From IMG/VR virus record IMGVR_UViG_3300020469_003050, positions 248,001-312,000 of that record: DNA of 64,000 nt. The stretch is one strand, 5' to 3'. Below, one piece after another: positions 1-64,000 of this stretch. The notes beneath the pieces were generated by a model. That model was not told the origin of the DNA. It saw only the letters and a list, made by a program, of their open reading frames with translations, and did no database searches. Both the position numbers and the translations under genes were made by a program. Positions within the stretch are counted from its first letter, which is position 1, and every line of letters begins with the position of its first letter.

Positions 1-2
1 GT

Positions 3-116
3 GCCAGTTTGACAAATACATTGTCTCATATTGGCGGAGTGCATAGAAATGTACAGTTGCTAAAACCCCTTGCATGGTGGGGGTGGAACCATGCTGACCA
101 TCACGATTATAAGTAA
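3..116 (+). CDS. Partial (3' end) fatty-acid desaturase-like membrane protein
   Basis: Own translation, frame 3: ASLTNTLSHIGGVHRNVQLLKPLAWWGWNHADHHDYK*; N-x-L-x-H and HxxHH resemble the last His box of acyl-lipid desaturases; truncated by window edge. Confidence 0.5.
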   Translation, partial: ASLTNTLSHIGGVHRNVQLLKPLAWWGWNHADHHDYK

Positions 117-139
117 GTATTTTTTATGAGGGAGAAAAT

Positions 140-424
140 ATGTTATTTGAAACTATCAAAGCCGTTCAGTTAGCTTTGTGCGTTATTATGGGAATAGATG
201 ATTGTCCAAACACTAAAATTGTGGAAATGGAAAATGAATGGACACCTGCGTACTATTACTATACTAGTGGAGAAGGTCATATTCATTATGATGATAATCA
301 AATAATTCACGTAGGTATTATTATACACGAATTAGCACATCATTTAGAAAAGACACAAGACAAAGATTTCAAAACAGTCTGTATTAAATATGGTGGTACC
401 AACTGTCATATACATGACAAATAA
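140..424 (+). CDS. Small HExxH zinc-metallopeptidase-like protein
   Basis: IIHELAHH motif; GAGGGAG SD upstream. Confidence 0.5.
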   Translation: MLFETIKAVQLALCVIMGIDDCPNTKIVEMENEWTPAYYYYTSGEGHIHYDDNQIIHVGIIIHELAHHLEKTQDKDFKTVCIKYGGTNCHIHDK

Positions 425-431
425 TTAGCTA

Positions 432-460
432 TTGACTATTAGTCTAAAATAATATATAAT
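432..460 (+). promoter_or_regulatory. Sigma70-type early promoter
   Basis: TTGACT-17-TATAAT. Confidence 0.75.
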
Positions 461-485
461 TACACAACATATTGGAGAAAAGCCT

Positions 486-818
486 ATGGCTAAAAATGGT
501 GAACTAATTAATACGCCTGAACTAATGCGACATGCCAATGTCAAAAGTCGTTTAGATAGGCTTAGAGCATTGCAAGGCAAAGCAAAAGATTTAAGACAAT
601 TTCATAGTGACTTTGAAAACTATGAGTTTTTAAAATGGACTTGCTTATCCCATGATGATATTAATTACGAAAAGTTATTGGTATCAGGTGCTGGATATGT
701 AGTTCAATTAGTAGATTGGTGTAATAGTCATTGTGAAGATTATTATGTTGCTTATCAAGGGAAACTGTATTTTAAAAGTGAAACTGATGCCGCATACTTT
801 ACAATGGTCTGGAAATAG
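486..818 (+). CDS. Hypothetical phage protein
   Basis: ORF with GGAG SD downstream of the promoter. Confidence 0.7.
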   Translation: MAKNGELINTPELMRHANVKSRLDRLRALQGKAKDLRQFHSDFENYEFLKWTCLSHDDINYEKLLVSGAGYVVQLVDWCNSHCEDYYVAYQGKLYFKSETDAAYFTMVWK

Positions 819-1423
819 TGTATACTAAAATTATGAATAAAGTAGAAACAGATATTGATATTGATGTAATTGACCGTGACACAGTCCTTACACATTTTCG
901 ACACATAACAGCCAGTATCAAAAAAGGCGATAACTGGACAAAGCATAATAGTGGTGTATATCTACAGCCTATTCCATATGATCCAATATCTGGTTTATCT
1001 GCTATCGAATATAAAGAAGCAGAAGAACGTGGATACTTTAAACTAGATTTTCTTAATAACAGTTTATATGAAGGTGTCCGTGATGAAAAACACCTTGATG
1101 CATTGATTGATAAAGAACCTTTATGGGATTTATTACAACACGAAGATATTGTAAAAAATCTTGCACACGTACATAATCATATAGATGTTTTGAAAGTAAT
1201 GAAACCCCAAAGTGTAATGGAACTGGCAGAAGTTCTAGCGGTCATTAGACCTGCAAAAAGGCACTTGCTTAATGAAAGTAAGTCTAAGATTTCTGAATTA
1301 GTTTGGCAAAAGCCAGAAGATGGTACTTACTATTTTAAAAAAGCACATGCTATTGCATATGCAGTAAGTATTGTGGTTCAGCTTAATCTATTTTGCGAAC
1401 AAGTTGAACAGAACGCCTCTTAA
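818..1423 (+). CDS. Miniature DNA polymerase III alpha (DnaE)-like protein, catalytic-core motifs only; start may be ATG 833
   Basis: DIDID, KHNSGV, KLDFL, IRP and YFKKAHAIAYA match DnaE PDIDxD / HAAG / KxDxLG / RPG / YxFNKSHA in order. Confidence 0.75.
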   Translation: MYTKIMNKVETDIDIDVIDRDTVLTHFRHITASIKKGDNWTKHNSGVYLQPIPYDPISGLSAIEYKEAEERGYFKLDFLNNSLYEGVRDEKHLDALIDKEPLWDLLQHEDIVKNLAHVHNHIDVLKVMKPQSVMELAEVLAVIRPAKRHLLNESKSKISELVWQKPEDGTYYFKKAHAIAYAVSIVVQLNLFCEQVEQNAS

Positions 1424-1772
1424 TACGTTTCTGTATAATATTTGATAGACTAGTCTCTGGTCCCCATGTTACCTCAACATCTTTTGAATTCATATTCAAT
1501 ATCCAATTCTTATACTTGCCAATCTGTGAGCCTAAAAATAAATTAATCGGCATAAGCCTATTAGACTCCCACCACCATTGTTCTCCTAATTCTACGAACT
1601 TCTTTCTTAATTCAGGTGTTGGTATTGCCTCAAAGTTGTACATCGAAGTGATTACTTGGTCTGAATTTATAATTATACCTAGATGCTCAGTAAATTCTTT
1701 TTTATTTCCGTATCTAACATATGAGAAGAACGGATAATTCTCTTGCATCCATTGTTGTTTTTCTTTGTCCAT
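1383..1772 (-). CDS. Conserved phage hypothetical protein
   Basis: ORF containing WWWESNR; minus-strand CTAAATA box ends 6 nt before the ATG. Confidence 0.75.
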   Translation of the reverse strand: MDKEKQQWMQENYPFFSYVRYGNKKEFTEHLGIIINSDQVITSMYNFEAIPTPELRKKFVELGEQWWWESNRLMPINLFLGSQIGKYKNWILNMNSKDVEVTWGPETSLSNIIQKRIKRRSVQLVRKID

Positions 1773-1809
1773 CGTTATATTTAGCTAACCTAGAAAATGG
1801 TCTCTGGGA

Positions 1810-1817
1810 GATAAATA
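1810..1817 (+). promoter_or_regulatory. T4-like late promoter (GATAAATA), leaderless ATG at 1823
   Basis: Motif recurs upstream of many structural genes; similar to T4 TATAAATA. Confidence 0.7.
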
Positions 1818-1822
1818 CATAT

Positions 1823-2620
1823 ATGAATTTAAACATGTATCAATATGAAAAAACTATTGAGATTACTTGTGCAGATGGTGACAACACAAGTAACATGACA
1901 ACTTACCTGAGGAATATGCCAATGTATGACGGACAACACAAACTTCATAAGGGTATTGATAATACTCTTAGATTTAATTTACGAGATACCGATAGAAAAC
2001 CTATCGACTTGACTAACAAAACTATTATATGGAAAATGTACGATAGAGAAACGAGAGAGAACGTACTATTCAAATACCTTACCGTCACCAACGCAACCAA
2101 AGGTATGGCACAATTAACTATATTTACAACAGATACGATAATGCTACCTCAGGGCTTTTATCAATTTGCTATGTATACTGTAGAAAATGGTGTAGAACAA
2201 ATCATATACACTGACACATACGATAATGCTAAAGGCGTAATCGAAGTCATAGACGATGTATATCCAGAGTTTGTAGATTCACAGGAAAGTTCAACATTTT
2301 TTAACGATGGCTCTTACTTTATGTCAACTGCTTTCGATGGATCTTCATCAACATCTAAGTCAAAATCAATTCATACTGTAGCTTTATACTTTGACAATTT
2401 CTCTGGAACTGTTAATTTACAAGGCGATTTAAGTGAACAACCAAGTTCACAACACTCAGATTGGTTCAATATCAATCCAAAACTATTCTCAAATCCAGAT
2501 ATCACAGTTAATAATGAGACTGGTGTACAAGCATTTGTGCTTGAAGCAAACGTAAATTGGATAAGAGTTAGATACACTGCGACTAACGGTTCTATTAAAA
2601 AAGTTCTACTAAGAAACTAA
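1823..2620 (+). CDS. Putative virion structural protein (BppU-like beta-rich N-terminus)
   Basis: LRFNLRDTDRKPIDLT pattern; late promoter; start reassigned to 1823. Confidence 0.55.
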   Translation: MNLNMYQYEKTIEITCADGDNTSNMTTYLRNMPMYDGQHKLHKGIDNTLRFNLRDTDRKPIDLTNKTIIWKMYDRETRENVLFKYLTVTNATKGMAQLTIFTTDTIMLPQGFYQFAMYTVENGVEQIIYTDTYDNAKGVIEVIDDVYPEFVDSQESSTFFNDGSYFMSTAFDGSSSTSKSKSIHTVALYFDNFSGTVNLQGDLSEQPSSQHSDWFNINPKLFSNPDITVNNETGVQAFVLEANVNWIRVRYTATNGSIKKVLLRN

Positions 2621-2628
2621 TATAGCAC

Positions 2629-2657
2629 TTGACTTTCTGGTCCTAGTTTGCTATTAT
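2629..2657 (+). promoter_or_regulatory. Sigma70 promoter with extended -10; predicted +1 is the primase ATG
   Basis: TTGACT-17-(TG)TATTAT; ATG 7 nt after the -10. Confidence 0.75.
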
Positions 2658-2663
2658 ACTAGT

Positions 2664-3665
2664 ATGGACCTTCAACAAGTAATATTCACACATATCCCTG
2701 GAAAGAACAGACAATCTAGTGGTGGCTGGACTAGTTTCAACTGCCCATGTTGTATCGAGGAAGGCGAGCCTCGTTTGGATACTAGAATGCGTGGGGGTGT
2801 TCGTAGCGACGGTGATTCCATATCATACCACTGTTTTAACTGTGGGTTCACTGCAAGCCATCGTCACGGAAGAATACTTAACAAGAAATTTTTAAAACTC
2901 ATGCGAAATATGAATATTTCTGAAAGCGAGATTAAGCGTTTACAGTTAGAAGCAATCCGTCAGAAAGAGTTGTCTGAAGGTCCATACCTATTTACATCTA
3001 AAACACAAGTGACACGTGTTCCAAGTTTTCCTGATGTCGAACTACCTGAAGGTTCGGAAGATTTGGAAGTTTTACTAGCAAAAGATAGTCCTCCAGAAGG
3101 AGCCATCTATGCAGTTAAATATTTGATTGATAGAGGAGTATATGATAATATAGAGGATTGTTATTGGTCTCCAGATAAGTTTTTTAAAAATAGAATTATA
3201 TTTCCATTTTATCAAGGAGATAGAATAGTAGGATATACTGCTAGAGATATAACTGGAAAGTCCTCGTCTAAATACATGACGAAAGCACCGAGAAAATTTT
3301 TACATAACGTAGACAAGGTAAAATCTAATAATAAATACTTAATCGTATGTGAAGGTATAATCGATGCTCTTGCATTGGATTGTATTGCGATTACAAGTAA
3401 CGAGGCTTCACAAGACCAAATTGATTATATAAATCAGTTTAAAGGAGAGGTTATTGTTTGTCCCGACAGAGACAAAGCTGGAGAGAAGTTAATCAAACAA
3501 GCCCAAGAAAATGGTTGGAGTGTATCTTTCCCTATGTGGGAGGACGACATTAAAGATGCCGCAGATGCAATTCAACGATATGGTAAACTATATACCTTAC
3601 AAAGTATTATAGATGCACGTATAAGTAACAACACTAAAATAAGTGTGAAAATGAGAATAGGATAA
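2664..3665 (+). CDS. DNA primase (T4 gp61/DnaG-like, Zn ribbon + TOPRIM)
   Basis: CPCC..CFNCG zinc ribbon, RIIFPF, GYTAR, CEGIIDAL, PDRDKAG, KDAAD. Confidence 0.92.
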   Translation: MDLQQVIFTHIPGKNRQSSGGWTSFNCPCCIEEGEPRLDTRMRGGVRSDGDSISYHCFNCGFTASHRHGRILNKKFLKLMRNMNISESEIKRLQLEAIRQKELSEGPYLFTSKTQVTRVPSFPDVELPEGSEDLEVLLAKDSPPEGAIYAVKYLIDRGVYDNIEDCYWSPDKFFKNRIIFPFYQGDRIVGYTARDITGKSSSKYMTKAPRKFLHNVDKVKSNNKYLIVCEGIIDALALDCIAITSNEASQDQIDYINQFKGEVIVCPDRDKAGEKLIKQAQENGWSVSFPMWEDDIKDAADAIQRYGKLYTLQSIIDARISNNTKISVKMRIG

Positions 3666-3668
3666 ACT

Positions 3669-4310
3669 ATGAAAAAAGTAAAGAGTACAATTATACCACA
3701 ACCCAAAGAACAACCGGCACCACCCCCACCCCCTCCGATGCCAACTCCGCCAGTACCACCAAAGCAGGCAGGTGAGTTCTTAAGAGAGAATGGTGTATTG
3801 TTCATGGACAAAGAGTTCAACCAAGACAACTGTATGCCTCTTGTAAGAATGATTTTAGAATACAATCTGATGCCAAAAGATAAAGCACCAGATATTATTC
3901 ACTTATATATTAATTCACCAGGTGGTTTGGTAGACAGTTGTATGCATCTAATTGATACAATCAAACAATCACGTATTCCAGTATATACATATGGAATGGG
4001 TTCTATTGCAAGTTGTGGAGTTATGTTGATGATGAGTGGTGTAAAAGGTCATCGTTATGTCACACAAAATACCGCAGTAATGTCACATGAATTCTCAGGT
4101 GGTCAAAAAGGTCAATATCATGATATGTTAGATAGTAAAAAACATATGGATTGGACTAACGAAAAGTTATTAGAACATTATATCAAGTGTACAGGTAAAA
4201 CAAAAACTTACATTCGTAAACATCTATTAGCACCCAAGACAGACCATTGGCTTACTCCAGAAGAAGCAGTTAAGCATGGTATCGCAGACGAATTAATTAC
4301 AACTTATTAA
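3669..4310 (+). CDS. clpP: ATP-dependent Clp protease proteolytic subunit with Pro-rich N-terminal extension
   Basis: IHLYINSPGG, IASCG (catalytic Ser), MSHE, WLTPEEAVKHGIADE. Confidence 0.9.
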   Translation: MKKVKSTIIPQPKEQPAPPPPPPMPTPPVPPKQAGEFLRENGVLFMDKEFNQDNCMPLVRMILEYNLMPKDKAPDIIHLYINSPGGLVDSCMHLIDTIKQSRIPVYTYGMGSIASCGVMLMMSGVKGHRYVTQNTAVMSHEFSGGQKGQYHDMLDSKKHMDWTNEKLLEHYIKCTGKTKTYIRKHLLAPKTDHWLTPEEAVKHGIADELITTY

Positions 4311-4320
4311 CAGTTTTCTA

Positions 4321-4349
4321 TTGACTCTTTCAACTAAATCTGTTATTCT
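4321..4349 (+). promoter_or_regulatory. Sigma70 promoter
   Basis: TTGACT-17-(TG)TATTCT. Confidence 0.6.
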
Positions 4350-4382
4350 AACAGTAATAATTTTGTAACAAAGGTGGGTTCT

Positions 4383-5327
4383 ATGAAGATTATCGCAGGC
4401 AACAGTAATGTTGAACTGGCTGAGAAGGTAGCTGAACATTGTTTTACAGATATTGTTCCAGCAGAAATAAAAACATTTGCAGATGGTGAATGCTCAGTAG
4501 AGTTTCATGAAAATATCAGAGGTGAAGACGTTTTCATTATTCAAAGCACAAGCACTCCTGTAAATGATAACTTAATGGAATTATTGATTATGATTGATGC
4601 GGCAAAACGTAGTAGTGCTAGTCGTATCACTGCGGTAATTCCTTATTTTGGTTATGCAAGACAAGATAGAAAGAGTGCATCACGTACTCCTATAACTGCA
4701 AAGTTAGTTGCGAATCTGCTTACAAAAGCAGGTGCTGATAGAATTTTAACAATGGACTTACATGCTGGTCAAATTCAAGGATTCTTTGATATTCCTGTTG
4801 ATGATTTAACGAGTAGGTTAGTCTTTGCAAAAGATATTCAAAGAACTATTAAAGTAACAGAAGAACCAATTGTATTTGTTTCACCAGATGCTGGTGGTAC
4901 AGTAAGAGCAAGAAAGTTTGCTGATATGTATCATGCCAATTATGCAATCGTTGACAAACGAAGACCAGAAGCAGGCAAGGCAGAAGTTATGAATTTGATT
5001 GGTGAAGTAAAAGGCAAACATGCAATTCTTGTAGATGATATTGTTGATAGTGGTGGTACTCTTTGTAATGCGGCTGAGGCAATTTTAAATGCAGGTGCAT
5101 TAAGTGTTAGAGCATATATCACTCATGGAGTGCTAAGTAACAAAGCATGTGAAAGAGTTGAAAAAAGTAAATTAGATGAACTTGTTATTACTGATAGTAT
5201 CAATCATAAACTTTCGTGGAAAAAGACACGTTCAGTAAGTGTTTGTGGATTATTAGGAGAAGCAATCAGACGAGTTAATAATGAAGAAAGTGTAAGTAGT
5301 TTATTTAAGGTTAAGATACATTCATGA
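4383..5327 (+). CDS. prs: Ribose-phosphate pyrophosphokinase
   Basis: [45 protein letters not shown]. Confidence 0.97.
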
Positions 5328-5752
5328 AAATTAAATTAGATATTACTAAGATTAATAGTAGGTTGCATTGGACAACACTTTATAGTGAAAAATTATTATT
5401 AGCAGTAATTGGATTACTAACTATGTTTGCGGCTGGTTCAGATATTTTTCACATGTTAAAGAACATGCAAGTAGAACTAGGCGACTTGTTTTTACTTTTT
5501 ATCTATGCAGAGATTGTAGGAATGGTAGGAGCATTCTATATTAGTAATAGAATACCTGTTACTCTACCTATTATCATTGCTATGACGGCACTTTGTAGAT
5601 TAATTGTTCTACATAGTAAAGAAGCAGATCCTTGGATGCTTGTTGCAGAAGCAGGTGCTATTGCAGTATTGGCAGGCGCGGCATACTTAATGAGTGCAAA
5701 AGAAAAATTAAGTTTAGAGAAAAAAGAAATAAGAGAAAACAAAAATGTATAA
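5324..5752 (+). CDS. psiE: Phosphate-starvation-inducible PsiE family membrane protein
   Basis: [34 protein letters not shown], 4 TM. Confidence 0.8.
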
Positions 5753-6260
5753 AGTTACCGCATATTTTAAAAATCGTACATATACAGAAACTTTTAAAAA
5801 CTTATATGATGCGATAGAAGCCAAGGATAATGCAGATGCATATTATCCAATAAGAGTAACATTAGAAGGAGTATTTTCTATGAAAGAATGGGTATATGAT
5901 TGTTGGAATAGTGTAATGGATGATAAAAGAAATCCTCTAAGTAACATTCCAGATTTTAGTACACGACATATGATTATGCAAATATTAGCATGGATGTGGT
6001 GTATAACTTTTTCGTTTATTGTAGGCAGTTTATGGATAGGTATAATTAGCATGATGGCACATGTAGTATTACTAGGAGCCATTGCCGTAACAGTAGCGAC
6101 ATTTGAAACTGCAAAACGTAACCCTATAAAATTAATGAATTTTGCTAATGGGTATACGTCATATGGACGTGGCAGAAACTATACTATCTACAGAGATAAA
6201 GATGGTAACGCACATAAAGTAGAGTTACCAGAAGGAGACCCGGGCGGCGAACACGAATAA
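5745..6260 (+). CDS. Hypothetical membrane protein; possible internal start at 5880
   Basis: 2 TM segments; internal AGGAG SD before the ATG of MKEWVYD. Confidence 0.6.
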   Translation: MYKVTAYFKNRTYTETFKNLYDAIEAKDNADAYYPIRVTLEGVFSMKEWVYDCWNSVMDDKRNPLSNIPDFSTRHMIMQILAWMWCITFSFIVGSLWIGIISMMAHVVLLGAIAVTVATFETAKRNPIKLMNFANGYTSYGRGRNYTIYRDKDGNAHKVELPEGDPGGEHE

Positions 6261-6265
6261 AGAAG

Positions 6266-6294
6266 TTGACATTCAACGTTGGATTGAGTAGAAT
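6266..6294 (+). promoter_or_regulatory. Sigma70 promoter; predicted +1 is the helicase ATG
   Basis: TTGACA-17-TAGAAT; ATG 7 nt after the -10. Confidence 0.8.
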
Positions 6295-6300
6295 AGAAGT

Positions 6301-7704
6301 ATGGCAGAAGAAGTAAAAGATTATAGTTTAGATTTGCAGAAATTGTTTGTTCAGTTTATGATAACTGATCCTGAACTTTATTCAAGAGTCAGAGCGATAG
6401 TCGAACCTAAGTATTTTGATAGAAATATCAGAAAAGTAGTCGAAGTATTAGTTAATCATAGTGAAGAATATGCTACGATTCCAACTACTGAAATTATCAA
6501 AGCACAAACAGGACAAGAGATAGAAAAATTAGATAACATCAATCAACACGTAGATTGGTTTATCGATGAGTTTGAAACTTTTTGTAGACACAAAGCAATC
6601 GAAAAAGCAATCATTGATAGTGCAGACTTGCTTGAAACAGGTAAGTATGGAGAAGTAGAACTTAGAATTAAAGAAGCAGTACAAACTGGACTTGCACGTT
6701 CATTAGGTACAGATTACTTTGCAGATCCTAGAGCAAGACTTGAAAAACTAAAAGACAATAACGGACAAATCACAACTGGTTGGAAATCATTAGATGATAA
6801 ACTTTATGGTGGTATCAATCGTGGTGAGATTTCTATTTTCTGTGGTGGATCAGGTGCAGGTAAATCTTTGTTCATGCAAAATATGAGTTTGAATTGGGCA
6901 GAAGCAGGAATGAATTGTGTATACTTTACACTTGAACTTTCAGAAGAACTATCAAGTATGCGTATGGATGCAATGCTTACTGATAGAAGTACAAAAAGAA
7001 TTTTTAAAGAATTAGATGATGTAGAATTACAAGTTAAAACTAAAGGTAAGAAGTCTGGCATGTTACGTGTTAAGTATCTTCCTTCTGGTTCTTCAATTAA
7101 TGACTTGCGTTCTTACATTAAAGAACTACAGATACAAACTGGCAAACGTGTAGATTGTATGTGTGTAGATTACTTAGATTTGTTAATGCCAGCAACAAAG
7201 AAAGTGTCAGCAAGTGATTTGTTTATTAAAGACAAATATGTAACAGAAGAAATTCGTAACTTTGCAATGGAAACTGAAACTGTTTTGGTAACTGCATCAC
7301 AGTTAAATAGAAGTGCAGTTGAAGAAATCGAATTTGACCATTCACATATCGCAGGTGGTATCTCTAAAATTCAAACTGCGGATAATGTTATTGGTATCTT
7401 TACAAGTCAAGCAATGAGAGAACGTGGTCAATATCAATTACAGTTATTGAAAACACGTTCAAGTAGTGGTGTAGGTAGCAAAATTAATCTAGTATTTGAC
7501 AGAGATAGTCTTAAGATTTCAGATGATACAGAAGGGTTAGCTGATGCTCAAAATACATCAAATACGATGAATGTAGTCGATACATTACGTCAAAAAACCG
7601 TAGTAAAAGCACCAGAAACTAACGAAGAAGAAAAGACTGATGTTGCAATGAACCTGAGAGCAATGTTAAAGACCAAGACACGCACTCCTTTTGATGAAAA
7701 CTGA
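6301..7704 (+). CDS. Replicative helicase (T4 gp41/DnaB family)
   Basis: ITTGW, GGSGAGKS Walker A, LELSE, VDYLDL, TASQLNR, LKTR. Confidence 0.95.
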   Translation: MAEEVKDYSLDLQKLFVQFMITDPELYSRVRAIVEPKYFDRNIRKVVEVLVNHSEEYATIPTTEIIKAQTGQEIEKLDNINQHVDWFIDEFETFCRHKAIEKAIIDSADLLETGKYGEVELRIKEAVQTGLARSLGTDYFADPRARLEKLKDNNGQITTGWKSLDDKLYGGINRGEISIFCGGSGAGKSLFMQNMSLNWAEAGMNCVYFTLELSEELSSMRMDAMLTDRSTKRIFKELDDVELQVKTKGKKSGMLRVKYLPSGSSINDLRSYIKELQIQTGKRVDCMCVDYLDLLMPATKKVSASDLFIKDKYVTEEIRNFAMETETVLVTASQLNRSAVEEIEFDHSHIAGGISKIQTADNVIGIFTSQAMRERGQYQLQLLKTRSSSGVGSKINLVFDRDSLKISDDTEGLADAQNTSNTMNVVDTLRQKTVVKAPETNEEEKTDVAMNLRAMLKTKTRTPFDEN

Positions 7705-7710
7705 TAAATA
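7703..7710 (+). promoter_or_regulatory. Late promoter GATAAATA
   Basis: Recurrent motif at the start of the late block. Confidence 0.65.
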
Positions 7711-7731
7711 CAGTTAGAACGGAGAAATATC

Positions 7732-7980
7732 ATGGATAAACCTCGTAAAAGTCTATTTGAAGAACTAAATTCTATCTCATATGATAGAGATAATAAACGT
7801 TTAGTAGAGCAAAAAGGCGAACATATCATAACGGGAGCGATAAATCTTATAGAATTTATCAATCGTGAGTTTGATGATGAGACTGCAAATGACTTAACTA
7901 AGAGATTAGTTAATAGTATTAGGTCTCAAGATCCGAGAAAGTTTAAACGTGGTATAAAAAGTGTCAAGGCTAAAACATAA
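7732..7980 (+). CDS. Conserved phage hypothetical protein
   Basis: ORF with GGAG SD. Confidence 0.75.
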   Translation: MDKPRKSLFEELNSISYDRDNKRLVEQKGEHIITGAINLIEFINREFDDETANDLTKRLVNSIRSQDPRKFKRGIKSVKAKT

Positions 7981-8201
7981 TGACTTTAGAGCAACAGTTA
8001 AATAGATTAAAAGTACTATCAGGTATATATAAACCATATCTACCAGAAGAAACTCAACAAGAGAACATATCTTATACTGGTACAGAGAAATCTAAACTCC
8101 AAAAGAAGCATAATATACAGCCAGGCACAGATGAATGGTTTAAGTTATGGTTTGCTAAGCCTCATTTAACTGGCGAGAGACCTTTTGGGGATAAACAATG
8201 A
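7980..8201 (+). CDS. Conserved phage hypothetical protein
   Basis: Translationally coupled; IQPGTDEWFKLWF. Confidence 0.75.
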   Translation: MTLEQQLNRLKVLSGIYKPYLPEETQQENISYTGTEKSKLQKKHNIQPGTDEWFKLWFAKPHLTGERPFGDKQ

Positions 8202-9547
8202 AAGTAAGAGATATATTAGGCAAAGGCAGAGAGCGTAGATTTAGAGGACCACGTAAACCTCGTTTTAAACAAGTAGGTTTTCATAAAAAATTAAAAGGTC
8301 TATTAGATGCTGAATTAAAAGAAGAAGATAAGAATACACACCTAGACCATGCAGAAGAATTAGTATTCATAAATGGATCAGAAGGTATAAAACGTGTTGT
8401 AGATACGTTCACTAAATTATTAAATACACTTGATGGACAAGGTGGCGGTGATGCAATCACTACTAAGTGGGACGGATCACCAGCAGTATTTTGTGGAACA
8501 GATCCAGCAGACGGACAATTCTTTGTAGGCACAAAAGGCGTGTTTGCTAAAACACCAAAACTTAATAAATCTTCACAAGATATTGAACAAAATCACGGTG
8601 ATACTGTAAAGAACGGCGAACCAGTGAGCAAAGAAGGTCTACGTAATAAACTTAATGCTTCATTAGAACATTTGAAAGACTTAGGTATTGATGGTGTCTT
8701 ACAAGGTGACTTATTGTTTACTAAGGGTGATTTAAAACAAACAAACATAGAGGGCAAAGCCCATATAGCATTCAAACCAAATACAATTACGTATGTTGTA
8801 CCAACAGACAGTCAGATAGCGAAAGAAATGATGGCGGCTGAGATTGGTATTGTGTTTCATACAAGTTATTCAGGAGATAGTTTAGCAGATATGAAAGCAT
8901 CATTTGGTTATGATGCAAGTAATCTTAAATCTACTCCAAATGTTTGGTTTACAGATGCACGTATTAAAGATGTATCAGGACAAGTAAACTTAAAGAAAGA
9001 AAATGTTGCAAGAATAAGACTAGCAATTAAAGAATTAGCAACACTGAAAGTTGATGCAAAGACTTTTAAAGCAATCAATCAAAAGATTGGTCAGATAGAA
9101 TTAGTTGATGCTATTAAGGCACATGCAAATAAACCAATACGTACAGGACAAGCATTAGAACAAGATGCAGATGTCTTTGTTAAAGGATTTTTAGAAGGTT
9201 TACAAGCAAAATTAGATAAAGAAATTAGCAATTTAGCTACAGGACCTGAAGGAAAAGCAGGTCAGGCTAGATTACAAGCAAAAGATGATATAGCAAATAT
9301 CATAAATACATATGAGAAACAGATTGCAGATATGTATCGTGCTTATCTAAAAGTTGAAGCAGTTAAAATGATGTTTCAACAAAAGATGAAGAACATAAAA
9401 GCAATAGACAGTTTCATTGAACAACCAGATGGTTCATTTAAAGTAACAGACCCAGAAGGATTTGTTATTGTTGACCATGTAGGTAAAGCAATGAAGATTG
9501 TTGACAGATTAGAATTTAGTGCGGCAAACTTTGCACCAAGGGATTAG
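8198..9547 (+). CDS. RNA/DNA-ligase-like nucleotidyltransferase (DUF6267-like)
   Basis: TKWDG (motif I KxDG), LQGD, PEGFV (motif IV), terminal KIVDRLEFS. Confidence 0.65.
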   Translation: MKVRDILGKGRERRFRGPRKPRFKQVGFHKKLKGLLDAELKEEDKNTHLDHAEELVFINGSEGIKRVVDTFTKLLNTLDGQGGGDAITTKWDGSPAVFCGTDPADGQFFVGTKGVFAKTPKLNKSSQDIEQNHGDTVKNGEPVSKEGLRNKLNASLEHLKDLGIDGVLQGDLLFTKGDLKQTNIEGKAHIAFKPNTITYVVPTDSQIAKEMMAAEIGIVFHTSYSGDSLADMKASFGYDASNLKSTPNVWFTDARIKDVSGQVNLKKENVARIRLAIKELATLKVDAKTFKAINQKIGQIELVDAIKAHANKPIRTGQALEQDADVFVKGFLEGLQAKLDKEISNLATGPEGKAGQARLQAKDDIANIINTYEKQIADMYRAYLKVEAVKMMFQQKMKNIKAIDSFIEQPDGSFKVTDPEGFVIVDHVGKAMKIVDRLEFSAANFAPRD

Positions 9548-9551
9548 TTAG

Positions 9552-9749
9552 ATGTTAAGTAAGAAATGCAAATTGCACCTAGAGGAAGTAGGCGAAACAC
9601 GTTGGCAACATTTTAAACATGCAATGTGGGTTTCGTGGCAACTAGAAAAGGCCGCATATGCGTGTATGATACATGCGTTTGCACCAAGATGGTTTACATC
9701 CTATGCAAGTGATAGATGCAATCAAGTATTGCAATCGAGGACAAAATGA
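9552..9749 (+). CDS. DUF6356-like small protein
   Basis: HLEEVGETRWQHF...IHAFAPRWF; paralog at 57468. Confidence 0.6.
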   Translation: MLSKKCKLHLEEVGETRWQHFKHAMWVSWQLEKAAYACMIHAFAPRWFTSYASDRCNQVLQSRTK

Positions 9750-10522
9750 TGGAACAATATAAAGGCAAATTACAGTTAGTTAACACATTTACAGAAAGTA
9801 GATTGTTTAGAACAAAACAAAATCAAAATAAAACAAATGTAGATGATGCGGCTGAGTTATCATTTGCTTACATGATGATTTTAAATATGTTTAATAAAGA
9901 CTATGAGTTTGCTCCATTGGCGTCTGATTATGCAAGTAGAACAGTAGCATATCGTAACTTTGATTATTTCAGAACAAGTGGTACAGACTTGTATGTAATG
10001 ATTAATAGATTGATTGGCAAAGAAGTCAACGATGATGATCCAAGAGATAAGATTGCATTAAGTCGTATTAATTTAAAAAGACAAGAAGCTATAAGATATC
10101 TAAGTCATATAGCGGCAAACAAGTCTGAATCAGGATTTGAACAAAGAATGCTACTAAGATTTCAAAGAGATTTAAACATACAAGATGGAATGCTTAAATC
10201 AATGAGAAGATTAATAGGTGACTGGGATAATTTAAGTCAGAATCAAAGAGCCCTAGTTACTACTAGAATGATGCAATATTTACGTAGAAAAGCAATGCGT
10301 AGTGAGTTGATGCCAGCGTTAGCTAAGTTCCAAAAGCGTGGAAACTACATAGTTAATGACAAAAAAGACACTAAAAAGAAGATTTGGGACAGCCCAATCA
10401 CTAAAGCAGGTGTGGCAATTGGTGCAATTTACGGTGCAGGTAAGCTAGGAAAAGAGTTAGGTAAGACTTCTTATCAAACTGGACGTAATTTAGGCGGAAA
10501 ATTCCAGTCTCGTGGCAAGTAA
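9746..10522 (+). CDS. Hypothetical late (virion) protein
   Basis: GAGG SD before ATG 9746; FTESRLFR. Confidence 0.7.
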   Translation: MMEQYKGKLQLVNTFTESRLFRTKQNQNKTNVDDAAELSFAYMMILNMFNKDYEFAPLASDYASRTVAYRNFDYFRTSGTDLYVMINRLIGKEVNDDDPRDKIALSRINLKRQEAIRYLSHIAANKSESGFEQRMLLRFQRDLNIQDGMLKSMRRLIGDWDNLSQNQRALVTTRMMQYLRRKAMRSELMPALAKFQKRGNYIVNDKKDTKKKIWDSPITKAGVAIGAIYGAGKLGKELGKTSYQTGRNLGGKFQSRGK

Positions 10523-10545
10523 ACGCCCACTTTTTTGCAAAAAAA

Positions 10546-10553
10546 GATAAATA
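10546..10553 (+). promoter_or_regulatory. Late promoter GATAAATA
   Basis: Recurrent motif. Confidence 0.65.
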
Positions 10554-10613
10554 AAAGCATAGAGCAATACAATTTTATAATGCTCGAGGAAATATCTATT
10601 TAGGAGAACTAAA

Positions 10614-10877
10614 ATGGCAAAAGTACATGAAACATATTCAGCAGGTCAATTCCTTACTGGTAACTTAAATCACTTCACAGTGACAAAGACTGGTATGGCG
10701 GCGTCTGACATGAAAGCAGTAATCGAAGGTGCAGGAACACGTGCTACAGTAGTACTAGTTGGTGCTATCGATGGTAACGATGTAAGAATCGCAGTAGAAA
10801 ACAACGGCGCATGGGATGCCGCTGGTTTAGACGCGGCTCTAGGTGCTGATTTCTCAGTAGCCGACTTCGCATACTAA
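10614..10877 (+). CDS. Small abundant virion protein candidate
   Basis: Own late promoter, strong AGGAG SD and terminator; N-terminus similar to the 11018 ORF. Confidence 0.65.
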   Translation: MAKVHETYSAGQFLTGNLNHFTVTKTGMAASDMKAVIEGAGTRATVVLVGAIDGNDVRIAVENNGAWDAAGLDAALGADFSVADFAY

Positions 10878-10926
10878 TTTTTACCCCCCTGGACTTAACA
10901 GTCCAACCCACACTTTGCGTGTATTT

Positions 10927-10956
10927 AAAAAGACCCTTTAACGAGGGTCTTTTTTT
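10927..10956 (+). terminator. Intrinsic terminator
   Basis: AAAAAGACCCT..AGGGTCTTTTTTT. Confidence 0.85.
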
Positions 10957-10979
10957 ACCTCTAACTTACCAACCACTTT

Positions 10980-10987
10980 GATAAATA
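10980..10987 (+). promoter_or_regulatory. Late promoter GATAAATA
   Basis: Recurrent motif. Confidence 0.65.
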
Positions 10988-11017
10988 CATATATAATTAA
11001 ATATTGGAGAAAACAAT

Positions 11018-11410
11018 ATGGCAAAGATACATGGTGCCGCTAGTGCAGGCGAAACTTTAGGCGGTAATATAAATTTTTATACATTATATGTTAGTGGTTT
11101 AGATATAACTGCAACAGGTAGTGTAGCAGACCAGACACAACAAAACCTTGATGATGTTGTTAACCTAATTTCATTGGTTGCACAGCCAATCATAATGAAT
11201 AATCCAATCGCAGTTACACTTAATGGTCTAGCACCGTCGTTAACAGGCGCAGGATTTTTATTTAAGTTTGCAGTAGAGCATGGTAGAGTATTTGAAAGAA
11301 ACGGAGATACAACTTCTGTTCTTAAAGAACTATTTGAAAACGTAACTATCGATGGTGTTACGTTAGTAGAAGGTTCGAATATCGAATACGTAATGTCAGA
11401 TATACTTTAA
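11018..11410 (+). CDS. Putative virion protein, paralog-like of the 10614 ORF
   Basis: MAKIHGAASAGETLGGNINFYT vs MAKVHETYSAGQFLTGNLNHFT. Confidence 0.65.
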   Translation: MAKIHGAASAGETLGGNINFYTLYVSGLDITATGSVADQTQQNLDDVVNLISLVAQPIIMNNPIAVTLNGLAPSLTGAGFLFKFAVEHGRVFERNGDTTSVLKELFENVTIDGVTLVEGSNIEYVMSDIL

Positions 11411-11425
11411 TTCTAGGAGTTCACT

Positions 11426-12094
11426 TTGGATTGGAATCAGTTAATAGAATCCAGAGTACAAACCACTACTTGGGATTTAGAAAAAGAAGTTTCAAAAGAT
11501 ACAGTTGAATCTATTATGGATGAAGTCCATAAACGTTCAGCTTCCAAACAAAATCTAGTAAGATACGAAATTCAAATATTCGATTGGTCAGATACAGAGT
11601 TTAGAAATCATTTCAATGAACTTTGTATCAGAGAACCATATAAGACACCGGTAGAATACAATACTCAAGTCTTAGCACCTTGGTTAATTATATTAAAACG
11701 CAGAGACGGAATACATTGGAATAGAGCAGGAGACCAACCAGGATATCCTGATTTAGATTATTCGACACAACTTTATAATAGATTTGTACCAAGTGCTATG
11801 GAAACTGGTATAGCATCAGCTAACATAATATTATCTGCTAAAGCAAAAGGTATAGATACAGGCTATTGTCAGTGCTTTAATTGGGAATATGAACATGCAA
11901 ATGTAATACTAGATAAACTAGGAGTAGATGATGCAAAGGATGTTTATGTATCTCTAGGACTAGGACATGGTTCTTCTCTAAAAAGAACACTTAATTTACA
12001 TACAAATCAATGGTATAATACTTTTGCACATGTTGGTAATATGTGGGAAAGAGAACCTAAGCCAAATAAAGAAGATTACATTAAATTCGCATAA
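11426..12094 (+). CDS. Nitroreductase-family protein
   Basis: IESR..W, ASKQN, ETGIASANIILSAKAKGIDTGYCQCF, LGLG. Confidence 0.7.
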   Translation: MDWNQLIESRVQTTTWDLEKEVSKDTVESIMDEVHKRSASKQNLVRYEIQIFDWSDTEFRNHFNELCIREPYKTPVEYNTQVLAPWLIILKRRDGIHWNRAGDQPGYPDLDYSTQLYNRFVPSAMETGIASANIILSAKAKGIDTGYCQCFNWEYEHANVILDKLGVDDAKDVYVSLGLGHGSSLKRTLNLHTNQWYNTFAHVGNMWEREPKPNKEDYIKFA

Positions 12095-12162
12095 AAAATT
12101 TTTGAATTAAAATGATAAATACAAACAATGGGATTATAGTTCCCTAGTTTGGAGTTATTATT

Positions 12163-12420
12163 ATGGCAGGAATTGATAGCAAATTAGCACAGTTAGAGAC
12201 AGAGAGTTTAGAAACTCATGTGGCTGTTGCTCATGAACGATTTAAAAACCTTGATACAAGCATTGCTAGACTAGAAAGTGTAGTCGAAAAGAATGCCTCT
12301 GAAACTAAGGAAGGTCTTTCAGAACTTAAAAAAATTATTATCTGGGCAAGTTCTACATTATTTGCCACTATGTTATTAGCCTTATTGACAACTGTTTTTG
12401 GTACATCGGTAGGTTTATAA
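12163..12420 (+). CDS. Coiled-coil protein with C-terminal TM (holin/XhlA-like candidate)
   Basis: LETHVAVAHERF coiled coil, single C-terminal TM; late promoter at 12114. Confidence 0.5.
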   Translation: MAGIDSKLAQLETESLETHVAVAHERFKNLDTSIARLESVVEKNASETKEGLSELKKIIIWASSTLFATMLLALLTTVFGTSVGL

Positions 12421-12698
12421 TGCAGGTATTTGAAGTACTCCAGCCAGTAGAAGAAGCCAAGCTAGTTTATGCCAGAAAGGGCAGACAGATTGTACGTAAG
12501 TACAGATGTTCATCTGGCAGACTAAAGGGTAAAACTGTTTCAAACCCAACTGCTTGTTTTAAGCCAGTTGATATTAAAAAGAGATTTACTCTTGCAAGAA
12601 CTAAAGCAAAGCTGGGATCAAGACTAAAAAGAAAATCAGCTATGACAAGAAGAATGAACCCGGCAAGTAGACGTTTAAAAACGTTGAACAAAAGGTAA
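12420..12698 (+). CDS. Basic late protein (putative head-internal)
   Basis: MQVFEVLQPVEE leader, K/R-rich body. Confidence 0.7.
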   Translation: MQVFEVLQPVEEAKLVYARKGRQIVRKYRCSSGRLKGKTVSNPTACFKPVDIKKRFTLARTKAKLGSRLKRKSAMTRRMNPASRRLKTLNKR

Positions 12699-12710
12699 AG
12701 AGAGGATATT

Positions 12711-13601
12711 ATGGATTTAAAAAATAAAATCAAAGAGTCTATGAGAACAGAAAGTATAAATGATAAGATTGCCGACATTGCAGATTTAGTTGGTGAGAAA
12801 GAAGAAGTTGTACGTGAAAGATTAAAGACTTTAGATTTCAGACAATACATTGAACTTATTAAAGCAGTTAGAGATACACAAATGGAAACTGCTAGAGACA
12901 TTTTAGGTCTTGGTATGGGTGAATCAAAGTATTATTATGATGGAAAAGTATCCCTAATATCTCCAGAAGAATTCAAAAAAATTCATAAAGATTTTAAAAA
13001 TGACACACCAGGTGAAGAACGTATGGTTATTTTAGATCCTGAGTCAGGTGCAACTATTTCAGTACCAGTTAAATTTATGAATGAAGAAACAGAAGAAACA
13101 GAAGAAGTAAACGAAGACGAAAAACAAATCGCGGCAGATATTAAAGATTATGTTGACGACCACAAAAAACATTTTGATGCATATCCAATGGATGTAGAAG
13201 TTGATGATAGAGTTTACGACTATGATGAGTACTGGAAAATATTAGATAAGTATTATCCAGTGAATGAATATAATCAAGGTGGAACAATGTCTCCGGGCGA
13301 AATGAGAGGTGCTCAAGCACAACAATCAGCGGCGGCTCAACAACAAGGACAAGATACGTCTCCACAAAATAAAACTAAAAAAGCACAAGCAATGCAGAGA
13401 TTAGGTAAAAAGAATTTAGGTGGTGCTACTGCACAACAGGCGGCAGATGCATTAGACAAAGCAGGACAAGGTAAAACACTTACACCAATTCAACGTAAAG
13501 CAATGGCCCAACAAGCGGCATCAGTTGACCAATTAGCGGCAGATCCAAAAACTGCAACACAGTTTAGAAATTTATTAAATAAACTAAATCAAGGGAAATA
13601 G
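12711..13601 (+). CDS. Modular late protein (putative head-internal/core)
   Basis: Several xxE boundaries, acidic middle, Q/A-rich tail. Confidence 0.65.
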   Translation: MDLKNKIKESMRTESINDKIADIADLVGEKEEVVRERLKTLDFRQYIELIKAVRDTQMETARDILGLGMGESKYYYDGKVSLISPEEFKKIHKDFKNDTPGEERMVILDPESGATISVPVKFMNEETEETEEVNEDEKQIAADIKDYVDDHKKHFDAYPMDVEVDDRVYDYDEYWKILDKYYPVNEYNQGGTMSPGEMRGAQAQQSAAAQQQGQDTSPQNKTKKAQAMQRLGKKNLGGATAQQAADALDKAGQGKTLTPIQRKAMAQQAASVDQLAADPKTATQFRNLLNKLNQGK

Positions 13602-13605
13602 TTTT

Positions 13606-13800
13606 ATGAGATTGCAAGAAGTTTTAGGCGGAATTTATGTAATGATTACTGAGGAAGAAAGTGATTTATTTCTTAAGTACTTTTCAGAAAATCAATACGT
13701 ACATGAATCTCAATTATCTGAAAGAGAACAGGTAGTTGCAGAAAGACTATCACACAAAGGTGTTCTTGTACCTTCACTCAGAGGGTATAGGACTGTATAA
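13606..13800 (+). CDS. Hypothetical late protein
   Basis: ORF in operon. Confidence 0.65.
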   Translation: MRLQEVLGGIYVMITEEESDLFLKYFSENQYVHESQLSEREQVVAERLSHKGVLVPSLRGYRTV

Positions 13801-13811
13801 CGGAGGACAAA

Positions 13812-14453
13812 ATGACTGGACCAAGTAGAGCGGATGTAGGTGCAATGGCAAATCTTCTTAAAGCATTAAATGGCGATAAGAATGGATTAAAAGCACAGAC
13901 AGAAGCACAACAATCTCAGGGTGGGAACGAGATAGTGGATGTAAGTCCTGGTGTAAAAACTGCGGACATCAAAGCAATGGAAAATATTATGAGAAATTTC
14001 CAGAGTGCTACATCTAATGTTGCACAGAAAGTTGCAACAACAATTAATGAGTCGAAAAAAACCGAAAAAGGAGTACAGGTAGGTTTATATTCTGTAGAAA
14101 AAACTCCTGAAACATCATTTAATATTGTAGACAGTAGAACAAATGATACTCTATTTGAAGATTTAAGAGCATATGAGACAGCATATGTGATTGTACATCA
14201 TTTAAATGAAGGTAAAAAGATTAATTCACAAGAGATAACTAAGGTTATTTCAACAAATGCAGTATTCGAAAAATTCTATTTCGATGCTTTACAGCATAAA
14301 AATACTTATAAACAAGCAAAAAAGCGTGGTGATTTAGGCAAGATGGACATTGCAGAAGCTAGATTTAGCAGAGCAAAAGCAGAAGCCTGGAACGCAAAAA
14401 AGCAAGTAAATGAGATATATGAGGCTGTGTCTAATCAAAAACCACTAATTTAA
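13812..14453 (+). CDS. Hypothetical late protein
   Basis: GGAGG SD. Confidence 0.75.
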   Translation: MTGPSRADVGAMANLLKALNGDKNGLKAQTEAQQSQGGNEIVDVSPGVKTADIKAMENIMRNFQSATSNVAQKVATTINESKKTEKGVQVGLYSVEKTPETSFNIVDSRTNDTLFEDLRAYETAYVIVHHLNEGKKINSQEITKVISTNAVFEKFYFDALQHKNTYKQAKKRGDLGKMDIAEARFSRAKAEAWNAKKQVNEIYEAVSNQKPLI

Positions 14454-14507
14454 TTTAAAAAGATAAATACATAATATAAACACATATTATGTAATGGGGC
14501 AATTACC

Positions 14508-15344
14508 ATGAGAAGTACAAACTTTTTTAAAACAGATACTATAATAGTATCGTCAAAATTAAATGACTATCTAAAGTCTAACTTCAATTATTCAGTTGAA
14601 GGTGACTTAGAATCATTAAGCGAGGCTAAAGATAAGCTGGAAGCTAAGAAACGTGAAATGCGTTCAGACTATCAAAATCGTGAGTATGTAGAGACTATGA
14701 TGATGCTAGAAACAGTAAAATCATTGTTAAAAGCACACAAAGAGCAAACACTAGACGAAGGTGGAAAACACAAGTATGTCAGTGATGCTCAACGTAAAGC
14801 AGTTCACGCCAAGAAGGCCGAAGAAAACACTAAAACAAAGGAACCAAAAATGGAAAACACAGATAAAAAATCTGCCGAGGTTTCTAATGAAAATTTAGAA
14901 GAAAGTCTTTTAGACCAGTTGAACAAACTACTAGAAGGTGATGCGGCTGAGGCTGAAATTACAATGGCGGCACGTGGTATCGTAGATGAACTACAAGACG
15001 TTATCGAAAAATTAGGCAAAATTCAAAACGACCAGATAGGACCACTATCTGATGAAATGGCTTACACACATGGACCAGACCAAGCAGAGACATTTAAATC
15101 TTCTGTTGATTCAGCGATTGCTAGTTTACTAGACTCGGCTCGTTCAGCAAAAGATTCAGTAAACAGTGCGGCTCTAGTTCTTTCAGGTGAAGCACCGGCA
15201 AGCGATATGGCACCAACTGATACAGAACTTGGTGGCGATATGCAGGCAGATATGGAAGATGATATCACAGCCGATATTGCAGGTGGCGATGAGTCAGCAT
15301 CAGGTGAAGTTGATGAACCTCTTGGCCGTGCGAAAAGAGACTAA
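14508..15344 (+). CDS. Acidic scaffold/prohead-core-like protein
   Basis: Late promoter at 14462; coiled coil, YVSDAQRKAV module, very acidic tail ending EPLGRAKR. Confidence 0.55.
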   Translation: MRSTNFFKTDTIIVSSKLNDYLKSNFNYSVEGDLESLSEAKDKLEAKKREMRSDYQNREYVETMMMLETVKSLLKAHKEQTLDEGGKHKYVSDAQRKAVHAKKAEENTKTKEPKMENTDKKSAEVSNENLEESLLDQLNKLLEGDAAEAEITMAARGIVDELQDVIEKLGKIQNDQIGPLSDEMAYTHGPDQAETFKSSVDSAIASLLDSARSAKDSVNSAALVLSGEAPASDMAPTDTELGGDMQADMEDDITADIAGGDESASGEVDEPLGRAKRD

Positions 15345-15346
15345 GA

Positions 15347-15670
15347 ATGAAAATTTCGAGTCTGTTAAGCGAAGATGCTAATTATAATGCACAGATGCGT
15401 AACGATGTAAATGCGTATCTAGTGAGATTAAAAGCAAATGATATTGGTACTGTTGGTACTGATATGATGGTTGACGAATTGACTCAAATGGGGTACAGTG
15501 TTACTCCCGAAAGTTTAGTAGATATGTTAGCTAACAGTAAGTATGTTAGCAAAGTAACAGTTGACACTATTGATTTAGCTGGAGCCCCATCCGGCAAAAC
15601 TGATGGTGAAAAGGATAGTGAGAAAGTTAAAAAACTTGCTATCAAAACAGCGAATAAGAGGATAAAATAA
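15347..15670 (+). CDS. Hypothetical late protein
   Basis: MKISSLLSE leader. Confidence 0.7.
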   Translation: MKISSLLSEDANYNAQMRNDVNAYLVRLKANDIGTVGTDMMVDELTQMGYSVTPESLVDMLANSKYVSKVTVDTIDLAGAPSGKTDGEKDSEKVKKLAIKTANKRIK

Positions 15671-16113
15671 TGGGCTTAATTGTAAAAGGCGAACATAAAA
15701 TTATTTCTAAAAAAGAAATGGCAAATAAGGTCGCTCAGGATATCGAAAATAACGCTAAAGACGGTATGGAAAAAATGACCGATTCTCAAAAAGAAATTCG
15801 TAAAGAAATCGCCAGTGCTAAAAGACACCGTGAATTCATGCAAAGAGTAGCTACGAAAAAAGCAGTTTCAGTTAGAGAAGAACGTGAAATAGCTGAGAAA
15901 GAAGTTATCGAAACACCTGAGATTATTGTTGAAGCAAGAGCAGAAAAAGAAGAAGTAATGGCTTCTAAATCTGTATCACTTGGACAAAGACCAGATTTCA
16001 ATTCAATGACTAAAAAAGAAATTGATATGTGGGCTGATGAAAATCTAGGTTTAGCACTAGACCGTAGAAAAACTAAAGCAGATTTAATTAAACAAATCAA
16101 CGAAAATCTATAA
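15670..16113 (+). CDS. Protein with C-terminal HeH/Rho-N-like nucleic-acid-binding helix pair
   Basis: DFNSMTKKEIDMWADENLGLALDRRKTKADLIKQI. Confidence 0.55.
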   Translation: MGLIVKGEHKIISKKEMANKVAQDIENNAKDGMEKMTDSQKEIRKEIASAKRHREFMQRVATKKAVSVREEREIAEKEVIETPEIIVEARAEKEEVMASKSVSLGQRPDFNSMTKKEIDMWADENLGLALDRRKTKADLIKQINENL

Positions 16114-16120
16114 GTTTCTC

Positions 16121-16149
16121 TTGCATTGTTTAAGTTTTTATAGTATACT
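16121..16149 (+). promoter_or_regulatory. Sigma70 promoter; predicted +1 is the exonuclease ATG
   Basis: TTGCAT-17-TATACT; ATG 7 nt after the -10. Confidence 0.7.
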
Positions 16150-16155
16150 ATAAGT

Positions 16156-16845
16156 ATGCTAAATGAAAAATTTAAATATCAATCGCTTGAGCGTGTCAAT
16201 ATTGATGGTTCCCGCCATTATCAGACACCCGGAGGCAAACCATTGCCAAGTGTAACTACAGTACTAGATGCACTTAAAGACAAAACAGCATTACATGAAT
16301 GGCGTAAAAGAGTAGGCGATGATGAAGCAAATCGCATTATGAAACTTGCTACAGGCATAGGCACACAAGTTCACTTACATATCGAAAAATTTATACTTGA
16401 AGAAGATAGACCAAATGGATCTAATCTTATTCATCAAATGGCAAAAGAATTATCAAACATTGTTATTGAAAAAGGACTCTCAAATGTAGATGAAGTTTGG
16501 GGTACAGAAGTTCCTCTGTATTATCCCGGATTATATGCAGGCACCACAGATTGTGTTGGTGTATGGAAAGGTAAACCTGCAATCATCGACTTTAAGACTT
16601 CTCGTAAACCAAAGAAACGTGAATGGATTGATGATTACTTTTTACAAGGTGCCGCATATTCGGCCGCACACAATGAAATACATGGAACAGATATTAAAAC
16701 TATTGTAATTATGATGATTGGTTGGGACGAAGAAGCAGACAATAAAGGCAATTATCAAGAATTTGTCGTAGAAGAACCTGAATTTAATAAGTATTCACTG
16801 CAATGGGCGAACAAGGTTCAAGAGTATTTTGATAAATACATGTAG
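16156..16845 (+). CDS. PD-(D/E)xK exonuclease (RecB/Cas4/MGME1-like)
   Basis: PSVTTVL, GTQVH, YAGTTD, IIDFKTS, YFLQGAAY. Confidence 0.88.
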   Translation: MLNEKFKYQSLERVNIDGSRHYQTPGGKPLPSVTTVLDALKDKTALHEWRKRVGDDEANRIMKLATGIGTQVHLHIEKFILEEDRPNGSNLIHQMAKELSNIVIEKGLSNVDEVWGTEVPLYYPGLYAGTTDCVGVWKGKPAIIDFKTSRKPKKREWIDDYFLQGAAYSAAHNEIHGTDIKTIVIMMIGWDEEADNKGNYQEFVVEEPEFNKYSLQWANKVQEYFDKYM

Positions 16846-16862
16846 TAACTAGGAGTTTTTAG

Positions 16863-18725
16863 ATGGCTACAACAAATGTTAAAATCTTATTAAGACGCGG
16901 ATTCAGAAATGAAATTGGCAACGATACCCTTGAAACTGGCGAAATGGGTTTTGCTACTGATACTAATCAATTATACATTGGTATAGATAAAGCAATAAAC
17001 GAAGTACGTTTTGATCCATTTGCAAACGCACAATCAGTTATTCAATCTTGGTTAGACAGTGCAGATAATCCAGAACCTGGATTAAAAGTTGATGAAGACC
17101 TAGTTATTCGTCAAGTAACAGATGTTGATGCATTACTTGATGCAATGAATTTCTTTGTACAGACAATTACATTTGATACGATATCAACAACATTTACACC
17201 CGGTCATACTTTAAATCAAAAATATAATAAAGAATTAACAGATCCTGCTCAATATGTAATTTATGAAACAGGTGAAATTCTTTCTACAACTGTTACAGCC
17301 ACTACTACTGAGGTTACAGTAAAAATAAGTGAATCAGGACGATTTGATGAAGTTGGTCAATTTTATACACCAGGCGGATTCAGAGGAGTAGCTGATGTAA
17401 CAAAAACTCTTACGGCAGATATCAACGATGCAAGTGATCCACTAATCACTCCTGTTAGTTCAGTAGAGATAAGTGATCCAGCTTTATTACCAGATGATTA
17501 TTATATTCCTGAAACTATAGATGTTAATAATGGGGTAGATGCAGAATATCAGTTAACTAGAGCAAATGCAGATTATACATATGTATACGATAGTACTAAT
17601 AAAAAGTATACTATTACTTTTGCTACACCTATTGCAGATGGTAAAGTTCAACAAGAACAAATTGGTTCAACAAGTACACTAACAGGTGATGGAACAGAAA
17701 CACAATTTAATTTGTTAACTTATCCAGACCCAGCACCATCAAGTGTTGTAGTTAAAGACAGTGGCGGAAATGTATTGGCAACTCCAGCAGATTATGAAAT
17801 CTATGACCAAAATCATGCAAACTATAATGGTGTCGTAGAAGAAATAAAATTTACTACTGCTCCAGCAATTGGTACAGTTACTATTGAATATAATGAAAAC
17901 GTTGACGTAGATGAAAACGCAAGAGTTGACACACTAAAAGTTAATTTTTCTGATAACGGTGCATTTATATATGAAACAGTTGACACTGCCGATGTAGTAA
18001 CAGATTTATCATCATTGGTTACAGTTGCTCCACATATCACAGGTGGTTCTGATTTTCGTGTAAACAGATATGCAGGTGCAAGACGTAATGTAGAAGTAGT
18101 AACAGAAAACTCATTTAATCAAATGTTTGCAGACCAACATTTAGAGGCTTTAGATGCCTCAACAGGTCTACGTTCAAGTTTATTCAACAAAGAATTAAAG
18201 CAAAGACAACACGGTCCTGATAAGTTAGAGACTGGTTTAGAATATAAGATATTAGTTGTTGGTACAAATACTGATGCCCAAGCAAATTGGAATACAGTAG
18301 CAGGAACAACTGGCGTAACATATGCAGTAGGTGATACTTTCACTGCTACTAGTCAAGTAGCGGCAGAAACAAACCAAGGTTCTGCAATTACAAATCAAGG
18401 TACATTTTTAAAATACCCTAAAAACGATTGTACATCATTTTTTATTGATTACTCGCTAAAACAAGCAGATGCAACTAATACATATGTAAGAGTTGGACAG
18501 ATAAAAGCAATTAATGGTGTGCCTCAAGGTATCAATCAAGTAAAATTAAGTGATGATAACACAGAAATTTGGCAAGACGATGGTGACAATATTGCGGAAG
18601 CTGATGAATTTTCAAACATAACTTTCACTGCTACTATAGTTGGTGATGATGTCATATTTAAATTTACACAAGATTACGACTTTGAGACAAATATAAGTTT
18701 TACGGTTAAAAGATGGACAATGTAA
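16863..18725 (+). CDS. Tail fibre/baseplate-associated virion protein
   Basis: N-terminal ILLRRG..LETGEMGFATDTNQLYIG fibre-attachment-like motif; T/D-rich beta repeats; late promoter at 16831. Confidence 0.7.
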   Translation: MATTNVKILLRRGFRNEIGNDTLETGEMGFATDTNQLYIGIDKAINEVRFDPFANAQSVIQSWLDSADNPEPGLKVDEDLVIRQVTDVDALLDAMNFFVQTITFDTISTTFTPGHTLNQKYNKELTDPAQYVIYETGEILSTTVTATTTEVTVKISESGRFDEVGQFYTPGGFRGVADVTKTLTADINDASDPLITPVSSVEISDPALLPDDYYIPETIDVNNGVDAEYQLTRANADYTYVYDSTNKKYTITFATPIADGKVQQEQIGSTSTLTGDGTETQFNLLTYPDPAPSSVVVKDSGGNVLATPADYEIYDQNHANYNGVVEEIKFTTAPAIGTVTIEYNENVDVDENARVDTLKVNFSDNGAFIYETVDTADVVTDLSSLVTVAPHITGGSDFRVNRYAGARRNVEVVTENSFNQMFADQHLEALDASTGLRSSLFNKELKQRQHGPDKLETGLEYKILVVGTNTDAQANWNTVAGTTGVTYAVGDTFTATSQVAAETNQGSAITNQGTFLKYPKNDCTSFFIDYSLKQADATNTYVRVGQIKAINGVPQGINQVKLSDDNTEIWQDDGDNIAEADEFSNITFTATIVGDDVIFKFTQDYDFETNISFTVKRWTM

Positions 18726-18726
18726 T

Positions 18727-19167
18727 ATGCAAGATAAAGCTACTTTGCTTTATGAGTGGCGACAGATTAGACTAAAACTACAAGAAAACTTCACACAAAA
18801 GCAACTACAAGATACTATGGATTGGTTCAATAAATTGAATCCAGCAGTCCATGGATTCAATTATGATGATATGTATACTTGGCCAGATATTTGGGAATAT
18901 ATCAATGAAGGTTGGTATACACTCAGTGGTAATGGTCTGGCATGTTACTTTACTTTAGATTTTGCATATCCGAGTAAAGATGTTGAGTTATGGTTAATAC
19001 ATGACATGTTCTATGGTGATATGTATTTGGTTGCATATGTAGATGGATATGTGTTAAACAGGTCAGATGGGAAAGTATGTAAGTATGAAGAACACAAAAA
19101 AGACTTGCATATTATGGAAAAATTTGATAGAATGAAGATTATTTCGACACTTAAGGATCGGAAATAA
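18727..19167 (+). CDS. Hypothetical protein
   Basis: ORF in operon. Confidence 0.7.
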   Translation: MQDKATLLYEWRQIRLKLQENFTQKQLQDTMDWFNKLNPAVHGFNYDDMYTWPDIWEYINEGWYTLSGNGLACYFTLDFAYPSKDVELWLIHDMFYGDMYLVAYVDGYVLNRSDGKVCKYEEHKKDLHIMEKFDRMKIISTLKDRK

Positions 19168-19205
19168 ATACATACATAATTAACTAGATAAATACGAGAA
19201 AGCAA

Positions 19206-19511
19206 ATGTTAAAACAAAAAAGATACGATAAAGATGATATTGTCACACTAGTAATGGTAGGTGGACAAGAATTATTAGGGAAGTTTGTTAGTGAAAGTGG
19301 AGAATATTTTATTCTAAAAAAACCATTAACACTGGTATATGGAAAGCAAATTTCATTTCAGCCATTTACTGTAACAGGTGATAGTGAAAATGAAGTAGTT
19401 CTATATTCTGATAAGATAGTTTCAGTTTTACAAACAAACAAAGAAACAACAAAGGCTTATCAATCTGCAACAAGTGGATTAGTAACGCCAGATAAAGGAT
19501 TAATTACGTAA
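19206..19511 (+). CDS. Sm/Hfq-like small beta-barrel protein
   Basis: IVTLVMVGGQELLGK..ILKKP..YQSATSGLVTP; late promoter at 19187. Confidence 0.5.
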   Translation: MLKQKRYDKDDIVTLVMVGGQELLGKFVSESGEYFILKKPLTLVYGKQISFQPFTVTGDSENEVVLYSDKIVSVLQTNKETTKAYQSATSGLVTPDKGLIT

Positions 19512-19801
19512 TGCCGGGAGCCGCAAGAACAACAGATAGCACAACTGCACACTCACCCTGTAGTCCAGGTAAATGTGATATGGGTTCTGATAATGTTATT
19601 ATCAATGGACTGAATGCATTTAGAGTTACGGACAAAGATACACCACACGGTTATATTTTATGTGTACCTCACGTTACTCCACTATCTGCAGGATCACCAA
19701 ATGTAATTGTCAATGGTAAACCATTAGGCAGAATTGGTGATGCGTTTAGTTGCGGTATTAAGGTAGCATCAGGCTCAGGCAATGTTATCGTAAATGGTTA
19801 G
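19511..19801 (+). CDS. PAAR-repeat tail spike tip protein
   Basis: MPGAARTTD, GSDNVIING, GSPNVIVNGKPLGRIGD, GSGNVIVNG. Confidence 0.9.
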   Translation: MPGAARTTDSTTAHSPCSPGKCDMGSDNVIINGLNAFRVTDKDTPHGYILCVPHVTPLSAGSPNVIVNGKPLGRIGDAFSCGIKVASGSGNVIVNG

Positions 19802-19810
19802 GAGTTGAGG

Positions 19811-21550
19811 ATGGCCAGTGAAGCAGAAATCGAAAGACTATATCAGGAATTTGTAAATAGAGGCGGAGGTCAATTTACATTCTCTAATATAAACACTACA
19901 CCTGCACAATATTATAGTGCAACATCTTCTACATCGTTAACACCAGGACAACAAGCGGCCTTATTAGCAAAGCAAGAACAGTTTAATAGACAATCTGCAT
20001 TATCAACTATTGCCAGTGAGTTAGCTGGAAACAATTTTTCTAATCCTTATATAGCAAGAGCAGATAACAGTACAGGTATAATAAACAATTTTACAAGTAT
20101 TGGATTAAATCCAACATTAACAAATATAACTGCATTAGCAGGTGCATTCGGTTCGTTTTCTGCTATTGAACAAACTGCTATTTTTGCCGGCATATTAGAA
20201 ATGACTGGTGTAGATATGGGTAGTTTTATTAAAGTACTAGGAATAGGTGCATTAGGTCTTGCGTTATTCAGTTCTTTAAAAAATCATACATCAGGTCAGA
20301 TGGCTGATTTACCAAAAACATTATCAGATGCAAGTGCATTAGCAGGAATGAATTCACAGTTTGGTGAACAAAGAGATAGTTGTTCATTTTTTAATGAAAT
20401 ACTAGGAGTTCTAAGTGGTGCATTCGATGGTACAATGGATTTTATCGATAGTGCTTTTGAAAAGATAAGTGGATTTTTACAACAATCTGGATTAGGCGGA
20501 ATTATAGACCAAATTACAAATGCAATTAGTGGTGCAGGAGGAATTATAGGTGATGTTATTAATGCAGTAGGTAATATTATAAATGGTGCAACATCTTTAC
20601 TCAGCAATGCATTAGGACAAATAGGAAGTTTAATAGGTAAAGTAACAAATGCAATAGCAGACGTAGTAAATCAAATAGCAAAAGAGGCAGAAAAACTTTT
20701 AAATTTAGCAACAGAATTAGCAAGTAAGGCATTAGCTTTAGCAATGGCGGCCGCGGCATTAGACCCATGTCAAATGGCAGTTATTCTTAATACAGGAAGT
20801 AGTGAAATGAAAGGTGCAGTTAATAAATTAACTCAACCTATGGATACACTTTCTACTGTACCAACTACTATTGATGGTAGAGCCGATGCAGGTACAGTTA
20901 TAAAAACTATGGATCAAGCAAAGAGAGAGGCTTCACAAGCACCTGGTGTACCACAATCTCCATTTACTGATACTGCTAAACAACATCAACCATTAGATGC
21001 ATACTTGCATAATTTATTTAATGAAGTTACAGGTATCTTTGGTGATACATTCGATACTATAAAGAATGCAGTTGGTGGAGCAGTAGTATCTACTGCATCT
21101 AACACAGGTTCTTTAGGATCCTCATCAACTTCAACTCCAGCTAAAACGACAACAACTATTTCAAGTGATGCTTGGAGACAATGGCAAGGAACTTTTTCAA
21201 ATACATTATTAGGATTAAAAAGAGATATCAAACATCTTAAGATGTTTATACAACAAGCAATTAATACTAAAACTTTTTCTACAGAAGAATTAAAGAAACA
21301 AGCAATCATATTATCAGAAGTGTTAGCAGAAAACGAAACTGCGGTATCTGCCGAATTAAAAAGTGCAAACAATCAGCTAGTATATGAATCAGAAGGAAAC
21401 AAGTTTAGAATTGATACTAAAGAAAAAGAAAAAATTGAACTTTTAAATTCTAAAGTTGCACCTCATACACAAAGATTAATCAATCGTGTACAAAGAGCAT
21501 ATTCTGATTCAGTTGTACAGTGGAATTCTATAGACCAAAACGTTAGATAA
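19811..21550 (+). CDS. Putative tail/ejection protein with amphipathic G/A-rich repeats
   Basis: Follows PAAR; long amphipathic helices and a hydrophobic segment. Confidence 0.55.
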   Translation: MASEAEIERLYQEFVNRGGGQFTFSNINTTPAQYYSATSSTSLTPGQQAALLAKQEQFNRQSALSTIASELAGNNFSNPYIARADNSTGIINNFTSIGLNPTLTNITALAGAFGSFSAIEQTAIFAGILEMTGVDMGSFIKVLGIGALGLALFSSLKNHTSGQMADLPKTLSDASALAGMNSQFGEQRDSCSFFNEILGVLSGAFDGTMDFIDSAFEKISGFLQQSGLGGIIDQITNAISGAGGIIGDVINAVGNIINGATSLLSNALGQIGSLIGKVTNAIADVVNQIAKEAEKLLNLATELASKALALAMAAAALDPCQMAVILNTGSSEMKGAVNKLTQPMDTLSTVPTTIDGRADAGTVIKTMDQAKREASQAPGVPQSPFTDTAKQHQPLDAYLHNLFNEVTGIFGDTFDTIKNAVGGAVVSTASNTGSLGSSSTSTPAKTTTTISSDAWRQWQGTFSNTLLGLKRDIKHLKMFIQQAINTKTFSTEELKKQAIILSEVLAENETAVSAELKSANNQLVYESEGNKFRIDTKEKEKIELLNSKVAPHTQRLINRVQRAYSDSVVQWNSIDQNVR

Positions 21551-21565
21551 AGGATTTAAAACCAT

Positions 21566-22165
21566 ATGAACAGAGTTTGGTTATTTGGTGAAACATCTGA
21601 TTTTTCTAAGACTTTATTAAGAGCAATACGAGAGAAAACATCAGATGTTCAAACATTTGGTAGAAGAAATATATCATATGATGAAGATTTAAGGACACAG
21701 ATTAGTTTAAATGAAAATCTTCCAGATAAAGTAATCATAAATGTAAATTTAGGTTTTACTTGGGGTAAAACAAAGGCACTAAAATGGGTAGATCCTTTAC
21801 AAGTTATATATTTTATTTCAGAGTTACTTAAGGCTTTTCACGAATCAAATAAAGATATAACAGTTGTATATATTACAAGTTCAATAACAATGGGTGTATG
21901 CCCTGAACAATATTTTCTAAAACATAAAGATTATGTTTCTATCAGGCATGTACAACAAACTATGTGGTCTGCATATACATCAGACAAACTTAAAGTATTA
22001 GCAGTTAGCCCTTCTAATGTGAATACTGATAATATGGAAAAGTATGCTGAAAGAATAGTAGGGTTTCTTTATAATCCTCCTTCTGTCAGAAAACCAATAA
22101 TAGATTTAAACCAACATAAAAGTATTAGAGATGAATGGTTTGAATTGTACAAACTTGATAAATAG
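21566..22165 (+). CDS. Degenerate SDR/Rossmann-like protein
   Basis: VWLFGETSDFSK, VVYITSS, YxxxR, LAVSP. Confidence 0.45.
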   Translation: MNRVWLFGETSDFSKTLLRAIREKTSDVQTFGRRNISYDEDLRTQISLNENLPDKVIINVNLGFTWGKTKALKWVDPLQVIYFISELLKAFHESNKDITVVYITSSITMGVCPEQYFLKHKDYVSIRHVQQTMWSAYTSDKLKVLAVSPSNVNTDNMEKYAERIVGFLYNPPSVRKPIIDLNQHKSIRDEWFELYKLDK

Positions 22166-22169
22166 ATAT

Positions 22170-22859
22170 ATGCGTGTAGAAGAAATTATAAAATCAGTTG
22201 AAGAAGGGATAAATGACCCTCATATATTTAAAGCAGTATTCATGGCTGGCGGCCCTGGCTCCGGTAAGTCTTTTGTTGCTAAAAAGTTTCTTTCAGGAAC
22301 AGGCTTAAAGATGGTCAATTCAGATGAAATATTTGAACACCTAATGAAGAAAAATGATTTACCACTAGAACCAGACACTATTGTTTCACCACAAGGTAGA
22401 GAACAAAGAGATAGAGCAAAGATACTAACTAAGTTGCGTAAAGATACTTATATCGACGGACGTTTAGGTTTAGTTATTGATGGTACTGGTAAAGATGTAA
22501 TGAAGATTGGTAAGATTAAAGAAAAATTAGCACAAATCGGCTACGATAACATGATGCTATTTGTTAATACAAGTGAAGAAGTAGCACAAGACCGTAATAC
22601 TCAACGTACAAGAAGTATTCCAACAGAACTAGTAACAAAGATGTGGAAACAAGTACAAGATAACATTATGAAATTTCAACAAATGTTTAGTGCAGGTCGT
22701 TTCTTTGTTGTTGATAATTCTGGTGGACTAGAAGATCCAGAAAGAGCAGAAAACTTTACAAAAGTCAATAAGCAAATTGATAAGTTTCTTGTTCAACCAC
22801 CAACTAAGCGAGAAGCTAAGAAGTGGATCGAAGACCAAAAAGCAAAACGTTCAAGTTAG
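22170..22859 (+). CDS. P-loop kinase (zeta-toxin/AAA_33/PNK-like) with capsid-targeting-like leader
   Basis: AGGPGSGKS, VNSD, LVIDGTG, RNxxR; GATAAATA 22157-22164 ends 6 nt before the ATG. Confidence 0.8.
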   Translation: MRVEEIIKSVEEGINDPHIFKAVFMAGGPGSGKSFVAKKFLSGTGLKMVNSDEIFEHLMKKNDLPLEPDTIVSPQGREQRDRAKILTKLRKDTYIDGRLGLVIDGTGKDVMKIGKIKEKLAQIGYDNMMLFVNTSEEVAQDRNTQRTRSIPTELVTKMWKQVQDNIMKFQQMFSAGRFFVVDNSGGLEDPERAENFTKVNKQIDKFLVQPPTKREAKKWIEDQKAKRSS

Positions 22860-22914
22860 CACTTGACATTCCCCACTAAATATAGTAACATATAATAAAC
22901 TATAAAGGTGAAGA

Positions 22915-23772
22915 ATGGACAATAGTGTAATAGAAAAATTTCAAAACTATCGTAAAGATATTGACATGGATTTTATACAAAAAACTCATGTTCATTATTG
23001 CACACCTTGTTACGGTGGACAAGTAACAGAACCTTTCTTTCGTAGTTGGAGTCGGGCACATATGATGTTTACAAAATATCAAATACCCTATTCAGTTACA
23101 ACAAGTGCAAACGAATCTCTCATTTCAAGAGCAAGATGCCATATGGTGGCTTACTTTATGGCTAATCCAAAAGCAACACATATGATGTTTATCGATGCAG
23201 ATGTTAATTTTGATGCATTAGATATATTACATATGTTACAACATGATAAAGATATCATTGTAGGTGCATATCCAAAGAAAGATTTAGATTGGAGAGGAAT
23301 AGAACGTAAAGTTTTAGGAGGTCGTGCAGATACATTAGAACAACTGCAACGAGCAGGTGCCAACTATGCATTAAACTTTGATTGGGAAATACTAGAAGAT
23401 AACACACGTAGAATAAAAAACAAAGATGGTTTAGTGAAATTACGTGATGCGGCTACTGGATTTATGTTAATTAAACGAGAAGTAATTGAAAAGATGATTG
23501 CTTCATACCCAGAGTTGTATTTTGAAAATGATTTAAACTTAGATGAAGAATTCGCTAAGTGGACTTATCTATTTTTTGATTGTATGCATGAACAAGATAC
23601 TAAAAGATATTTGTCAGAAGATTATGCATTTTGTCGTAGATGGCAAGCATTAGGTGGGGAAGTTTGGTTAGACCCACTAATCAATTTAGACCACGTAGGT
23701 CATTTTACTTTTTCTGGAAATGTTGGTAAGATATTCCAACACGATGCTTCAATAGAAGATGATATAGAATAA
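22915..23772 (+). CDS. Glycosyltransferase (GT-A fold)-like protein
   Basis: TPCYGG, ESLISRAR, FIDAD (DxD), ATGFMLIKR, LSEDYAFC; promoter TTGACA at 22863. Confidence 0.8.
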   Translation: MDNSVIEKFQNYRKDIDMDFIQKTHVHYCTPCYGGQVTEPFFRSWSRAHMMFTKYQIPYSVTTSANESLISRARCHMVAYFMANPKATHMMFIDADVNFDALDILHMLQHDKDIIVGAYPKKDLDWRGIERKVLGGRADTLEQLQRAGANYALNFDWEILEDNTRRIKNKDGLVKLRDAATGFMLIKREVIEKMIASYPELYFENDLNLDEEFAKWTYLFFDCMHEQDTKRYLSEDYAFCRRWQALGGEVWLDPLINLDHVGHFTFSGNVGKIFQHDASIEDDIE

Positions 23773-23792
23773 AGGGGACCTAAGCCCCCTTT
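23771..23792. terminator. Bidirectional terminator between convergent genes
   Basis: AAAGGGG-ACCTAAGC-CCCCTTT. Confidence 0.75.
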
Positions 23793-23797
23793 AAAAT

Positions 23798-23845
23798 TTA
23801 CTCACCGTTAATAAAATCTAGTTCTTCATCTGTATAAGGCCACAT
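23798..23845 (-). CDS. 15-aa peptide MWPYTDEELDFINGE
   Basis: GAGG SD upstream; last ORF before the terminator. Confidence 0.5.
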   Translation of the reverse strand: MWPYTDEELDFINGE

Positions 23846-23961
23846 AGCTTTTTTCCTCTTGTTTGTTTCGTTTAGATTTTTTATCTAATATTCCTCTACC
23901 AGAATCATCAGATAAGAATATCGTTGATACTAATAGAGAAACAATAACTGTTCTAATGAAC

Positions 23962-24084
23962 TTAGGCAACCTCCTGGTCACACATCAAGCGTTTTGCTTG
24001 TTGATGATAACCTTGTCTTGCCAATTCGCTTGCCGCTCTCATACGACCAATATGTTCAAACCATACTACTAATCTCTTAAACAT
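23962..24084 (-). CDS. 40-aa small protein MFKRLVVWFEHIGRMRAASELARQGYHQQAKRLMCDQEVA
   Basis: TAATG coupling to the upstream ORF. Confidence 0.65.
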   Translation of the reverse strand: MFKRLVVWFEHIGRMRAASELARQGYHQQAKRLMCDQEVA

Positions 24085-24236
24085 TACACCCACCCTTTTA
24101 AATTCTTATTCATTAAAACTCTTTGTCTACGTTCTAAGTCTTGCAAATCATGTGAGTTAGCAAGATAATCATACTCTTGTTGTGCCTGTGTTCTAGGTCT
24201 TATTGCATTCCATACTTTCTTTATCAACTTAATCAT
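24084..24236 (-). CDS. 50-aa DUF3563-like small protein
   Basis: EYDYLANSHDLQDLERRQRVL; TAATG coupling. Confidence 0.65.
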   Translation of the reverse strand: MIKLIKKVWNAIRPRTQAQQEYDYLANSHDLQDLERRQRVLMNKNLKGWV

Positions 24237-24436
24237 TAATTTTTACCTTTCGTTGGAAACATCTTTCCATTGATATATGTAGTCTTTGGTCCAATACCTG
24301 TTTGGATCATTGTTTGATAGGCATATTCCCAATCGTTCTTGTACTCTGTTTTGGCCCATGTTTCAAATTCTCTTTCTCTACGCCCAGGTTTAGCCGAAAA
24401 GACATTGATAAGGCCGCTGAAAAAATTCAACGTCAT
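24236..24436 (-). CDS. Small protein, first of the minus-strand small-ORF operon
   Basis: GGAG SD; WAKTEYKNDWEYAY. Confidence 0.7.
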   Translation of the reverse strand: MTLNFFSGLINVFSAKPGRREREFETWAKTEYKNDWEYAYQTMIQTGIGPKTTYINGKMFPTKGKN

Positions 24437-24467
24437 TTTACGTTCTCCGTATTAAATAAATTTTTGT

Positions 24468-24556
24468 TATGCTTGAGGACAGCAATACCCTGAGTCTTTT
24501 CTCAGTGTCACAGGTCTTTCCCAGTCGCCAATACAAAAAAGGACTTTTTGTATCAC
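24468..24556 (-). promoter_or_regulatory. Structured 5' leader (4 hairpins), candidate cis-regulatory RNA
   Basis: ATACAAAAAG/TTTTTGTAT, GG-GAAAGA-CC, CTGAG-AAAAGA-CTCAG, TGCT-GTCCTCA-AGCA. Confidence 0.5.
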
Positions 24557-24559
24557 TTT

Positions 24560-24573
24560 TATTTATATAAATA
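24560..24573. promoter_or_regulatory. Palindromic back-to-back late boxes TATTTATATAAATA
   Basis: Perfect 14-bp palindrome giving TATAAATA on both strands between divergent genes. Confidence 0.6.
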
Positions 24574-24735
24574 TAACAGAAAAAACAAAGGAAATACAGT
24601 GTTTTTTCGACATTCCCGCTATGTCGAAAATGCAACGCTAGTTCATAGTTGACATAACTAAACAACATATGCAAATAGCTATTGATTTTCTATAGTAAAT
24701 ATGTTATTATAGTTATGTAATATTACAAAGGAGAC

Positions 24736-25023
24736 ATGATGCCTAAAGTTTTTTGTGCAAAATATAATGAAGAACTACCCGGATTAGAAAAGGCACCCTT
24801 CCCTGGAGAAGCAGGTAAGAGAGTGCTTGATACTGTTTCAGAAAAAGCATGGAATGAATGGTTAAACTTTCAAACTATTCTTATTAATGAAAATAGATTA
24901 AATCTAATGGACGAAGGTGCTAGAAAGTTTCTATCAGAAAATAGAGATAAGTTCTTATATGAACCTGGTGAACTTGCAATGCCTGAGCAATATAGAGATC
25001 CGAATGTTCCTGATTTGAGATAG
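24736..25023 (+). CDS. yggX: Fe(II)-trafficking / oxidative damage protection protein
   Basis: VFCAKY..GLEKAPFPGEAGKRV..VSEKAWNEW..QTILINENRLN; promoter 24682-24710. Confidence 0.9.
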   Translation: MMPKVFCAKYNEELPGLEKAPFPGEAGKRVLDTVSEKAWNEWLNFQTILINENRLNLMDEGARKFLSENRDKFLYEPGELAMPEQYRDPNVPDLR

Positions 25024-25038
25024 AAAGAGATAGTAAAA

Positions 25039-25644
25039 ATGGAAATAAGATGTGTAGACCCAGAATATCCCGTATGGGAGTTGACTAAACTTGAACTACC
25101 TGATTTAGACGTTAATGCATTAAGAGGTGACGAAAGTAAAAGTGCGTTACCGATTAATAAGAAACGTGAACCAATGATGTTGAATTGGAGTAATCAAAAT
25201 CATTTTAATTTTAAGGAATGTTGGATTCAACGTAAAGCAATCTTACAAGATTATATAAAGGGACGAGCATACGAAGAATGTGATGAAATAATGCCTATGT
25301 GGCCTAATAAGTTTGAAACGTTTGATTGGGGAACTGGAGAAGGTTCTGTACAAATAATACACGATAGAACAGGATTTCAAATGGGACCTCATATTGATAA
25401 TCGTATGGTAATAGGAGTAATGATTGTAAATCTACAAGATAACCCAGAAGGATCTGGTACAAATTTTCATGTAGATAGGGATACACCAGAGCATTGGTAT
25501 AGTGGTCCTACAAGAAGAAACACAGGAATATTTTTTCTTAACAATTGGAATACATGGCATAGTATTCAAAACAATGGGCATGACAGACTTATCTGCTATG
25601 ATATTATGCATTTAGGTGAAATGTTCAGATTTGGAAACGGATAA
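25039..25644 (+). CDS. 2OG-Fe(II) oxygenase-like protein
   Basis: HIDN...GT.F...TWHS...R. Confidence 0.7.
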   Translation: MEIRCVDPEYPVWELTKLELPDLDVNALRGDESKSALPINKKREPMMLNWSNQNHFNFKECWIQRKAILQDYIKGRAYEECDEIMPMWPNKFETFDWGTGEGSVQIIHDRTGFQMGPHIDNRMVIGVMIVNLQDNPEGSGTNFHVDRDTPEHWYSGPTRRNTGIFFLNNWNTWHSIQNNGHDRLICYDIMHLGEMFRFGNG

Positions 25645-25646
25645 CA

Positions 25647-26048
25647 TTGAAGAAATTAGTTTGGAAAATACACTTAACAGCCTCAGATGTCAATGCTGGC
25701 GGGACAGTTAGTGGTGGCAGATTGTTTGATATGGCAGACGTTTCTGCTTATACAATGATTAATGAAACGTTTACTAGTATGAGACCAGAGTTATCAGTTG
25801 TAACAAATGGTGCAAATGTAAAATTTATTGCACCTGCATTTGCTTATGGTTTTATAGAATCATATGCAGAGATAGTTGAAGTTACTCCTGCAAAGATAAA
25901 TGTACTTATTACTATGAATTATAGACAAAATAAAGGCTTAGATTGGTATAAATGTTTTGAGGGTATATTCAGTTTTACTTGTTTAAATGCTGATACTCGT
26001 AAAGTTTATAAAATGACGAAAGAGGATATGAATGAAATTCAAGGCTAA
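25647..26048 (+). CDS. Hotdog-fold acyl-CoA thioesterase
   Basis: DVNAGGTVSGGRLFDMAD, VKFIAP. Confidence 0.75.
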   Translation: MKKLVWKIHLTASDVNAGGTVSGGRLFDMADVSAYTMINETFTSMRPELSVVTNGANVKFIAPAFAYGFIESYAEIVEVTPAKINVLITMNYRQNKGLDWYKCFEGIFSFTCLNADTRKVYKMTKEDMNEIQG

Positions 26049-26952
26049 AGTATTAGTAACAGGTGGTGCAGGTTATATAGGCACAGAATTAGTTAAGCAA
26101 TTACTGGATAAAGGATACGATGTAACAATATTAGATAAAAAAGAAAAGCCTGAATTAGATAGTAGAGTAAAATATATTCAAGGAGATTTGCAGAGTGCCG
26201 CACGTTGCGTAATGGCATGTGCTGGTCAAGAATTTGTTATTCATCTAGGAGCAAAGCCTCGCATACCAGAAAGTTTTATTAATCCAGATGAGTACTTTGA
26301 TAATAATGTTACTGGTACTAAAAATATACTAACAGCCGCAAGTGCAGTTGGTGTAAGAAAGTTTGTATTTGCTAGTAGTAGTTCTATTTACGGTAATAAT
26401 CAGACTCCACATAAACCTTATCATAAGCCTGATCCACTAAATTATTATGCAATGACAAAAATATTTGGTGAACATTTGTGTAAACAATATAAGAATATGT
26501 TTGGATTGACATATAACATATTGCGTTTCTTTACAGTATATTCAGAAAATCAACCAAACTCTAATACTGGTGGACTGATGATAGGAAAGTTTGGAAGACT
26601 TGCAAAAGAGAATAACCCATTGACAATACACGGCGACGGAGAATATAAAAGAGATTATATACATGTTTCTGATGTAGCAAAAGCATGTATTTCTAGTATT
26701 GAGTCAAAAGTAAGAAATGAGATATTTAATGTAGGAACAGGAACTAATATTTCAGTTAATAAAGTAGTAGATATTATAAGAGAGTTTAAAGATGTTACTG
26801 TAGTACATGAAGAAAATCCAAGAGGTTATGCACAAGAAACATTAGCAGATATAAGCAAAGCAAAGAAGTTATTAGGGTGGGAACCTAAAATCAATCAAGT
26901 AGAAGGAATAAGAAAAACATATAAGGAGATATTTAATGAACAAACAGATTGA
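26032..26952 (+). CDS. NAD-dependent nucleotide-sugar epimerase/dehydratase
   Basis: VTGGAGYIG, ASSSSIYG, YAMTK, RDYIHVSD, FNVGTG. Confidence 0.92.
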   Translation: MKFKAKVLVTGGAGYIGTELVKQLLDKGYDVTILDKKEKPELDSRVKYIQGDLQSAARCVMACAGQEFVIHLGAKPRIPESFINPDEYFDNNVTGTKNILTAASAVGVRKFVFASSSSIYGNNQTPHKPYHKPDPLNYYAMTKIFGEHLCKQYKNMFGLTYNILRFFTVYSENQPNSNTGGLMIGKFGRLAKENNPLTIHGDGEYKRDYIHVSDVAKACISSIESKVRNEIFNVGTGTNISVNKVVDIIREFKDVTVVHEENPRGYAQETLADISKAKKLLGWEPKINQVEGIRKTYKEIFNEQTD

Positions 26953-27259
26953 ACCTATTAGAGAAAAATTAGACGAAAAAATTAAACAACTTAACTCTAG
27001 TAGAGTATTCAAAAAGGTTACACCTAAATATGATTTATCTTGGTATGTAAAATGGGTTGCTTCTATAATGATATTGATTGCGACTTGTGCCAGAGCAACT
27101 GGAACTATACCGCAAGTTGATTTATGGTTTGGTTTGTTTGGGACACTAGGTTGGTTTTGGGTAGGTATGTTGTGGCATGACAGAGCATTAATAATGCTTA
27201 ATGGAGTGCTTGTAACCCTAATTTTCATGGGTCTATTAAAGTTTTATTTTGGAGTTTAA
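26936..27259 (+). CDS. Small membrane protein (DUF6552-like)
   Basis: WYVKWVAS..GWFWVGMLWHDRALIMLN; related ORF at 53576. Confidence 0.55.
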   Translation: MNKQIEPIREKLDEKIKQLNSSRVFKKVTPKYDLSWYVKWVASIMILIATCARATGTIPQVDLWFGLFGTLGWFWVGMLWHDRALIMLNGVLVTLIFMGLLKFYFGV

Positions 27260-27262
27260 ATT

Positions 27263-28258
27263 ATGCACAGACAAGCATACATACCACCCGGAGCAGGTAA
27301 AAATTTCATATCATTATATGTTTTATGGGAAGGTGACCGTTCTAAGATTTTAAAGTATCAGGAACAAGTAAATGAGTTTCAAGTACTAGGTCAACACTCT
27401 ACTCTTTGGGATTATACACAATTAAGAAACCCAACTGTTGAAGGTGCTATAAAAGAATTTGAAGCTAAGAATCCAAAAGTAGTAAATTTGTTGAAACCGT
27501 TCAGAAGCAGGGTAAAAAAAGAATGGTTTCTTGAAACTGCTGAAAAATTTGGTGCATCACCTCAGGGTTTACATGTACTTGAAAGAGATTGGTATTGGCT
27601 ACCTATAATGGATTTCTCAATATTTTATGTATTATTTTTTGGTAAAAACAAAGAGTTAGATTATGTTATAAATCAACTTTGCGATTATCCTTGGTCATCA
27701 CATAACGTAGCTAAAAAAGAATTAACATCTATAATACATTATTCACCAAATGATACTCTTGGTATGTCTCAAGTAAAAAATGAAATTAAAACATTACGTA
27801 TATCATTTAAGGATAGTGAAGAATATATATCAGACTTGCTTTATGCAAAACATTCCATTCCTACTCAACATGAAAGAAATAATGCTGATACAGTAGCAGA
27901 AGAACGTTTCTATATAAAAGATACATCAACAACTGTAGTAGACGAAGTAATATCATATAGAAAGATATTTATGGAACAAAACAAGGCAGAATTAGAAAGG
28001 CTATTTGGATTTTTTGGGAAAGAAGAATATTTTGATAAGAATACAGAAACGATTATACAAGATTTTCAAGAATATCATAAGACAAATAAAACTATGGTTA
28101 GAAATTTTGATTTCTCAAATGTACCTGGATATGAAAAATCTTTTTTTAAAGGCTGGAAAGATAAACACGCCTCTGTAGAACATGTCGCTAACCTTGAAAA
28201 ACATGATAAAGAATTTGGAACAAACTGGAAAGCAGAACACGATGCCTCAAAAATTTAA
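27263..28258 (+). CDS. Sulfotransferase-fold-like protein, paralog 1
   Basis: N-term PPGAGKNFI; C-term SYRKIF..ELERLFGFFG..FQEYH. Confidence 0.5.
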   Translation: MHRQAYIPPGAGKNFISLYVLWEGDRSKILKYQEQVNEFQVLGQHSTLWDYTQLRNPTVEGAIKEFEAKNPKVVNLLKPFRSRVKKEWFLETAEKFGASPQGLHVLERDWYWLPIMDFSIFYVLFFGKNKELDYVINQLCDYPWSSHNVAKKELTSIIHYSPNDTLGMSQVKNEIKTLRISFKDSEEYISDLLYAKHSIPTQHERNNADTVAEERFYIKDTSTTVVDEVISYRKIFMEQNKAELERLFGFFGKEEYFDKNTETIIQDFQEYHKTNKTMVRNFDFSNVPGYEKSFFKGWKDKHASVEHVANLEKHDKEFGTNWKAEHDASKI

Positions 28259-29192
28259 AGAGTTATATGCTTTGCCAGGTGCGGCAAGTAATTTTATTTC
28301 ATACATGGCATTATATGGAGAACCCACAGACCTTGGTATAGTAGGACAGAAACACAACGTATCAAATGAATATGATATATGGAGAGAGAAATCAAAATTC
28401 GTATTTACTGAGAACTTACAAAGATTAACTGTAAAGCGGATGCATCTTGAAGGAAAAAAGCATTGTTGGCATTGTGGGTTTCCAAATAATACTACATACA
28501 AGTATGGCAATTCTTTGGGTATGTGGTTACAGGATAAGTTGAGACATGAATATCCTAAGCAATGGGGAAAATGTCAGGCTTTCTTAGCAGGCAAAAAACC
28601 ATGGTTTGAAGACTTTGTAGAAAAATACAAAGATGAACCTAACCACAGTGATAGAGTAGATTTTCTCAAGTATCATTGGGATCTTATAGGAATTTATGAT
28701 GTTACAATGTACATAACATCATTTTTAGGATACGAAGATGAAATGGATAAGTGGATTGCTAAATGTATAAATTTACGATATGCGATTGCTATAGATGTAG
28801 GACTTGAACCATATGTTATTACTCACTTTCACCCATTAACTCAGTTTAAGTATTTAAAAATGCCTGATGCAATTAAATTCGATACAATGGCAATTAGCAT
28901 AGACAAAGATGAAGACATAGAATTAGTTAATGCAATACATTACAGAAAGAGACCAGAAGTAGTAATCATTGACGAAATGAATAAACTTAGTATTGCTAAT
29001 AAAAAGTTTTCAGATAGGAGTATAGATTATAGAGATTTGTTCATCGAACCTAAAAAAGAATCGATAAGAGAATTATATGATTTTTTTGATAATGTAGAGT
29101 TATTTGATTCTAAACCAAATTATATAATCAGTAAATTCAAGTCTTACCATGAAATAAACTTAGGGTTATTAGAAGATGCAAAAAGTAGATAA
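28242..29192 (+). CDS. Sulfotransferase-fold-like protein, paralog 2
   Basis: LPGAASNFI; DYRDLFIEP..IRELYDFF..FKSYH. Confidence 0.5.
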   Translation: MPQKFKELYALPGAASNFISYMALYGEPTDLGIVGQKHNVSNEYDIWREKSKFVFTENLQRLTVKRMHLEGKKHCWHCGFPNNTTYKYGNSLGMWLQDKLRHEYPKQWGKCQAFLAGKKPWFEDFVEKYKDEPNHSDRVDFLKYHWDLIGIYDVTMYITSFLGYEDEMDKWIAKCINLRYAIAIDVGLEPYVITHFHPLTQFKYLKMPDAIKFDTMAISIDKDEDIELVNAIHYRKRPEVVIIDEMNKLSIANKKFSDRSIDYRDLFIEPKKESIRELYDFFDNVELFDSKPNYIISKFKSYHEINLGLLEDAKSR

Positions 29193-30213
29193 CTTAAGGT
29201 TATTAATAGTAGGTGCTGGAGCTGGTAGTAATTTTATTGCATCTAGGCTAATTGATGGACAAACCGATGATGCGAAAGAATCAGATTTAAATAATGAGTA
29301 CCGTGCAAACAGAGAGTATGGTGGAATAAGAAATACAGTAAAAAATGAAGTCAAACATATGTCAGGAGAAGTATTTGACTTCAAAGAAAATGAACGATAT
29401 CAGATTCTTATAGATGGAATATTAAAATCTAAATTTCCAACTGCGTTAGAACTTAGCAGAAAAGTAAAGAAACCTAAGTTATTATCAAGTATTATAAATG
29501 TCATAAATCTAATGAGTAGATGGGATGGAGAAAAATTCTTAGATAAACCTCAAGCAGGTTATATAACATTAACTAACAGAATAAAACGTCAGTGGAGATA
29601 TAATCTTTTTTGGAGACAACCACATTTTTGGTTTGAAAAAATTGAAATGTATATGGCTAATTTTGAAAAATGGACTAGGGAAAATAAACATAAAAGTAAT
29701 ATGTCAATATTGCTTACTGATGATTATAAAAGAACTAAAGAGTTTATAAGCAAATGGAATATGTTGGCTTGGGAAGTGCATAAGATAGAAAATCAACCTT
29801 TGACTTCTATAGAGCATTACTTGCCTTTGTTTATGGATAAGAATGTTACGAAAGAGTTATCTAAACTAGTAAATATATGTGTAGTACACGTAGATGATAA
29901 TACTACGGGCTTTGTTACAGATATACTAAATATGAAACATATGACTGAAACTATTAGAGAACAAACAAATTCTGTTAAAGTGATGGGACCAAACTACGAA
30001 GAATTAGAATATGCAGATGTTGTAGTAAGTTATAGAAAGTTGTTTTATGATGCTAGTCCTACAGAAATACGTAAGTTATTTAAGTTTGTGGGTAGGGAAG
30101 AGTATTTTGATAATAATAAAGAAAAAGAAATAAAAGCATTTCACGATTATCATATGAGTAATGTAAACTATTACGTTGATAATTGGGAAGAACTAAGCGA
30201 GGAGATTGTATGA
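29176..30213 (+). CDS. Sulfotransferase-fold-like protein, paralog 3
   Basis: GAGAGSNFI; SYRKLFYDASPTEIRKLFKFVG..FHDYH. Confidence 0.5.
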   Translation: MQKVDNLRLLIVGAGAGSNFIASRLIDGQTDDAKESDLNNEYRANREYGGIRNTVKNEVKHMSGEVFDFKENERYQILIDGILKSKFPTALELSRKVKKPKLLSSIINVINLMSRWDGEKFLDKPQAGYITLTNRIKRQWRYNLFWRQPHFWFEKIEMYMANFEKWTRENKHKSNMSILLTDDYKRTKEFISKWNMLAWEVHKIENQPLTSIEHYLPLFMDKNVTKELSKLVNICVVHVDDNTTGFVTDILNMKHMTETIREQTNSVKVMGPNYEELEYADVVVSYRKLFYDASPTEIRKLFKFVGREEYFDNNKEKEIKAFHDYHMSNVNYYVDNWEELSEEIV

Positions 30214-30725
30214 CTGTATTACAGTTGATAGATGAAAAAGACGAGAGACTAAAACAAGTATGTGCTAAACATGAAATAGATGAAGCTACAGAAAAATTAG
30301 TATATGATATGATTGTAACAATGCAAGAACATGATGGTATAGGACTTGCGGCACCGCAGTTAGGTGTTATGGAACAGATATTTGTAATAGGACACAAAGA
30401 TGCAGGATTTGTTGTTTGTATAAATCCAACTTGGGTTCCTACTACAGATGCTAAGTTAGAAAAGTTTCAAGAAGGTTGCTTAAGTTTTCCTCATCTAGCA
30501 TTGAACATAGAAAGATACAATCAAGTACATTGTACATTTACTAATCTAAAGGGCGAAACACAAACTCGTTTGTTTAATGGTGTATGGGCACAAGCGATAC
30601 AACATGAACACGACCACTTAATGGGTATAACATTTGATAAGAGAGCAAAGACAAGTCAATTAAGTAGAGCATTAGCAATACGTAAAGAGAAACTAAAAAG
30701 AATTAAAAAGAGAAGTAAAGATTAA
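30210..30725 (+). CDS. def: Peptide deformylase
   Basis: GIGLAAPQLG, EGCLS, QHEHDHL. Confidence 0.95.
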   Translation: MTVLQLIDEKDERLKQVCAKHEIDEATEKLVYDMIVTMQEHDGIGLAAPQLGVMEQIFVIGHKDAGFVVCINPTWVPTTDAKLEKFQEGCLSFPHLALNIERYNQVHCTFTNLKGETQTRLFNGVWAQAIQHEHDHLMGITFDKRAKTSQLSRALAIRKEKLKRIKKRSKD

Positions 30726-31651
30726 TGGACTATTCCAACTATACATTACTAACCGTAGGGTGTAGTTTTACTTTTGGACAAGGCGCAGTTCCGCATTTCG
30801 ATAAAAGTAAGTCAACTCCTGAGAATAATGAAGCTAGAGATAGATGGCGTAAAGAATGTAACTTACTTTCTTATAGTCAAAGAGTTAAAGAAATAGTAAA
30901 ATTTAAAAAAGTTGTTAACTTGGGTACACCTGCAGGAAGTAATGAACTTGCTTTACTCAATATGAATACTTGGTTGGATAAAAATAAAGGTGAAAATGTT
31001 TTTGTATTATTCAGTTTAGCTGATCCACAAAGAGAAATGTTCTTTACTAAGAATAAAATTAGTAGACAACCAGATGCTTATGGATTAGAAGTATTCAATG
31101 TAAATCACACACAAGGTTTACATCCTAACGTAATAGAAGGTTTCTATACATATATTAATACTGACCTTAATATGACATTTAAGAACTGGATATTTAGAAA
31201 ACAACTAAGTTCAATATTGAGTTATAGAAATTTACCGAACTTAGTATTTCATGCTTATGACCCAATGGATATTAGAATTACTAAATTAAGAAAAATATTT
31301 AAATTAACTGAAGGTACTACGCATTGGCATGATTTAGATATTATATCAGACTTTATACAATGGATGGAAACAATAGAAGATGAACCTACATTTGAAAATT
31401 ATATAAGCATTAACAAAATTAAAGAGTGGGCCCTATCAGAAGACTGGTCTAAAGACCTAAAAAATATAATAAAAATAGAAGATTACTTACAAGCATATTG
31501 TAAAAGAAACAAAAGACACCTCTTTGCACACAAAACACAGTACGGTAACAGAGGAGAAGCATATTCACCTTTCGATAATGCTCATTATAATAAACAAGCA
31601 CATGTGATTTTAGGTGACAAATTGTCGCAAGAAATACACAAAATCAGTTAA
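30725..31651 (+). CDS. SGNH/GDSL-hydrolase-like protein
   Basis: VGCSFTFG, NLGTPAGSN, HYNKQAH. Confidence 0.65.
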   Translation: MDYSNYTLLTVGCSFTFGQGAVPHFDKSKSTPENNEARDRWRKECNLLSYSQRVKEIVKFKKVVNLGTPAGSNELALLNMNTWLDKNKGENVFVLFSLADPQREMFFTKNKISRQPDAYGLEVFNVNHTQGLHPNVIEGFYTYINTDLNMTFKNWIFRKQLSSILSYRNLPNLVFHAYDPMDIRITKLRKIFKLTEGTTHWHDLDIISDFIQWMETIEDEPTFENYISINKIKEWALSEDWSKDLKNIIKIEDYLQAYCKRNKRHLFAHKTQYGNRGEAYSPFDNAHYNKQAHVILGDKLSQEIHKIS

Positions 31652-31708
31652 AAATCAACTAAATACAATAGGGTATTATGATATACCCGCAAAACAAAGG
31701 AGATTAAT

Positions 31709-31870
31709 ATGATGAAATGGATAAAAGATAGAACCAAAGAAAGAACATCATGGGATGGTGCAGTTTGTATAGCACTAGGTCTTATGATTTTATTCATGGC
31801 ACCTCTGGCAAAAATAGCGGCAGGCCTTGCTATTGCATGGGGCGTTTGGACAATCTGGAAATCAGAGTAA
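31709..31870 (+). CDS. 53-aa 2-TM membrane protein (holin-like candidate)
   Basis: Not in ORF track; AAGGAG SD, CTAAATA box upstream; MMKWIKDRTKERTSWDGAVCIALGLMIL...GVWTIWKSE; tandem Met-Met. Confidence 0.7.
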   Translation: MMKWIKDRTKERTSWDGAVCIALGLMILFMAPLAKIAAGLAIAWGVWTIWKSE

Positions 31871-31887
31871 GATTGTGAATTTTCTGT

Positions 31888-32106
31888 ATGACACCTGAAT
31901 TCCGAAAAGAAGCATACCGTATGTTTTGGCTCGTAAAGGGCCATCTTGGGTGTCATACGTGGCCAGACGAAGACATTATCAAAATGCATGATAGTTATTT
32001 TGTAAGAAATTGGAGATCCGGATGCGACGGAGCGCCGCATTATGAGAGAGAAGAAGGATTTGAAGAAGCATACGAGGAAATAATTGGAACAGAAAATACC
32101 CCCTAG
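31888..32106 (+). CDS. Hypothetical protein
   Basis: AYRMFWLVKGHL..DSYF..EEGFEEAY. Confidence 0.65.
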   Translation: MTPEFRKEAYRMFWLVKGHLGCHTWPDEDIIKMHDSYFVRNWRSGCDGAPHYEREEGFEEAYEEIIGTENTP

Positions 32107-32335
32107 ATTAATACTTTTGTCTGAGTTTTTAGACCAGAGCAAAAGAAAAGAAGATGAAATTCACTTTTATGAAAAGGAACTCAGAAAGATTGAAGAAAAA
32201 CTATATTGGCTACGTAGAGAAAAAAATCTAACAGAAACGATTATCAATATAATCACTCAGGAAAAAGTTGTCGATATTAAAGAAGAAATGGAAAAGCGAT
32301 ACCTAGCAGAAAGAGAAACACAAGAAGATAAATAA
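32084..32335 (+). CDS. Coiled-coil hypothetical protein
   Basis: GAGG SD, TTG start. Confidence 0.65.
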   Translation: MEQKIPPRLILLSEFLDQSKRKEDEIHFYEKELRKIEEKLYWLRREKNLTETIINIITQEKVVDIKEEMEKRYLAERETQEDK

Positions 32336-32355
32336 AAAAGAAAAAAGGCGAAGTA

Positions 32356-32733
32356 ATGGATTTATTTTTATTCTACCTTGCAGTAAGCGTAATCGTTACT
32401 TCAAGTCTCATCATATATTTTAGAGAACATTTAAGAAAGCAGATTGGCTGGTACTTACTAGGCATGTTGGCCTTTATGGTCATTACAAACTGGAACGAGT
32501 ACTGGTGGATGATGTTTTTTAGTTTGGTAGTATTTTTTCAAGTTCCACCATTTAGTGTGGAAGAAAAACTACTTACAAAGGCCGCTAATTCGGACAACCG
32601 GTTCAAGAGGTGGCAACGGAAGAAAGGAAAGTTTGTACAATTTATAGTATACATTTTATGTATGATATTATTGAGTGCATTCGTTACCTGGATTTCAGGC
32701 GATGGAAATATACATTTCATCTTGATAGGATAG
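32356..32733 (+). CDS. Hypothetical membrane protein
   Basis: 3-4 TM segments. Confidence 0.65.
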   Translation: MDLFLFYLAVSVIVTSSLIIYFREHLRKQIGWYLLGMLAFMVITNWNEYWWMMFFSLVVFFQVPPFSVEEKLLTKAANSDNRFKRWQRKKGKFVQFIVYILCMILLSAFVTWISGDGNIHFILIG

Positions 32734-32821
32734 CTATTGACTCACAATACAACCTATGATATAATGCAATTAGTATTAATCTAAGAACAGGATTAGTATG
32801 GACTTAACTAAGGAGGATGTT

Positions 32822-33175
32822 ATGAAAACATCAATTATCGGACTGCTAGTCGCAGTCTTTTTTTCTGCAACGGCGTTTGCAGAAGACACAAGTGTATCAA
32901 ATGATATTTCTTGGTCTCTAACATTAGAGAGACAAACAGAAGCAAATGCTAATACAGGCGAACTAATGGGGACTATGGAAGTTTTAGGACTTGATGTTTC
33001 TGCGGGTGGACTGTGGAACATTGATAAATCAGGTGAAGATTTTATTGACTTGAATAAAACGATGTTAAATGTTAGCCACTCGCTTTCTGACCAAGCAAAA
33101 GTGTATCTAAAGAATGACTTTAGTACAGATTGGGACAGAACTGAGTCAACAATAGGTCTACAAATTACGTTTTAA
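32822..33175 (+). CDS. Exported small beta-barrel/porin-like protein
   Basis: Signal peptide ending AFA; C-terminal IGLQITF beta-signal; promoter 32737-32765, AGGAGG SD. Confidence 0.65.
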   Translation: MKTSIIGLLVAVFFSATAFAEDTSVSNDISWSLTLERQTEANANTGELMGTMEVLGLDVSAGGLWNIDKSGEDFIDLNKTMLNVSHSLSDQAKVYLKNDFSTDWDRTESTIGLQITF

Positions 33176-33179
33176 TTTG

Positions 33180-33210
33180 TTGACAAAAACACCTCTATAG
33201 TGTATAAATA
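33180..33210 (+). promoter_or_regulatory. Overlapping early (TTGACA-17-TATAAA) and late (TATAAATA) promoter of tmRNA
   Basis: Both motifs share 33203-33208. Confidence 0.65.
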
Positions 33211-33215
33211 TAGAT

Positions 33216-33486
33216 GTTAACGTTGAAGCAAGTTCAACACTATACAGGACCTGGGGGCAGTACCCAGCAGGTCCACCATAAACACATTATCAGTTTGCAT
33301 TAGTGTGTTTATGATGGGCCTGAACTAGGATCGACTGGTGGTTAATAGGCGAGTGGAGTTAACCGAGTGACTTCGTTATTGGTCAAACACTATAATTGCA
33401 AACGACAATTATCAGCCAGAAATGGCAATGGCGGCCTAATTTAGGCACGTAGGGGTTGGTGACTTGCCTGGCAACAGAAAAGTCAC
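33216..33486 (+). ncRNA. ssrA: tmRNA, circularly permuted two-piece alphaproteobacterial type; tag ANDNYQPEMAMAA (33398-33439)
   Basis: Acceptor piece ends CTGGG-GGCAGTA-CCCAG-CAGGTCC-ACCA (33278); hairpin intervening segment; coding piece starts GGGCCTG (33316), giving a G3:U70 Ala acceptor stem. Confidence 0.95.
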
Positions 33487-33515
33487 ATTTTTATTTGGGA
33501 GTGGGTTTTTTGTAA

Positions 33516-33854
33516 ATGGCATACGTAGTAACGCAAGATTGTATAAAATGTAAGTATACTGATTGTGTGGAAGTTTGTCCCGTTGATTGCTTTTATGAGG
33601 GCAAAGATACTTTAGTTATTAACCCAGATGAATGTATAGATTGCGGTGTTTGTGAACCCGAATGTCCTGCAGAAGCAATAATTCCTGATACGCATGAAAA
33701 ATTTACAATGCGACTCTACGATATAAATAAAAAGTGGTCAGAACAATGGCCAGTAATTACAGAAAAGCAAGATCCCTTACCTGATGCTGATTCACTAAAT
33801 CCAGCAATGGGATATTCAGAAGATAAGACAAAGTTGTTAGATGAATACGATTGA
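33516..33854 (+). CDS. fdxA: 7Fe ferredoxin (FdxA type)
   Basis: [33 protein letters not shown]. Confidence 0.95.
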
Positions 33855-34740
33855 TGATACTATCTGGAATGAAAGAGGCTGGGAATCAGTTACTTTATCT
33901 TCATTTAATCAGTATAAAGAAATAACAACAAAAGCCGATACAATATCAAAACAAACTACTTGGATTTATAAAGCAACTTTATTAGATATTTGGGAAAATA
34001 TACGAGGAGTTAAAACTTTTTATAAATCACTTGACAATTCTTTCAGACAAAATATTGACGAACTATTTGCTAAAGGCAATAAAGTTTGGAGTAATGCAGA
34101 ATGGCTACAAGAATATTATGCACCTGCTGATTGTTCTTTAGCAGACCATTTGTTAACAAGAATGAGTGCTATGCATTATATGTTAGAAGAATTAAGAAAT
34201 GGTGGAAAGATTAATGACCCTATAAGTTGTTGTTGGTACCCAGATTGGTATATGCCAGGTATACCCGCTGAAAGACAAAAAGTAGAATTACAAAAAATTA
34301 AGAAACTTTATAAAAGTTCGGTTGGTAGATTTTTTATGCATCCTGGAACTACTAGGATATATCTAGCAGGAGTATATAAAGAAGAAGTCGATGTAATTAT
34401 AACAGATTACTCAAATGGAGAATTATATAATCTTTTTCCACAACCTGAAAAACTAAAACATATAAATGATGCCAAAGAGTTTGATGTAACAGGTAGAACG
34501 TTATATTTCTGTTACTCAGGATCTAAATCTCCTTCTCTTAATAAAGGTGACATAATATCGCCACGTACTCATATTAAAGATAAGTACAGAGAGTTATACG
34601 ATGATACTGTAAGAACTAAATTACAATCACCAGGTAATAAAGTTCCTCCTGAGTTTTACGAAAAAAAGAATAATGAAATATTAGTAAATGGAAAAGTAGT
34701 ATTAAGATGTAGTAATAATTTATGGGAATTAGTTTTATGA
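33841..34740 (+). CDS. Hypothetical protein with ParB/Srx-like HPGxxR motif, paralog A
   Basis: INDPI..MHPGTTR; shares termini with the next ORF. Confidence 0.55.
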
Positions 34741-35534
34741 AGGAACCTATAATTGTTCATTGGGGTAATAACTATATAAATGTTGAAGATTATCAAACCA
34801 ATGATTGTAAAATAAATGATTGGGAACATTTTGTTGCTTTAACTAATCAAGCAGATGCGATTTCTAAAACTAAGACTTTTATATATAAAGGTTCTATAAG
34901 TTCAGTAGTAAAAGACTTATTGAAATGGGGTGACGATTATGATGAATATTCATCGCATAGATTTAGTCAAGAAATCGAAATGTTGTTTAGAAAATCAGAT
35001 AAAGTTTTAAGTAATCAAGTTGGTCCAATTAAAAGTACAAAAATAAATGCATTTGATTACATACTTGAAACCTTCAGAAAAGGATATACAATTATGGATC
35101 CACTTAATCTTCATTATTTTGGAAACGGTAAACTTACACCACACCCAGGTTATACTAGATTATTGTTTGGAAAGTTATACACAATGAATATTAATTGTAT
35201 AATATATGATTACACTAATGGAAAATTTGTGCAAGATTTTAAAGACATAAATATCTTTACACCAGACGAAACAAACTTTGATATTAGTGAAAGAAGATAT
35301 ATGTTTAGTCACACAGGACAAACTAAAAAACCTAAACAGATACATAAAATGTCTGGCAAGAAAAATGGAGTTAAGTATAGAGAAGTTAATGGCAAAGATC
35401 CAATTCCAAAAGAATTGGGAGATCCTAGATTATATAATCCTCCAAAAATATATATAAAACAAAATAATTTAGTAACAGTAAATGGTAGGAAAGTACTTAA
35501 AAACAATAATGGACTTTGGGAGTTAGTATTATGA
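34737..35534 (+). CDS. Hypothetical protein with ParB/Srx-like HPGxxR motif, paralog B
   Basis: IMDPL..PHPGYTR; ends VNGRKVL..LWELVL as paralog A does. Confidence 0.55.
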   Translation: MKEPIIVHWGNNYINVEDYQTNDCKINDWEHFVALTNQADAISKTKTFIYKGSISSVVKDLLKWGDDYDEYSSHRFSQEIEMLFRKSDKVLSNQVGPIKSTKINAFDYILETFRKGYTIMDPLNLHYFGNGKLTPHPGYTRLLFGKLYTMNINCIIYDYTNGKFVQDFKDINIFTPDETNFDISERRYMFSHTGQTKKPKQIHKMSGKKNGVKYREVNGKDPIPKELGDPRLYNPPKIYIKQNNLVTVNGRKVLKNNNGLWELVL

Positions 35535-36082
35535 TAATGACTAAAAAAGATTATGGTTATCCTGTTTGGGTAGTTGAAGAAGTATTTGAAACTAATGTGG
35601 CAGATGATGTATTAAGACAATCAAAAGATTTACCATTTGTTCCAATGGAAGGCAAGAGAACAGATAAAACAGGTAAAAGAAATTGGATGAATCAATATAA
35701 AGGCAAAGAATGGAATTCATTTGAAGAAGTATGTTTATTGTTTGATAGTAAATATATGAAAAAAAAGTTTAGTGACGTTTGTGAAAAAGACTTTACTAAC
35801 TTAGGTACAAGAATAGAATTATGCAAAGATGCAAAAGGAAGTTGGTTGCACAATCACTTTGACGATAAAGCAAAGTTATTTACTTTACAGATTTACTTAA
35901 CAGACACAGATACAAGTACAAGTTTTATGAAGAAAGATACTCCTGCAAGAAAAAATACAGGTTGGTTCTTTGCAAATACAGGAACTGAACTTCATGGACT
36001 AAGTGCTTTGACACAAAATAGAATAAGCATCATTGTTAACTATTGTGATGAATCATGGAGAGATAGGTCTGTAATTGTATGA
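35531..36082 (+). CDS. 2OG-Fe(II) oxygenase-like protein
   Basis: HFDD..LQIYL..ELHG..RISIIVNY. Confidence 0.7.
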   Translation: MIMTKKDYGYPVWVVEEVFETNVADDVLRQSKDLPFVPMEGKRTDKTGKRNWMNQYKGKEWNSFEEVCLLFDSKYMKKKFSDVCEKDFTNLGTRIELCKDAKGSWLHNHFDDKAKLFTLQIYLTDTDTSTSFMKKDTPARKNTGWFFANTGTELHGLSALTQNRISIIVNYCDESWRDRSVIV

Positions 36083-36801
36083 GATATAAAAATAGTAATC
36101 AAAGAACTAAAGACTATCTAGCTAGATTTGACAAAAATAAAGTTTTACAAAACTTGGTAGGTACGGATACGCCTGTAATTTTAGATATTGGTGCTAACAT
36201 TGGTCAAACTGTAGAAAAGTTAAAGATTATATGGGAGAATGCAGTAATACATTCTATAGAGCCTTTACCAGAAGCATATCAGGAACTATACTTAACGAAG
36301 GGCATAATGTCAGATGTATATGTGTATAATCATGCTCTAGGCTCAGTAAATGGTTGGCAAGAGTTTAATGTCAATAAACATCAACCTATGCTTAGTGGTT
36401 TCTATAAGCTAAATGAGAATAGCAAAGATAGTATTGCTATCAATAAACCCGAAAAGGCACATAAGAACTTCTTAGAATCTGAACCCACACAGATACCTGT
36501 TATGACATTAGATACGTTTACAAAGCAACATAACATAGAAAATATAGACATAATTAAGATGGACGTTCAAGGTGCTGAGCCTGAAATACTAGAACATGGT
36601 ATTGAAACATTAAAAAATACACGAATCGTTCTTACCGAACTATCACTATATGATTTGTACGAAAAGCAGTGTAGTTTCTATGATATAGAAAAAACGTTGA
36701 TTCCCTTGGGTTTTGAATTATATGATGTTGCTCATGTCAGCAAAAATCCAATGAATGGTCGTACAGATTGGGTTGATTTAATTTATTTGAAAAAAAGTTA
36801 A
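36079..36801 (+). CDS. FkbM-family SAM methyltransferase
   Basis: LDIGANIG, SIEP, TLD, IKMDVQGAE. Confidence 0.9.
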   Translation: MRYKNSNQRTKDYLARFDKNKVLQNLVGTDTPVILDIGANIGQTVEKLKIIWENAVIHSIEPLPEAYQELYLTKGIMSDVYVYNHALGSVNGWQEFNVNKHQPMLSGFYKLNENSKDSIAINKPEKAHKNFLESEPTQIPVMTLDTFTKQHNIENIDIIKMDVQGAEPEILEHGIETLKNTRIVLTELSLYDLYEKQCSFYDIEKTLIPLGFELYDVAHVSKNPMNGRTDWVDLIYLKKS

Positions 36802-36809
36802 AAAAAGGG

Positions 36810-36838
36810 TTGACTTTCCCGAATCATTATGCTATATT
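36810..36838 (+). promoter_or_regulatory. Sigma70 promoter of the ncRNA
   Basis: TTGACT-17-(TG)TATATT. Confidence 0.75.
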
Positions 36839-36845
36839 AATAAAC

Positions 36846-37062
36846 ATAAGCATAAAACAATTTAGCGGTTGTTTTATTGTAGTGCAAGGAAGAGGCTGTT
36901 ACCAGACGGTCGAACTTGACTAGTTAGGGGTGGTACCCAGGCTTAAAGCTGAGAGGCTAAGAGTCACATCGTTCTACCGAACGGAACTAGGTTCCCTGGA
37001 TTCAGAATGGTATCTGTGTCGAGGGGTTGGGGGTGTAACCAAGTCCCTCCTACTTTGCTTAT
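36846..37062 (+). ncRNA. Free-standing structured ncRNA, ~217 nt, family unassigned
   Basis: GC-rich island with no long ORF, between promoter and terminator; 5' ATAAGCA pairs with 3' TGCTTAT; internal stems. Confidence 0.75.
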
Positions 37063-37094
37063 ATTTCTGATTGCAATACCAAGCAATCAAAATT

Positions 37095-37158
37095 AAGAGA
37101 CGGTTAGCAAACCATATTTTACTCACTTTCATTTCATATTGCTAACTGTCTCTTTTTT
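37095..37158. terminator. Long-loop hairpin terminator
   Basis: AAGAGACGGTTAGCAA / TTGCTAACTGTCTCTT + T run. Confidence 0.7.
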
Positions 37159-37852
37159 ATTTCTCTCCAATTATAGATTTTATTTTCCAAGGTGTAAAGC
37201 ATACAGTACCTAAACTTATGTGGTCTGCTCCTGCATCTATATAAGTCTGAGCATCTTCTTTAGAATATACTCCACCACCTGCTATGACTTCTACGTGAGG
37301 ATACTTATCTTTTATATAAGCAATAGTCCCCAAGGTATAGGGTTGAAGAATCTTTCCAGAAAGCCCACCCTTTTCACTGTGTAATGTGTTACTTGCATGA
37401 ATTTGTTTATATCCTTTATCTACTATTTTATCTATTAATTTATGTTTTGCAGTTGGAGGTATTTTAACTATACACCATTTATTCTGCATATGTTCTGGAA
37501 ACTTATCGAAACCTTCAAATGTCGTAGTGTCTTCATGTGAATCTAAGTTAGGACAACTTATATTTAATTCTATATTTCTAACACGACTAATAGTTGTTCT
37601 TATTGTTTCCCAATCTGATTTTTCTATGGCCGCAAGTGATAACAAATTATCATATGATGTCTTCATCATTCCAGCACGTAATCCAGGATTGCGTAAACCT
37701 AATTTGTTTCTCCAACCCTGTTTAGTATATCTTAATGTTTTGATTATTTGTTTTAGTCTTCCTGGTCTTGGTTCTACTGTCCAGGTACCTGTAACACTAA
37801 CTGTATCTTTAAAGTTGAGATAGTTTCCAAATGGTGCGGCTATAAAAAACAT
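37157..37852 (-). CDS. Dihydroorotate dehydrogenase-like flavoprotein (compact)
   Basis: NKLGLRNPG, ELNISCPN, SNT, GGLSG, IAGGGV, AGAD. Confidence 0.8.
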   Translation of the reverse strand: MFFIAAPFGNYLNFKDTVSVTGTWTVEPRPGRLKQIIKTLRYTKQGWRNKLGLRNPGLRAGMMKTSYDNLLSLAAIEKSDWETIRTTISRVRNIELNISCPNLDSHEDTTTFEGFDKFPEHMQNKWCIVKIPPTAKHKLIDKIVDKGYKQIHASNTLHSEKGGLSGKILQPYTLGTIAYIKDKYPHVEVIAGGGVYSKEDAQTYIDAGADHISLGTVCFTPWKIKSIIGEK

Positions 37853-37886
37853 TTATTATTTTCCTCATAAAACTATTTATATAAGA

Positions 37887-38708
37887 TTATTTCTTATCTA
37901 GTGCAGAAATCATCCTAGTCATTCCAATTCCTCCACCAACTCTTGGGAAGAAATCAAATTCTAAGAATTTTTCTAGTTCTGCTTCTACTCTTTCTTTAGA
38001 AAATAGTTTGTACAATAATTCTGAGTATTCACCATTTGTTATTGTGTGAAAAGTATCTCTCATCATTTCTACATCACATGAACGTTCTGCGGATCCAATA
38101 GTTTCCATTCCACCTAAGATAACATCTATCTTCTTACTAGTTGCACCGCCTTCATTTCTGCTCATATTCCAGAACGGAGATGTCATTTCAGGAAAATCTG
38201 TAATCATTGTTGAACCGAATTCTTCAAACATTTTAGTTTCATGTTCTGCTTCCATTTCTACTGTTGGTTCTAAGTTGTAATGTTTTTGCCAATCAGCATA
38301 TGTTCTTTCTTCTGGTTTAGGGAACTCTAAGTATTCACATAGTTCGTATTCCATCTTTTTCAAATCATCAATGTCACCTGGCATTTCAAATTCAAACATT
38401 GGGAAGATAATATCGTGTCTACCTGGAATTGCATTTGGCTCTTGTCTATAGGACGTGGAGACACAAAAAAAGCCCTTTGTATCGGGCTTTGAGAGTAATT
38501 CGTGTTCTAACCACATTTGGCCTGTTTGGGGAAGCGGCCAGACTTGGCCTGCGTAATTGTATGTTGCTACATTGAACGGGTCTTCACATGCCGCCAATAT
38601 AGATAATCTGTTTTGGGTATGGACTTCTAAAAATCCTTTATCCAAAAAAAATGACCTTAAAAGGCCAACTGTTCTTGTAAATTTATCCGGAGATATTAAT
38701 TGTGTCAT
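37887..38708 (-). CDS. Asx-tRNA-synthetase catalytic-domain-only paralog (asparagine synthetase-like)
   Basis: GFLEVHT, LPQTGQ, SYRQE..GRH..FEFE, ETIGSAER, GGGIGMTR; no anticodon-binding domain; minus-strand late box 38783-38790. Confidence 0.8.
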   Translation of the reverse strand: MTQLISPDKFTRTVGLLRSFFLDKGFLEVHTQNRLSILAACEDPFNVATYNYAGQVWPLPQTGQMWLEHELLSKPDTKGFFCVSTSYRQEPNAIPGRHDIIFPMFEFEMPGDIDDLKKMEYELCEYLEFPKPEERTYADWQKHYNLEPTVEMEAEHETKMFEEFGSTMITDFPEMTSPFWNMSRNEGGATSKKIDVILGGMETIGSAERSCDVEMMRDTFHTITNGEYSELLYKLFSKERVEAELEKFLEFDFFPRVGGGIGMTRMISALDKK

Positions 38709-38965
38709 TTTCTTTTCCTTTTTGTTATCCAAAAAAAAATATAGCCAAAAAAAAATTTGGTATTCGTTTTTGATGTTGTTTTTATTTATCTTTTTTATTT
38801 AAAAAGTTATCAACAATTCAATTAAAAATTGTATTGATTTCATATCTATTTTGTGTTACATTTATAAATATGAAAGTAACAATGAGGTTACAACCAGGCA
38901 CCAATCGAGCCTGGTCTAATTATGTGAGCACCGTGGTAAAGACGGTAAGCAGAAGGAGATAAAAA

Positions 38966-39928
38966 ATGGATGCACTCACCCTATGGATGGCAATAGGATT
39001 TCTATTTGCCGCATATTCAGTAATCGCAAACGATTCAGTACAAACTCTTGGTACTTGGATTGCATCAAATAACGAAAAATTTAATTGGAAGATAATGTGG
39101 GGAGCCGCAAGTGCGGTACTGCTTTATACTTTGTGGTATGGTTGGACAACTAATGGCGGAGATATTAGTTACGGACGATTAAACAAAATTCCATTTCAAG
39201 AAATACAATGGTATCATGCCGCCGCACCAGGCTTACTATTGATATTAACAAGAATAGGTGTACCAGTAAGTACAAGTTTCTTAGTGCTAAGTGCATTTGC
39301 TAGTACGTTTGTATTAGAGAAGATGCTAGTCAAATCAATGATGGGTTATGCAGTTGCGGCTGTGGCGGCATATGTAATCTGGATTGGTGTTACTAAAATA
39401 CTTGATGAAGCAAAACCAGTCGCTGAAAATCATAAAATGTATTGGCGAGTAGGTCAGTGGGTAACAACTGGCTTTTTATGGTTTACTTGGTTATCACATG
39501 ATATGGCAAACATTGCCGTATTCTTACCAAGACAAATCCCATTTGATTTAATGGTAATGGTAAGTGCAGTATTTGTATTTGGCTTAGGTTATATATTTTA
39601 TACTGGTGGTGGTAAAATACAAAACATCGTAATTGAAAAACATAACACACGTTATGTAAGAAGTGCTACAATAATTGATTGTGTATATTTTCTAATTCTT
39701 TGGTTCTTCAAAGAACTGAATGATATACCAATGTCAACAACTTGGGTATTCGTAGGATTACTTTGTGGTCGTGAACTTGCTATGGCAACTATTACAGGTA
39801 AAGAAAAGTTTAAAACTGTTTTCCCTCTTGTAACTAAAGACTTCATAAAGATGATGATTGGTTTAGGTGCAAGTGTTGGTGTAGTCTTATCTATTCACTA
39901 TATAATTGTTCCCAACGGTTTACACTAA
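38966..39928 (+). CDS. PiT/PHO4-like anion (phosphate or sulfate) transporter
   Basis: Duplicated PiT-like motifs IANDSVQTLGT..PVSTS and SHDMANIA..PMSTT; about 9-10 TM. Confidence 0.6.
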   Translation: MDALTLWMAIGFLFAAYSVIANDSVQTLGTWIASNNEKFNWKIMWGAASAVLLYTLWYGWTTNGGDISYGRLNKIPFQEIQWYHAAAPGLLLILTRIGVPVSTSFLVLSAFASTFVLEKMLVKSMMGYAVAAVAAYVIWIGVTKILDEAKPVAENHKMYWRVGQWVTTGFLWFTWLSHDMANIAVFLPRQIPFDLMVMVSAVFVFGLGYIFYTGGGKIQNIVIEKHNTRYVRSATIIDCVYFLILWFFKELNDIPMSTTWVFVGLLCGRELAMATITGKEKFKTVFPLVTKDFIKMMIGLGASVGVVLSIHYIIVPNGLH

Positions 39929-40052
39929 AAAGATAAATAACTTTATAGAACAAAACTAATAACTAAGTACGCATAGGATTATAAACAAAAGTATAAGTGT
40001 GTCGGACACTGCGTAACACATTCTGACATTCCACAAAACAAATTTATTGGAG

Positions 40053-40074
40053 CCCATTCTTCGGAATGGGTTTT
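40053..40074 (+). terminator. Terminator with cUUCGg tetraloop
   Basis: CCCATTC-TTCG-GAATGGG-TTTT. Confidence 0.75.
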
Positions 40075-40110
40075 CCATTTGTACCTGTGACATAAATGAT
40101 AAATACATAT

Positions 40111-40893
40111 ATGCGTTATTCAGATATTATAAACATCACATTTAACCAAACACTCAATGAAGCATTCGATGTCAATGAGGCAGGAGAAAGTGCGGAAAGA
40201 CAAGAGAATGGTTTTGTGAAAACAATAGCAGAAGCGATAGAACAGAATGGTGGTAAGCCTATTAAATTAATAGCAGGCGAAACTACTATTGATGGAGTAA
40301 CCGGTGCAGTAAAATACACTGGTAGACAAGATTCAGGTTCAGAGCCATATACAGATATTGTACTTAAAACAAGTAAAGGTGATTTAAATCTTTCAATGAA
40401 AGGCCCATCAGCACCATCATTAGCTGGCGGTGGGTTACGTGGTATTCAAGCAATTATACCAGATATCGGTGAAAACTTTTTTACTGCGGCCTATAAGAAT
40501 TTATTAAATAATGGTTACAAATCTGGAGATAAGATTCCAGATACAGTAGGTAAATTGAACGATAAGGACAAAATGTTACTTGTAGTTGGAACAAAGGCTA
40601 TGGGAGGTCCTATAGATTATATGTATATTGGTCCAATGGACGTATCGCATGAACAAAAAGATAATACAGTAAAAGTCAATGGATCTTTATATACATCAAA
40701 GTACTATGCAGAAAAGAAAGACTTATATTTCAGACTACGTGCTAGACGTATAGACCAGACGTTTGATGAGGACGCAAAATATAGTAATGGAATCCCTAAA
40801 ATATATGGAAAATCACCATCAAAAGGTGATAGTGCAGGAAGACTTGTTATCACAGATAAGCCATCTTCTAAGGCATTAAAGATTATATTCTAA
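40111..40893 (+). CDS. Restriction-endonuclease-like (PD-(D/E)xK) late protein with capsid-targeting-like leader
   Basis: ERQE..EPYTDIVL..NLSMK; GATAAATA 40098-40105 ends 6 nt before the ATG. Confidence 0.55.
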   Translation: MRYSDIINITFNQTLNEAFDVNEAGESAERQENGFVKTIAEAIEQNGGKPIKLIAGETTIDGVTGAVKYTGRQDSGSEPYTDIVLKTSKGDLNLSMKGPSAPSLAGGGLRGIQAIIPDIGENFFTAAYKNLLNNGYKSGDKIPDTVGKLNDKDKMLLVVGTKAMGGPIDYMYIGPMDVSHEQKDNTVKVNGSLYTSKYYAEKKDLYFRLRARRIDQTFDEDAKYSNGIPKIYGKSPSKGDSAGRLVITDKPSSKALKIIF

Positions 40894-41006
40894 AAAAACA
40901 TCTAAAAAGCAAGTAAAATATGGCGTTTTTTACGCCTTTTAAACTTGACAAAACCACCAAAACCGTGTATACTGTAAGTATATTAACAATGAGAAAGGTA
41001 TATGAA

Positions 41007-41540
41007 ATGAAAAAACTAATTGTAATGATAACTGGTGCAGTTATGCTATTCTCAAGTGTAGCAATGGCTAATGCACATCATATTAATAAAACTGTAAGAG
41101 TACAGGCAGAAGTTGTATCTTCTACTGCAATCACACAACAGGTAGTACAAAGAGTACCTGAGCAACAATGTACAGTTGTAGACGTACCTATCTATAGTAC
41201 ACAAAACAATGCTACTACGGGTGACGTAATAGTAGGTGCTATTATTGGTGGTGCAATCGGTAATCAATTTGGTAAAGGTAAAGGTAACGATGCGGCGACA
41301 GTATTAGGCGCTATCATCGGTGCAGATTCAGTTAACAAAAAGAATAGTAGTAAAACTATTGTTGGTTACAAACAAGTAAATCAATGTAATACTATCTTTA
41401 TCGAAACAGTTGCAGACAAGATTGTAGGTTATACTACAACTATGAAAACTACTGAGGGCGAAACATATACGTTTCAAACTAGTTCTCAATATGCAGTTGG
41501 AACAATCGTATTCTTAAAAAAGCAAGTTTCACTAAACTAA
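41007..41540 (+). CDS. Exported glycine-zipper 2TM protein
   Basis: Signal peptide; GAIIGGAIGNQFGKGKGNDAATVLGAIIG; promoter 40945-40973. Confidence 0.8.
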   Translation: MKKLIVMITGAVMLFSSVAMANAHHINKTVRVQAEVVSSTAITQQVVQRVPEQQCTVVDVPIYSTQNNATTGDVIVGAIIGGAIGNQFGKGKGNDAATVLGAIIGADSVNKKNSSKTIVGYKQVNQCNTIFIETVADKIVGYTTTMKTTEGETYTFQTSSQYAVGTIVFLKKQVSLN

Positions 41541-41613
41541 ACATAACATAGAAGTTAAATTCTCCTTCTTAATTAGATAAATACAGATGAGGTCTACTAA
41601 GAAGGAGAATATT

Positions 41614-43161
41614 ATGTTATTTCCAATTATTACCTTTGCTACGGCTATTGCGATTGCTTTTATAGCCGCGTGGTTTTCAATCGTCGGACTTATGGCGATT
41701 TTTGCCGCCTCAGCAATACCAGTAGCATTAATGGCAGGTTCACTTGAAGTCGGTAAATTAGTTGCCGCCTCATGGGTGTACCGTAATTGGAAGAGGGCTC
41801 CATTTCTATTAAAATTTTATTTGACAATAGCAGTTGTCGTTTTGATGTTCATCACAAGCATGGGTATTTTCGGTTTCTTATCGAAAGCACACCTTGAACA
41901 AGCCGCTCAGGGAACGGCTAACGTGGCAAAGGTTGAACGTATTGACAACGATATTATCAGGTTTAATGCATTAATAGAACGTACTGAAATTAAAATAGCT
42001 AAACTTGAAAATGAAACTAGTGATGATTCATCTGATATCAATGCTCAGATTGATGCAGAGCAACAACGTATGGATAATGCGTATGCTCGTATTCAACCTG
42101 CTATTGATGAGCAAATGGAAATCATTAGAGAAGAACAAAAAGGTTCTGATGAACAAGTAAAATCTTATACAGAACAAATTAATCGTATAGATGACCAGTT
42201 ACAAAAGTTACAAACTTATGCTGATAACATCGAAGATGAAAATAATGTTAAGAAAATTCAGGCTATGATTGGTACAAAAGTAGATGGAAGATATGGATAT
42301 CGTACTGCTGGCAAGGTTACTGATTTTATTGAGAAATCAAATGCTGAAAAACAGAAACTAATTGCTATTGTAGAAGATATTCGTAATTCAGTAAACACAG
42401 ATATTATCGACCAGGCACGTGAAGAAATCAAAAGACTACGTGCAATGGCAGACAGAGAAATACAAAATGCACAAGATAATATTAATCGTCTACGAAACGT
42501 CTTATCACAAGTAGGAGAAATAGACAATACAGATGAAATCGATACTTTAGTTATAAAGGTGTCAGATACAGAGCAAAGAATCGAAGTTCTTTTAGATGAG
42601 AAGTTTGAAATTGAAAGCGAAGTTAGACAACTTGAAGCAGAAGTAGGACCAATAAAATATATAGCAGAACTAATATATGGAGAAACCAATCCCACTATTA
42701 TTGATTCGGCTGTACGTTGGTTAATCATCGTGTTTATATTTGTTTTCGACCCATTGGCTGTTATATTATTGGTTGCGGCAAACTACAGTTTTGCTAATAG
42801 AAATAACCATGAAAACAGACAACAAGAAATGTTTGATGGACTTTTTCACAGAAATGAAGAAAAAACGCTTGACAAAACGACCTCAATGAGCGATAATAAA
42901 GATATTGATTTGGATACAGAAGAAGAAACTGTTGAAGAAATTAAAGATGAAATTAAAGATGAAAAAGAAACTGAAAACGTGGAAGTAGTTAAATCAGAAA
43001 CTAAAAAGCCAGGTGGCGTATATTTAGATCCAGCTGAAATTGATTTAAAGAACATCGATGAGAAATCATTGAAAGAAATTAAATCGAAAGTAGAAAGAGA
43101 AATAAATACTAAAGCAGAGAAACGTTCTGGCTGGCTAGATGATTTAAACAATGGAAAATAA
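41614..43161 (+). CDS. Membrane-anchored long coiled-coil protein
   Basis: 3 N-terminal TM, coiled coil, EAEVGPIKYIAE..FVFDPLAV TM; late box at 41576. Confidence 0.75.
   Translation: MLFPIITFATAIAIAFIAAWFSIVGLMAIFAASAIPVALMAGSLEVGKLVAASWVYRNWKRAPFLLKFYLTIAVVVLMFITSMGIFGFLSKAHLEQAAQGTANVAKVERIDNDIIRFNALIERTEIKIAKLENETSDDSSDINAQIDAEQQRMDNAYARIQPAIDEQMEIIREEQKGSDEQVKSYTEQINRIDDQLQKLQTYADNIEDENNVKKIQAMIGTKVDGRYGYRTAGKVTDFIEKSNAEKQKLIAIVEDIRNSVNTDIIDQAREEIKRLRAMADREIQNAQDNINRLRNVLSQVGEIDNTDEIDTLVIKVSDTEQRIEVLLDEKFEIESEVRQLEAEVGPIKYIAELIYGETNPTIIDSAVRWLIIVFIFVFDPLAVILLVAANYSFANRNNHENRQQEMFDGLFHRNEEKTLDKTTSMSDNKDIDLDTEEETVEEIKDEIKDEKETENVEVVKSETKKPGGVYLDPAEIDLKNIDEKSLKEIKSKVEREINTKAEKRSGWLDDLNNGK
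42869..42897 (+). promoter_or_regulatory. Intragenic sigma70 promoter upstream of clpX-infC-rpsU
   Basis: TTGACA-17-GATAAT. Confidence 0.5.
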
Positions 43162-43178
43162 CAGAGAAAGTATAAACA

Positions 43179-44453
43179 TTGGCTGACAAAAAAGATTATC
43201 ATTGTTCATTTTGTGGGAAACATAAGAATGAAATTAGTACATTAATTGCAGGTCCTTCGACATTTATCTGTAATGAATGTATTGACCTATGTCACTCTAT
43301 CGTATATGAACGCAAGAATGTAACTAAAAAATCTAAAACTGTAAACAGTGACATTCCGACACCTGACGAAATTAATGAGTTTTTGAATGCTCATGTAATT
43401 GGTCAGGGAGAAGCTAAAGAAGTCCTGAGTGTGGCTGTTTACAATCATTATAAAAGAATTAATCAATCAGAAGATGATGATGTAGAGTTAGAGAAATCTA
43501 ATGTTATGATGCTCGGTCCTTCTGGTACAGGTAAAACACTCTTAGCAAAAACAATCGCAAAATTCTTAGATGTTCCTTTCGCACAAGTCGATGCAACTAC
43601 ATTAACAGAAAGTGGTTATGTAGGTGAAGATGTTGAAAACGTAATACAACGTTTACTTATGAATGCAGACTTTGAAATTAAGAAAGCAGAACAGGGTATT
43701 ATCTACATAGATGAGATAGATAAGAAAGCTAAAAAGGGTGAAAGTATTTCAATCACTAAAGATGTTAGTGGTGAAGGTGTTCAACAAGCCTTATTAAAAA
43801 TTGTTGAAGGCACTGTTGTTCGTGTTCCGCCAGGTGGTGGGAGAAAACATCCAGGTGCTGATATGCTTGAAGTTAATACTGATAACATTTTATTCATTGT
43901 AGGTGGTGCATTTGTAGGACTTGATAAAGTAATCAAACGAAGATTGAATTCAAATGGTTCAATTGGTTTTGGTGCAAGAGTTATGGCACAAGATAGCAGT
44001 GATGATATGACAGTATCACAAGAAGTGTTGCCAGAAGACGTAATTAAATATGGTATCATTCCAGAATTTATGGGTCGTTTTCCAATACTTGTAGGCATAG
44101 ACGATTTAACTGAACGTGAGTTAAGTCGTATATTAACAGAACCTAAGAATAATTTAACTGCACAATTTAAGAAGATTTTTAAATTAGATGGTGTAGATTT
44201 AAATTTTACTGAGGATGCAATAACAGAGATATCTAAAATAGCAAAAAAGAATAAGACTGGAGCAAGAGGTCTAAGAAGTGTTTTAGAAAAGTCATTGTTA
44301 AAATTACAATTCAAATTACCTAAGCTATCAAAGAATGCTGGCTTAACGTCTGTTGAAATAACTGGTGACTTTATTAATAAAAATGCTGATCCAATTTTGG
44401 TATTTAAGGATGAAACAGAGGAAAATATAAACATTAATGAAAAGAAACTTTAA
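43179..44453 (+). CDS. clpX: ATP-dependent Clp protease ATPase ClpX
   Basis: CSFCGK..ICNEC ZBD, GPSGTGKT, GYVGEDVE, GGRKHP, IGF loop, TGARGL. Confidence 0.97.
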   Translation: MADKKDYHCSFCGKHKNEISTLIAGPSTFICNECIDLCHSIVYERKNVTKKSKTVNSDIPTPDEINEFLNAHVIGQGEAKEVLSVAVYNHYKRINQSEDDDVELEKSNVMMLGPSGTGKTLLAKTIAKFLDVPFAQVDATTLTESGYVGEDVENVIQRLLMNADFEIKKAEQGIIYIDEIDKKAKKGESISITKDVSGEGVQQALLKIVEGTVVRVPPGGGRKHPGADMLEVNTDNILFIVGGAFVGLDKVIKRRLNSNGSIGFGARVMAQDSSDDMTVSQEVLPEDVIKYGIIPEFMGRFPILVGIDDLTERELSRILTEPKNNLTAQFKKIFKLDGVDLNFTEDAITEISKIAKKNKTGARGLRSVLEKSLLKLQFKLPKLSKNAGLTSVEITGDFINKNADPILVFKDETEENININEKKL

Positions 44454-44982
44454 AGATGAAAGAGGGCGAAAGCCTTTTATTATCGCTAACCAACGTATCC
44501 GTGCAGACGAGTTACGTGTGGTAACAGACCAAGGTGAGCAACTTGGTATCATGCAAAAAAATCAAGCACAACAAAAAGCGGATGCTGACGGATTAGATTT
44601 AGTTCTTATAGTTCCTAACGCCAATCCTCCTGTAGCAAAAATCATTAGTATAAATAAGTACAACTACGAAATCAAAAAACGTGAGAAAGAGAAGGCAAAA
44701 CTAGCCAGACAAAATTCAGTTGAAGTTAAAGAAGTTAAGTTCAGACCAGCTATAGGCGAGAATGACCTAAAGATGAAACTTAACCAAGTTCAAAAGTTTA
44801 TTGACAAAGGCAATAAAGTAAAAGTGACAATACAAATGAGGGGCAGGGAAAATGCAAAAGCTACAGAAGTTTTAGCATATTTCAATTCCCAAATCTCTGA
44901 ATACTTGAGTAGTTTTAAGTATGACCTTCCTCTAAAAACTAACGGGAATAGAATAATAGGTGTAATAATAAAAAATGACTAG
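44437..44982 (+). CDS. infC: Translation initiation factor IF-3
   Basis: NQRIRA..GEQLGI..LDLVLI..PPVAKI..KEVKFRPAIGEND..KVKV..RGRE. Confidence 0.95.
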   Translation: MKRNFKDERGRKPFIIANQRIRADELRVVTDQGEQLGIMQKNQAQQKADADGLDLVLIVPNANPPVAKIISINKYNYEIKKREKEKAKLARQNSVEVKEVKFRPAIGENDLKMKLNQVQKFIDKGNKVKVTIQMRGRENAKATEVLAYFNSQISEYLSSFKYDLPLKTNGNRIIGVIIKND

Positions 44983-45241
44983 TTACAATAATAGTTATAG
45001 AAACAAAAATAATAGAAATGATTTTTCACAAACAGGTAAATCAGGTCTAACAGTAGAAGTAAGAAACGGGCAGTTTGAAAGAGCATTAAGAAAGTTCAAA
45101 AAGAAAGTGCAAGAAGCAGGTATCATACAGGAAGTACGAGACAGAAAGGCTTATGTTAAACCAAGTGAAGTTAAACGTAAGGCTAGGGACGCCGGAAAAA
45201 AACGTTGGTACAGAAAAATGAAAATGCAGGAACTAGAATAA
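44975..45241 (+). CDS. rpsU: 30S ribosomal protein bS21 with N-terminal extension
   Basis: VEVRNGQFERALRKFKKKV..GIIQEVRDRKAYVKPSEVKRK. Confidence 0.92.
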   Translation: MTSYNNSYRNKNNRNDFSQTGKSGLTVEVRNGQFERALRKFKKKVQEAGIIQEVRDRKAYVKPSEVKRKARDAGKKRWYRKMKMQELE

Positions 45242-45267
45242 AAAAGGGGAACCTAAGTCCCCCTTTT
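45241..45267. terminator. Bidirectional terminator
   Basis: AAAAAGGGGA-ACCTAAG-TCCCCTTTT; same CCTAAG loop as at 23771. Confidence 0.8.
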
Positions 45268-45289
45268 AATCTTAATAATTATGTCTCTA

Positions 45290-45607
45290 TTAGAACAAAT
45301 GATTATCAGAGAATTCTTCAAAGATAGGTTGACTATCAGCAAATCCTTGCATTTGAGTACCGATAGCAGTTTCAATAGCATTCATAGTTTCGTTGTTTGG
45401 ATAAACAACTGTAATCATGCCTTCAAACTTATCAGCAGTCAATTCTTCTTTGTATTTTGTAGCATCATTCAAATCAATACCGTTATCAGAAAGAATTGTT
45501 CTCATAAGGTTGTAATATGAACTGTAGCTATTCTCAGAAATCAGTTGAGCATTATCGTCATATTGTTTCACAATATGTGGATAAAATACTTTTGTTTCTT
45601 TAATCAT
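45290..45607 (-). CDS. Hypothetical late protein
   Basis: GGAGG SD; minus-strand GATAAATA at 45645-45652. Confidence 0.7.
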   Translation of the reverse strand: MIKETKVFYPHIVKQYDDNAQLISENSYSSYYNLMRTILSDNGIDLNDATKYKEELTADKFEGMITVVYPNNETMNAIETAIGTQMQGFADSQPIFEEFSDNHLF

Positions 45608-45675
45608 AATAGGTGGCCTCCTAAAGTCTGTTTGATTATACTGTTATTTATCAAAATTAAAATAAGGATTGTGAA

Positions 45676-45921
45676 TTGGATATAGATTTAGACAAATTAT
45701 CACTAAGAGAACTGCAACAAGAAAGCACCAGAGCATTGCTTACGCAGGACGGAACTAGTGTAGGTATCTCAAAATACAACAAAAAAGCTAATCATAATAG
45801 TCAATTATGGTACAAAGCAGTACTTGAAGACTATATTGAGAAATATGGTGGTTTACCTCGTGATGCAGGCCCATCTAAGGGAATTGTACTTTTTTCAGAA
45901 AAACTTGATAAAGGCACTTGA
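45676..45921 (+). CDS. Hypothetical protein
   Basis: TTG start, AAGGA SD. Confidence 0.6.
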   Translation: MDIDLDKLSLRELQQESTRALLTQDGTSVGISKYNKKANHNSQLWYKAVLEDYIEKYGGLPRDAGPSKGIVLFSEKLDKGT

Positions 45922-45979
45922 CATTTGGAAAAAAATCACTATATTATAATATATGCATAAAATTATGCATAAATAACTG

Positions 45980-46039
45980 TGTAGATTGCTTTAGATAGGA
46001 TCTACATTTAAATTAACTTGCTTAATAAAGGAGTAAACA
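45980..46039 (+). promoter_or_regulatory. ROSE-like RNA thermometer in hsp20 5'UTR
   Basis: ACUU(G)CUU pairs with AAGGAGU with a bulged G (UUGCU motif); upstream hairpin TGTAGAT/ATCTACA. Confidence 0.65.
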
Positions 46040-46483
46040 ATGACAAACGGACTATCTATTTTTAACCAGTTACGACCTGTAACTGTAGGCTTTGACAACA
46101 TGTTTGACCACTTTGAACGTATGTTCGATGGCGATGTTGCAACATTTCAAACTCAAGTAAACTTCCCACCTTACAATATCGTAAAGACTGGAGATTTCAC
46201 TTATGATGTAGAACTAGCATTAGCTGGATTCTCAAAAGATGATATTACAGTTGACTATGCTGATAACATTTTGACGGTTAAATCTGTTAAGAAAGAAAAA
46301 TCAGATGATGATAAAGACGGTGTTCTTCACAGAGGTATCTCTAAAAGAATGTTCTCTAAAGCATTCACTATTGCAGATGATGTTGAAGTGAAAGGTGCAG
46401 AGTTGAAAGACGGGTTACTGAAAATATCTTTAGAACGTATCGTTCCAGAAGGTAAGAAGCCTCGTAATATCGAAATATCATAA
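46040..46483 (+). CDS. Small heat-shock protein (Hsp20/IbpA-like)
   Basis: VGFD, FPPYNI, ELALAGF, LHRGIS.R.F, GAELKDGLL. Confidence 0.95.
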   Translation: MTNGLSIFNQLRPVTVGFDNMFDHFERMFDGDVATFQTQVNFPPYNIVKTGDFTYDVELALAGFSKDDITVDYADNILTVKSVKKEKSDDDKDGVLHRGISKRMFSKAFTIADDVEVKGAELKDGLLKISLERIVPEGKKPRNIEIS

Positions 46484-46501
46484 AATATTTCTAATCAAAA
46501 T

Positions 46502-46531
46502 AAAAGCGAGGGATTCGTTCCTCGCTTTTTT
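46502..46531 (+). terminator. Intrinsic terminator
   Basis: AAAAGCGAGG..CCTCGCTTTTTT. Confidence 0.85.
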
Positions 46532-46606
46532 ATATAAAAATCACTTGATAAATTCCTTTATAAATGCTATAATACAGATAAATACTATAGACAGTGAGGA
46601 AAATAA

Positions 46607-46921
46607 ATGCACGTACAAAACGATAGTGAAACAGTAGTTGATGCATCTACTAGGACTTCAATAGAACCTCCTAAGAGATATTATATTGTTATGCATAATG
46701 ATGATTCAACTCCTATAGATTTTGTAGTAAAGGTGTTAATCGAACTGTATAAACACGAAGACCAAACGGCGGCTGACCTAGCAAATAAAATTCACATAGA
46801 TGAAAAAGCTATTGTCGGCATGTTCAATTTAGAAATAGCAGAACAGAAGGTGGAAGAGACTCACGGAACAAGTAGGGCGCATGGTTACCCATTAACGGTA
46901 ACATTAGAACAAGCAGATTAA
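46607..46921 (+). CDS. clpS: N-degron adaptor ClpS
   Basis: PPKRY.IVMHNDDSTPIDFVV..IH..EIAEQK..YPL; early promoter 46545-46573 plus late box 46577. Confidence 0.92.
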   Translation: MHVQNDSETVVDASTRTSIEPPKRYYIVMHNDDSTPIDFVVKVLIELYKHEDQTAADLANKIHIDEKAIVGMFNLEIAEQKVEETHGTSRAHGYPLTVTLEQAD

Positions 46922-46935
46922 CCGGAGAACTCCCC

Positions 46936-47643
46936 ATGATTTCCTATAAATTTTTACAATATAACACGGATAACCTCCGCCTCGGATGGCCTATCCTTGA
47001 ACAGTTAGCTGGACAAAGCGACTTTTTATTACTACAAAGATTTCCAAAAGATAAACAAAAAGAACTATGCAACATAACTGGCAAAGCATTCTTAGGTGAA
47101 AGTGTAACGAATAAAAATTTATCACTTGCTATAGGTAGAGCAAATGGTTTAAGTTCAGTTGGAGGTATAGAAACTATAAACTTACCAAGTAGTCAACTAG
47201 TACAAGCAGTTGGTAATGAATGGCAAGGATGTAGTGCCCTAAAAGGTATGTATAATAATAAATTATTAGTTTCAGCATTACCTTGTTATCCCGAATCAAT
47301 TGGAGAATTTCCAATATCAAAGGCAGATAACGAAAAAGATATAAAATTTCTTTTAGAAACATTCAAAGATGAGCCTACTATTATTGCAGGTGATTTTCAT
47401 TTTAGTCCAGAAGACAATGCGATAAATGACTTAATAGAAGCAAATGGATTTAAGAGTTATTTGGATGGACATAAGACATTCAAATCCTCAAGCAATGGAC
47501 AAATGATGAATTTAGATAAATTATTATGTAACTTTCCTATTGACATTTCGGATATAATAGTGCATAATACAGATATAGATATACAACAAGGACATTTTCC
47601 TATAACGTATACATTGAGTTGGGAAGCAAACCCAAAAGACTAA
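46936..47643 (+). CDS. Endonuclease/exonuclease/phosphatase (EEP)-fold protein, degenerate
   Basis: LQYN, DFLLLQ, IIAGDFH, LDKL, GHFPI. Confidence 0.65.
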   Translation: MISYKFLQYNTDNLRLGWPILEQLAGQSDFLLLQRFPKDKQKELCNITGKAFLGESVTNKNLSLAIGRANGLSSVGGIETINLPSSQLVQAVGNEWQGCSALKGMYNNKLLVSALPCYPESIGEFPISKADNEKDIKFLLETFKDEPTIIAGDFHFSPEDNAINDLIEANGFKSYLDGHKTFKSSSNGQMMNLDKLLCNFPIDISDIIVHNTDIDIQQGHFPITYTLSWEANPKD

Positions 47644-47656
47644 TATGAGGACATAA

Positions 47657-48334
47657 ATGAATTTAAAAATCTTACACGAATTAGATAGAATTCTAAAACA
47701 CAATCCAAGTTTGCAATCAAATAAACACACACTTTGCCAAGTTGTAAATGGTGTATTTGATATTGAACTAAAGCAAATTGATAATACAGAGGTTCATGCA
47801 CTAGCAGAGCAAATTGATAGAGAAGTGTTGTCAAACTATTTTAGTAGAGTTTGGCAACCTGAAACAAAGAAATACAAATATAGCGGTCTTTCAATCATAG
47901 ATGAAGTGAATGCAATGAACCCTGATAATGTAGTCGATATTGGTTGTGGTTATAACGAGTTCAAAGGAAAGATTAGTAATCTAGTTGGTATTGATCCGTA
48001 TAATGATAGAGCGGATATTAGTGTACATACATTAGATTATAAACCAGACGTTGAATTTGATGTTGCCATATGTTTAGGTAGTATTAATTTCGGTAGCAGT
48101 GATAAGATACTTAATGAACTTGAAAATGTAGTAAACATGGTCAAGTCAGGCGGGCTCTTATATTTCAGAGTTAATCCTGGTATTCAACATGATAAACCAG
48201 CGGCTAAATGGATTAACTTTTATGATTGGGATCCAATCTTCATTTCAAATGCCGCAGAACATCTTAATTGTAACGTATTAACATTACGCCAAGACGAAGG
48301 CGATAGATTTTATTTTGTTTTACGTAAAAAATAA
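47657..48334 (+). CDS. Class I SAM-dependent methyltransferase
   Basis: VVDIGCG, VGIDPY, FDVAICLGS, VKSGG. Confidence 0.8.
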   Translation: MNLKILHELDRILKHNPSLQSNKHTLCQVVNGVFDIELKQIDNTEVHALAEQIDREVLSNYFSRVWQPETKKYKYSGLSIIDEVNAMNPDNVVDIGCGYNEFKGKISNLVGIDPYNDRADISVHTLDYKPDVEFDVAICLGSINFGSSDKILNELENVVNMVKSGGLLYFRVNPGIQHDKPAAKWINFYDWDPIFISNAAEHLNCNVLTLRQDEGDRFYFVLRKK

Positions 48335-48372
48335 GCATATATAATTATATACGAATATAAATGATAAATAAA

Positions 48373-48492
48373 AGTAATACGGAGCCGTATTACTAATACA
48401 TGTATTGCAGAGTTGCAACATGTCTTATCTCACTTAAATCAAAAACAAGAAATAGGATATGGGTGTAATATGCAATTCCATATACTATTCTT
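48373..48492 (+). promoter_or_regulatory. Structured 5' leader of the tctC operon
   Basis: After late box 48363; AGTAATACG/CGTATTACT and two further stems. Confidence 0.4.
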
Positions 48493-48521
48493 TATAACTA
48501 AACTACATAAAGGAGAAATAT

Positions 48522-49577
48522 ATGTTTAGAAAATTAGTAATGACAGTTGCATTGACTTTAGGTCTAGCAACATCGGCATTAGCTGATTATACATTGATTG
48601 TTCCTCAGGAGCCTGGTAAAGGTACTTCTGTATGGGGAGAAATCATTGCTAAGAACTTAGAAAAGTTCATCGGTGAACCAGTCGTAGTTCGACATATCCC
48701 AGGTGCAAGAGATATTCCTGGATTCAATAAATTCCACAAAAGCCTACGTTTTGATGACAAAACAATCATGGTTGCACACGGTGGTAACGGTGTATCATAC
48801 TTACTAGATAAAGTTGATTACAATTATTTCGATTATGAACTAATTGGTTCAATGAACAATGATATCGTTCTTGGTAAGCATGAAGGCGCAAGTGAAAAAG
48901 AAGACCATTGGACAATCGCAGGCGGATCAGGTTTCGAACCAGATGCGGCGGCAGTTGCAATGTTAATCTGTGGACCAACAGGTAATAATTCAGTTGATGA
49001 TTATCTAGCATGTTGGAGAGAACGTGTAACTTGGGTTAACGGCGTATCAGGCGGTGAAAAACGTCTTGGTTTTAAAAACGGCGAATTCGATGTAGCACGT
49101 GAATCACCAGCGGCATGGAAACGTTTCTATGAAGGTATTGAAGGTAATGAACTATGGTTCACACACGGCATCCTAGACTTAGAAAACAATGTACAAATGG
49201 CAGATCCAAACTTCCCTAACACACAGTTTGAGGATGTATACGAGTCACTATGGGGCGAAAGACCATCAGGTGATTTATATCAAGCATATAAACTAACTCG
49301 TAACTGGCGTGATGCTATTCAAAAATCACTTTGGATGAACAAAGGTAACCCAAATGCGGCAAAAGTTAAAGCGGCTGTAACTGAAATGATTAATGATCCA
49401 GTTGCAAGTGCAGAGATTTATGCTAAGACTGGTGTTTACCCTTGGATTCAAGATGGACCAGCTTTATTGGCGGCTTTGAAATCTTTAATTACAGAGAAAG
49501 CACTTAAAGATGCGGTTCGTTGGAACCAAGAAGCATATGGCTTCCCATCAATCTATAAGCCTGAACTTTTAAACTAA
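48522..49577 (+). CDS. Tripartite tricarboxylate transporter substrate-binding protein (TctC/Bug-like)
   Basis: Signal peptide; LIVPQEPGKGT..IAKNLEK..PVVVRHIPGA; GG..GEFDV. Confidence 0.75.
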   Translation: MFRKLVMTVALTLGLATSALADYTLIVPQEPGKGTSVWGEIIAKNLEKFIGEPVVVRHIPGARDIPGFNKFHKSLRFDDKTIMVAHGGNGVSYLLDKVDYNYFDYELIGSMNNDIVLGKHEGASEKEDHWTIAGGSGFEPDAAAVAMLICGPTGNNSVDDYLACWRERVTWVNGVSGGEKRLGFKNGEFDVARESPAAWKRFYEGIEGNELWFTHGILDLENNVQMADPNFPNTQFEDVYESLWGERPSGDLYQAYKLTRNWRDAIQKSLWMNKGNPNAAKVKAAVTEMINDPVASAEIYAKTGVYPWIQDGPALLAALKSLITEKALKDAVRWNQEAYGFPSIYKPELLN

Positions 49578-49587
49578 GGATATAGCT

Positions 49588-51096
49588 ATGGATTATGTTA
49601 TCTGGGCATTAATTGGCACCTGTTATGGAATGCTAGTTGGTATTATACCTATCGCAGGTGTAACTACCGCCCTGATAACTGTCTTTAGCATGGGAGCATA
49701 CTTTATGGCCGACCCCTATTTGGGGTTGGTCTTTTTAACGGCTATCGTGGCAAGTTGTGCCAGTGCAGATAGTTACACAAGTATTCTTACTGGTATTCCA
49801 GGCGCAAGTACAACTGCGGCATGTGTTATTGATGGTTATCCTATGGCGAAGAAAGGCCAAGCGGCCAGGGCAATGGGAATTGCTATCGCAGATTCAACAT
49901 TTAATGGTGTAGTATTTGCGGCTCTAACCTTTTTCTTACTTCCTTATTATGGGAAAGTAATTGTATTATTTGGTCGTCCAGAATTTCTGGGCTTCATGTT
50001 GATGGCACTTGCATGTGTAGGTTTCGTTGCAAGTAAGAATGTTTTCTTAAGTATCTGTGCAATCATATTTGGATTATGTGTGGGTATGGTAGGAGAAGAT
50101 GTTGTAAGTAATCCTAGATTAACATTTGGTTGGGAATATTTACAAAACGGAATAGGCATGGTTGTTCTATTATCAGGTCTGTTTGGTGTTCCAGAATTAT
50201 TAGATGGATTTAGAAGAAAACTAAAATCAGCGGCACCTCCAATGGAAGGAAGTTATTGGGAAGGGCTAAAAGAAGGTTTTGGTGATGTTCGAAAGAATTG
50301 GAAAGATATGATGCGTGGTGGTCTAATTGGTTTTGTTACTGGTTTGTTACCAGGTGTAGGAGGCGCAGTAGGTGACTTCTTAGCATACGGTGCCACAAAA
50401 GCCGCACATAAAGATAAAGACCAAGAAGTACCTTTTGGATCAGGGAATCCAGTAGGGTTATTAGGCTGTGAAGGAGCCAACAACGCACAGAAAGTATCTA
50501 GTATGATACCTGCTTGTTTGTTTGGTATTCCAGCGGCGCCATTTGCGGCTATGGTTATGGCAATCTGTATGTATTTTGGTATGGAAATCGGTACACCTAG
50601 TTTACTAGATGATATTCAATTTACAAATAGTTTAGCATTTGGATATATCTTTGGAACTATTGGTGTAGCACTATTAAGTATATTCTTATACAAATGGATT
50701 CTTAAAGTACTAGAAGTTCCTTTCTGGATTTACGCAACATTTATTTTAGCAGTAATTGTTTATGCTAATATGCAATACACAGGTGGTTGGGAAGACCTAG
50801 CCTTACTGGCTATATTAAGTGCTATTGGTGTTGTATGTAAAATATACAATATTAGTAGACCAGCTATTCTTGTTGCATATGTTGTAGCATTTAAAATTGA
50901 TGAGTATTTTTGGGGAACATTACAGTTGTATGGTTACAAACAATGGAAACCAGGGTTAACTTCAATGTCAGATTTTAGATGGTTTGACTTATTCAACATT
51001 TATAATCACCCTATCTTTCTTGTGTGTATTCTTATAGCTTTAGGAATATTCATAAATAGTCTTGTAAGAAAAGATAAAGGACTCGATTATACATGA
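49588..51096 (+). CDS. Tripartite tricarboxylate transporter large permease (TctA)
   Basis: SILTGIPGASTTAACVIDGYPMAKKGQAARA, GLLPGVG, EGANNA, GIP. Confidence 0.9.
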   Translation: MDYVIWALIGTCYGMLVGIIPIAGVTTALITVFSMGAYFMADPYLGLVFLTAIVASCASADSYTSILTGIPGASTTAACVIDGYPMAKKGQAARAMGIAIADSTFNGVVFAALTFFLLPYYGKVIVLFGRPEFLGFMLMALACVGFVASKNVFLSICAIIFGLCVGMVGEDVVSNPRLTFGWEYLQNGIGMVVLLSGLFGVPELLDGFRRKLKSAAPPMEGSYWEGLKEGFGDVRKNWKDMMRGGLIGFVTGLLPGVGGAVGDFLAYGATKAAHKDKDQEVPFGSGNPVGLLGCEGANNAQKVSSMIPACLFGIPAAPFAAMVMAICMYFGMEIGTPSLLDDIQFTNSLAFGYIFGTIGVALLSIFLYKWILKVLEVPFWIYATFILAVIVYANMQYTGGWEDLALLAILSAIGVVCKIYNISRPAILVAYVVAFKIDEYFWGTLQLYGYKQWKPGLTSMSDFRWFDLFNIYNHPIFLVCILIALGIFINSLVRKDKGLDYT

Positions 51097-51839
51097 TACA
51101 CAAAACAAATTGGTCTAAGACCTTAAAAGACCCGTCTGAATTCGAATCGAATTGGGATTGGACAGTAGCACATAGCGAATATCATTTTGACGATAACAAA
51201 GTTGATAAAGAAGGTGAATGGTTTAAGGTTTTAGGCCGATTTGATAATCCAGATTTGTGGAAAGAAGATAGAGATAAATTAGTTGAGCAATCAACAAAAG
51301 CAATTAATTGGGAAACTCGTAAATTCTACGGAGATAGAGAAGACGAGTCCCCAATGTTGAAACAAGAAGAACATGATATTGCACAAGGTGGTGGGGACCC
51401 TAAAAAACTTATGCTTACAAATATGAAAGATGAGTTAGAAGATTATCCAATGCTTGTTAAAATGAAAGAACACTTTGGAGTAATAGGCGGAAAAGACGAA
51501 TTAAAATACCGGGCCCATGTACAGTTAACAGGTCAAATGTTTAATTTACATATTGATAAACTATGGGATAGATGTATCGATGATCCAGAACAAGTATGTC
51601 GTATTACATTTTTCTTAGATGATTGGAAACCAGGACAGTTTTATATGTATGGAAATTGTATCTACGAAAGATGGAAAGCTGGTGAGGCTCATATTTTTGA
51701 TTGGGCTAACGCACCACATGCCACTGCAAACGCAAGTAATTTTCCTAGACCAAGTATTCAGATTACAGGATTAAAATCTGAAAAGACTAGAGAAATCATT
51801 GCTAACGGATCACGTGATACAGTATGGACACTAGAGTAA
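51093..51839 (+). CDS. 2OG-Fe(II)/Asp-beta-hydroxylase-like oxygenase
   Basis: LHID, WKAGE, PHATAN, R..Q.TG. Confidence 0.7.
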   Translation: MIHKTNWSKTLKDPSEFESNWDWTVAHSEYHFDDNKVDKEGEWFKVLGRFDNPDLWKEDRDKLVEQSTKAINWETRKFYGDREDESPMLKQEEHDIAQGGGDPKKLMLTNMKDELEDYPMLVKMKEHFGVIGGKDELKYRAHVQLTGQMFNLHIDKLWDRCIDDPEQVCRITFFLDDWKPGQFYMYGNCIYERWKAGEAHIFDWANAPHATANASNFPRPSIQITGLKSEKTREIIANGSRDTVWTLE

Positions 51840-52024
51840 GAAGCCTTGTTAAAACTGTATCTTGGAGATTAACAGGAACTCTTTGTACATTTTTAATCAG
51901 TTATGCAATACTACGTGATTTAACTATCAGTGGTTCTATTGCAGTAATTCAATTAACAGCCAACACAGTTGCATTCTATATACATGAACGTATATGGAAC
52001 CTAGTAAAATGGGGTAAACGTTGA
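51824..52024 (+). CDS. DUF2061 small membrane protein
   Basis: RSLVKTVSWRL..FYIHERIWN..WG. Confidence 0.85.
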   Translation: MDTRVRSLVKTVSWRLTGTLCTFLISYAILRDLTISGSIAVIQLTANTVAFYIHERIWNLVKWGKR

Positions 52025-52662
52025 AACCAATATTAACAATAATGACAGGTCCACAAGGAAGTGGTAATCATTTATTCAGTAAAGTATTAGGACAAAATAA
52101 AAATATATTTGTATGGCCGAATCTACAAGAAAAATATTGGGAAGGACATGATTTAGAACCCTTTGCAGAATGCTGGAAAGACCCATCAAAACTAAAAGAT
52201 TTTGATTGGAGACAAAGCAATTATTTCATCACAAGTATCAGTTGTCCTTATTTTGATGATGGAGTAGAAACTATACCACAATATAATGAGTTTATAAATA
52301 TAGCGAAGAAATTTGCTGATATTCAATTTCTTATACTTGGTAGAGATAGAAACATTATGAAATTGCAACAAGAACGTGTAAGAGGAAAACATACTACTCC
52401 TGAATTTATGACACAAATAGATAGTATAATTTTTAATTTTAGGACTATCTTTGCAAGCCAAGAAATGTTATACTTATATAAGTTAAATTATCTACAGTGG
52501 TTAGAAAAAGAATTAGGATTGTATCCAATAGAAATAACATTAGACGATATTAAATTATTAGATGTATTACGTAAAGATGCAAATGAAAAATACATATCAC
52601 AAACAGAGTCAGAACTAGACGAAGTAATAAAATTAGCAAGTAGTCGGAAAGGGGCAATATGA
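52021..52662 (+). CDS. Sulfotransferase-like P-loop protein
   Basis: TGPQGSGNHLFSKVL (5'-PSB-like), ILGRD (3'-PB-like). Confidence 0.55.
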   Translation: MKPILTIMTGPQGSGNHLFSKVLGQNKNIFVWPNLQEKYWEGHDLEPFAECWKDPSKLKDFDWRQSNYFITSISCPYFDDGVETIPQYNEFINIAKKFADIQFLILGRDRNIMKLQQERVRGKHTTPEFMTQIDSIIFNFRTIFASQEMLYLYKLNYLQWLEKELGLYPIEITLDDIKLLDVLRKDANEKYISQTESELDEVIKLASSRKGAI

Positions 52663-53150
52663 AAATTTTAATATTTGGTTTACCAGGAAGTGGCAAGAGT
52701 ACTCTTGCTGAACCATTAGCAAAACTTCTTGGAGGGTTTCATGTCAACGCAGATAAAGTACGAGAAAAATATGAAGGACATGATATGAGTAAATGGGACT
52801 TTAGTCCTGAAGGACGTATGAGACAAGCACAAAGAATGAAATTCATTAGTGATGGTGTAGTTATGGCTGGCAAAATTGCGGTTGCTGACTTTGTTTGCCC
52901 CACACAAAAAGCAAGAAAAGAATTTGGTGCAGACTTTACAGTGTGGATGGATACTATTGAAGAAGGTAGATACGAAGATACAAACAAAATGTTTGAAAAG
53001 CCTAGTGCCTATGAAAGAGATTATCATGTCGCAAAATGGTTTGATGATACTCATGTACAGTTAGTACCTATCGTAGAAAGATATATGAAGAAAACATCAA
53101 CAACACCTGTAGGATACAGTGCATGGAGATTAGATAATGACGATATTTAA
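52659..53150 (+). CDS. cysC: Adenylyl-sulfate (APS) kinase-like protein
   Basis: GLPGSGKSTLA, NADKVR, DFSPEGR, DFVCP..R, FEKP. Confidence 0.8.
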   Translation: MKILIFGLPGSGKSTLAEPLAKLLGGFHVNADKVREKYEGHDMSKWDFSPEGRMRQAQRMKFISDGVVMAGKIAVADFVCPTQKARKEFGADFTVWMDTIEEGRYEDTNKMFEKPSAYERDYHVAKWFDDTHVQLVPIVERYMKKTSTTPVGYSAWRLDNDDI

Positions 53151-53547
53151 TACATTTAAACCCACAACACAAATGCTAGGTAGATGGCAACCCTGGCATG
53201 ATGGACATACTGAATTATTTAAACGTGCATTAGCAGAAACAGGGCAAGTTTGTATTCAGATTAGAACTGTGCCACAACAAGAAGATGCAAGTGGAGGGCG
53301 TACAGTAGTACAAGATGATAATCCTTTTATTGCTACAGATGTAGAAGAAAACATTAAGAAAGAATTAGAAAAAGTAGGATATACATATGGGCATGAGTAT
53401 ATCATAATGAGAGTGCCTAATATAGTAGATATTAGCTATGGAAGAGGCGTAGGTTATACGTTCACAGAACATGACTTAGGAAAAGAGATACATAGTATTA
53501 GTGCTACAAAAATACGAGCAGAAATGCGAAAGGAAGGCAAATTATAA
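53137..53547 (+). CDS. HIGH-family nucleotidyltransferase (cytidylyltransferase-like / minimal ATP sulfurylase candidate)
   Basis: GRWQPWHDGH, ISATKIR. Confidence 0.8.
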   Translation: MTIFNTFKPTTQMLGRWQPWHDGHTELFKRALAETGQVCIQIRTVPQQEDASGGRTVVQDDNPFIATDVEENIKKELEKVGYTYGHEYIIMRVPNIVDISYGRGVGYTFTEHDLGKEIHSISATKIRAEMRKEGKL

Positions 53548-53575
53548 ATTGACTTTATAATTTGAATTTGTTATA

Positions 53576-53800
53576 ATGAACATAGTATATATTAAATACG
53601 CAAGTGCAATCTTAATATTAGTTGCCATGGTTTTACATGTTGCAGGTATTACACCATGGAATAGTATCATACAAATGATAGGAGCAAGTGGTTGGATATA
53701 TGTGGGCTATAAATGGAATGAAAAAGCAATTATATTAAATTTCTTACCACAGTTTGCAATCATAATACCAATGCTAATATGGATTTATTGGATTAGTTAA
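53576..53800 (+). CDS. Small membrane protein (DUF6552-like)
   Basis: GWIYVGYKWNEKAIILN. Confidence 0.6.
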   Translation: MNIVYIKYASAILILVAMVLHVAGITPWNSIIQMIGASGWIYVGYKWNEKAIILNFLPQFAIIIPMLIWIYWIS

Positions 53801-53810
53801 GGAAAATAAA

Positions 53811-54524
53811 ATGACAGTAGGTGTAATCTCCGCAATCCCAGAAGAATATTCAAAGTTAAGGTGGGATAGTGAACCAAGAACTGAAACGATTATCAATAAG
53901 ATTTTTCAATTCGGTACAATGAATGATGTAAAAGTTATTGCCGCAGAATGCGGTATTGGTAAAGTTAATGCAAGTATGACAACTTCATTGCTTTTAGGAC
54001 ATTTCGGATGTGATAGTATCATATTCTCAGGTGTAGCAGGAGGGTTAAATCCAAAATATAACATTGGTGATGTATTAGTTGCAGAACAACTTATTCAGCA
54101 TGATTATGGTGCAATAGTAAATGGTCAAGTAATTAGTGCTATACCGGGTAGTTTCCCAGGCATGGTAGATGAGAACGAAGATGTATCATATAAAATGTCA
54201 TTAGACATGCGTGAAGCAATCAAAAGAAATGTAGACGATGATATAAAGTTTGGTAGAATTTTAACAGGTGATACATACCTTGCTTGTTCTAAAACAAGAG
54301 AAATGTTTCATAAACAATTTAAAGCAGATGCAATAGAAATGGAAGGAGGAGCAATCGCTCAAGTGTGTTGTAATTGGCATAAACCATTTGTTGTTATACG
54401 TGTATTAAGTGATTTATCAGGAAATGATTCGCATTTCGATTTTAATGAATTTGTTGACGAAAGTTCAGCAAAGTCGGCAATAGTTGTAAATAGACTATTA
54501 CCGGTATTGGACGCATGGGCATGA
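53811..54524 (+). CDS. mtnN: 5'-methylthioadenosine/S-adenosylhomocysteine nucleosidase
   Basis: GIGKVNA, SGVAGG, QHD, TGD, EMEGGAIAQ, RVLSD. Confidence 0.93.
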   Translation: MTVGVISAIPEEYSKLRWDSEPRTETIINKIFQFGTMNDVKVIAAECGIGKVNASMTTSLLLGHFGCDSIIFSGVAGGLNPKYNIGDVLVAEQLIQHDYGAIVNGQVISAIPGSFPGMVDENEDVSYKMSLDMREAIKRNVDDDIKFGRILTGDTYLACSKTREMFHKQFKADAIEMEGGAIAQVCCNWHKPFVVIRVLSDLSGNDSHFDFNEFVDESSAKSAIVVNRLLPVLDAWA

Positions 54525-54964
54525 TTGAGAAATTTGAAGATACTCCTTTTGAAAAAAATAAACAAAAAGTAATAGAAGAAACAGAATACTATAAAGCATT
54601 TGAAGACAAATGGCCCGTATGTGAAGGTCATTTGCTTTTTGTTCCTAAAGAAAATAACACAAAATTCATTACAATAGCCCTACAAGCAACTGTCCAGTAT
54701 GGTGAAAAGCTAATTGAAGAAGGTAAAATCGATGGTTATCATTTTGGAATGAATATGAGAAAGCCAGCTGGTCAATCAGTTATGTGGCCTCATGTTCATT
54801 TTATGCCAAGAAAAGAAGGCGATATAGAAGGTTTTCCCGGAAGTGTAAGATTTGCAGTTAGAAATGGCAAAGGCCCATCGTACTATATGGAACACCCTAA
54901 ATACAAAGAAGAATTTATTGAAAAACATCAAAAAGAAATAGAAGAGGACGGATTTAATTTTTAA
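54521..54964 (+). CDS. HIT-family nucleotide hydrolase
   Basis: PVCEGHLLFVPK, AGQSVMWPHVHFMPR. Confidence 0.88.
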   Translation: MIEKFEDTPFEKNKQKVIEETEYYKAFEDKWPVCEGHLLFVPKENNTKFITIALQATVQYGEKLIEEGKIDGYHFGMNMRKPAGQSVMWPHVHFMPRKEGDIEGFPGSVRFAVRNGKGPSYYMEHPKYKEEFIEKHQKEIEEDGFNF

Positions 54965-56406
54965 TGAATGATAAAACTTTCTGCATTGCTCCATGGCATG
55001 ATGTTCATATTATAACAGACGGAACATTCAAAGGGTGTTGCGTGATGAACCACGGAGAAGTAGGAGGGAGACTTTTAACTAACGGTGTTGTTCACACAGT
55101 AACAGATAGTGGTGTGAATGGTGCAATGAATTCTGATACAAGTAAAGAATTAAGATTAGATATGCTACAAGGTAAATGGCATACTAATTGCACACGATGT
55201 AAAAATGAAGAAGCATCTGGTATGCGTAGTATGAGACAGTTATACGGAGACAGATGGAAAAACTTTACATACAAAGATGCAGAGAAAATAACTAATTTAG
55301 ATACTGGCGAAATACCAGTAGACCACAAACCTTTCTATTATGATATTCAGTTAGGTAATTTATGTAATCTTAAATGTAGAATTTGTAATCCACTAGTTAG
55401 TTCTGCTTGGATACCTGATTACATGAAAATGATGAGATTAGGTAATAAAGCTGAGATTAAAGTAAGAGGCGGTAAGAAACCTTTTAAGATTGATATTGAA
55501 CACGTAAAAGGTAAACAATATAATATTTCACCTAATCCATTTGCGTGGGCAGAGTCAGATGAATTTTGGGAACAAATGTCTGCTATTAAAGGAGAGATTG
55601 ACCATCTATATTTGATTGGGGGCGAACCAATGATGATTCATAGACACTTTAAGTTTTTAGAAGAATGCGTAGAAAGTGGTGATGCGAGTCATATTACATT
55701 ACAGTATGATACTAACTTAACAAACATTCCTGAAAAAGTTATGGGATATTGGTCTCATTTTAAATCTCTAATGATTGGTTTTAGTATTGATGGCATGGGT
55801 CCAGAGTTAGAATACATGAGACACCCTGTAAAGTGGTCGCATATTCTTAGAAATATAAACAGAGTAGAAGAATTTGCAAAGAAAAATGATAACGTTAAGT
55901 TAAATGATTCTATCACAATCAATACATATAACGTACTTCATATACTTGATTTCATTGAATGGAAAGTAAAAGCAGGTAAAAATGATTATGAATTTTTATG
56001 GCAATGGCATGATGAGAACTTTTGTGCCCATCCATTGCATGGTCCTGATTTTTTGTGTGTTAAGACTATGCCATTGAGTGCTAAAAAATATGTTACTCAG
56101 AGATATTACGAATGGCGTGATAAAATGCATGAATGGTGTGATAGTATTGATTACTACACAAAGAGGCGTAAACCAGAAGATATCAAAATTGCAGTAACTA
56201 AGTTTGTCGATAGATGGGTAGAATTCATCAACCAAGAAGATTGGTCTCATAGAGTATGGAAATTCTGGGAGTATACGAATGACCTAGATGAAGTCAGAGG
56301 TGAGAATTTTAAAGAAGTATTCCCTGAACTTGCTAAGATTATGTGGGATTATCCAAAGAAACCTAGCTGGATGTTTGCCCCTACGAATACGTATCCAACA
56401 GAATAA
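54964..56406 (+). CDS. Radical SAM protein with N-terminal SPASM/twitch-like domain
   Basis: FCIAPW..GCC..CTRC; NLCNLKCRIC; GGEP; SIDG. Confidence 0.9.
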   Translation: MNDKTFCIAPWHDVHIITDGTFKGCCVMNHGEVGGRLLTNGVVHTVTDSGVNGAMNSDTSKELRLDMLQGKWHTNCTRCKNEEASGMRSMRQLYGDRWKNFTYKDAEKITNLDTGEIPVDHKPFYYDIQLGNLCNLKCRICNPLVSSAWIPDYMKMMRLGNKAEIKVRGGKKPFKIDIEHVKGKQYNISPNPFAWAESDEFWEQMSAIKGEIDHLYLIGGEPMMIHRHFKFLEECVESGDASHITLQYDTNLTNIPEKVMGYWSHFKSLMIGFSIDGMGPELEYMRHPVKWSHILRNINRVEEFAKKNDNVKLNDSITINTYNVLHILDFIEWKVKAGKNDYEFLWQWHDENFCAHPLHGPDFLCVKTMPLSAKKYVTQRYYEWRDKMHEWCDSIDYYTKRRKPEDIKIAVTKFVDRWVEFINQEDWSHRVWKFWEYTNDLDEVRGENFKEVFPELAKIMWDYPKKPSWMFAPTNTYPTE

Positions 56407-56456
56407 TAAGAATACTGATAAATAGTCGTAGTTATCTATTTAAGGAGGACACAACT

Positions 56457-57467
56457 ATGATGATTTTTTTAGTAAGATATTTTATAAAATGGGTTATTCA
56501 GGGTTGGATCCTTGCCAGATTAGCCAAAAGAGTTAGAAAGGCATTAGTAAAAAAGTACAATTTAGAAGGCAAATTTAAAGAAACTGTTAAGAACAAAAAA
56601 GATATAGATTGGAAAAAGATTAAATGGTATGCTGAATTAGCCGGTTATATTTACAAAGATAACAAAAGTATTCAGAAAAAGTACAAGAATCTTGATAAGA
56701 AAATATACATAAACGAGATTAACGAAATCAAGTACTGCATTATAACTGATAATCACAGACAAGCATATTATATATCAATAAGAGGCACGAAGAATTCTCA
56801 TAATGCAATGCAAGATATTAACTTTTTCAAAGATAAGAGTTTCAGACTAGGTATAGAATTACACACAGGCTTTCATAGAACTGCCGAAATGATAGCAGAT
56901 GATATCATGGGTAGATTAGATAAGACTTGGGATATAACTGTAACTGGTCATAGTTTAGGTGGTGCAGAAGCAGTAATCGTAAGTTGGTATTTAGATTATG
57001 CAGGATTTAAAGTTTCTGAGTGTATTACATACGGTCAACCTAAAGTAACAGATTCACACGGTACTAGAGCAATGAGAGGTAAGATTAAACTTACACGTAT
57101 TGTTAATGAAACAGATATAGTTGCATTAGTCCCACCAGCTGGAACGCATAGACATAGATATGCTCATAGTGGTACATTAATTAAATTGCTAGACAATGGT
57201 AAATATTGTCATTTAGAAGAACCAGATAGTTTAAACTTTGGTGTGAATAGTTTCTGGTTGTTCGCGGCAAGAGAAGATTTTTCATTTTGGGAAGTTGGCA
57301 AAGAACTGCCCGACCATTACATGACAGGTTACATCGACAATATTGATAAAATAGTCGATAATGGCGAAGAGGTCTTATGGAATAAAAGACTAGAACATAT
57401 TGAAGACAGTGGCATGTTAGGTGAATGGGTGAAAGATGATAAGAAGAAAGGTAAGGGTAAAAAATAG
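56457..57467 (+). CDS. Lipase class 3
   Basis: IRGT, HTGF, TGHSLGG, TYGQP, DIV, DH; late box at 56417, GGAGG SD. Confidence 0.88.
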   Translation: MMIFLVRYFIKWVIQGWILARLAKRVRKALVKKYNLEGKFKETVKNKKDIDWKKIKWYAELAGYIYKDNKSIQKKYKNLDKKIYINEINEIKYCIITDNHRQAYYISIRGTKNSHNAMQDINFFKDKSFRLGIELHTGFHRTAEMIADDIMGRLDKTWDITVTGHSLGGAEAVIVSWYLDYAGFKVSECITYGQPKVTDSHGTRAMRGKIKLTRIVNETDIVALVPPAGTHRHRYAHSGTLIKLLDNGKYCHLEEPDSLNFGVNSFWLFAAREDFSFWEVGKELPDHYMTGYIDNIDKIVDNGEEVLWNKRLEHIEDSGMLGEWVKDDKKKGKGKK

Positions 57468-57704
57468 ATGGAAGATAAATTAATCGACATTGACCATTTA
57501 GATAAAGCAGAAGCAAATTGGTTTACTCATTTTTACAAGGCGATGTATTTTAACGGTATTGGTTTGCTAATGGTAATAACAGGCATTATTCATGCTTTCT
57601 TTCCACAGTTTTTTGGATTTCTTCCATATAAACTTGCAAAGAAAATAACAGACGGGACAGAAAAGAACTTTCCTGGTTGTTTGAAAGATGCCAATAAAAA
57701 GTAA
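57468..57704 (+). CDS. DUF6356-like small protein
   Basis: HLDKAEANWFTHF..GIIHAFFP. Confidence 0.6.
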   Translation: MEDKLIDIDHLDKAEANWFTHFYKAMYFNGIGLLMVITGIIHAFFPQFFGFLPYKLAKKITDGTEKNFPGCLKDANKK

Positions 57705-57716
57705 TTGGAGAGGATT

Positions 57717-58157
57717 ATGTATGAGTACCGATGTAAAATACTAAGAATAGTAGACGGAGACACAGTAGACGTTGATATTGACTTAGGCTTTGGTGTATGG
57801 ATGCACAGAGAAAGAGTTAGGATTATGGGTATTGATACTCCTGAGTCTAGAACCAGAGATTTAACTGAAAAGAAATTCGGACTTGCGGCTAAAGAGTTTG
57901 TAAGATTTTTAATGCCAGTTGGGTCTAGTCAAATTATCATGACACAAAAAGATAAGACAGGTAAGTTTGGCAGAATTTTAGGAGACTTTAAAATCTGGGA
58001 TAAAGATAAAGATGATTATGTAACATTTACTACAGTTATGTTAGACAATCATCATGCAGTCCCTTATGAAGGTCAATCAAAAGACGCCATACAAGAACAA
58101 CACCTGGAAAACAGAAAATGGCTAATAGAAGCAGGCCAAGTTAAATTGGAGGACTAA
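57717..58157 (+). CDS. Thermonuclease (SNase)-like nuclease
   Basis: RIVDGDT, RIMGIDTPESRT, GKFGRILG. Confidence 0.88.
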   Translation: MYEYRCKILRIVDGDTVDVDIDLGFGVWMHRERVRIMGIDTPESRTRDLTEKKFGLAAKEFVRFLMPVGSSQIIMTQKDKTGKFGRILGDFKIWDKDKDDYVTFTTVMLDNHHAVPYEGQSKDAIQEQHLENRKWLIEAGQVKLED

Positions 58158-58160
58158 AGA

Positions 58161-58991
58161 ATGGCTTTTAAGTTTAATTTCACTGTAGAACATGTAGCAG
58201 AATTACTACCACGCATAGATGCTAACGAATGGCACGATGCAATGACTAGAGTTTTGCCTAGGTGGGATATTGATACCGTTGATAGAGTAGCAGGTTTTAT
58301 TGCTCAGACGGCTCATGAGTCCGCTGGATTTACTGTTCTATCTGAAAATCTAAATTACAGTGCAGATGCACTAGATAAGATTTTCCCGAAATATTTTAAA
58401 CGTGCAGGAAGAAATGCACAAGAATATCATAGACAACCAGAAAAAATCGCAAACGTAATCTATGCAAATCGTATGGATAACGGAGATACTGACTCTGGTG
58501 ACGGTTGGAGATTTAGAGGTGGGGGAATCCTACAACTAACAGGTCGTCACAACTATACAAAGTTTGGAGAGTCAGAAAGAAGAACTGCGGAAGAATGTAC
58601 TGATTTTGTTCGCACACCTATTGGTGCATTAGCAAGTGCATGTTGGTTCTGGGAGACTAACAATATTAATCGTTATTGTGATGCACAAGATATTGTTGGA
58701 ATGACAAAACGTATCAATGGTGGAACTATAGGACTAGAAGACCGTAAGAAACATTATGCACATGCGATAGAAGTACTAGGTGGTCATTATGATCCAAAAG
58801 AAGTACTAGAGACTGTTCGTAAAGGTAGCAAAGGAAGTACTGTTGCAAAAATGCAAAAAGCCCTTGGTATTAGTGCAGATGGAGATTTCGGCCCTGGAAC
58901 AGAAGCGAAGTTGAAAGAATGGCAAACAAGTCAAGGACTAGTTGCTGACGGTATTGCAGGACCAAAAACTTTAGCGAAACTATTGGGTTAA
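58161..58991 (+). CDS. Endolysin: GH19 chitinase-like + C-terminal peptidoglycan-binding domain
   Basis: AQTAHES, ENLNYS, FRGGGILQLTG, TKRINGG; ADGDFGPGT..Q..GLVADGIAGPKT. Confidence 0.92.
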   Translation: MAFKFNFTVEHVAELLPRIDANEWHDAMTRVLPRWDIDTVDRVAGFIAQTAHESAGFTVLSENLNYSADALDKIFPKYFKRAGRNAQEYHRQPEKIANVIYANRMDNGDTDSGDGWRFRGGGILQLTGRHNYTKFGESERRTAEECTDFVRTPIGALASACWFWETNNINRYCDAQDIVGMTKRINGGTIGLEDRKKHYAHAIEVLGGHYDPKEVLETVRKGSKGSTVAKMQKALGISADGDFGPGTEAKLKEWQTSQGLVADGIAGPKTLAKLLG

Positions 58992-59089
58992 TGAACCCAC
59001 AACTTATCACAGTTTACCTCATGATAGGTATTTGTATATTATTACACGTTGTTGTAATACCAATATGGATGTGGAGTTTGGGATTATAA
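58991..59089 (+). CDS. 32-aa single-TM peptide coupled to the endolysin
   Basis: TAATG overlap; MNPQLITVYLMIGICILLHVVVIPIWMWSLGL. Confidence 0.5.
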   Translation: MNPQLITVYLMIGICILLHVVVIPIWMWSLGL

Positions 59090-59095
59090 AAGAAT

Positions 59096-59122
59096 AAAGG
59101 GATCATAAAGATCCCTTTTTTT
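59096..59122. terminator. Bidirectional terminator
   Basis: AAAGGGATC-ATAAA-GATCCCTTTTTTT. Confidence 0.8.
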
Positions 59123-59261
59123 ATTTGCCTTGACCGTTGTACTTTTTGTACTGTCTTCTTTTATTCTTATTCTTAGGTCTAGTTCTGTTTGAATGTCCTA
59201 TAGATGTTCTTTTCTTAGGTCCCTTTTCATGTGCAGTAGTGTTAGGTGCGTACCTCGCCAT
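59121..59261 (-). CDS. 46-aa very basic small protein
   Basis: MARYAPNTTAHEKGPKKRTSIGHSNRTRPKNKNKRRQYKKYNGQGK; AAGGA SD. Confidence 0.7.
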   Translation of the reverse strand: MARYAPNTTAHEKGPKKRTSIGHSNRTRPKNKNKRRQYKKYNGQGK

Positions 59262-59277
59262 AAATCCTTTCTAGTGA

Positions 59278-59694
59278 TTACCACTTCCTACAAGACCAAT
59301 ATCTTGCTTTAGTCTTTGGACCTGGGTTATCACAGTTATGTCTAGCCCTGAAAGATTTTCTTCTAGCAGGATTAGATTTTTTAATTTTCATATTTGGATC
59401 ACCAAAGCTAACTTTGATAACATTGCCTTTATCATTCTTTACATAAACCTTAAACTTCTTAACATCACCACGCATTGGCTTGTTAAGTTTAACTTTACGT
59501 CCTTGATATTCAGCTTCAAACATATCTGCTTCATCTTCTGAGAAAGCTAGATATCCGTATTCTTCATGAAAATCTTGGTCATCTTCTAGTACTACTTCAT
59601 TCGTAACAGTTTCACTGTTGATAGTTTCTTCATCACGAATAGCATCAACAATCGAATCACGCAATCTTTTCATTTCGTTTGATAATTGACTCAT
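59278..59694 (-). CDS. Head-internal-type protein (DUF6321-like C-terminus)
   Basis: FEAEYQGRKV..FGDPNM..RRKSFRARHNC..ARYWSC. Confidence 0.75.
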   Translation of the reverse strand: MSQLSNEMKRLRDSIVDAIRDEETINSETVTNEVVLEDDQDFHEEYGYLAFSEDEADMFEAEYQGRKVKLNKPMRGDVKKFKVYVKNDKGNVIKVSFGDPNMKIKKSNPARRKSFRARHNCDNPGPKTKARYWSCRKW

Positions 59695-59891
59695 TTCTTT
59701 TTTCCTTTGTTATTACATTCTGAACATCTACAATGCTCACATATCTTTACTTCTCTGTATTCGCCACCATCGATAGCATAATCTTTAAATGTTGCATACT
59801 TTGGTCCACCGCAGTGAGAAGTATGCCCACAGTTTTGACAACAAGTCTGAGTAGTTCTAGTACTAGGAGACTCTATTATCAGTTGTGCCAT
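59691..59891 (-). CDS. Small Cys/His zinc-binding protein
   Basis: CQNCGHTSHC..CEHCRCSEC. Confidence 0.7.
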   Translation of the reverse strand: MAQLIIESPSTRTTQTCCQNCGHTSHCGGPKYATFKDYAIDGGEYREVKICEHCRCSECNNKGKKK

Positions 59892-60088
59892 TATTTACTT
59901 CCTATGTATCCAGCGATAATACCTATTAACCCTGTAAGAGCCATCTTCATAAGAGTAATTACACTTTCGTCTACTGGTCTGTTTTCTTGTAATGCTACAT
60001 AATAGTCACCTACAATAATAACACCTAATAGTGCTAAGACACCTGCAACTAATACAACAATTATTAAGTCTTTTAAATTCTTAATCAT
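59891..60088 (-). CDS. 2-TM small membrane protein
   Basis: Two hydrophobic helices; GAGGA SD; late box 60106-60113. Confidence 0.7.
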   Translation of the reverse strand: MIKNLKDLIIVVLVAGVLALLGVIIVGDYYVALQENRPVDESVITLMKMALTGLIGIIAGYIGSK

Positions 60089-60218
60089 TTTTCAATCCTC
60101 TCAGATATTTATATTCATATCTAGTATCACCTTGCATATATCTTTGCCATGCCGGAGTGTTTAATCTTTTATCTGCTTCCGTAACTTGCATCTTAATAAT
60201 TTTTTTATTCTTATTCAT
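60081..60218 (-). CDS. 45-aa small protein
   Basis: MNKNKKIIKMQVTEADKRLNTPAWQRYMQGDTRYEYKYLRGLKND. Confidence 0.55.
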   Translation of the reverse strand: MNKNKKIIKMQVTEADKRLNTPAWQRYMQGDTRYEYKYLRGLKND

Positions 60219-60219
60219 A

Positions 60220-60624
60220 TTATTTCTTTGGACGATTACTTACGTTCTTTGCTTTACCTTTACGATTTTTGTTCGGGTCATTTGTCTTTTTACGTTTAAC
60301 TGCATTAGCAATAGCTTTCTTGCCACCACTACTTCTAAGACTTGCGGCTTTAGATTTTGATAAACATTTTGGCTTACCTTCGCCTTTGCCACTATCTCCA
60401 CATTTGCCTACACGTTCACCTTTAGTGTTATAACGATCCCAGCCGCCACCGCCTGCTCCGCCTTTTTTACCTTTACCAAACCAAGCACGTAAATCTTCAT
60501 CTAATACTGATTCTACTTTACGACAATCAGGTACACGTTTACCAAACATCATTTTAGTGCCGTGCTTCTTATAGCCCTTCCAGCACTTTTCGAAAAGTTT
60601 ACTATCTATCTCTGCAATTTTCAT
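60220..60624 (-). CDS. Modular basic head-internal-type protein
   Basis: MKIAEIDSKLFE|KCWKGY..VPDC; LDE|DLRAWFG..GKC..PKC. Confidence 0.75.
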   Translation of the reverse strand: MKIAEIDSKLFEKCWKGYKKHGTKMMFGKRVPDCRKVESVLDEDLRAWFGKGKKGGAGGGGWDRYNTKGERVGKCGDSGKGEGKPKCLSKSKAASLRSSGGKKAIANAVKRKKTNDPNKNRKGKAKNVSNRPKK

Positions 60625-61664
60625 TACTTTGAATTACCCCAATTTTTAGCACCTACTTTACGACACTTAACTAAGGCACCAGATGCATATGCACTAGGCC
60701 AAACTTTGTATCTGCTTTTTACTTTATGATAACAAGCATCTTTTTCACCAGCCGCTTCATCAAATTGTTCTTCTGTTAATGCTTCTGACTTATCAATACT
60801 TTCCATTTGATAATAATCTTCTTCTGGTTTAATCTCTGGTGCGATTTCAACTGTTTGATTTACAATTTCTTCTACTGTATTCATATCAGCGGCATCTTCA
60901 ATGTATAATGTACCTTTGTTAAAGAACCCATTTATACCTTCTTGTTGTAATGCGTTAATGATTGCACCTTCATAACCTTCGTCAATCTTTGCACTTTCAT
61001 CTAATTCATCTTTATAATATCCTTCGCCTTGTTTTATTAAACTTGCTAAGTCTTCACCTGGGTGTGCATCAATCCAATGCATGATATCAGCAATGATATC
61101 GCCTGGAGCATCAGCACCCATGTTCTTTAGGATATTGTCAATATTTTTTACACTTTCGGCTCTGCCTCTAGCAACACTGCCACCTTTTTCTTCTGTCTTC
61201 ATGCCAGTATAGTCATTGTCAAGTTTTTGGAATTCTTCATAAGACATGTACATATCAGTGTCAGGGTCATAGTACTTGCCTTCTTTTGGATCATAGTAAA
61301 CTACTTTACCACTTAGTGTAGAGAAAGGACCTTCTAGTCCATCACGTGATTGATATTTGTCTCTATCAATCGATGGTAGAACTTTGTAACCTTCGTCTAC
61401 TTGTTGGCCGTCCATGTAATCTGCGACATTTTGTAGATAATCTTCTGCCATAGTTAATTTAGATGCAACCCAACCTTCAAGACCGTCTTGTTCTGATAAA
61501 TCTTTAAGATGTTTTGCTATTCTTACTGAACTTTTAACAGATGATAGTAATTGTGACTTTGCCATGCTAACTTCATGGTCTGTGTGATTTGCATCTTCCA
61601 TATCGTGTTCTACTACTTTCATAGCATTTTCAACGATATTCTTCCATTTTTTTACGTCTGACAT
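60624..61664 (-). CDS. Modular head-internal-type polyprotein
   Basis: Modules separated by VDE/LDE/IDE/FDE; ends KDACYHKVKSRYKVWPSAYASGALVKCRK; minus late box 61717-61724. Confidence 0.75.
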   Translation of the reverse strand: MSDVKKWKNIVENAMKVVEHDMEDANHTDHEVSMAKSQLLSSVKSSVRIAKHLKDLSEQDGLEGWVASKLTMAEDYLQNVADYMDGQQVDEGYKVLPSIDRDKYQSRDGLEGPFSTLSGKVVYYDPKEGKYYDPDTDMYMSYEEFQKLDNDYTGMKTEEKGGSVARGRAESVKNIDNILKNMGADAPGDIIADIMHWIDAHPGEDLASLIKQGEGYYKDELDESAKIDEGYEGAIINALQQEGINGFFNKGTLYIEDAADMNTVEEIVNQTVEIAPEIKPEEDYYQMESIDKSEALTEEQFDEAAGEKDACYHKVKSRYKVWPSAYASGALVKCRKVGAKNWGNSK

Positions 61665-61686
61665 ATCTAATTCCTTTAATAAAACC

Positions 61687-61715
61687 TTGACTTTTAGTTT
61701 ATATTGTAATATAAT
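61687..61715 (+). promoter_or_regulatory. Sigma70 early promoter facing a minus-strand late box
   Basis: TTGACT-17-TATAAT. Confidence 0.75.
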
Positions 61716-61750
61716 GTATTTATCATTATTGTAAAGGAAGTAAGCAGATT

Positions 61751-62038
61751 ATGACAACACACGAATTTAAATTCAAGTTTAGCACACGTGAGCAATTCTA
61801 TGGTATTGTTAGACTGCTTAATGCTGAATGTGGTAAGGGGAACTGGACTATTAAAGGTAAAGTACTTAAAGGATTGAAACGAATTGAGACTACATGGGGT
61901 GGTTGGGGTATGTCCTCACATAATACTGCTTATACTCCATATGTAGAGAAAACAGTAGTTGTACCTGAAAAGTATAAACACGTAGAATCTATGCTACTTT
62001 TCATATACAAAGATGAACGAATTAAAGCAAATGACTAA
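61751..62038 (+). CDS. Hypothetical early protein
   Basis: ORF after early promoter. Confidence 0.7.
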   Translation: MTTHEFKFKFSTREQFYGIVRLLNAECGKGNWTIKGKVLKGLKRIETTWGGWGMSSHNTAYTPYVEKTVVVPEKYKHVESMLLFIYKDERIKAND

Positions 62039-62435
62039 GACTTTACTCACAATAGAAAAATCATTACACAGTAGACTAGATGCGGAAGATATATCTCCCG
62101 TTAGTGTACAAGTATTTCCATCATGGGAAGAGGGCTTTAAAGGACACAAGAGAAAAAGAGGTGTCTATATTATCTTTGATGAAGATGAAATGATTTATGT
62201 AGGTAAAGGATTCTTTTCTGCACGTAATAAAAGCCATTACGATAAAGCGACAAACAAAGCAAATTATAATCCAAAAGGCTGGATATGGTTTAAAGAAAAT
62301 TATAATTATAGTATTGACAACTGGCACCTATTTCTGATAGAATTAGATAGTGAAGTAGATATAACTTTTATGGAAGGCGCATTGATTAAAGATTTGCGTC
62401 CACTCGCAAACGATGAGGTATACATTGACAGGTAA
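62013..62435 (+). CDS. GIY-YIG nuclease
   Basis: GVY..IYVGKG..R..H..EGALI..P..N. Confidence 0.8.
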   Translation: MNELKQMTKTLLTIEKSLHSRLDAEDISPVSVQVFPSWEEGFKGHKRKRGVYIIFDEDEMIYVGKGFFSARNKSHYDKATNKANYNPKGWIWFKENYNYSIDNWHLFLIELDSEVDITFMEGALIKDLRPLANDEVYIDR

Positions 62436-63438
62436 AGTTGGGTTCGCATGTAAATTCATGCACGAAAATCAAAGTCTCAAGCCTAAGGAGTTGAAGGAGA
62501 TTCAACAGCCTCTGAACTTTCGTGGTACAACTATTAAATGGTTACGTGAAAATAAATCACAAGCACAAGAAAAAGTTTACGAACTTGTAGAACATAACTT
62601 GAATGCTACAGAAAATCTTATTGACTATGTAAGCACGTTACCTATGCAACAACGTATGATGCGATTAGGTAGCGACATGTTACCTGCATATACAGAAGTT
62701 AATTTTCAACATCTAACAAAAACTAATTACATCACTAATTTGATAGCAGATAGGCTAAATACAATTGGTGAGAAGGCACGGGCAAATAATATACGTTTAT
62801 CTATGCACCCAGGTCAATTCACTGTTCTTGCATCGGATAGACCCGATGTTGTAGAAAATAGCATAAAGGAATTCGAATACCATGCAGATATCATCAGGTG
62901 GTTGGGCTACGGCAAGTCGTTTCAAGACTTCAAATGTAACGTCCACATATCGGGTAGAAAAGGTCCAGACGGCATCAAAGCAATACTCAGAAGACTCTCG
63001 CAAGAGGCGAGAAACACAATCACAATCGAAAACGAGGAAAACACGTGGGGTCTCGATTCTTGCCTAGAACTAGAGAAAGATGTTCCTCTAGTACTCGACA
63101 TACATCATCACTGGTGTCACACTAACGGTGAATACATTTCTGCGGAAGATGACCGTGTTAAGCGGGTTATTGATAGTTGGCGTGGGGTGCGGCCCACTCT
63201 ACACTACTCAGTGTCAAGAGAAGAACTCTTGCCCGACCACCCGACAGACAGACGGCCTGACTACAAAAGTTTGTGTGAGCAGGGCCTTAACAAACAAAAA
63301 CTCAGGGCCCATAGTGACTACATGTGGAACACAGATGTCAACGAATGGGCAGGCACATTCCGTAGAGATTTCGATATCATGGTAGAGGCTAAATGTAAAA
63401 ATCTAGCAAGTATTCCGTTTGAGGAGAGTACAAGATGA
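62413..63438 (+). CDS. uvsE: UV-damage endonuclease
   Basis: GFACK, RLGSD, RLSMHPGQF, ITIENEE, VLDIHHH, HYS, AHSD, DIMVEAK. Confidence 0.93.
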   Translation: MRYTLTGKVGFACKFMHENQSLKPKELKEIQQPLNFRGTTIKWLRENKSQAQEKVYELVEHNLNATENLIDYVSTLPMQQRMMRLGSDMLPAYTEVNFQHLTKTNYITNLIADRLNTIGEKARANNIRLSMHPGQFTVLASDRPDVVENSIKEFEYHADIIRWLGYGKSFQDFKCNVHISGRKGPDGIKAILRRLSQEARNTITIENEENTWGLDSCLELEKDVPLVLDIHHHWCHTNGEYISAEDDRVKRVIDSWRGVRPTLHYSVSREELLPDHPTDRRPDYKSLCEQGLNKQKLRAHSDYMWNTDVNEWAGTFRRDFDIMVEAKCKNLASIPFEESTR

Positions 63439-63572
63439 ATAAAGAAACAATCATCAAAGAGATAGAGAAACTAAAACAAACGTTACACATATCAGAAATT
63501 GAAAAAGTACAACACAAATATTTAGAAGGGATTAGGGACAAGATAAAGGTATTGAGTGCCAAATTAAAATAG
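63435..63572 (+). CDS. 45-aa hypothetical protein
   Basis: GAGGAG SD; ATGA overlap. Confidence 0.55.
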   Translation: MNKETIIKEIEKLKQTLHISEIEKVQHKYLEGIRDKIKVLSAKLK

Positions 63573-63752
63573 ATGAAATCGTATACAATAGAATTAAAAG
63601 TTGGTGATAAAATCGATTTAGGTCGATTTAAAAACGTTCGGTCTGAAATTAAAGACATTAAACTTGATGACCATGGTCAGCCAGTAATTATTACAAGTAA
63701 AGGCGAGAAGAAAGCATTAAGTTTTAGACTTAGAAAGTTAGATACTAAATGA
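63573..63752 (+). CDS. 59-aa hypothetical protein
   Basis: MKSYTIELKVGDKIDLGRFKN..DDHGQP. Confidence 0.6.
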   Translation: MKSYTIELKVGDKIDLGRFKNVRSEIKDIKLDDHGQPVIITSKGEKKALSFRLRKLDTK

Positions 63753-63988
63753 GACCTACGTTACAACAACTAGTAGAATTAGCAAGAGAATCAAACATAA
63801 CAGATCCAATAGATTGGTCAAACTTAAACGTATCAGAAGATACAGTTTATGAAATGATTGGTCTTAGTGTTATTGAAATGTTAGATAAGATAGAAGGAAA
63901 AGATGCTGAGATAATCATGTCTGCTTCCATACTTAAACTGACGGTTGAAAATTTTGTACTGAATCTGAGGCTCAATGGCAAAATATGA
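63749..63988 (+). CDS. Hypothetical protein
   Basis: Coupled ORF; DPIDW..KLTVENFVLNL. Confidence 0.65.
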   Translation: MRPTLQQLVELARESNITDPIDWSNLNVSEDTVYEMIGLSVIEMLDKIEGKDAEIIMSASILKLTVENFVLNLRLNGKI

Positions 63989-64000
63989 CGGACAGGGCGC

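What the first reader, a model, noticed from the sequence alone, without database searches (positions are those of the whole stretch)
1772..40111. Systematic leaderless mRNAs at both promoter classes, in a phage carrying IF3 and bS21
Seen: primase (ATG 2664), helicase (6301) and exonuclease (16156) each start exactly 7 nt after a sigma70 -10 box with no SD. Four late genes (1772 minus, 1823, 22170, 40111) each have ATG exactly 6 nt after TAAATA; 1823 and 40111 share GATAAATACATATATG. Established: these spacings place +1 on or next to the A of AUG; leaderless initiation uses 70S ribosomes and is sensitive to IF3 level; bS21 influences SD-dependent initiation. Inference: core replication genes and selected late enzymes are translated leaderlessly, and phage IF3/bS21 may rebalance initiation between leaderless and SD-led messages.
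Basis: partly seen in the sequence, partly recalled or inferred. Interest (0 to 1): 0.68.

Follow-up and report, generated by a model that had tools for sequence, protein, structure and literature searches.

The report
Leaderless genes in a marine jumbo phage
A 343-kb marine phage places promoters so close to some genes that their messages should begin at the start codon itself, and dozens of related phages keep this exact layout, but the suggested link to the phage's own IF3 and ribosomal protein bS21 is not supported.

Summary
At 2664, 6301 and 16156 a TTGnnn-17-TAnnnT promoter ends 6 nt before an ATG with no Shine-Dalgarno (SD). At 1772(-), 1823, 22170 and 40111 TAAATA ends 5 nt before the ATG. 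Consensus matches alone mean little here (88 promoter-like sites against 81.5 in shuffles). Relatives supply the weight.

- Primase: 16 of 16 distinct upstream regions keep the layout.
- Exonuclease: 43 of 47 keep it.
- Kinase-like gene 22170: 23 relatives have TAAATA exactly 5 nt before the ATG with no SD. Twenty have an 18-38-nt gap, 18 of them with an SD (p 2e-10).

The phage has a gp55-type late sigma factor. Its leadered late promoters show T then A at the fifth and sixth nt after TAAATA, which marks the sixth as the transcript start.

"Systematic" overstates the case. About 15 of at least 415 genes fit, and most genes use an SD.

IF3 and bS21 are present, adjacent and complete, in a late-type operon with a ClpX-like gene. 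bS21 occurs throughout the lineage, including relatives whose exonuclease gene lacks this layout. Published work says both factors work against leaderless translation.

No transcript starts were mapped. Leaderless genes: about 0.8. IF3/bS21 link: about 0.1.

The parts
2629..2666 (+). Sigma70-type promoter abutting the primase start: -35 TTGACT 2629-2634, 17-nt spacer, -10 TATTAT 2652-2657, 6 nt, ATG 2664. Gene 2664-3665.
   Evidence: 16 of 16 distinct upstream regions from relatives (65-100% aa identity) keep the hexamers. The ATG is the 7th nt after the -10 in 14 and the 8th in 2. None has an SD.
6266..6303 (+). Sigma70-type promoter abutting the DnaB-like helicase start: TTGACA 6266-6271, 17 nt, TAGAAT 6289-6294, 6 nt, ATG 6301. 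Gene 6301-7704.
   Evidence: 7 distinct relatives (77-100% identity) keep the 7th/8th-nt spacing without an SD. A clade at 73-75% identity keeps the promoter but has a 24-29-nt leader with an AGGA SD.
16121..16158 (+). Sigma70-type promoter abutting the exonuclease start: TTGCAT 16121-16126, 17 nt, TATACT 16144-16149, 6 nt, ATG 16156. Gene 16156-16845.
   Evidence: Of 47 distinct relatives, 38 have the ATG at the 7th nt and 5 at the 10th. TTG and T-12, A-11, T-7 are 100% conserved, while -5 to -2 carry only 0.3-0.7 bits. Cultured Pseudomonas phage PA5oct gp244 has TTGACA-17-TATAAT-7 nt-ATG.
1770..1825 (.). 50-nt divergent intergenic region with two back-to-back late-type promoters. Plus strand: GATAAATA with TAAATA 1812-1817, then ATG 1823 (gene 1823-2620, virion-protein-like). 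Minus strand: TAAATA at 1783-1778, then ATG 1772 (gene 1383-1772).
   Evidence: GATAAATACAtnTATG is conserved in all syntenic relatives and the residues after Met vary. On the minus side TAAATA is kept with the ATG at the 6th-8th nt. No RNA contig of X15-X17 covers 1774-1840, and an X16 contig ends at 1773.
22159..22172 (+). Late-type promoter TAAATA 22159-22164, 5 nt, ATG 22170. Kinase-like gene 22170-22859. The stop of the upstream gene (22163-22165) lies inside the promoter.
   Evidence: 23 distinct relatives have the ATG at exactly the 6th nt and none has an SD. 20 have an 18-38-nt distance, 18 of them with an SD (Fisher p 1.8e-10).
40051..40113 (+). Terminator hairpin 40051-40075, then late-type promoter TAAATA 40100-40105, 5 nt, ATG 40111. 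Gene 40111-40893, function unknown.
   Evidence: Homologue L287 starts at the aligned ATG (MKYSE against MRYSD). Homologues L289/L290 have ATAAATA followed by an SD (TAAGGT) and the ATG about 30 nt downstream.
798..835 (+). Weaker candidate: TTTACA 798-803, 17 nt, TATACT 821-826, 6 nt, ATG 833. DNA-polymerase-associated protein, phrog_11778, gene 833-1423.
   Evidence: The layout is kept only in the closest clade. In relatives at 77-79% identity the start overlaps the upstream stop (ATGA). The -35-like hexamer lies in upstream coding sequence.
41578..41616 (+). Contrast case and likely promoter of the IF3 operon: TAAATA 41578-41583, an ATG at 41587 inside the leader, SD AAGGAG, then ATG 41614 (membrane protein).
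   Evidence: It shows that an in-frame ATG near the transcript start can be a bystander when an SD and ATG follow.
43179..44453 (+). ClpX-like AAA+ ATPase directly upstream of IF3, overlapping it by 17 nt.
   Evidence: zf-C4_ClpX, AAA_2 and ClpB_D2-small.
44437..44982 (+). Phage IF3, 181 aa, with both domains and an ATG start.
   Evidence: E 1e-30 to a solved IF-3 chain (5lmn_X).
44975..45241 (+). Phage bS21, 88 aa, with an Asn-rich N-terminal extension of about 24 aa. A terminator-like hairpin follows.

Best explanation
A discrete minority of genes in this phage are expressed from leaderless mRNAs. The phage is a 342.6-kb marine member of the PA5oct/Atu_ph07-like jumbo lineage.

At the primase, helicase and exonuclease genes, a host sigma70-type promoter fills nearly the whole 41-44-nt gap after the preceding gene. 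Its -10 hexamer ends 6 nt before the ATG, so the usual start point, the 7th nt, is the A of AUG.

At a set of late genes (1772-, 1823, 22170, 40111, and about five more elsewhere in the genome) the motif (G/C)ATAAATA ends 5 nt before the ATG. This motif resembles the T4 late promoter, which a gp55-type sigma factor reads. In T4 it spans -13 to -6, so the A of AUG is again +1.

These messages have no SD and would be started by ribosomes that recognise a 5'-terminal AUG.

Shown here: the layout, its conservation, the absence of an SD, the either/or alternation with SD-led leaders among orthologues, the gp55-type sigma factor, and a T-then-A start signature at leadered late promoters.

Inferred: the actual transcript 5' ends and the mode of initiation.

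A further inference concerns the benefit. An internal AUG without an SD on a read-through transcript should be translated poorly. Each such gene would then be made only when its own promoter fires, which gates translation in time.
For: Sequence at all sites.

Genome-wide spacing:
- The distance from promoter to start is bimodal for both classes: a peak at 6-11 nt, a gap, then 18-35 nt.
- Peak p-values are 1e-3 and 2.5e-4.

Relatives:
- Primase: 16 of 16 distinct upstream regions keep the layout with no SD.
- Exonuclease: 43 of 47 have the ATG at the 7th or 10th nt. The conservation profile is that of a promoter: TTG, T-12, A-11 and T-7 are invariant and T-1 is 97%, while the filler carries 0.3-0.7 bits.
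- Helicase: leaderless in the 77-100% identity clade and SD-led in the 73-75% clade.
- Kinase family: 0 of 24 short-distance forms have an SD against 18 of 20 long-distance forms, p 1.8e-10.
- The 1823/1772 pair is conserved.
- The 40111 homologues L289/L290 have ATAAATA followed by an SD and the ATG.

Promoter class:
- A gp55-type sigma factor is present: phrog_12791 E 4e-80, T4 gp55 E 6e-5.
- T4 TATAAATA lies at -13 to -6 (PMC1524935).
- ATAAATA late motifs and a gp55-like factor occur in jumbo phages CBB and GAP32 (PMC5259590).
- 32 leadered late promoters show T at the 5th nt (22 of 32) and A at the 6th (23 of 32) after TAAATA.

Other support:
- PA5oct exonuclease has the same layout.
- The AUGs are unpaired in weak predicted folds.
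- Metatranscriptome contigs are compatible: no cover of 1774-1840, contigs starting at 2676-2704 with 3-18 times the depth of the one that crosses the promoter, and a contig starting at 6303.
Against: - No transcript 5' ends were mapped. The RNA data are assembled contigs, which cannot show starts.
- Two contigs cross the proposed start points (2528-2695 and 6105-6304). This means read-through transcripts or DNA carry-over.
- Promoter-like matches as such are not enriched in this AT-rich DNA.
- The host and its capacity for leaderless translation are unknown.
- The class is small, about 15 of at least 415 genes.
- Window 833 is a doubtful member.
- In a few relatives the spacing is 8-10 nt, which gives leaders of 1-3 nt rather than none.
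Confidence: 0.8

Rival explanations
1. The phage IF3 and bS21 are there to rebalance initiation between leaderless and SD-led messages. One version: variant factors relax the discrimination against 5'-terminal AUGs. Another: late production of the factors shuts down leaderless replication messages.
For: IF3 and bS21 are adjacent and complete, and sit in an operon behind a late-type promoter. bS21 occurs in all 5 lineage members checked and IF3 in 4 of 5. PA5oct has bS21 and a leaderless-type exonuclease gene. bS21 has an unusual N-terminal extension. bS21 status is known to affect leaderless translation (PMC10491246).
Against: - There is no discriminating association. Phosso and Atu_ph07 carry both genes but lack the layout at the exonuclease gene, and PA5oct has the layout without IF3.
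- The canonical direction is opposite: loss of bS21 favours leaderless lambda cI (PMC10491246), and from my own knowledge IF3 antagonises leaderless initiation.
- Leaderless genes occur in the late class as well, when these factors would be made.
- Most phage genes are SD-led, so the simpler role is to sustain ordinary initiation.
- No sequence feature tested here bears on discrimination.
Confidence: 0.1
2. The promoters are real, but the proteins are mainly made from longer read-through transcripts by SD-independent internal initiation. The A/U-rich -10 or TAAATA sequence would then act as a landing pad for ribosomal protein S1 or as a coupling element. On this view the fixed distance reflects translation rather than the transcript start.
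For: RNA contigs cross 2664 and 6301. No terminator separates these genes from the upstream gene, except at 40111. At window 833 relatives use stop-start overlap.
Against: - An A/U-rich enhancer does not explain the invariant TTG 17 nt upstream of the -10, nor the invariant T-12, A-11 and T-7.
- It does not explain why orthologues with the same promoter moved 18-38 nt away always gain an SD.
- It does not explain the T-then-A start signature at the same distance in leadered promoters.
- The upstream stops lie 41-44 nt away from the three replication genes, too far for coupling.
Confidence: 0.08
3. Chance matches in AT-rich DNA combined with wrongly chosen start codons.
For: Promoter-like sites are as common as in shuffled sequence. 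Three late genes have upstream in-frame ATGs. Several apparent cases elsewhere are false, because an SD and ATG lie just downstream.
Against: The exact layout is conserved across dozens of diverged relatives with free variation of the filler bases. Protein alignments begin at these ATGs.
Confidence: 0.02

Closest known systems
Leaderless lambda cI mRNA from promoter PRM, and leaderless mRNAs in general
   Same: The promoter is placed so that transcription starts at the A of AUG. There is no SD, and a 5'-terminal AUG is needed. Initiation is sensitive to the uS2/bS21 content of the ribosome (PMC10491246) and, from my own knowledge, to IF3.
   Different: Here there is a set of about 15 lytic-cycle genes at two promoter classes in a jumbo phage, including promoters read by a phage-encoded late sigma factor. 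The transcript ends are inferred, not mapped.
T4-type late promoters read by gp55 (TATAAATA at -13 to -6), and the ATAAATA late motif of Rak2-like jumbo phages CBB and GAP32
   Same: The core motif is the same, a gp55-type sigma factor is present, and the distance to the inferred start is the same (PMC1524935, PMC5259590).
   Different: The consensus here is (G/C)ATAAATA. I found no report in the searchable library of such promoters giving leaderless messages. gp33 and gp45 partners were not looked for.
T4 temporal control of translation on early read-through versus late transcripts, for example gene e lysozyme and soc (from my own knowledge)
   Same: The proposed benefit is the same: the protein is made only from the transcript that starts at the gene's own late promoter.
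   Different: T4 hides the ribosome-binding site in a hairpin on the long transcript. Here the site would be absent altogether and the 5' end itself would be the signal. This parallel is an inference.
Pseudomonas phage PA5oct (Arenbergviridae), the nearest cultured relative; also Phosso, Atu_ph07 and Vibrio phage 2.275.O
   Same: Helicase 54%, exonuclease 44% and primase 34% identical. It depends on host RNA polymerase and has TTGAC / TATAATA promoters (PMC7318152). Its exonuclease gp244 has the promoter abutting the ATG, and bS21 is present.
   Different: PA5oct has no IF3. Its paper does not mention leaderless messages. Its helicase start has a normal purine-rich upstream region.
Phage phiKZ and phage AR9 transcript maps
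   Same: Both are jumbo phages with mapped transcript starts.
   Different: phiKZ shows no leaderless transcript (PMC8244752), and AR9 leaders are 26-491 nt (PMC5312081). Both use their own RNA polymerases.

Membership tests
Leaderless mRNA | Primary transcript 5' end at the start codon or within a few nt of it | not testable with these tools
   Only assembled metatranscriptome contigs were available, and they cannot show starts. The feature is inferred from promoter layout and its conservation.
Leaderless mRNA | No Shine-Dalgarno sequence upstream of the start | tested here: met
   None of the seven window sites has an SD core. Short-distance relatives with an SD: primase 0 of 16, exonuclease 1 of 43, kinase family 0 of 24.
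Leaderless mRNA | AUG start codon | tested here: met
   All seven are ATG. The scripts that scored relatives searched only for ATG, so those counts are not an independent check. In PA5oct primase the codon at the 7th nt is GTG.
Leaderless mRNA | Initiation by the 70S / 5'-AUG route, with sensitivity to IF3 and uS2/bS21 | not testable with these tools
   This needs biochemistry.
Sigma70-type promoter | -35 TTGACA-like and -10 TATAAT-like hexamers 16-18 bp apart, conserved in relatives against a diverging background | tested here: met
   TTG, T-12, A-11 and T-7 are 100% conserved in 38 distinct exonuclease sequences, while the spacer and filler vary.
T4-type late promoter (gp55-dependent) | TATAAATA-like motif about 6 nt upstream of the transcript start, lying upstream of late or structural genes | tested here: met
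   (G/C)ATAAATA occurs 47 times on the + strand against 12 on the - strand as GATAAATA, matching the gene orientation. 32 leadered sites show T at the 5th and A at the 6th nt. The motif precedes a virion-protein-like gene and the head protease. The first base differs from T4.
T4-type late promoter (gp55-dependent) | A gp55-family sigma factor is encoded | tested here: met
   Genome 179018-179944: phrog_12791 E 3.8e-80, phrog_234 E 2.9e-21, and a T4 gp55 match at E 6e-5.
T4-type late promoter (gp55-dependent) | gp33 co-activator and sliding-clamp (gp45) dependence | not tested
   Not searched. CBB lacks detectable gp33 and gp45 (PMC5259590).
Translation initiation factor IF3 | N-terminal and C-terminal IF3 domains joined by a linker, in one protein of about 180 aa | tested here: met
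   IF3_C at E 3e-20. Full-length alignments to solved IF3 chains cover residues 13-177. phrog_9787.
Ribosomal protein bS21 | Ribosomal_S21 domain | tested here: met
   PF01165 at E 1.7e-15, above the cut-off. Aligns to solved bS21 chains over residues 27-84. There is an extra N-terminal stretch of about 24 aa.

The most novel reading that the evidence does not exclude
The whole jumbo-phage lineage (PA5oct, Atu_ph07, Phosso and the marine clade) carries its own bS21, usually with IF3, as part of a translation-reprogramming strategy. In that strategy phage-modified ribosomes treat 5'-terminal AUGs differently. Leaderless replication and late genes would be the phage's private channel, and orthologues would switch between the leaderless and the SD-led state as this channel is gained or lost.
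Probability: 0.1. Interest if true: 0.85.

Novelty: new variant of a known kind. Interest (0 to 1): 0.6.

Why it matters
Leaderless messages are well known, with lambda cI as the classic case, and they are common in some bacteria. They have not, as far as the searchable literature shows, been described for T4-type late promoters or as a conserved trait of core replication genes in a jumbo-phage lineage.

The comparative data give a natural experiment. The same gene, behind the same promoter, is either leaderless without an SD or has an 18-38-nt gap with one. That fixes the transcript start of an uncultured phage's promoters to the nucleotide.

It also shows that gene callers which demand an SD or take the longest ORF will misplace these starts. 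Three of the four plus-strand late starts are extended by the longest-ORF rule, and the PA5oct primase start looks misannotated.

Finally, it offers a testable idea: a missing leader restricts translation to transcripts from the gene's own promoter. PA5oct is cultured and can test it directly.

Tried and rejected
- Nucleotide search of GenBank phages with 10 kb of the window found nothing. Protein searches gave the relatives instead.
- Simple promoter scanning gave no enrichment over shuffles, so I did not use it as evidence.
- The abundant early-promoter family (aaaacTTGACA...GAATCGTGT-TATATT) first looked leaderless. An in-frame ATG follows 7-10 nt after the -10, but each case has an SD and ATG 18-27 nt further on. 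I rejected these as leaderless.
- Window 41587, where an ATG is the 4th nt after TAAATA, was rejected for the same reason: SD AAGGAG and ATG 41614 follow.
- Window 833 was demoted after its relatives showed stop-start overlap instead.
- The data are contigs only, so they are compatible with the proposal but cannot show starts. X18 holds a relative about 90% identical, not this phage.
- The PA5oct promoter table (its Table S3) is not held as text.
- Co-occurrence of IF3/bS21 with the layout does not discriminate.
- 5'-end folding is weak everywhere and does not discriminate.
- Literature searches for leaderless plus bS21, IF3 or T4-like late promoters found no prior link. The library is incomplete.
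- I did not attempt host identification. The large protein searches, structure prediction and complex prediction were not used, because no claim here rests on them.

Full report
**What the window is.** The window is bases 248001-312000 of a 342,607-bp virus record with direct terminal repeats and 34.8% G+C. Near-identical DNA occurs in marine, seawater and viral metagenomes from 14 studies. Its nearest cultured relatives by protein are:
- Pseudomonas jumbo phage PA5oct (helicase 54%, exonuclease 44%, primase 34% identity);
- Sinorhizobium phage Phosso;
- Agrobacterium phage Atu_ph07;
- Vibrio phage 2.275.O.

A simple codon-usage gene call gives at least 415 genes, 330 of them on the plus strand.

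**The observation.**
- Primase: TTGACT 2629-2634, 17 nt, TATTAT 2652-2657, 6 nt, ATG 2664.
- Helicase: TTGACA 6266-6271, 17 nt, TAGAAT 6289-6294, 6 nt, ATG 6301.
- Exonuclease: TTGCAT 16121-16126, 17 nt, TATACT 16144-16149, 6 nt, ATG 16156.
- Late sites: TAAATA ends 5 nt before ATG 1823, 22170 and 40111, and before ATG 1772 on the minus strand.

None of the seven has an SD core. Gene identities hold. IF3 (44437-44982) and bS21 (44975-45241) are adjacent and complete.

The longest-ORF rule extends 1823, 22170 and 40111 to upstream ATGs. In this AT-rich DNA a consensus promoter match by itself means nothing: 88 sites were found against 81.5 +/- 9.5 in shuffles.

**Genome-wide spacing.** Most genes use an SD. 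59% of 5'-most starts have a core of 4 nt or more, against 17% of background ATGs.

The distance from promoter to start is bimodal for both promoter classes.
- After sigma70-type promoters, ATGs that open long ORFs peak at the 7th nt: 8 against about 2, p 1e-3.
- After TAAATA they peak at the 6th nt: 10 against about 2.5, p 2.5e-4, or 0.013 after correction.
- In both classes there is then a gap and a broad second peak at 18-35 nt, the ordinary leaders.

Many apparent hits are false.
- An abundant early-promoter family (aaaacTTGACA...GAATCGTGT-TATATT) has an in-frame ATG near the start point but an SD and ATG 18-27 nt further on.
- Window 41587 behaves the same way.

After curation about 5-6 sigma70-type and about 9 late genes remain.
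- Sigma70-type: window 2664, 6301 and 16156, genome 82103 and 238148, and doubtfully window 833.
- Late: the four in the window, plus among others the head protease at genome 167039 and a SAM-decarboxylase-like gene at 126340.

The class is real but small, so it is not "systematic".

**Comparative evidence, which decides the matter.** IMG/VR holds many relatives.
- **Primase.** All 16 distinct upstream regions (65-100% protein identity) keep TTGAC(T/A), a 17-nt spacer, TAnnnT and then 6 nt (14 cases) or 7 nt (2 cases) before the ATG. The spacer and filler diverge freely, no SD is present, and the protein alignment starts at residue 1.
- **Exonuclease.** Of 47 distinct regions, 38 have the ATG at the 7th nt and 5 at the 10th. 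In the 38, TTG at -35 to -33 and T-12, A-11 and T-7 are invariant. T-1 is 97% conserved, and positions -5 to -2 carry only 0.3-0.7 bits. This is the profile of a promoter whose +1 is the A of ATG. PA5oct gp244 has TTGACA-17-TATAAT-7 nt-ATG.
- **Helicase.** The 77-100% identity clade keeps the ATG at the 7th or 8th nt without an SD. A clade at 73-75% identity keeps the promoter but has a 24-29-nt leader with AGGA. More distant relatives have no promoter there.
- **Kinase-like gene 22170.** 23 distinct relatives have TAAATA with the ATG at exactly the 6th nt, one at the 9th, and none has an SD. 20 have an 18-38-nt distance and 18 of those have an SD (Fisher p 1.8e-10).
- **The 1772/1823 pair.** GATAAATACAtnTATG is conserved on the plus side, with variable residues after Met. 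TAAATA is kept on the minus side with the ATG at the 6th-8th nt.
- **40111.** One homologue starts at the aligned ATG. Others have ATAAATA followed by an SD and the ATG about 30 nt downstream.

**Promoter classes and start points.** The genome encodes a gp55-type late sigma factor: phrog_12791 E 4e-80, T4 gp55 E 6e-5. The T4 late motif lies at -13 to -6 (PMC1524935). An ATAAATA late motif with a gp55-like factor is described for jumbo phages CBB and GAP32 (PMC5259590).

The leaderless cases are not needed to place the start. 32 leadered late promoters in this genome show T at the 5th nt (22 of 32) and A at the 6th (23 of 32) after TAAATA, a pyrimidine(-1)/purine(+1) signature. For sigma70 promoters the usual +1 is the 7th nt after the -10, which is established knowledge. 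So in both classes the A of AUG sits on the expected +1.

**RNA data.** Only assembled metatranscriptome contigs were available, laid on 1500-7400 (5,901 letters).
- None of the three exact-match runs covers 1774-1840, the divergent intergenic region.
- One contig ends at 1773.
- Contigs begin at 2676-2704 with 3-18 times the depth of the single contig that crosses 2528-2695.
- One contig begins at 6303, while another spans 6105-6304.

These are compatible with the proposed starts plus some read-through or DNA carry-over, but they are not proof. Predicted folds of the first 45 nt are weak, with the AUG unpaired.

**Mechanism.** The best reading (about 0.8) is true leaderless expression of this gene set. 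One feature suggests a rationale. At the three replication genes the promoter fills almost the whole 41-44-nt gap after the preceding gene. At 22170 the upstream stop codon lies inside the promoter. An SD-less AUG inside a read-through transcript should be translated poorly, so the protein would be made only when its own promoter fires. T4 reaches the same end by hiding ribosome-binding sites in long transcripts (my own knowledge). This step is inference.

**IF3 and bS21.**
- The two genes close an operon that starts at a late-type promoter (TAAATA 41578-41583, SD-led ATG 41614). Its genes are a membrane protein, a ClpX-like ATPase, IF3 and bS21, followed by a terminator.
- bS21 is present in PA5oct, Phosso, Atu_ph07 and two marine relatives, 5 of 5. 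IF3 is present in 4 of 5, all but PA5oct.
- Phosso and Atu_ph07 lack the layout at the exonuclease gene, and PA5oct has it without IF3. Presence of the factors therefore does not track the layout.
- Ribosomes lacking bS21 favour leaderless lambda cI (PMC10491246). IF3 antagonises leaderless initiation (my own knowledge).
- Ordinary versions of the two proteins would thus favour SD-led messages, which are the majority here.
I put it at about 0.1.

**Novelty.** Leaderless messages and phage examples of them are known. phiKZ has none (PMC8244752), and AR9 leaders are 26-491 nt (PMC5312081). I found no report of leaderless messages from T4-type late promoters, or of such conservation in this lineage. 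The library is incomplete. I rate this a new variant of a known kind, of moderate interest and directly testable in PA5oct.

Noticed in passing
Genome positions outside the window: 48194, 80879, 88592, 116298, 117066, 125276, 236985; also 317293, 340360 and 340584: A conserved early-promoter family, aaaacTTGACA-(N)-GAATCGTGT-TATATT/TATTAT-ATACATAAT(G/C). Seven copies carry an ATG about 3-4 nt into the transcript, in frame with an SD-led ATG 18-27 nt downstream. Dual starts are possible. My screen only listed in-frame cases, so the frame agreement may be a selection effect.
   Followed up: partly
window 41578-45270: IF3 and bS21 close an operon that begins at a late-type promoter. It also encodes a multi-pass membrane protein and a ClpX-like AAA+ ATPase with a zinc finger. 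An HSP20 gene lies at 46040-46483.
   Followed up: partly
PA5oct NC_071039.1 170985-171143; Phosso PV764938.1; Atu_ph07 NC_042013.1; two IMG/VR relatives (G001, G002): bS21 is encoded by all five relatives checked and IF3 by four (not PA5oct). The two genes are adjacent in the marine genomes, 7 kb apart in Phosso and about 1.5 kb apart across the record origin in Atu_ph07.
   Followed up: partly
L296 (PA5oct 145705-147100), primase gp261: The annotated GTG start directly abuts the -10 hexamer of a TTGACA-17-TATAAT promoter. An in-frame GTG lies at the 7th nt, so the annotated start is probably 2 codons too long. The gene may be leaderless with a GUG start.
   Followed up: no
L298 (Atu_ph07 27926-28985), exonuclease: The ATG lies 4 nt after a strong hairpin, with no SD or recognisable promoter.
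   Followed up: no
window 44975-45046: The phage bS21 has an N-terminal extension of about 24 aa, rich in Asn (MTSYNNSYRNKNNRND...), that is absent from solved bacterial bS21 chains. Its C-terminus ends sooner than in the 71-aa solved chains.
   Followed up: partly
window 798-835: The DNA-polymerase-associated gene at 833 has a promoter-like site 6 nt before its ATG only in the closest clade. Relatives at 77-79% identity overlap the upstream stop (ATGA). A 14-nt insertion appears to have created the -10-like box.
   Followed up: yes
window 1855-3446, run X18: One seawater metatranscriptome holds a relative about 90% identical as a single 1.6-kb contig at high depth (155). The contig runs across the gene boundary at 2620-2664.
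   Followed up: no
window 432-486: A strong ordinary promoter (TTGACT-17-TATAAT, 11 of 12 matches) lies 25 nt upstream of ATG 486. This is a leadered neighbour of the leaderless set.
   Followed up: no

What the first reader, a model, noticed from the sequence alone, without database searches (positions are those of the whole stretch)
33180..33486. Phage-encoded circularly permuted two-piece tmRNA of alphaproteobacterial type
Seen: the 3' acceptor half (T-arm with GGCAGTA loop, CAGGTCC-A-CCA) precedes a hairpin spacer and the 5' half GGGCCTG, giving a G3:U70 pair; the tag is ANDNYQPEMAMAA. Overlapping early and late promoters suggest expression throughout infection. Established: permutation, the GGCRGUA T-loop and ANDN tags mark alphaproteobacterial tmRNA. 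This is the best host indicator in the window, and permuted tmRNAs are missed by many annotators.
Basis: partly seen in the sequence, partly recalled or inferred. Interest (0 to 1): 0.62.

Follow-up and report, generated by a model that had tools for sequence, protein, structure and literature searches.

The report
Jumbo-phage two-piece tmRNA gene

Summary
ARAGORN and two Rfam models (alpha_tmRNA 122.6 bits, tmRNA_permuted 114.4 bits) call a permuted tmRNA at 33167-33530 with the tag ANDNYQPEMAMAA. The window lies in a 342.6-kb, 34.8% GC, T4-related jumbo myovirus of the Rak2/PA5oct/Sinorhizobium-phage capsid group.

Across 51 viral relatives the acceptor stem, G3:U70, T-arm, long-range helices and excised hairpin show strong covariation. 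The composite promoter TTGACA-N17-TATAAATA is kept in 31 of the 51. It occurs once in this genome and is absent from cellular tmRNA genes, which supports the early-plus-late idea by comparison, not by experiment.

The phage has no SmpB. It does encode ClpX, ClpA, ClpP, ClpS, Hsp20, IF-3, S21 and peptide deformylase.

The host claim is unsafe. In a tree this tmRNA falls in a viral lineage outside all 44 sampled cellular alphaproteobacterial tmRNAs. The only "cellular" close hits are mis-binned phage contigs. The nearest cultured-phage copy is in Melnitz, a phage whose host is not an alphaproteobacterium.

Phage two-piece tmRNAs are published (Buchholz 2022; Sinorhizobium phage AP-J-162). Verdict: real, probably functional, a new member of a known kind, of moderate interest.

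The parts
33180..33185 (+). -35 hexamer TTGACA of a sigma-70-type promoter
   Evidence: Sequence. One of 83 intergenic sigma70-like sites in the genome. A -35 with at most one mismatch is conserved 17 nt upstream of TATAAATA in 31 of 51 viral tmRNA loci.
33203..33210 (+). TATAAATA: a -10 element (TATAAA) that overlaps a T4-type late-promoter core (ATAAATA)
   Evidence: ATAAATA is the top enriched upstream 7-mer (z=24). There are 60 sites before genes, many of them structural. TATAAATA is present in 35 of 51 viral tmRNA loci and in 1 of 44 cellular ones. It is the only site in G000 that combines a perfect -35 with ATAAATA.
33216..33278 (+). Acceptor piece (63 nt): 5' strands of the long-range helices P2a (33216-20), P2c (33241-43) and P2d (33245-47); T-arm (33251-67, loop GGCAGUA); acceptor 3' strand (33268-74); discriminator A; encoded CCA (33276-78)
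   Evidence: Rfam alignment. Covariation: T stem 100% paired, acceptor stem 99.7%, P2a 87.8%, P2c/d 88.4%. A metatranscriptome contig ends exactly at 33278; this is a hint only.
33279..33315 (+). Intervening segment, predicted to be excised; a hairpin whose base is conserved (UAAACACAUU...AGUGUGUUUAUGAU)
   Evidence: MFE hairpin of 13 bp. 89.1% paired, with compensatory changes in 9 of 9 counted pairs across 51 viral loci. Its length ranges from a few nt to several hundred nt in relatives.
33316..33496 (+). Coding piece: acceptor 5' strand GGGCCUG (33316-22, G3 pairs with U70); conserved AACUAGGAUCGAC; 3' strands of P2d/c (33335-40) and P2a (33359-63); small hairpin 33364-75; tag reading frame; 3' hairpin
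   Evidence: G3:U70 wobble in 50 of 51 relatives.
33398..33439 (+). Tag reading frame GCA...GCC TAA = ANDNYQPEMAMAA*
   Evidence: ARAGORN. The same tag family (ANDN-Y/H/N-Q/A-PEMA-L/M-AA) occurs in 9 IMG/VR contigs (L016, L020, L025, L026, L049, L050, L061, L066, L115) and in the related jumbo contig C57.
33459..33496 (+). 3' terminal hairpin (GUGACUU/AAGUCAC, loop holding the conserved CCUGGCAACAGAA) plus a U-run: a likely intrinsic terminator and 3' end of the coding piece
   Evidence: Fold. The loop sequence matches the RF01849 consensus. The simple terminator scan did not list it because the loop exceeds 8 nt.
43179..44453 (+). Phage ClpX (zf-C4_ClpX + AAA_2 + ClpB_D2-small); inferred handler of tagged proteins
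   Evidence: The functional link to the tag is inference.
46607..46921 (+). Phage ClpS adaptor, next to Hsp20 (46040-46483)
3669..4310 (+). ClpP-family protein (113 bits). The canonical ClpP (259 bits) lies outside the window at G000:C1:167039-167635, and ClpA at G000:C1:14634-16850.

Best explanation
This is a complete, expressed-looking ssrA gene carried by a lytic, T4-related marine jumbo phage.

Proposed mechanism:
1. Host RNA polymerase starts near 33216. Early in infection it uses sigma-70 (TTGACA-N17-TATAAA). Late in infection it probably uses the phage gp55-like sigma at the overlapping TATAAATA.
2. The precursor folds so that the acceptor stem closes around a conserved hairpin (33279-33315).
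3. That hairpin is cut out. This leaves a 63-nt acceptor piece ending in the encoded CCA and a coding piece of about 175 nt beginning at G33316. The two are held together by the acceptor stem and the P2 helices.
4. Host AlaRS charges the RNA through G3:U70.
5. Host SmpB, since the phage has none, delivers it to stalled ribosomes.
6. Translation resumes at GCA (33398) and appends ANDNYQPEMAMAA.
7. Tagged proteins are then degraded by Clp proteases, which the phage also supplies (ClpX, ClpA, ClpP, ClpS).

The likely benefit is to keep ribosomes free for phage protein synthesis when host mRNA decay creates non-stop messages.

Shown here: gene identity, architecture, structural conservation, promoter conservation, and gene content. 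Inferred: transcription timing, processing, charging, dependence on host SmpB, the fate of the tag, and the benefit.
For: - ARAGORN and two covariance models call it.
- Covariation in 51 viral relatives: 87.7% paired against 36-44% with slid partners, and 0 of 500 shuffles reach the observed score. The acceptor stem is 99.7% paired, G3:U70 holds in 50 of 51, the T stem is 100% paired, and the excised hairpin has 9 of 9 compensatory pairs.
- The gene is kept in related jumbo phages that share only about 42% protein identity (C57, G002:C8, G013:C5), and in the cultured Sinorhizobium phage Phosso.
- The promoter cassette is conserved. A gp55-like sigma is present and ATAAATA is enriched upstream of genes.
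- Tags in the lineage nearly always end in (L/I/M/V)AA.
- Phage ClpX, ClpA, ClpP and ClpS are present.
- RNA-library contigs match the locus exactly up to the CCA 3' end at 33278.
- The sequence recurs in marine metagenomes from about 13 studies.
- Published precedent exists (PMC9004378, PMC11242549).
Against: - There is no direct evidence of transcription start, cleavage, charging or tagging.
- RNA-library contigs do not cover the coding piece exactly. Contig ends prove nothing, and DNA can be present in such libraries.
- The phage has no SmpB, so function depends on an unknown host's SmpB accepting a divergent tRNA-like domain.
- The Rfam score (122.6 bits) is much lower than for cellular alpha tmRNAs (183-233 bits).
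- Helix P2b of the Rfam model is not supported (47% paired). Pseudoknot PK1 was not tested.
- The late-promoter flanks at the tmRNA (T at -1, T at +1) are minority variants of this phage's G-ATAAATA-C/G consensus.
- gp33 and gp45 were not found by tblastn.
- ClpS is known to steer ClpA away from ssrA-tagged substrates (established knowledge), so the Clp set need not serve the tag.
Confidence: 0.8

Rival explanations
1. The RNA is functional, but its main role is not general ribosome rescue. It could be a phage tool that tags selected (host) proteins for destruction by the phage's own ClpXP/ClpAP to recycle amino acids or shut down the host. It could also compete with the host tmRNA for SmpB.
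For: - The phage carries ClpX, ClpA, ClpP and ClpS.
- Tags in the viral lineage are hypervariable in length and sequence, 9 to 31 aa.
- One relative (L018) has a 90.6% identical tRNA-like domain but a wholly different 31-aa tag.
- Buchholz et al. raise the amino-acid recycling idea (PMC9004378).
Against: tmRNA acts only on stalled ribosomes, so selectivity would need an extra factor, and none was identified. The tag keeps the canonical ANDN start and AA-COOH end. There are no data on targets.
Confidence: 0.12
2. It is a decaying or neutral passenger: a tmRNA gene picked up from a cell or another phage and no longer used.
For: Low Rfam score relative to cellular copies. No SmpB in the phage. 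No exact RNA-library contig over the coding piece.
Against: Strong compensatory covariation and invariant identity elements across a diverse viral lineage. A conserved promoter cassette. An intact tag frame ending in AA in relatives. Retention across jumbo phages at about 42% protein identity.
Confidence: 0.05
3. It is an attP-type remnant or host DNA: temperate phages that integrate into ssrA carry a piece of it, or the assembly is chimeric.
For: ssrA is a common integration site, and fragments occur in prophages (discussed in PMC9004378). Three IMG/VR contigs do carry cellular-type tmRNAs.
Against: - The gene is complete, with its own promoter and terminator.
- No tyrosine integrase in the genome.
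- The genome is a T4-like lytic type.
- The same context is found in about 13 independent studies.
- Relatives carry it too.
- It lies outside the cellular clade.
Confidence: 0.02

Closest known systems
SsrA of Methylophilales (OM43) phage Melnitz and related pelagimyophage-type marine phages (Buchholz et al. 2022, PMC9004378)
   Same: A phage-borne, two-piece, alpha-type tmRNA in a marine T4-like phage. It is the only cultured-phage tmRNA with BLAST similarity to ours (77.6% over 62%). It falls on the same viral side of the tree, has the same TTGACA-N17-TATAAATA cassette, and scores similarly low on Rfam (106.7 bits). The Melnitz locus also encodes ribosomal protein S21.
   Different: Melnitz is a 141-kb Kyanoviridae phage, whereas ours is a 343-kb Rak2/PA5oct-type jumbo phage. 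The Melnitz tag is ANDNYVPVDYALAA and its intervening segment is much longer. The Melnitz ssrA lies upstream of gp33 and a glutamine riboswitch; here the neighbour is a ferredoxin and no riboswitch was detected nearby.
tmRNA of Sinorhizobium jumbo phages AP-J-162 and Phosso (PMC11242549; PV764938.1)
   Same: Jumbo myoviruses of the same capsid group (MCP 67% identical). Phosso has an alpha-type permuted tmRNA (108 bits) preceded by TTGACT-N17-GTAAATA. AP-J-162 is reported to have a tmRNA, six Clp ORFs, clpX adjacent to IF-3, and Hsp20. Our window has the same clpX-IF-3 adjacency.
   Different: These are soil phages of Rhizobiales with 47% GC and 470-kb genomes. The Phosso tmRNA has a very long intervening insertion (a 690-nt match) that ARAGORN misses. 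Its tag was not determined here.
Cellular two-piece tmRNA of Alphaproteobacteria (Caulobacter ssrA; Keiler, Shapiro and Williams 2000; Rfam RF01849)
   Same: Permuted gene order, acceptor stem with G3:U70, GGCRGUA T-loop, P2 pairing between the two pieces, ANDN... tag, and a conserved CCUGGCAACAGAA 3' loop.
   Different: - It lacks the 5' leader hairpin of cellular genes; a promoter sits there instead.
- It scores 122.6 bits against 183-233 for cellular copies.
- It lies outside the clade of all sampled cellular copies.
- It has a shorter region after the stop codon.
- There is no smpB in the same genome.

Membership tests
Alphaproteobacterial-type permuted tmRNA (Rfam RF01849 / RF04321) | Covariance-model score above the curated gathering threshold over the full model | tested here: met
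   RF01849: 122.6 bits (threshold 50), model positions 1-355. RF04321: 114.4 bits (threshold 47), positions 1-213. Confirmed on the whole genome.
Alphaproteobacterial-type permuted tmRNA (Rfam RF01849 / RF04321) | Circular permutation: the 3' acceptor/T-arm half with encoded CCA lies upstream of the 5' acceptor strand and the tag frame | tested here: met
   CCA at 33276-78, G1 at 33316, tag at 33398-33439.
Alphaproteobacterial-type permuted tmRNA (Rfam RF01849 / RF04321) | 7-bp acceptor stem with the G3:U70 alanine identity pair, discriminator A, and a T-arm with a GGCRGUA loop | tested here: met
   Sequence. Conserved with compensatory changes: acceptor stem 99.7% paired, G:U in 50 of 51, T stem 100% paired.
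Alphaproteobacterial-type permuted tmRNA (Rfam RF01849 / RF04321) | Long-range P2 helices joining the two pieces | tested here: met
   P2a 87.8% and P2c/d 88.4% paired, with changes on both sides. P2b as drawn in the Rfam model is not supported (47%).
Alphaproteobacterial-type permuted tmRNA (Rfam RF01849 / RF04321) | Tag reading frame that starts at an Ala resume codon, begins ANDN and ends in hydrophobic-AA | tested here: met
   GCA AAC GAC AAT ... GCG GCC TAA = ANDNYQPEMAMAA.
Alphaproteobacterial-type permuted tmRNA (Rfam RF01849 / RF04321) | Pseudoknot PK1 upstream of the resume codon | not tested
   Only a small hairpin at 33364-75 was seen in the Rfam alignment. No pseudoknot analysis was done.
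Alphaproteobacterial-type permuted tmRNA (Rfam RF01849 / RF04321) | Processing into two RNAs, alanylation, SmpB binding and tagging activity | not testable with these tools
   The only hint is an RNA-library contig that ends exactly at the CCA 3' end, 33278.
Native (cellular) alphaproteobacterial ssrA lineage | Groups with cellular alphaproteobacterial tmRNAs in a tree; close copy present in a bacterial chromosome | tested here: not met
   It lies outside the SH-aLRT 99 clade holding all 44 sampled cellular copies. Among 401 class genomes only a mis-binned phage contig matches beyond the T-arm. Four of the five tag-pattern hits in the 185,579 species genomes scanned are tmRNA genes (L122/L127 and L125, both scoring like cellular copies, plus L124 and L126); L124 and L126 lie on mis-binned phage contigs, and L123 (Rhizobium) gave no tmRNA call.
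Native (cellular) alphaproteobacterial ssrA lineage | 5' leader hairpin upstream of P2, as in the RF01849 consensus | tested here: not met
   The leader hairpin columns align to the promoter with mismatches. The cellular loci shown have GCUG...CAGC there, whereas the viral loci have TATAAATA.
T4-type late promoter (gp55-dependent, TATAAATA) | TATAAATA core at the right distance from the RNA start, and a gp55 homologue in the genome | tested here: met
   TATAAATA at 33203-10, 5 nt before 33216. gp55-like sigma at G000:C1:179072-179944 (phrog_12791, E 3.4e-80). ATAAATA is enriched upstream of 56 genes.
T4-type late promoter (gp55-dependent, TATAAATA) | Co-activator gp33 and sliding clamp gp45 present; late transcription demonstrated | tested here: inconclusive
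   tblastn with Melnitz gp33 and T4 gp45 found nothing at E<1. These are small, divergent proteins, so absence is not shown. Transcription timing cannot be tested here.

The most novel reading that the evidence does not exclude
Marine T4-like phages, from 140-kb pelagimyophage-type genomes to 340-470-kb jumbo phages, may share their own lineage of two-piece tmRNA, distinct from every cellular one. It would travel as a self-contained cassette: a composite early-plus-late promoter (TTGACA-N17-TATAAATA), a leaderless acceptor piece, a conserved excised hairpin and a terminator. The tag module would evolve and swap quickly, ranging from 9 to 31 residues and sometimes identical to a cellular tag. 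In jumbo phages it would work with phage-encoded ClpXP/ClpA/ClpS as a virus-owned tag-and-degrade system that needs only the host's SmpB and AlaRS.
Probability: 0.45. Interest if true: 0.6.

Novelty: new member of a known kind. Interest (0 to 1): 0.4.

Why it matters
It adds a jumbo-phage example to the published set of phage two-piece tmRNAs.

It also shows three things of practical use:
1. An alpha-type tmRNA in a phage is not a dependable host marker, because these genes form a phage lineage of their own.
2. Such genes come with a conserved dual promoter and a conserved excised hairpin. These give concrete handles for testing when and how phage tmRNAs are made.
3. Jumbo-phage contigs carrying them are mis-binned into bacterial MAGs, where they can create false tmRNA or host-trait calls.

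The co-occurrence with phage ClpX, ClpA, ClpP and ClpS suggests a testable, virus-encoded protein quality-control module.

Tried and rejected
- **Plain TATAAATA count.** Counting TATAAATA upstream of genes looked unconvincing at first (8 sites, similar to AT-rich controls). De novo k-mer enrichment then showed that the 7-mer ATAAATA with a preceding G is the real motif.
- **Tag as a host clue.** The native tag of the small-genome order around 'Rickettsiales bacterium SAT45' is ANDNEMALAA, which resembles the phage tag with YQP inserted. The same tag occurs in high-GC alphaproteobacteria, so I rejected it as host-specific.
- **The 'cellular' hits.** G001:C57, G002:C8, G013:C5 and G013:C3 all turned out to be phage contigs binned into MAGs. 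They give no host evidence beyond weak co-binning.
- **SmpB, SspB, ArfB/RF-1 domain, tyrosine integrase.** None was found in the phage.
- **A riboswitch next to the tmRNA, as in Melnitz.** None was found at E<=1.
- **The simple terminator scan.** It missed the 3' hairpin because of its long loop.
- **Metatranscriptome data.** Runs were available only as contigs, so RNA ends and expression level could not be established.
- **Not used.** No structure prediction, complex prediction or large protein searches were run, because the question is about an RNA gene.

Full report

Yes.
- TTGACA at 33180-85, a 17-nt spacer, then TATAAATA at 33203-10.
- A T-arm CUGGG-GGCAGUA-CCCAG at 33251-67.
- CAGGUCC-A-CCA at 33268-78.
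- A 37-nt spacer (33279-33315) that folds into a 13-bp hairpin.
- GGGCCUG at 33316-22, whose G3 pairs with U70.
- The frame GCA...TAA at 33398-33439, encoding ANDNYQPEMAMAA.
- A 7-bp hairpin at 33459-86 followed by a T-run.

ARAGORN reports one permuted tmRNA in the window and in the whole genome. Rfam gives alpha_tmRNA 122.6 bits (E 6e-33) and tmRNA_permuted 114.4 bits (E 1.4e-21), both over the full model.

**2. What carries it?**

The window is bases 248001-312000 of a 342,607-bp IMG/VR virus record. The genome is 34.8% GC, has 10 tRNAs, and has a terminal overlap of about 94 bp.

Its conserved genes are those of a T4-related myovirus: gp43-type polymerase, gp23-like head protein, gp20 portal, gp17 terminase, gp21 protease, UvsX, gp32, gp46/47 and tail sheath. 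The head protein is 65-69% identical to those of Pseudomonas PA5oct, Vibrio 2.275.O, Salicola SCTP-2, Sinorhizobium Phosso, and the Serratia, Erwinia and Yersinia jumbo phages. The known hosts of that clade span Gamma- and Alphaproteobacteria.

No tyrosine integrase is present. The stretch recurs almost word for word in marine metagenomes from about 13 studies.

**3. Is the RNA under selection?**

A scan of IMG/VR with the T-arm pattern returned 120 loci, and ARAGORN found permuted tmRNAs in 77 of them.

I aligned 51 viral-type copies and counted pairs for the structure read off the Rfam alignment:
- Overall, 87.7% of cells are paired, against 36-44% when partners are slid. None of 500 shuffles reached the observed covariation.
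- The acceptor stem is 99.7% paired, with three pairs that change on both sides. G3:U70 is kept in 50 of 51 sequences.
- The T stem is 100% paired.
- P2a is 87.8% paired and P2c/d 88.4%.
- The hairpin in the intervening segment is 89.1% paired, with compensatory changes in all nine counted pairs.
- P2b of the Rfam model is not supported (47%).

The excised hairpin therefore looks like a functional processing element and not just a spacer.

**4. The promoter**

The genome has 83 intergenic sigma-70-like sites, and the tmRNA's TTGACA-17-TATAAA is one of them.

A de novo search showed that ATAAATA is by far the most enriched 7-mer upstream of genes: 56 genes against 4.7 expected. There are 60 sites within 70 nt of same-strand starts, with consensus G-ATAAATA-C/G, and many precede structural genes without any -35.

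A gp55-like late sigma factor is encoded at G000:C1:179072-179944 (phrog_12791, E 3.4e-80). T4 gp55 itself matches the orthologue in the relative C57.

The key evidence is comparative:
- 35 of 51 viral tmRNA loci have TATAAATA 5-8 nt before the acceptor piece. 31 of them also have TTGACA, with at most one mismatch, at 16-18 nt (17 nt in nearly all) upstream, and the spacers and flanks are unrelated.
- Cellular alphaproteobacterial tmRNA genes have a leader hairpin in that position. They lack the motif: 1 of 44, and at a different position.
- Inside G000 the composite is unique. It is 1 of 118 ATAAATA sites with a perfect -35, and 1 of 74 TTGAC(A/T)-N17 promoters with TATAAATA.

It remains untested, and the flanks at this site are minority variants of the late consensus.

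**5. Expression**

The RNA runs were available only as contigs. In one metatranscriptome (X17), exact-match contigs tile 31670-33278, and the last one ends exactly at the CCA 3' end, 33278. No exact contig covers the coding piece. The pieces that overlap it come from other organisms' tmRNAs.

This is compatible with cleavage at CCA, but it proves nothing.

**6. Partners**

No SmpB, SspB or RF-1/ArfB domain is encoded. The RNA must therefore use the host's SmpB and AlaRS.

The phage does encode:
- ClpX (window 43179-44453), directly followed by IF-3 and ribosomal protein S21.
- Hsp20 and ClpS (46040-46921).
- A canonical ClpP and a second ClpP-family protein.
- A ClpA-type unfoldase.
- A peptide deformylase 2.5 kb upstream of the tmRNA.

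The same clpX-IF-3 adjacency, six Clp ORFs, Hsp20 and a tmRNA are reported for Sinorhizobium jumbo phage AP-J-162 (PMC11242549). Its relative Phosso has an alpha-type permuted tmRNA preceded by TTGACT-N17-GTAAATA.

That the Clp set acts on the tag is inference.

**7. The host claim**

A degenerate tag pattern hit only 5 of the 185,579 species genomes scanned.
- One hit is a 335-kb contig in a 'Neomarinimicrobiota' MAG. It shares 176 ORFs with G000 at a median 42% identity, so it is a mis-binned jumbo phage.
- Another is a 29.9-kb contig in 'Rickettsiales bacterium SAT45'. It is syntenic with that phage, as are two contigs in a second MAG of the same order.

BLAST of our tmRNA against 401 genomes spread over the class found extended similarity only to that phage contig.

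In a tree of 124 tmRNAs, all 44 cellular copies plus 3 IMG/VR contigs form one clade (SH-aLRT 99). G000, C57, G013:C5, Melnitz and 73 IMG/VR contigs lie on the other side. These viral copies (G000, C57, G002:C8, two G013 copies, Melnitz, Phosso) score 106-145 bits on RF01849, against 183-233 for cellular ones.

The only cultured-phage copy with BLAST similarity is Melnitz SsrA. Melnitz infects OM43, not an alphaproteobacterium, and its authors already noted that mismatch (PMC9004378).

The native tag ANDNEMALAA of the SAT45 order resembles the phage tag, but it also occurs in high-GC alphaproteobacteria.

An alphaproteobacterial host, especially a low-GC streamlined marine one, remains plausible. 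The cultured relatives include Rhizobiales phages, the design is alpha-type, and relatives co-bin with such MAGs. The tmRNA alone does not establish it.

**8. Novelty**

Phage two-piece tmRNAs are published. Buchholz et al. counted 53 among 18,146 phage genomes, 50 of them from marine or aquatic samples. The finding is therefore a new member of a known kind.

I did not find the following stated in the papers I read:
- the clean separation of a viral lineage from cellular copies;
- the conserved composite promoter that replaces the cellular leader hairpin;
- the covarying excised hairpin;
- the association with a full phage Clp set.

These rest on sequence comparison only, with a cellular sample that is modest in size and unnamed.

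Noticed in passing
window 36861-37059 (+): manA RNA motif (RF01745, 59.8 bits against a threshold of 55.2). It is 74.7% identical to an unannotated stretch of Pelagibacter phage Mosig. It lies after an FkbM-type methyltransferase gene and faces two minus-strand genes, so its regulated target is unclear.
   Followed up: partly
L124/L130-L146 (G001:C57 = PBPT01000016.1, 335,231 bp); L235-L236 (G002:C8 = PALK01000009.1); L237, L238 (G013:C5, C3): Jumbo-phage contigs related to this phage are binned into bacterial MAGs: one 'Neomarinimicrobiota', and two from a small-genome alphaproteobacterial order. They give those MAGs spurious or extra alpha-type tmRNAs.
   Followed up: yes
window 43179-46921 (+): A translation and proteostasis gene cluster: ClpX, IF-3, ribosomal protein S21, an 81-aa ORF, Hsp20 and ClpS. 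The clpX-IF-3 adjacency is shared with Sinorhizobium phage AP-J-162.
   Followed up: partly
window 37887-38732 (-): A 281-aa protein consisting only of a class II aaRS catalytic core (PF00152), with no anticodon domain. It is 85% identical to the C57 orthologue and 80% identical at DNA level to genes annotated as 'tRNA ligase' in Prochlorococcus phages P-SSM2, P-SSM5 and P-SSM7. It could be an EpmA/GenX-like or AsnA-like enzyme.
   Followed up: no
G000:C1, e.g. 48160, 48882, 80842, 88555, 127558, 167640, 235432, 317235, 340307: A family of near-identical extended promoters, AAAACTTGACA-N7/8-GAATCGTGyTATAnT. This looks like a phage-specific early promoter class with an extended -10.
   Followed up: no
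L018:6832-7236 and other IMG/VR loci (L040, L081, L092, L102, L105): Viral tmRNA tags are hypervariable, from 9 to 31 residues. L018 has a tRNA-like domain 90.6% identical to ours but a 31-aa tag, ANATVNNGEFTFVNFGALNDFAVNEDFALAA, which suggests the tag region is swapped as a module.
   Followed up: partly
L097, L099, L101, L039, L056 versus L231 (G430): Five viral contigs carry the tag ANESYALAA, identical to that of a low-GC 1.3-Mb cellular genome. Their RNA bodies still sit on the viral side of the tree, so phage tmRNAs may be mimicking host tags.
   Followed up: no
window 33516-33854 (+): A 7Fe-type ferredoxin (Fer4 + DUF3470) starts 20 nt after the tmRNA's T-run. Its DNA is 74.8% identical to 'Ferredoxin 1' of two 328-378-kb metagenomic 'Acinetobacter phage MD-2021a' records.
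   Followed up: no
window 33229-33232 / 33350-33353: Helix P2b of the Rfam permuted-tmRNA models is not supported in the viral lineage (47% paired; the two inner pairs are unpaired in 42 of 51 sequences). The models may be mis-drawn for these RNAs.
   Followed up: partly
window 37157-37852 (-): A dihydroorotate-dehydrogenase-like (PF01180) 231-aa ORF, preceded by TATAAATA 22 nt upstream. It is 56% identical to a C57 protein.
   Followed up: no

What the first reader, a model, noticed from the sequence alone, without database searches (positions are those of the whole stretch)
36810..37158. Free-standing ~217-nt highly structured ncRNA with its own promoter and terminator
Seen: a GC-rich island without a long ORF in an AT-rich genome. 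It starts ~7-8 nt after a TTGACT-17-TGnTATATT promoter. 5' ATAAGCA (36846-52) pairs with TGCTTAT (37056-62), GTAG with CTAC, ATAAAACAA with TTGTTTTAT and TGACT with AGTCA. Long-range complements (TACCA/TGGTA, CTAGTT/AACTAG) suggest pseudoknots. A long terminator hairpin follows. It is not a tRNA and lacks RNase P or SRP hallmarks. Its size is compatible with the marine IMES-1 class of unknown function (from memory, unverified). Either a new family or a phage origin for such an RNA would be notable.
Basis: partly seen in the sequence, partly recalled or inferred. Interest (0 to 1): 0.75.

Follow-up and report, generated by a model that had tools for sequence, protein, structure and literature searches.

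The report
Stand-alone manA RNA in jumbo phage
The structured RNA is real but not new: it is a divergent copy of the known marine-phage manA RNA, here made as its own short, abundant transcript instead of a gene leader, which matters because relatives were recently shown to self-assemble into RNA cages in vitro.

Summary
A GC-rich, ORF-free, strongly folding stretch lies between a near-consensus sigma-70 promoter (36810-36838) and a long hairpin with a T-run (37095-37158).

It is not a new family and not IMES-1. Rfam places it in manA RNA (RF01745) at 59.8 bits (cut-off 55.2). This family has been known since 2010 from marine metagenomes and cyanophages, and is filed as a cis-regulatory riboswitch candidate.

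The window comes from a 342.6-kb jumbo phage. More than 120 marine viral contigs and Pelagibacter phage Mosig carry the same divergent subfamily. 82 unique copies give strong covariation for the manA fold plus an extra closing helix.

The context is the notable part:
- 61 of 80 copies have the promoter directly upstream.
- 49 of those 61 have a terminator directly downstream.
- Here the next genes are convergent.
- Four marine metatranscriptomes hold short contigs covering only the RNA, at 19-122x. The upstream gene is at 0 and the downstream gene near 4.

So in this lineage manA is a stand-alone small RNA. A 2026 cryo-EM preprint shows manA RNAs self-assemble through kissing loops, and the window RNA keeps complementary L3/L8, L5/L7 and L8/L9 loops. 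Assembly in vivo, and its purpose, are inferred only.

The parts
36810..36815 (+). -35 hexamer TTGACT
   Evidence: TTGAC is conserved in 61 of 80 unique family members at the same distance. At random positions the detector fires in 0.6% of cases.
36830..36838 (+). extended -10, TGcTATATT, with a 17-nt spacer
   Evidence: It is invariant TATATT in the jumbo-phage relatives and in Mosig.
36846..37062 (+). the folded RNA: manA core plus the outer closing helix P0 (36846-52 / 37056-62). The predicted 5' end is at about 36846.
   Evidence: 90.4% of cells are paired, against 34-48% in slid controls. 48 of 74 pairs change on both sides.
36861..37059 (+). Rfam manA (RF01745) match, model positions 1-192 of 192
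   Evidence: 59.8 bits, gathering score 55.2, E 9.7e-13. E 6.4e-15 and no competing family.
36853..36876 (+). P1 hairpin
   Evidence: helix 2: all 8 pairs show changes on both sides.
36900..36905 (+). loop L3, UACCAG. It complements L8 over 5 bp.
   Evidence: Loop naming follows the preprint supplement.
36930..36935 (+). loop L5, GUGGUA. It is invariant in all 82 copies and complements L7.
36951..36954 (+). L6 GNRA tetraloop (GAGA) on the P6 distal stem
   Evidence: Most relatives have GAAA.
36974..36979 (+). loop L7, CUACCG
37007..37012 (+). loop L8, AUGGUA
37034..37044 (+). loop L9, UGUAACCAAGU. Its ACCA complements UGGU of L8.
37068..37089 (+). hairpin A (TGATTGC / GCAATCA, loop AAUACCAA). 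No T-run follows it.
   Evidence: It is kept as a structure with different sequences in L048, L050/51 and L052.
37095..37158 (+). long hairpin (16-bp stem, 28-nt loop) plus a T6 run. It is probably the terminator, and probably works in both directions.
   Evidence: The stem arms are replaced by other complementary sequences in L050/51.
37111..37134 (+). conserved loop motif ACCATATTTTACTCACTTTCATTT, function unknown
   Evidence: It occurs once in the genome and is kept in all six clade members while the stems vary.

Best explanation
This is a divergent member of the manA RNA family (Rfam RF01745), carried by a 342.6-kb marine jumbo phage. Host RNA polymerase starts at a near-consensus sigma-70 promoter, with the first transcribed base opening the outer helix. 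Transcription ends at or before a long hairpin with a T-run about 90 nt after the fold. The product is a free-standing RNA of about 220-310 nt, not a gene leader. I infer that it acts in trans as a particle. Its conserved loops L3/L8, L5/L7 and L8/L9 are pairwise complementary and L6 is a GNRA loop. These are the elements that join neighbouring molecules into pentamers, decamers and a 60-mer cage in cryo-EM structures of other manA RNAs. What such a particle would do in the infected cell is unknown. Shown here: family membership, the fold, promoter and terminator conservation, and discrete abundant transcription. Inferred only: oligomerisation of this RNA, and any role of it.
For: Family and fold:
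- Rfam match above the cut-off over the full model, with no rival family.
- Six relatives, including Pelagibacter phage Mosig, also score above the cut-off.
- RNAalifold on a structure-blind MAFFT alignment of 82 unique copies recovers the manA helices: 39 pairs, 29 with compensatory changes.
- The full structure including P0 has 90.4% of cells paired, against 34-48% in slid controls. The covariation score is 0.394 against 0.104 or less.

Stand-alone unit:
- 61 of 80 copies have the promoter at a fixed distance.
- 49 of those 61 have a terminator starting within 75 nt.
- 35 of those 49 are then followed by an ATAAATA late-promoter-like box that serves the next gene.
- 20 of the 61 are followed by a convergent ORF.
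- Random-position controls give 0.6% for the promoter and 11% for the terminator.
- In this window the next same-strand gene starts 1.8 kb away, beyond two convergent genes.

Expression:
- Four marine metatranscriptomes hold contigs covering only 36858-37122.
- Depth is 19-122x there, 0 over the upstream gene and 0-4.4 downstream.

Self-assembly:
- The preprint 10.64898/2026.07.01.735769 reports the cage and the interfaces.
- The window loops give 5 bp for L3-L8, 4 bp for L5-L7 and 4 bp for L8-L9.
- Family means are 4.12, 3.43 and 3.27, against 2.5-2.6 for shuffled loops.
- L8/L9 and L3/L8 use different complementary sequences in different subfamilies.
Against: - Assembly has been shown only in vitro, at about 3 mg/mL RNA with 10 mM Mg, for other family members and not for this subfamily.
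- The kissing loops show no covariation inside the subfamily. Fourteen relatives with L8 AUGGCA lose part of the complementarity.
- The transcript evidence comes from assembled contigs. These have no strand and no exact ends.
- One relative's contig runs on past the hairpin (X16).
- In L050/51 the long hairpin has no T-run, so it may not be only a terminator.
- In Mosig, and in many classical copies, the RNA sits directly in front of a gene. A cis role for the family is therefore not excluded.
Confidence: 0.7

Rival explanations
1. It is a classical riboswitch or cis-regulatory leader, as Rfam files the family. The fold senses a ligand and controls termination at the downstream hairpin, which sets expression of the next same-strand gene: the 320-aa ORF at 38966-39928, adjacent in relatives L048/49.
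For: - The family was proposed as a riboswitch candidate in 5' UTRs (PMC2864571).
- Mosig-type copies lie 15-22 nt before rubrerythrin or peroxiredoxin genes. Other copies precede ManC/ManA-like or gp32 genes.
- In L048/49 no convergent genes separate the RNA from the 320-aa gene.
- An aptamer followed by a terminator is a standard riboswitch layout.
Against: - In this window two convergent genes lie between the hairpin and the next same-strand gene.
- The terminators start 13-40 nt after the closed fold and share no sequence with it. I found no alternative pairing between the aptamer's 3' strands and the terminator arms.
- In 35 of 49 terminator-bearing relatives, the next gene has its own late-promoter-like box after the terminator.
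- Depth drops 5-30 fold after the RNA.
- No paper in the searched library reports a ligand for manA since it was described in 2010.
Confidence: 0.15
2. It is a cis-acting processive antitermination RNA, in the manner of HK022 put or EAR. It is made just after an early promoter and modifies RNA polymerase so that it reads through the following terminator.
For: The order strong early promoter, structured RNA, terminator is the order seen for put elements (general knowledge, not tested here). One relative's metatranscriptome contig continues past the hairpin (X16).
Against: - Twenty of 61 copies, including this one, face a convergent gene right after the terminator. Read-through there would only make antisense RNA.
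- Depth falls sharply after the RNA in X1 and X3.
- The RNA is far larger and more elaborate than known antitermination RNAs.
- It forms defined oligomers on its own in vitro.
Confidence: 0.05
3. The region codes for a small protein: the 52-aa minus-strand ORF at 36974-37132, with a hydrophobic N-terminal half, or one of the 29-46-aa plus-strand ORFs. On this view the apparent structure is incidental.
For: ORFs of 29-52 aa exist on both strands. The start of the minus-strand ORF (MKVS) lies in the conserved loop motif.
Against: - Spacing between invariant anchors varies over all three classes mod 3 (37/27/18), so no frame is kept.
- The minus-strand ORF is 15-25 aa in five relatives, with unrelated tails.
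- Substitutions are compensatory in stems, which coding does not predict.
Confidence: 0.03
4. It is merely the 3' UTR and terminator region of the upstream FkbM-type methyltransferase gene.
For: It follows that gene, 8 nt after the stop codon, in all jumbo-phage relatives.
Against: - A conserved consensus promoter sits between the gene and the RNA.
- Other family members follow unrelated genes.
- The methyltransferase gene has zero metatranscriptome depth where the RNA has 19-122x.
Confidence: 0.03

Closest known systems
manA RNA motif, Rfam RF01745 (Weinberg et al. 2010, PMC2864571), classical cyanophage / marine-metagenome type such as manA_A0F1
   Same: - It has the same helices, P1-P9, around a four-way junction, and matches the full model above the cut-off.
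- It shares a GUGGUR L5, a GNRA L6 and an ACC-containing L7.
- It comes from marine phages.
- It is usually right behind a sigma-70-type promoter: 52 of 67 classical copies.
   Different: - The scores are only 55-64 bits.
- L8 and L9 carry different, still complementary sequences: AUGGUA with UACC or ACCA, instead of CUGUA with UACAG.
- J2/3 reads GCAAGGAAGAGG instead of GACUGAAUAAACUU.
- An extra outer helix, P0, joins the two ends.
- 80% of promoter-bearing copies are terminator-bounded, against 31% of classical copies.
[quoted passage not shown]
   Same: L3 and L8 are complementary in both: UCAGC with GCUGA there, UACCA with UGGUA here. Both also have L5/L7 complementarity and a GNRA L6. 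In those structures these elements form intermolecular contacts that build a pentamer.
   Different: Those RNAs are in a cellular genome and in a 5'-UTR position. The sequences differ in every loop. Assembly of the window type has not been tested.
manA copy of Pelagibacter phage Mosig EXVC030M (MT647606.1, 108164-108371, unannotated)
   Same: It is the closest isolate copy: 76% identity and 64 bits. It has the same promoter design, the same P0 and loops, and a two-piece tmRNA about 3 kb upstream, as here.
   Different: It has no terminator. The rubrerythrin start codon follows about 15-25 nt after the fold, so there it is a leader. The phage is a 141-kb T4-like myovirus. The window's phage shares only 2 of 10 proteins from that segment.
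IMES-1 and other marine IMES RNAs
   Same: Both are abundant structured RNAs seen in marine metatranscriptomes, of roughly similar size.
   Different: No IMES family matches this region, even at E <= 10.

Membership tests
manA RNA (RF01745) | Covariance-model score at or above the family's gathering score, over the full model | tested here: met
   59.8 bits against a cut-off of 55.2, model positions 1-192 of 192.
manA RNA (RF01745) | Conserved secondary structure (P1, P2, P3a/b, four-way junction P4-P7, P8a/b, P9) kept by compensatory changes in homologs | tested here: met
   82 unique homologs. RNAalifold finds 39 pairs, 29 compensatory. With the full structure, 90.4% of cells are paired against at most 48% in slid controls.
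manA RNA (RF01745) | Conserved loop and junction nucleotides (GUGGUR in L5, GNRA L6, ACC in L7, GUG after P2) | tested here: met
   The window has L5 GUGGUA, L6 GAGA, L7 CUACCG and AGUGC after P2. L8, L9 and J2/3 differ from the consensus.
manA RNA (RF01745) | Position in the 5' UTR of a protein-coding gene (the basis for the Cis-reg label) | tested here: not met
   In the window a hairpin with a T-run follows, then two convergent genes. The next same-strand gene starts 1.8 kb away. This feature describes context, not the RNA itself. It is met in Mosig-type relatives.
manA RNA (RF01745) | Marine phage or marine metagenome origin | tested here: met
   The window is from an IMG/VR jumbo-phage record. 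More than 120 marine viral contigs hold the subfamily, as do marine metatranscriptomes.
Self-assembling manA particles (cryo-EM preprint, 2026) | Complementary loops that can form the L5-L7', L3-L8' or L8-L9' kissing contacts, and a GNRA L6 | tested here: met
   The window gives 5, 4 and 4 Watson-Crick pairs for L3-L8, L5-L7 and L8-L9. Family means exceed shuffled loops. Complementarity alone does not show assembly.
Self-assembling manA particles (cryo-EM preprint, 2026) | Formation of pentamer-based closed oligomers | not testable with these tools
   The complex predictor refuses RNA-only jobs. This needs SEC, native gels, mass photometry or cryo-EM.
Riboswitch | An expression platform whose terminator or RBS-sequestering helix competes with part of the aptamer | tested here: not met
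   The terminators start after the closed P0 helix. Their sequences vary and show no complementarity to the aptamer strands.
Riboswitch | Specific ligand binding | not testable with these tools
   No paper in the searched library reports a ligand for manA.
IMES-1 | Match to the Rfam IMES models | tested here: not met
   No IMES hit at the gathering score over the window, nor at E <= 10 over 36780-37200.

The most novel reading that the evidence does not exclude
In a large, uncultured group of marine phages (this jumbo phage, pelagimyophage-like contigs, and Mosig as the one isolate), manA is not a gene leader. It is an early, highly expressed, terminator-bounded small RNA. Its conserved loops make it polymerise into closed RNA particles inside the infected cell. 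That would make it the first natural RNA-only cage with a biological role. In the window's clade, the extra ACCA-bearing 3' hairpins, including the conserved 24-nt loop, would supply further contacts or cargo sites.
Probability: 0.25. Interest if true: 0.85.

Novelty: new variant of a known kind. Interest (0 to 1): 0.5.

Why it matters
manA has been an orphan riboswitch candidate for 16 years. In 2026 it was reported to form a 60-subunit RNA cage in vitro, with no known biology behind it. This locus and its roughly 80 unique relatives show that, in one abundant marine phage lineage, the RNA is its own transcription unit. It has a consensus early promoter and its own terminator. The next gene often has its own promoter or points the other way. 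Marine metatranscriptomes hold far more of the RNA than of its neighbours. That is what a trans-acting, concentration-dependent particle would need, and it is hard to square with a leader.

The work also points to a culturable system for testing it, Pelagibacter ubique HTCC1062 with phage Mosig. It also shows that pelagiphage-like genomes, reported to lack riboswitch-type RNAs (PMC7029224), carry clusters of them: glutamine riboswitch, manA and freshwater-2.

Tried and rejected
- **IMES-1 or any other Rfam family:** no match, even at E <= 10.
- **tRNA-like gene:** ARAGORN finds only the tmRNA in the window.
- **Conserved small ORF:** rejected.
not part of the covarying structure.
- **Riboswitch-style anti-terminator pairing:** I looked in the 3' flanks of about 80 relatives and saw none.
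- **RNA-RNA docking with complex prediction:** I did not pursue it.
- **Second copy or target of the conserved terminator-loop motif:** none in the phage genome on either strand.
- **Placing the phage as T4-like:** tblastn with ten Mosig proteins gave only two hypothetical-protein hits. PHROGs gave nothing for most neighbours. Lineage and host stay open; the alpha-type tmRNA and the Mosig link suggest an alphaproteobacterial (SAR11-like) host.
- **Cellular genomes:** of nine pattern hits, six do not match the A2 profile and are probably chance. The other three are marine MAG contigs that look like misbinned phage.
- **Terminator detectors:** my first detector under-counted and was replaced.

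Full report
**What is there.** The stretch 36846-37062 is a GC-rich island (0.45-0.52 against about 0.3 around it). No ORF in it exceeds 52 aa. It folds far better than shuffled controls: -102.5 kcal/mol for 36846-37158, z = -4.6. Eight bases upstream ends a promoter, TTGACT-17-TGcTATATT (36810-36838). Downstream come a small hairpin (37068-37089) and a 16-bp hairpin with a 28-nt loop followed by T6 (37095-37158). Upstream on the same strand is an FkbM-family methyltransferase gene (36079-36801). Downstream, on the opposite strand, lie a dihydroorotate-dehydrogenase-like TIM-barrel gene (37157-37852) and a class-II aminoacyl-tRNA-synthetase-core-like gene (37887-38732). The next plus-strand gene starts at 38966. 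The window is bases 248001-312000 of a 342,607-bp IMG/VR virus record (34.8% GC, 10 tRNAs, one tmRNA), so it is a jumbo phage.

**What it is.** Rfam's manA model (RF01745) matches 36861-37059 over its full length at 59.8 bits, against a cut-off of 55.2. A permissive scan of the region alone finds nothing else of note, and no IMES family. The genome holds one copy. manA was described in 2010 as a riboswitch candidate from marine metagenomes, T4-like cyanophages and two gamma-proteobacteria. It was typically seen in 5' UTRs of mannose/fructose, nucleotide, chaperone and photosynthesis genes (PMC2864571). The RNA is therefore a member of a known family, and a phage origin is not new for that family.

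**Relatives and structure.** The closest isolate copy is an unannotated intergenic stretch of Pelagibacter phage Mosig (76% identity, 64 bits). It is the only hit among 50,697 phage records, both for this copy and for a typical relative. Fragments of related jumbo phages carry the RNA after the same methyltransferase gene. A core pattern finds more than 120 IMG/VR contigs, giving 82 unique sequences.

- On a MAFFT alignment made without structural information, RNAalifold recovers the manA helices: 39 pairs, 29 with compensatory changes.
With it, 90.4% of cells pair, against 34-48% when partners are slid. The covariation score is 0.394 against 0.104 or less, and 48 of 74 pairs change on both sides.
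- The outer helix covaries in 4 of 7 pairs.
- No reading frame survives. Spacing between invariant anchors falls in all three classes mod 3. The 52-aa minus-strand ORF shrinks to 15-25 aa in relatives.

**Context: a transcription unit of its own.** The promoter is conserved in every close relative and in Mosig.

| Feature | This subfamily | Classical type | Random control |
|---|---|---|---|
| Promoter directly upstream | 61 of 80 | 52 of 67 | 0.6% |
| Terminator starting within 75 nt | 49 of the 61 | 21 of 67 | 11% |
| ATAAATA late-promoter-like box after the terminator | 35 of the 49 | not counted | not tested |
| Convergent next ORF | 20 of the 61 | 8 of 67 | not tested |
| No terminator, same-strand gene within 100 nt | 8 of the 61 | 27 of 67 | not tested |

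The eight direct-leader copies are the Mosig type, which precede rubrerythrin or peroxiredoxin genes. The terminators begin after the fold is closed and share no sequence with it, and I saw no alternative pairing of the riboswitch kind. The classical manA type was fetched with a different core pattern. The stand-alone layout is therefore a feature of the window's subfamily. In the window's own clade the genes after the hairpin differ between relatives: none, one or two convergent genes before a shared 320-aa ORF. The RNA unit stays with its upstream side, and the hairpin marks the edge of a variable island.

**Expression.** Twenty-three marine or aquatic metatranscriptome runs hold part of the stretch. 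I laid the assembled contigs of four runs from at least three studies on 36300-37700. Short contigs cover only the RNA:

| Run | Span covered | Depth |
|---|---|---|
| X8 | 36858-37092 | 23.7 |
| X1 | 36860-37122 | 19 |
| X3 | 36908-37094 | 121.9 |
| X16 (a relative's strain) | 36876-37163 and onward | 39.2 |

The methyltransferase gene has depth 0 in all four runs. The downstream gene has 0-4.4. Uniform DNA carry-over would not give this pattern. These are contigs, so they carry no strand and no exact ends.

**How it probably works.** A July 2026 preprint (bioRxiv 10.64898/2026.07.01.735769) reports cryo-EM structures of five manA RNAs. They form pentamer-based decamers and octamers, and one forms a 60-subunit icosahedral-like cage. 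The contacts are intermolecular: L5-L7' and L8-L9' kissing loops in one set, and L5-L7', L3-L8' and an L6 GNRA-receptor contact in the Photobacterium set. The preprint's helix names match the structure derived here.

- The window RNA has L3 UACCAG, L5 GUGGUA, L6 GAGA, L7 CUACCG, L8 AUGGUA and L9 UGUAACCAAGU.
- These give 5, 4 and 4 Watson-Crick pairs for L3-L8, L5-L7 and L8-L9.
- Across the subfamily the means are 4.12, 3.43 and 3.27, against 2.5-2.6 for shuffled loops.
- The same loop pairs are complementary with different sequences in other subfamilies: L8/L9 is CUGUA/UACAG in the classical type, and L3/L8 is UCAGC/GCUGA in Photobacterium. Cross-subfamily pairings score like shuffles.

Together with the stand-alone, abundant transcript, this makes a trans-acting, self-associating RNA the best reading. 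Two limits apply. Within the subfamily the loops are conserved rather than covarying. Assembly has been shown only in vitro and for other members. The purpose of such a particle is unknown.

**Rivals.** A riboswitch reading fits the family's history and the Mosig-type copies. It does not fit the convergent genes, the separate terminators, the downstream promoters or the sharp drop in depth seen here. A put-like antitermination RNA would share the promoter-RNA-terminator order but fails on the same points. A small protein and a plain 3' UTR are both excluded by the data above.

**Left unexplained.** The 24-nt core of the long hairpin's loop (37111-37134) is kept in all six members of the window's clade. 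The stem arms, by contrast, are swapped for other complementary sequences, and in L050/51 no T-run follows. The motif is unique in the genome. It contains ACCA, as do L3, L9 and the loop of hairpin A. It may therefore be a further partner for the GGUA/UGGU loops, but that is a guess.

**Verdict.** The free-standing architecture is supported, and the claim of a new family or of IMES-1 is wrong. This is a new variant, in sequence and in genomic use, of a known RNA family. Interest is moderate. It is raised by the recent cage structures and by the fact that the main pelagimyophage survey reported finding no riboswitch-type RNAs (PMC7029224).

Noticed in passing
window 33167-33530 (+): There is a two-piece (permuted) alpha-proteobacterial-type tmRNA gene in the phage, with tag peptide ANDNYQPEMAMAA. 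Mosig also has a tmRNA about 3.1 kb upstream of its manA copy. None of the proteins in the Mosig segment has a tblastn match between the tmRNA and manA of this phage.
   Followed up: partly
window 37111-37134 (+): The conserved 24-nt loop motif ACCATATTTTACTCACTTTCATTT sits inside the long hairpin. It is kept in six relatives while the stems are replaced, and it occurs once in the genome. Its function is unknown.
   Followed up: partly
window 37157-38732 (-), compared with L046-L052: A variable island begins right after the hairpin. This phage has a DHODH-like gene and a class-II aaRS-core-like gene there. L048/49 have none, L051/52 have a 274-aa gene, and L046 has a 308-aa gene. All of them resume with the same 320-aa ORFan (window 38966-39928).
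   Followed up: partly
window 37198-37170 (-): There is a near-consensus promoter-like site, TTTACA-17-TATAAT (11 of 12), on the minus strand. It lies inside the 3' end of the DHODH-like gene and points into the long hairpin, antisense to the RNA.
   Followed up: no
L064 4319-4402 and 4919-4966; the same in L090, L117 and L142: In many relatives manA lies in a cluster of structured RNAs. A glutamine riboswitch (RF01739) lies upstream. After the manA terminator and a GATAAATAC box comes a freshwater-2 RNA (RF02980), in front of a 153-aa gene with no Pfam match.
   Followed up: partly
L187, L191 and L188 (PBPT01000082.1, PBPT01000016.1, NZGL01000024.1): Three marine MAG contigs carry this RNA: 153 kb and 335 kb contigs binned as Neomarinimicrobiota, and a 37.7 kb contig binned as Gammaproteobacteria. 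They are probably misbinned phage genomes. The 335-kb contig is about the size of this jumbo phage.
   Followed up: no
G000 whole record: IMG/VR labels the record as having direct terminal repeats, but its first and last 200 or more bases are not identical. Any repeat must be shorter than 200 bases. The genome carries 10 tRNA genes.
   Followed up: no
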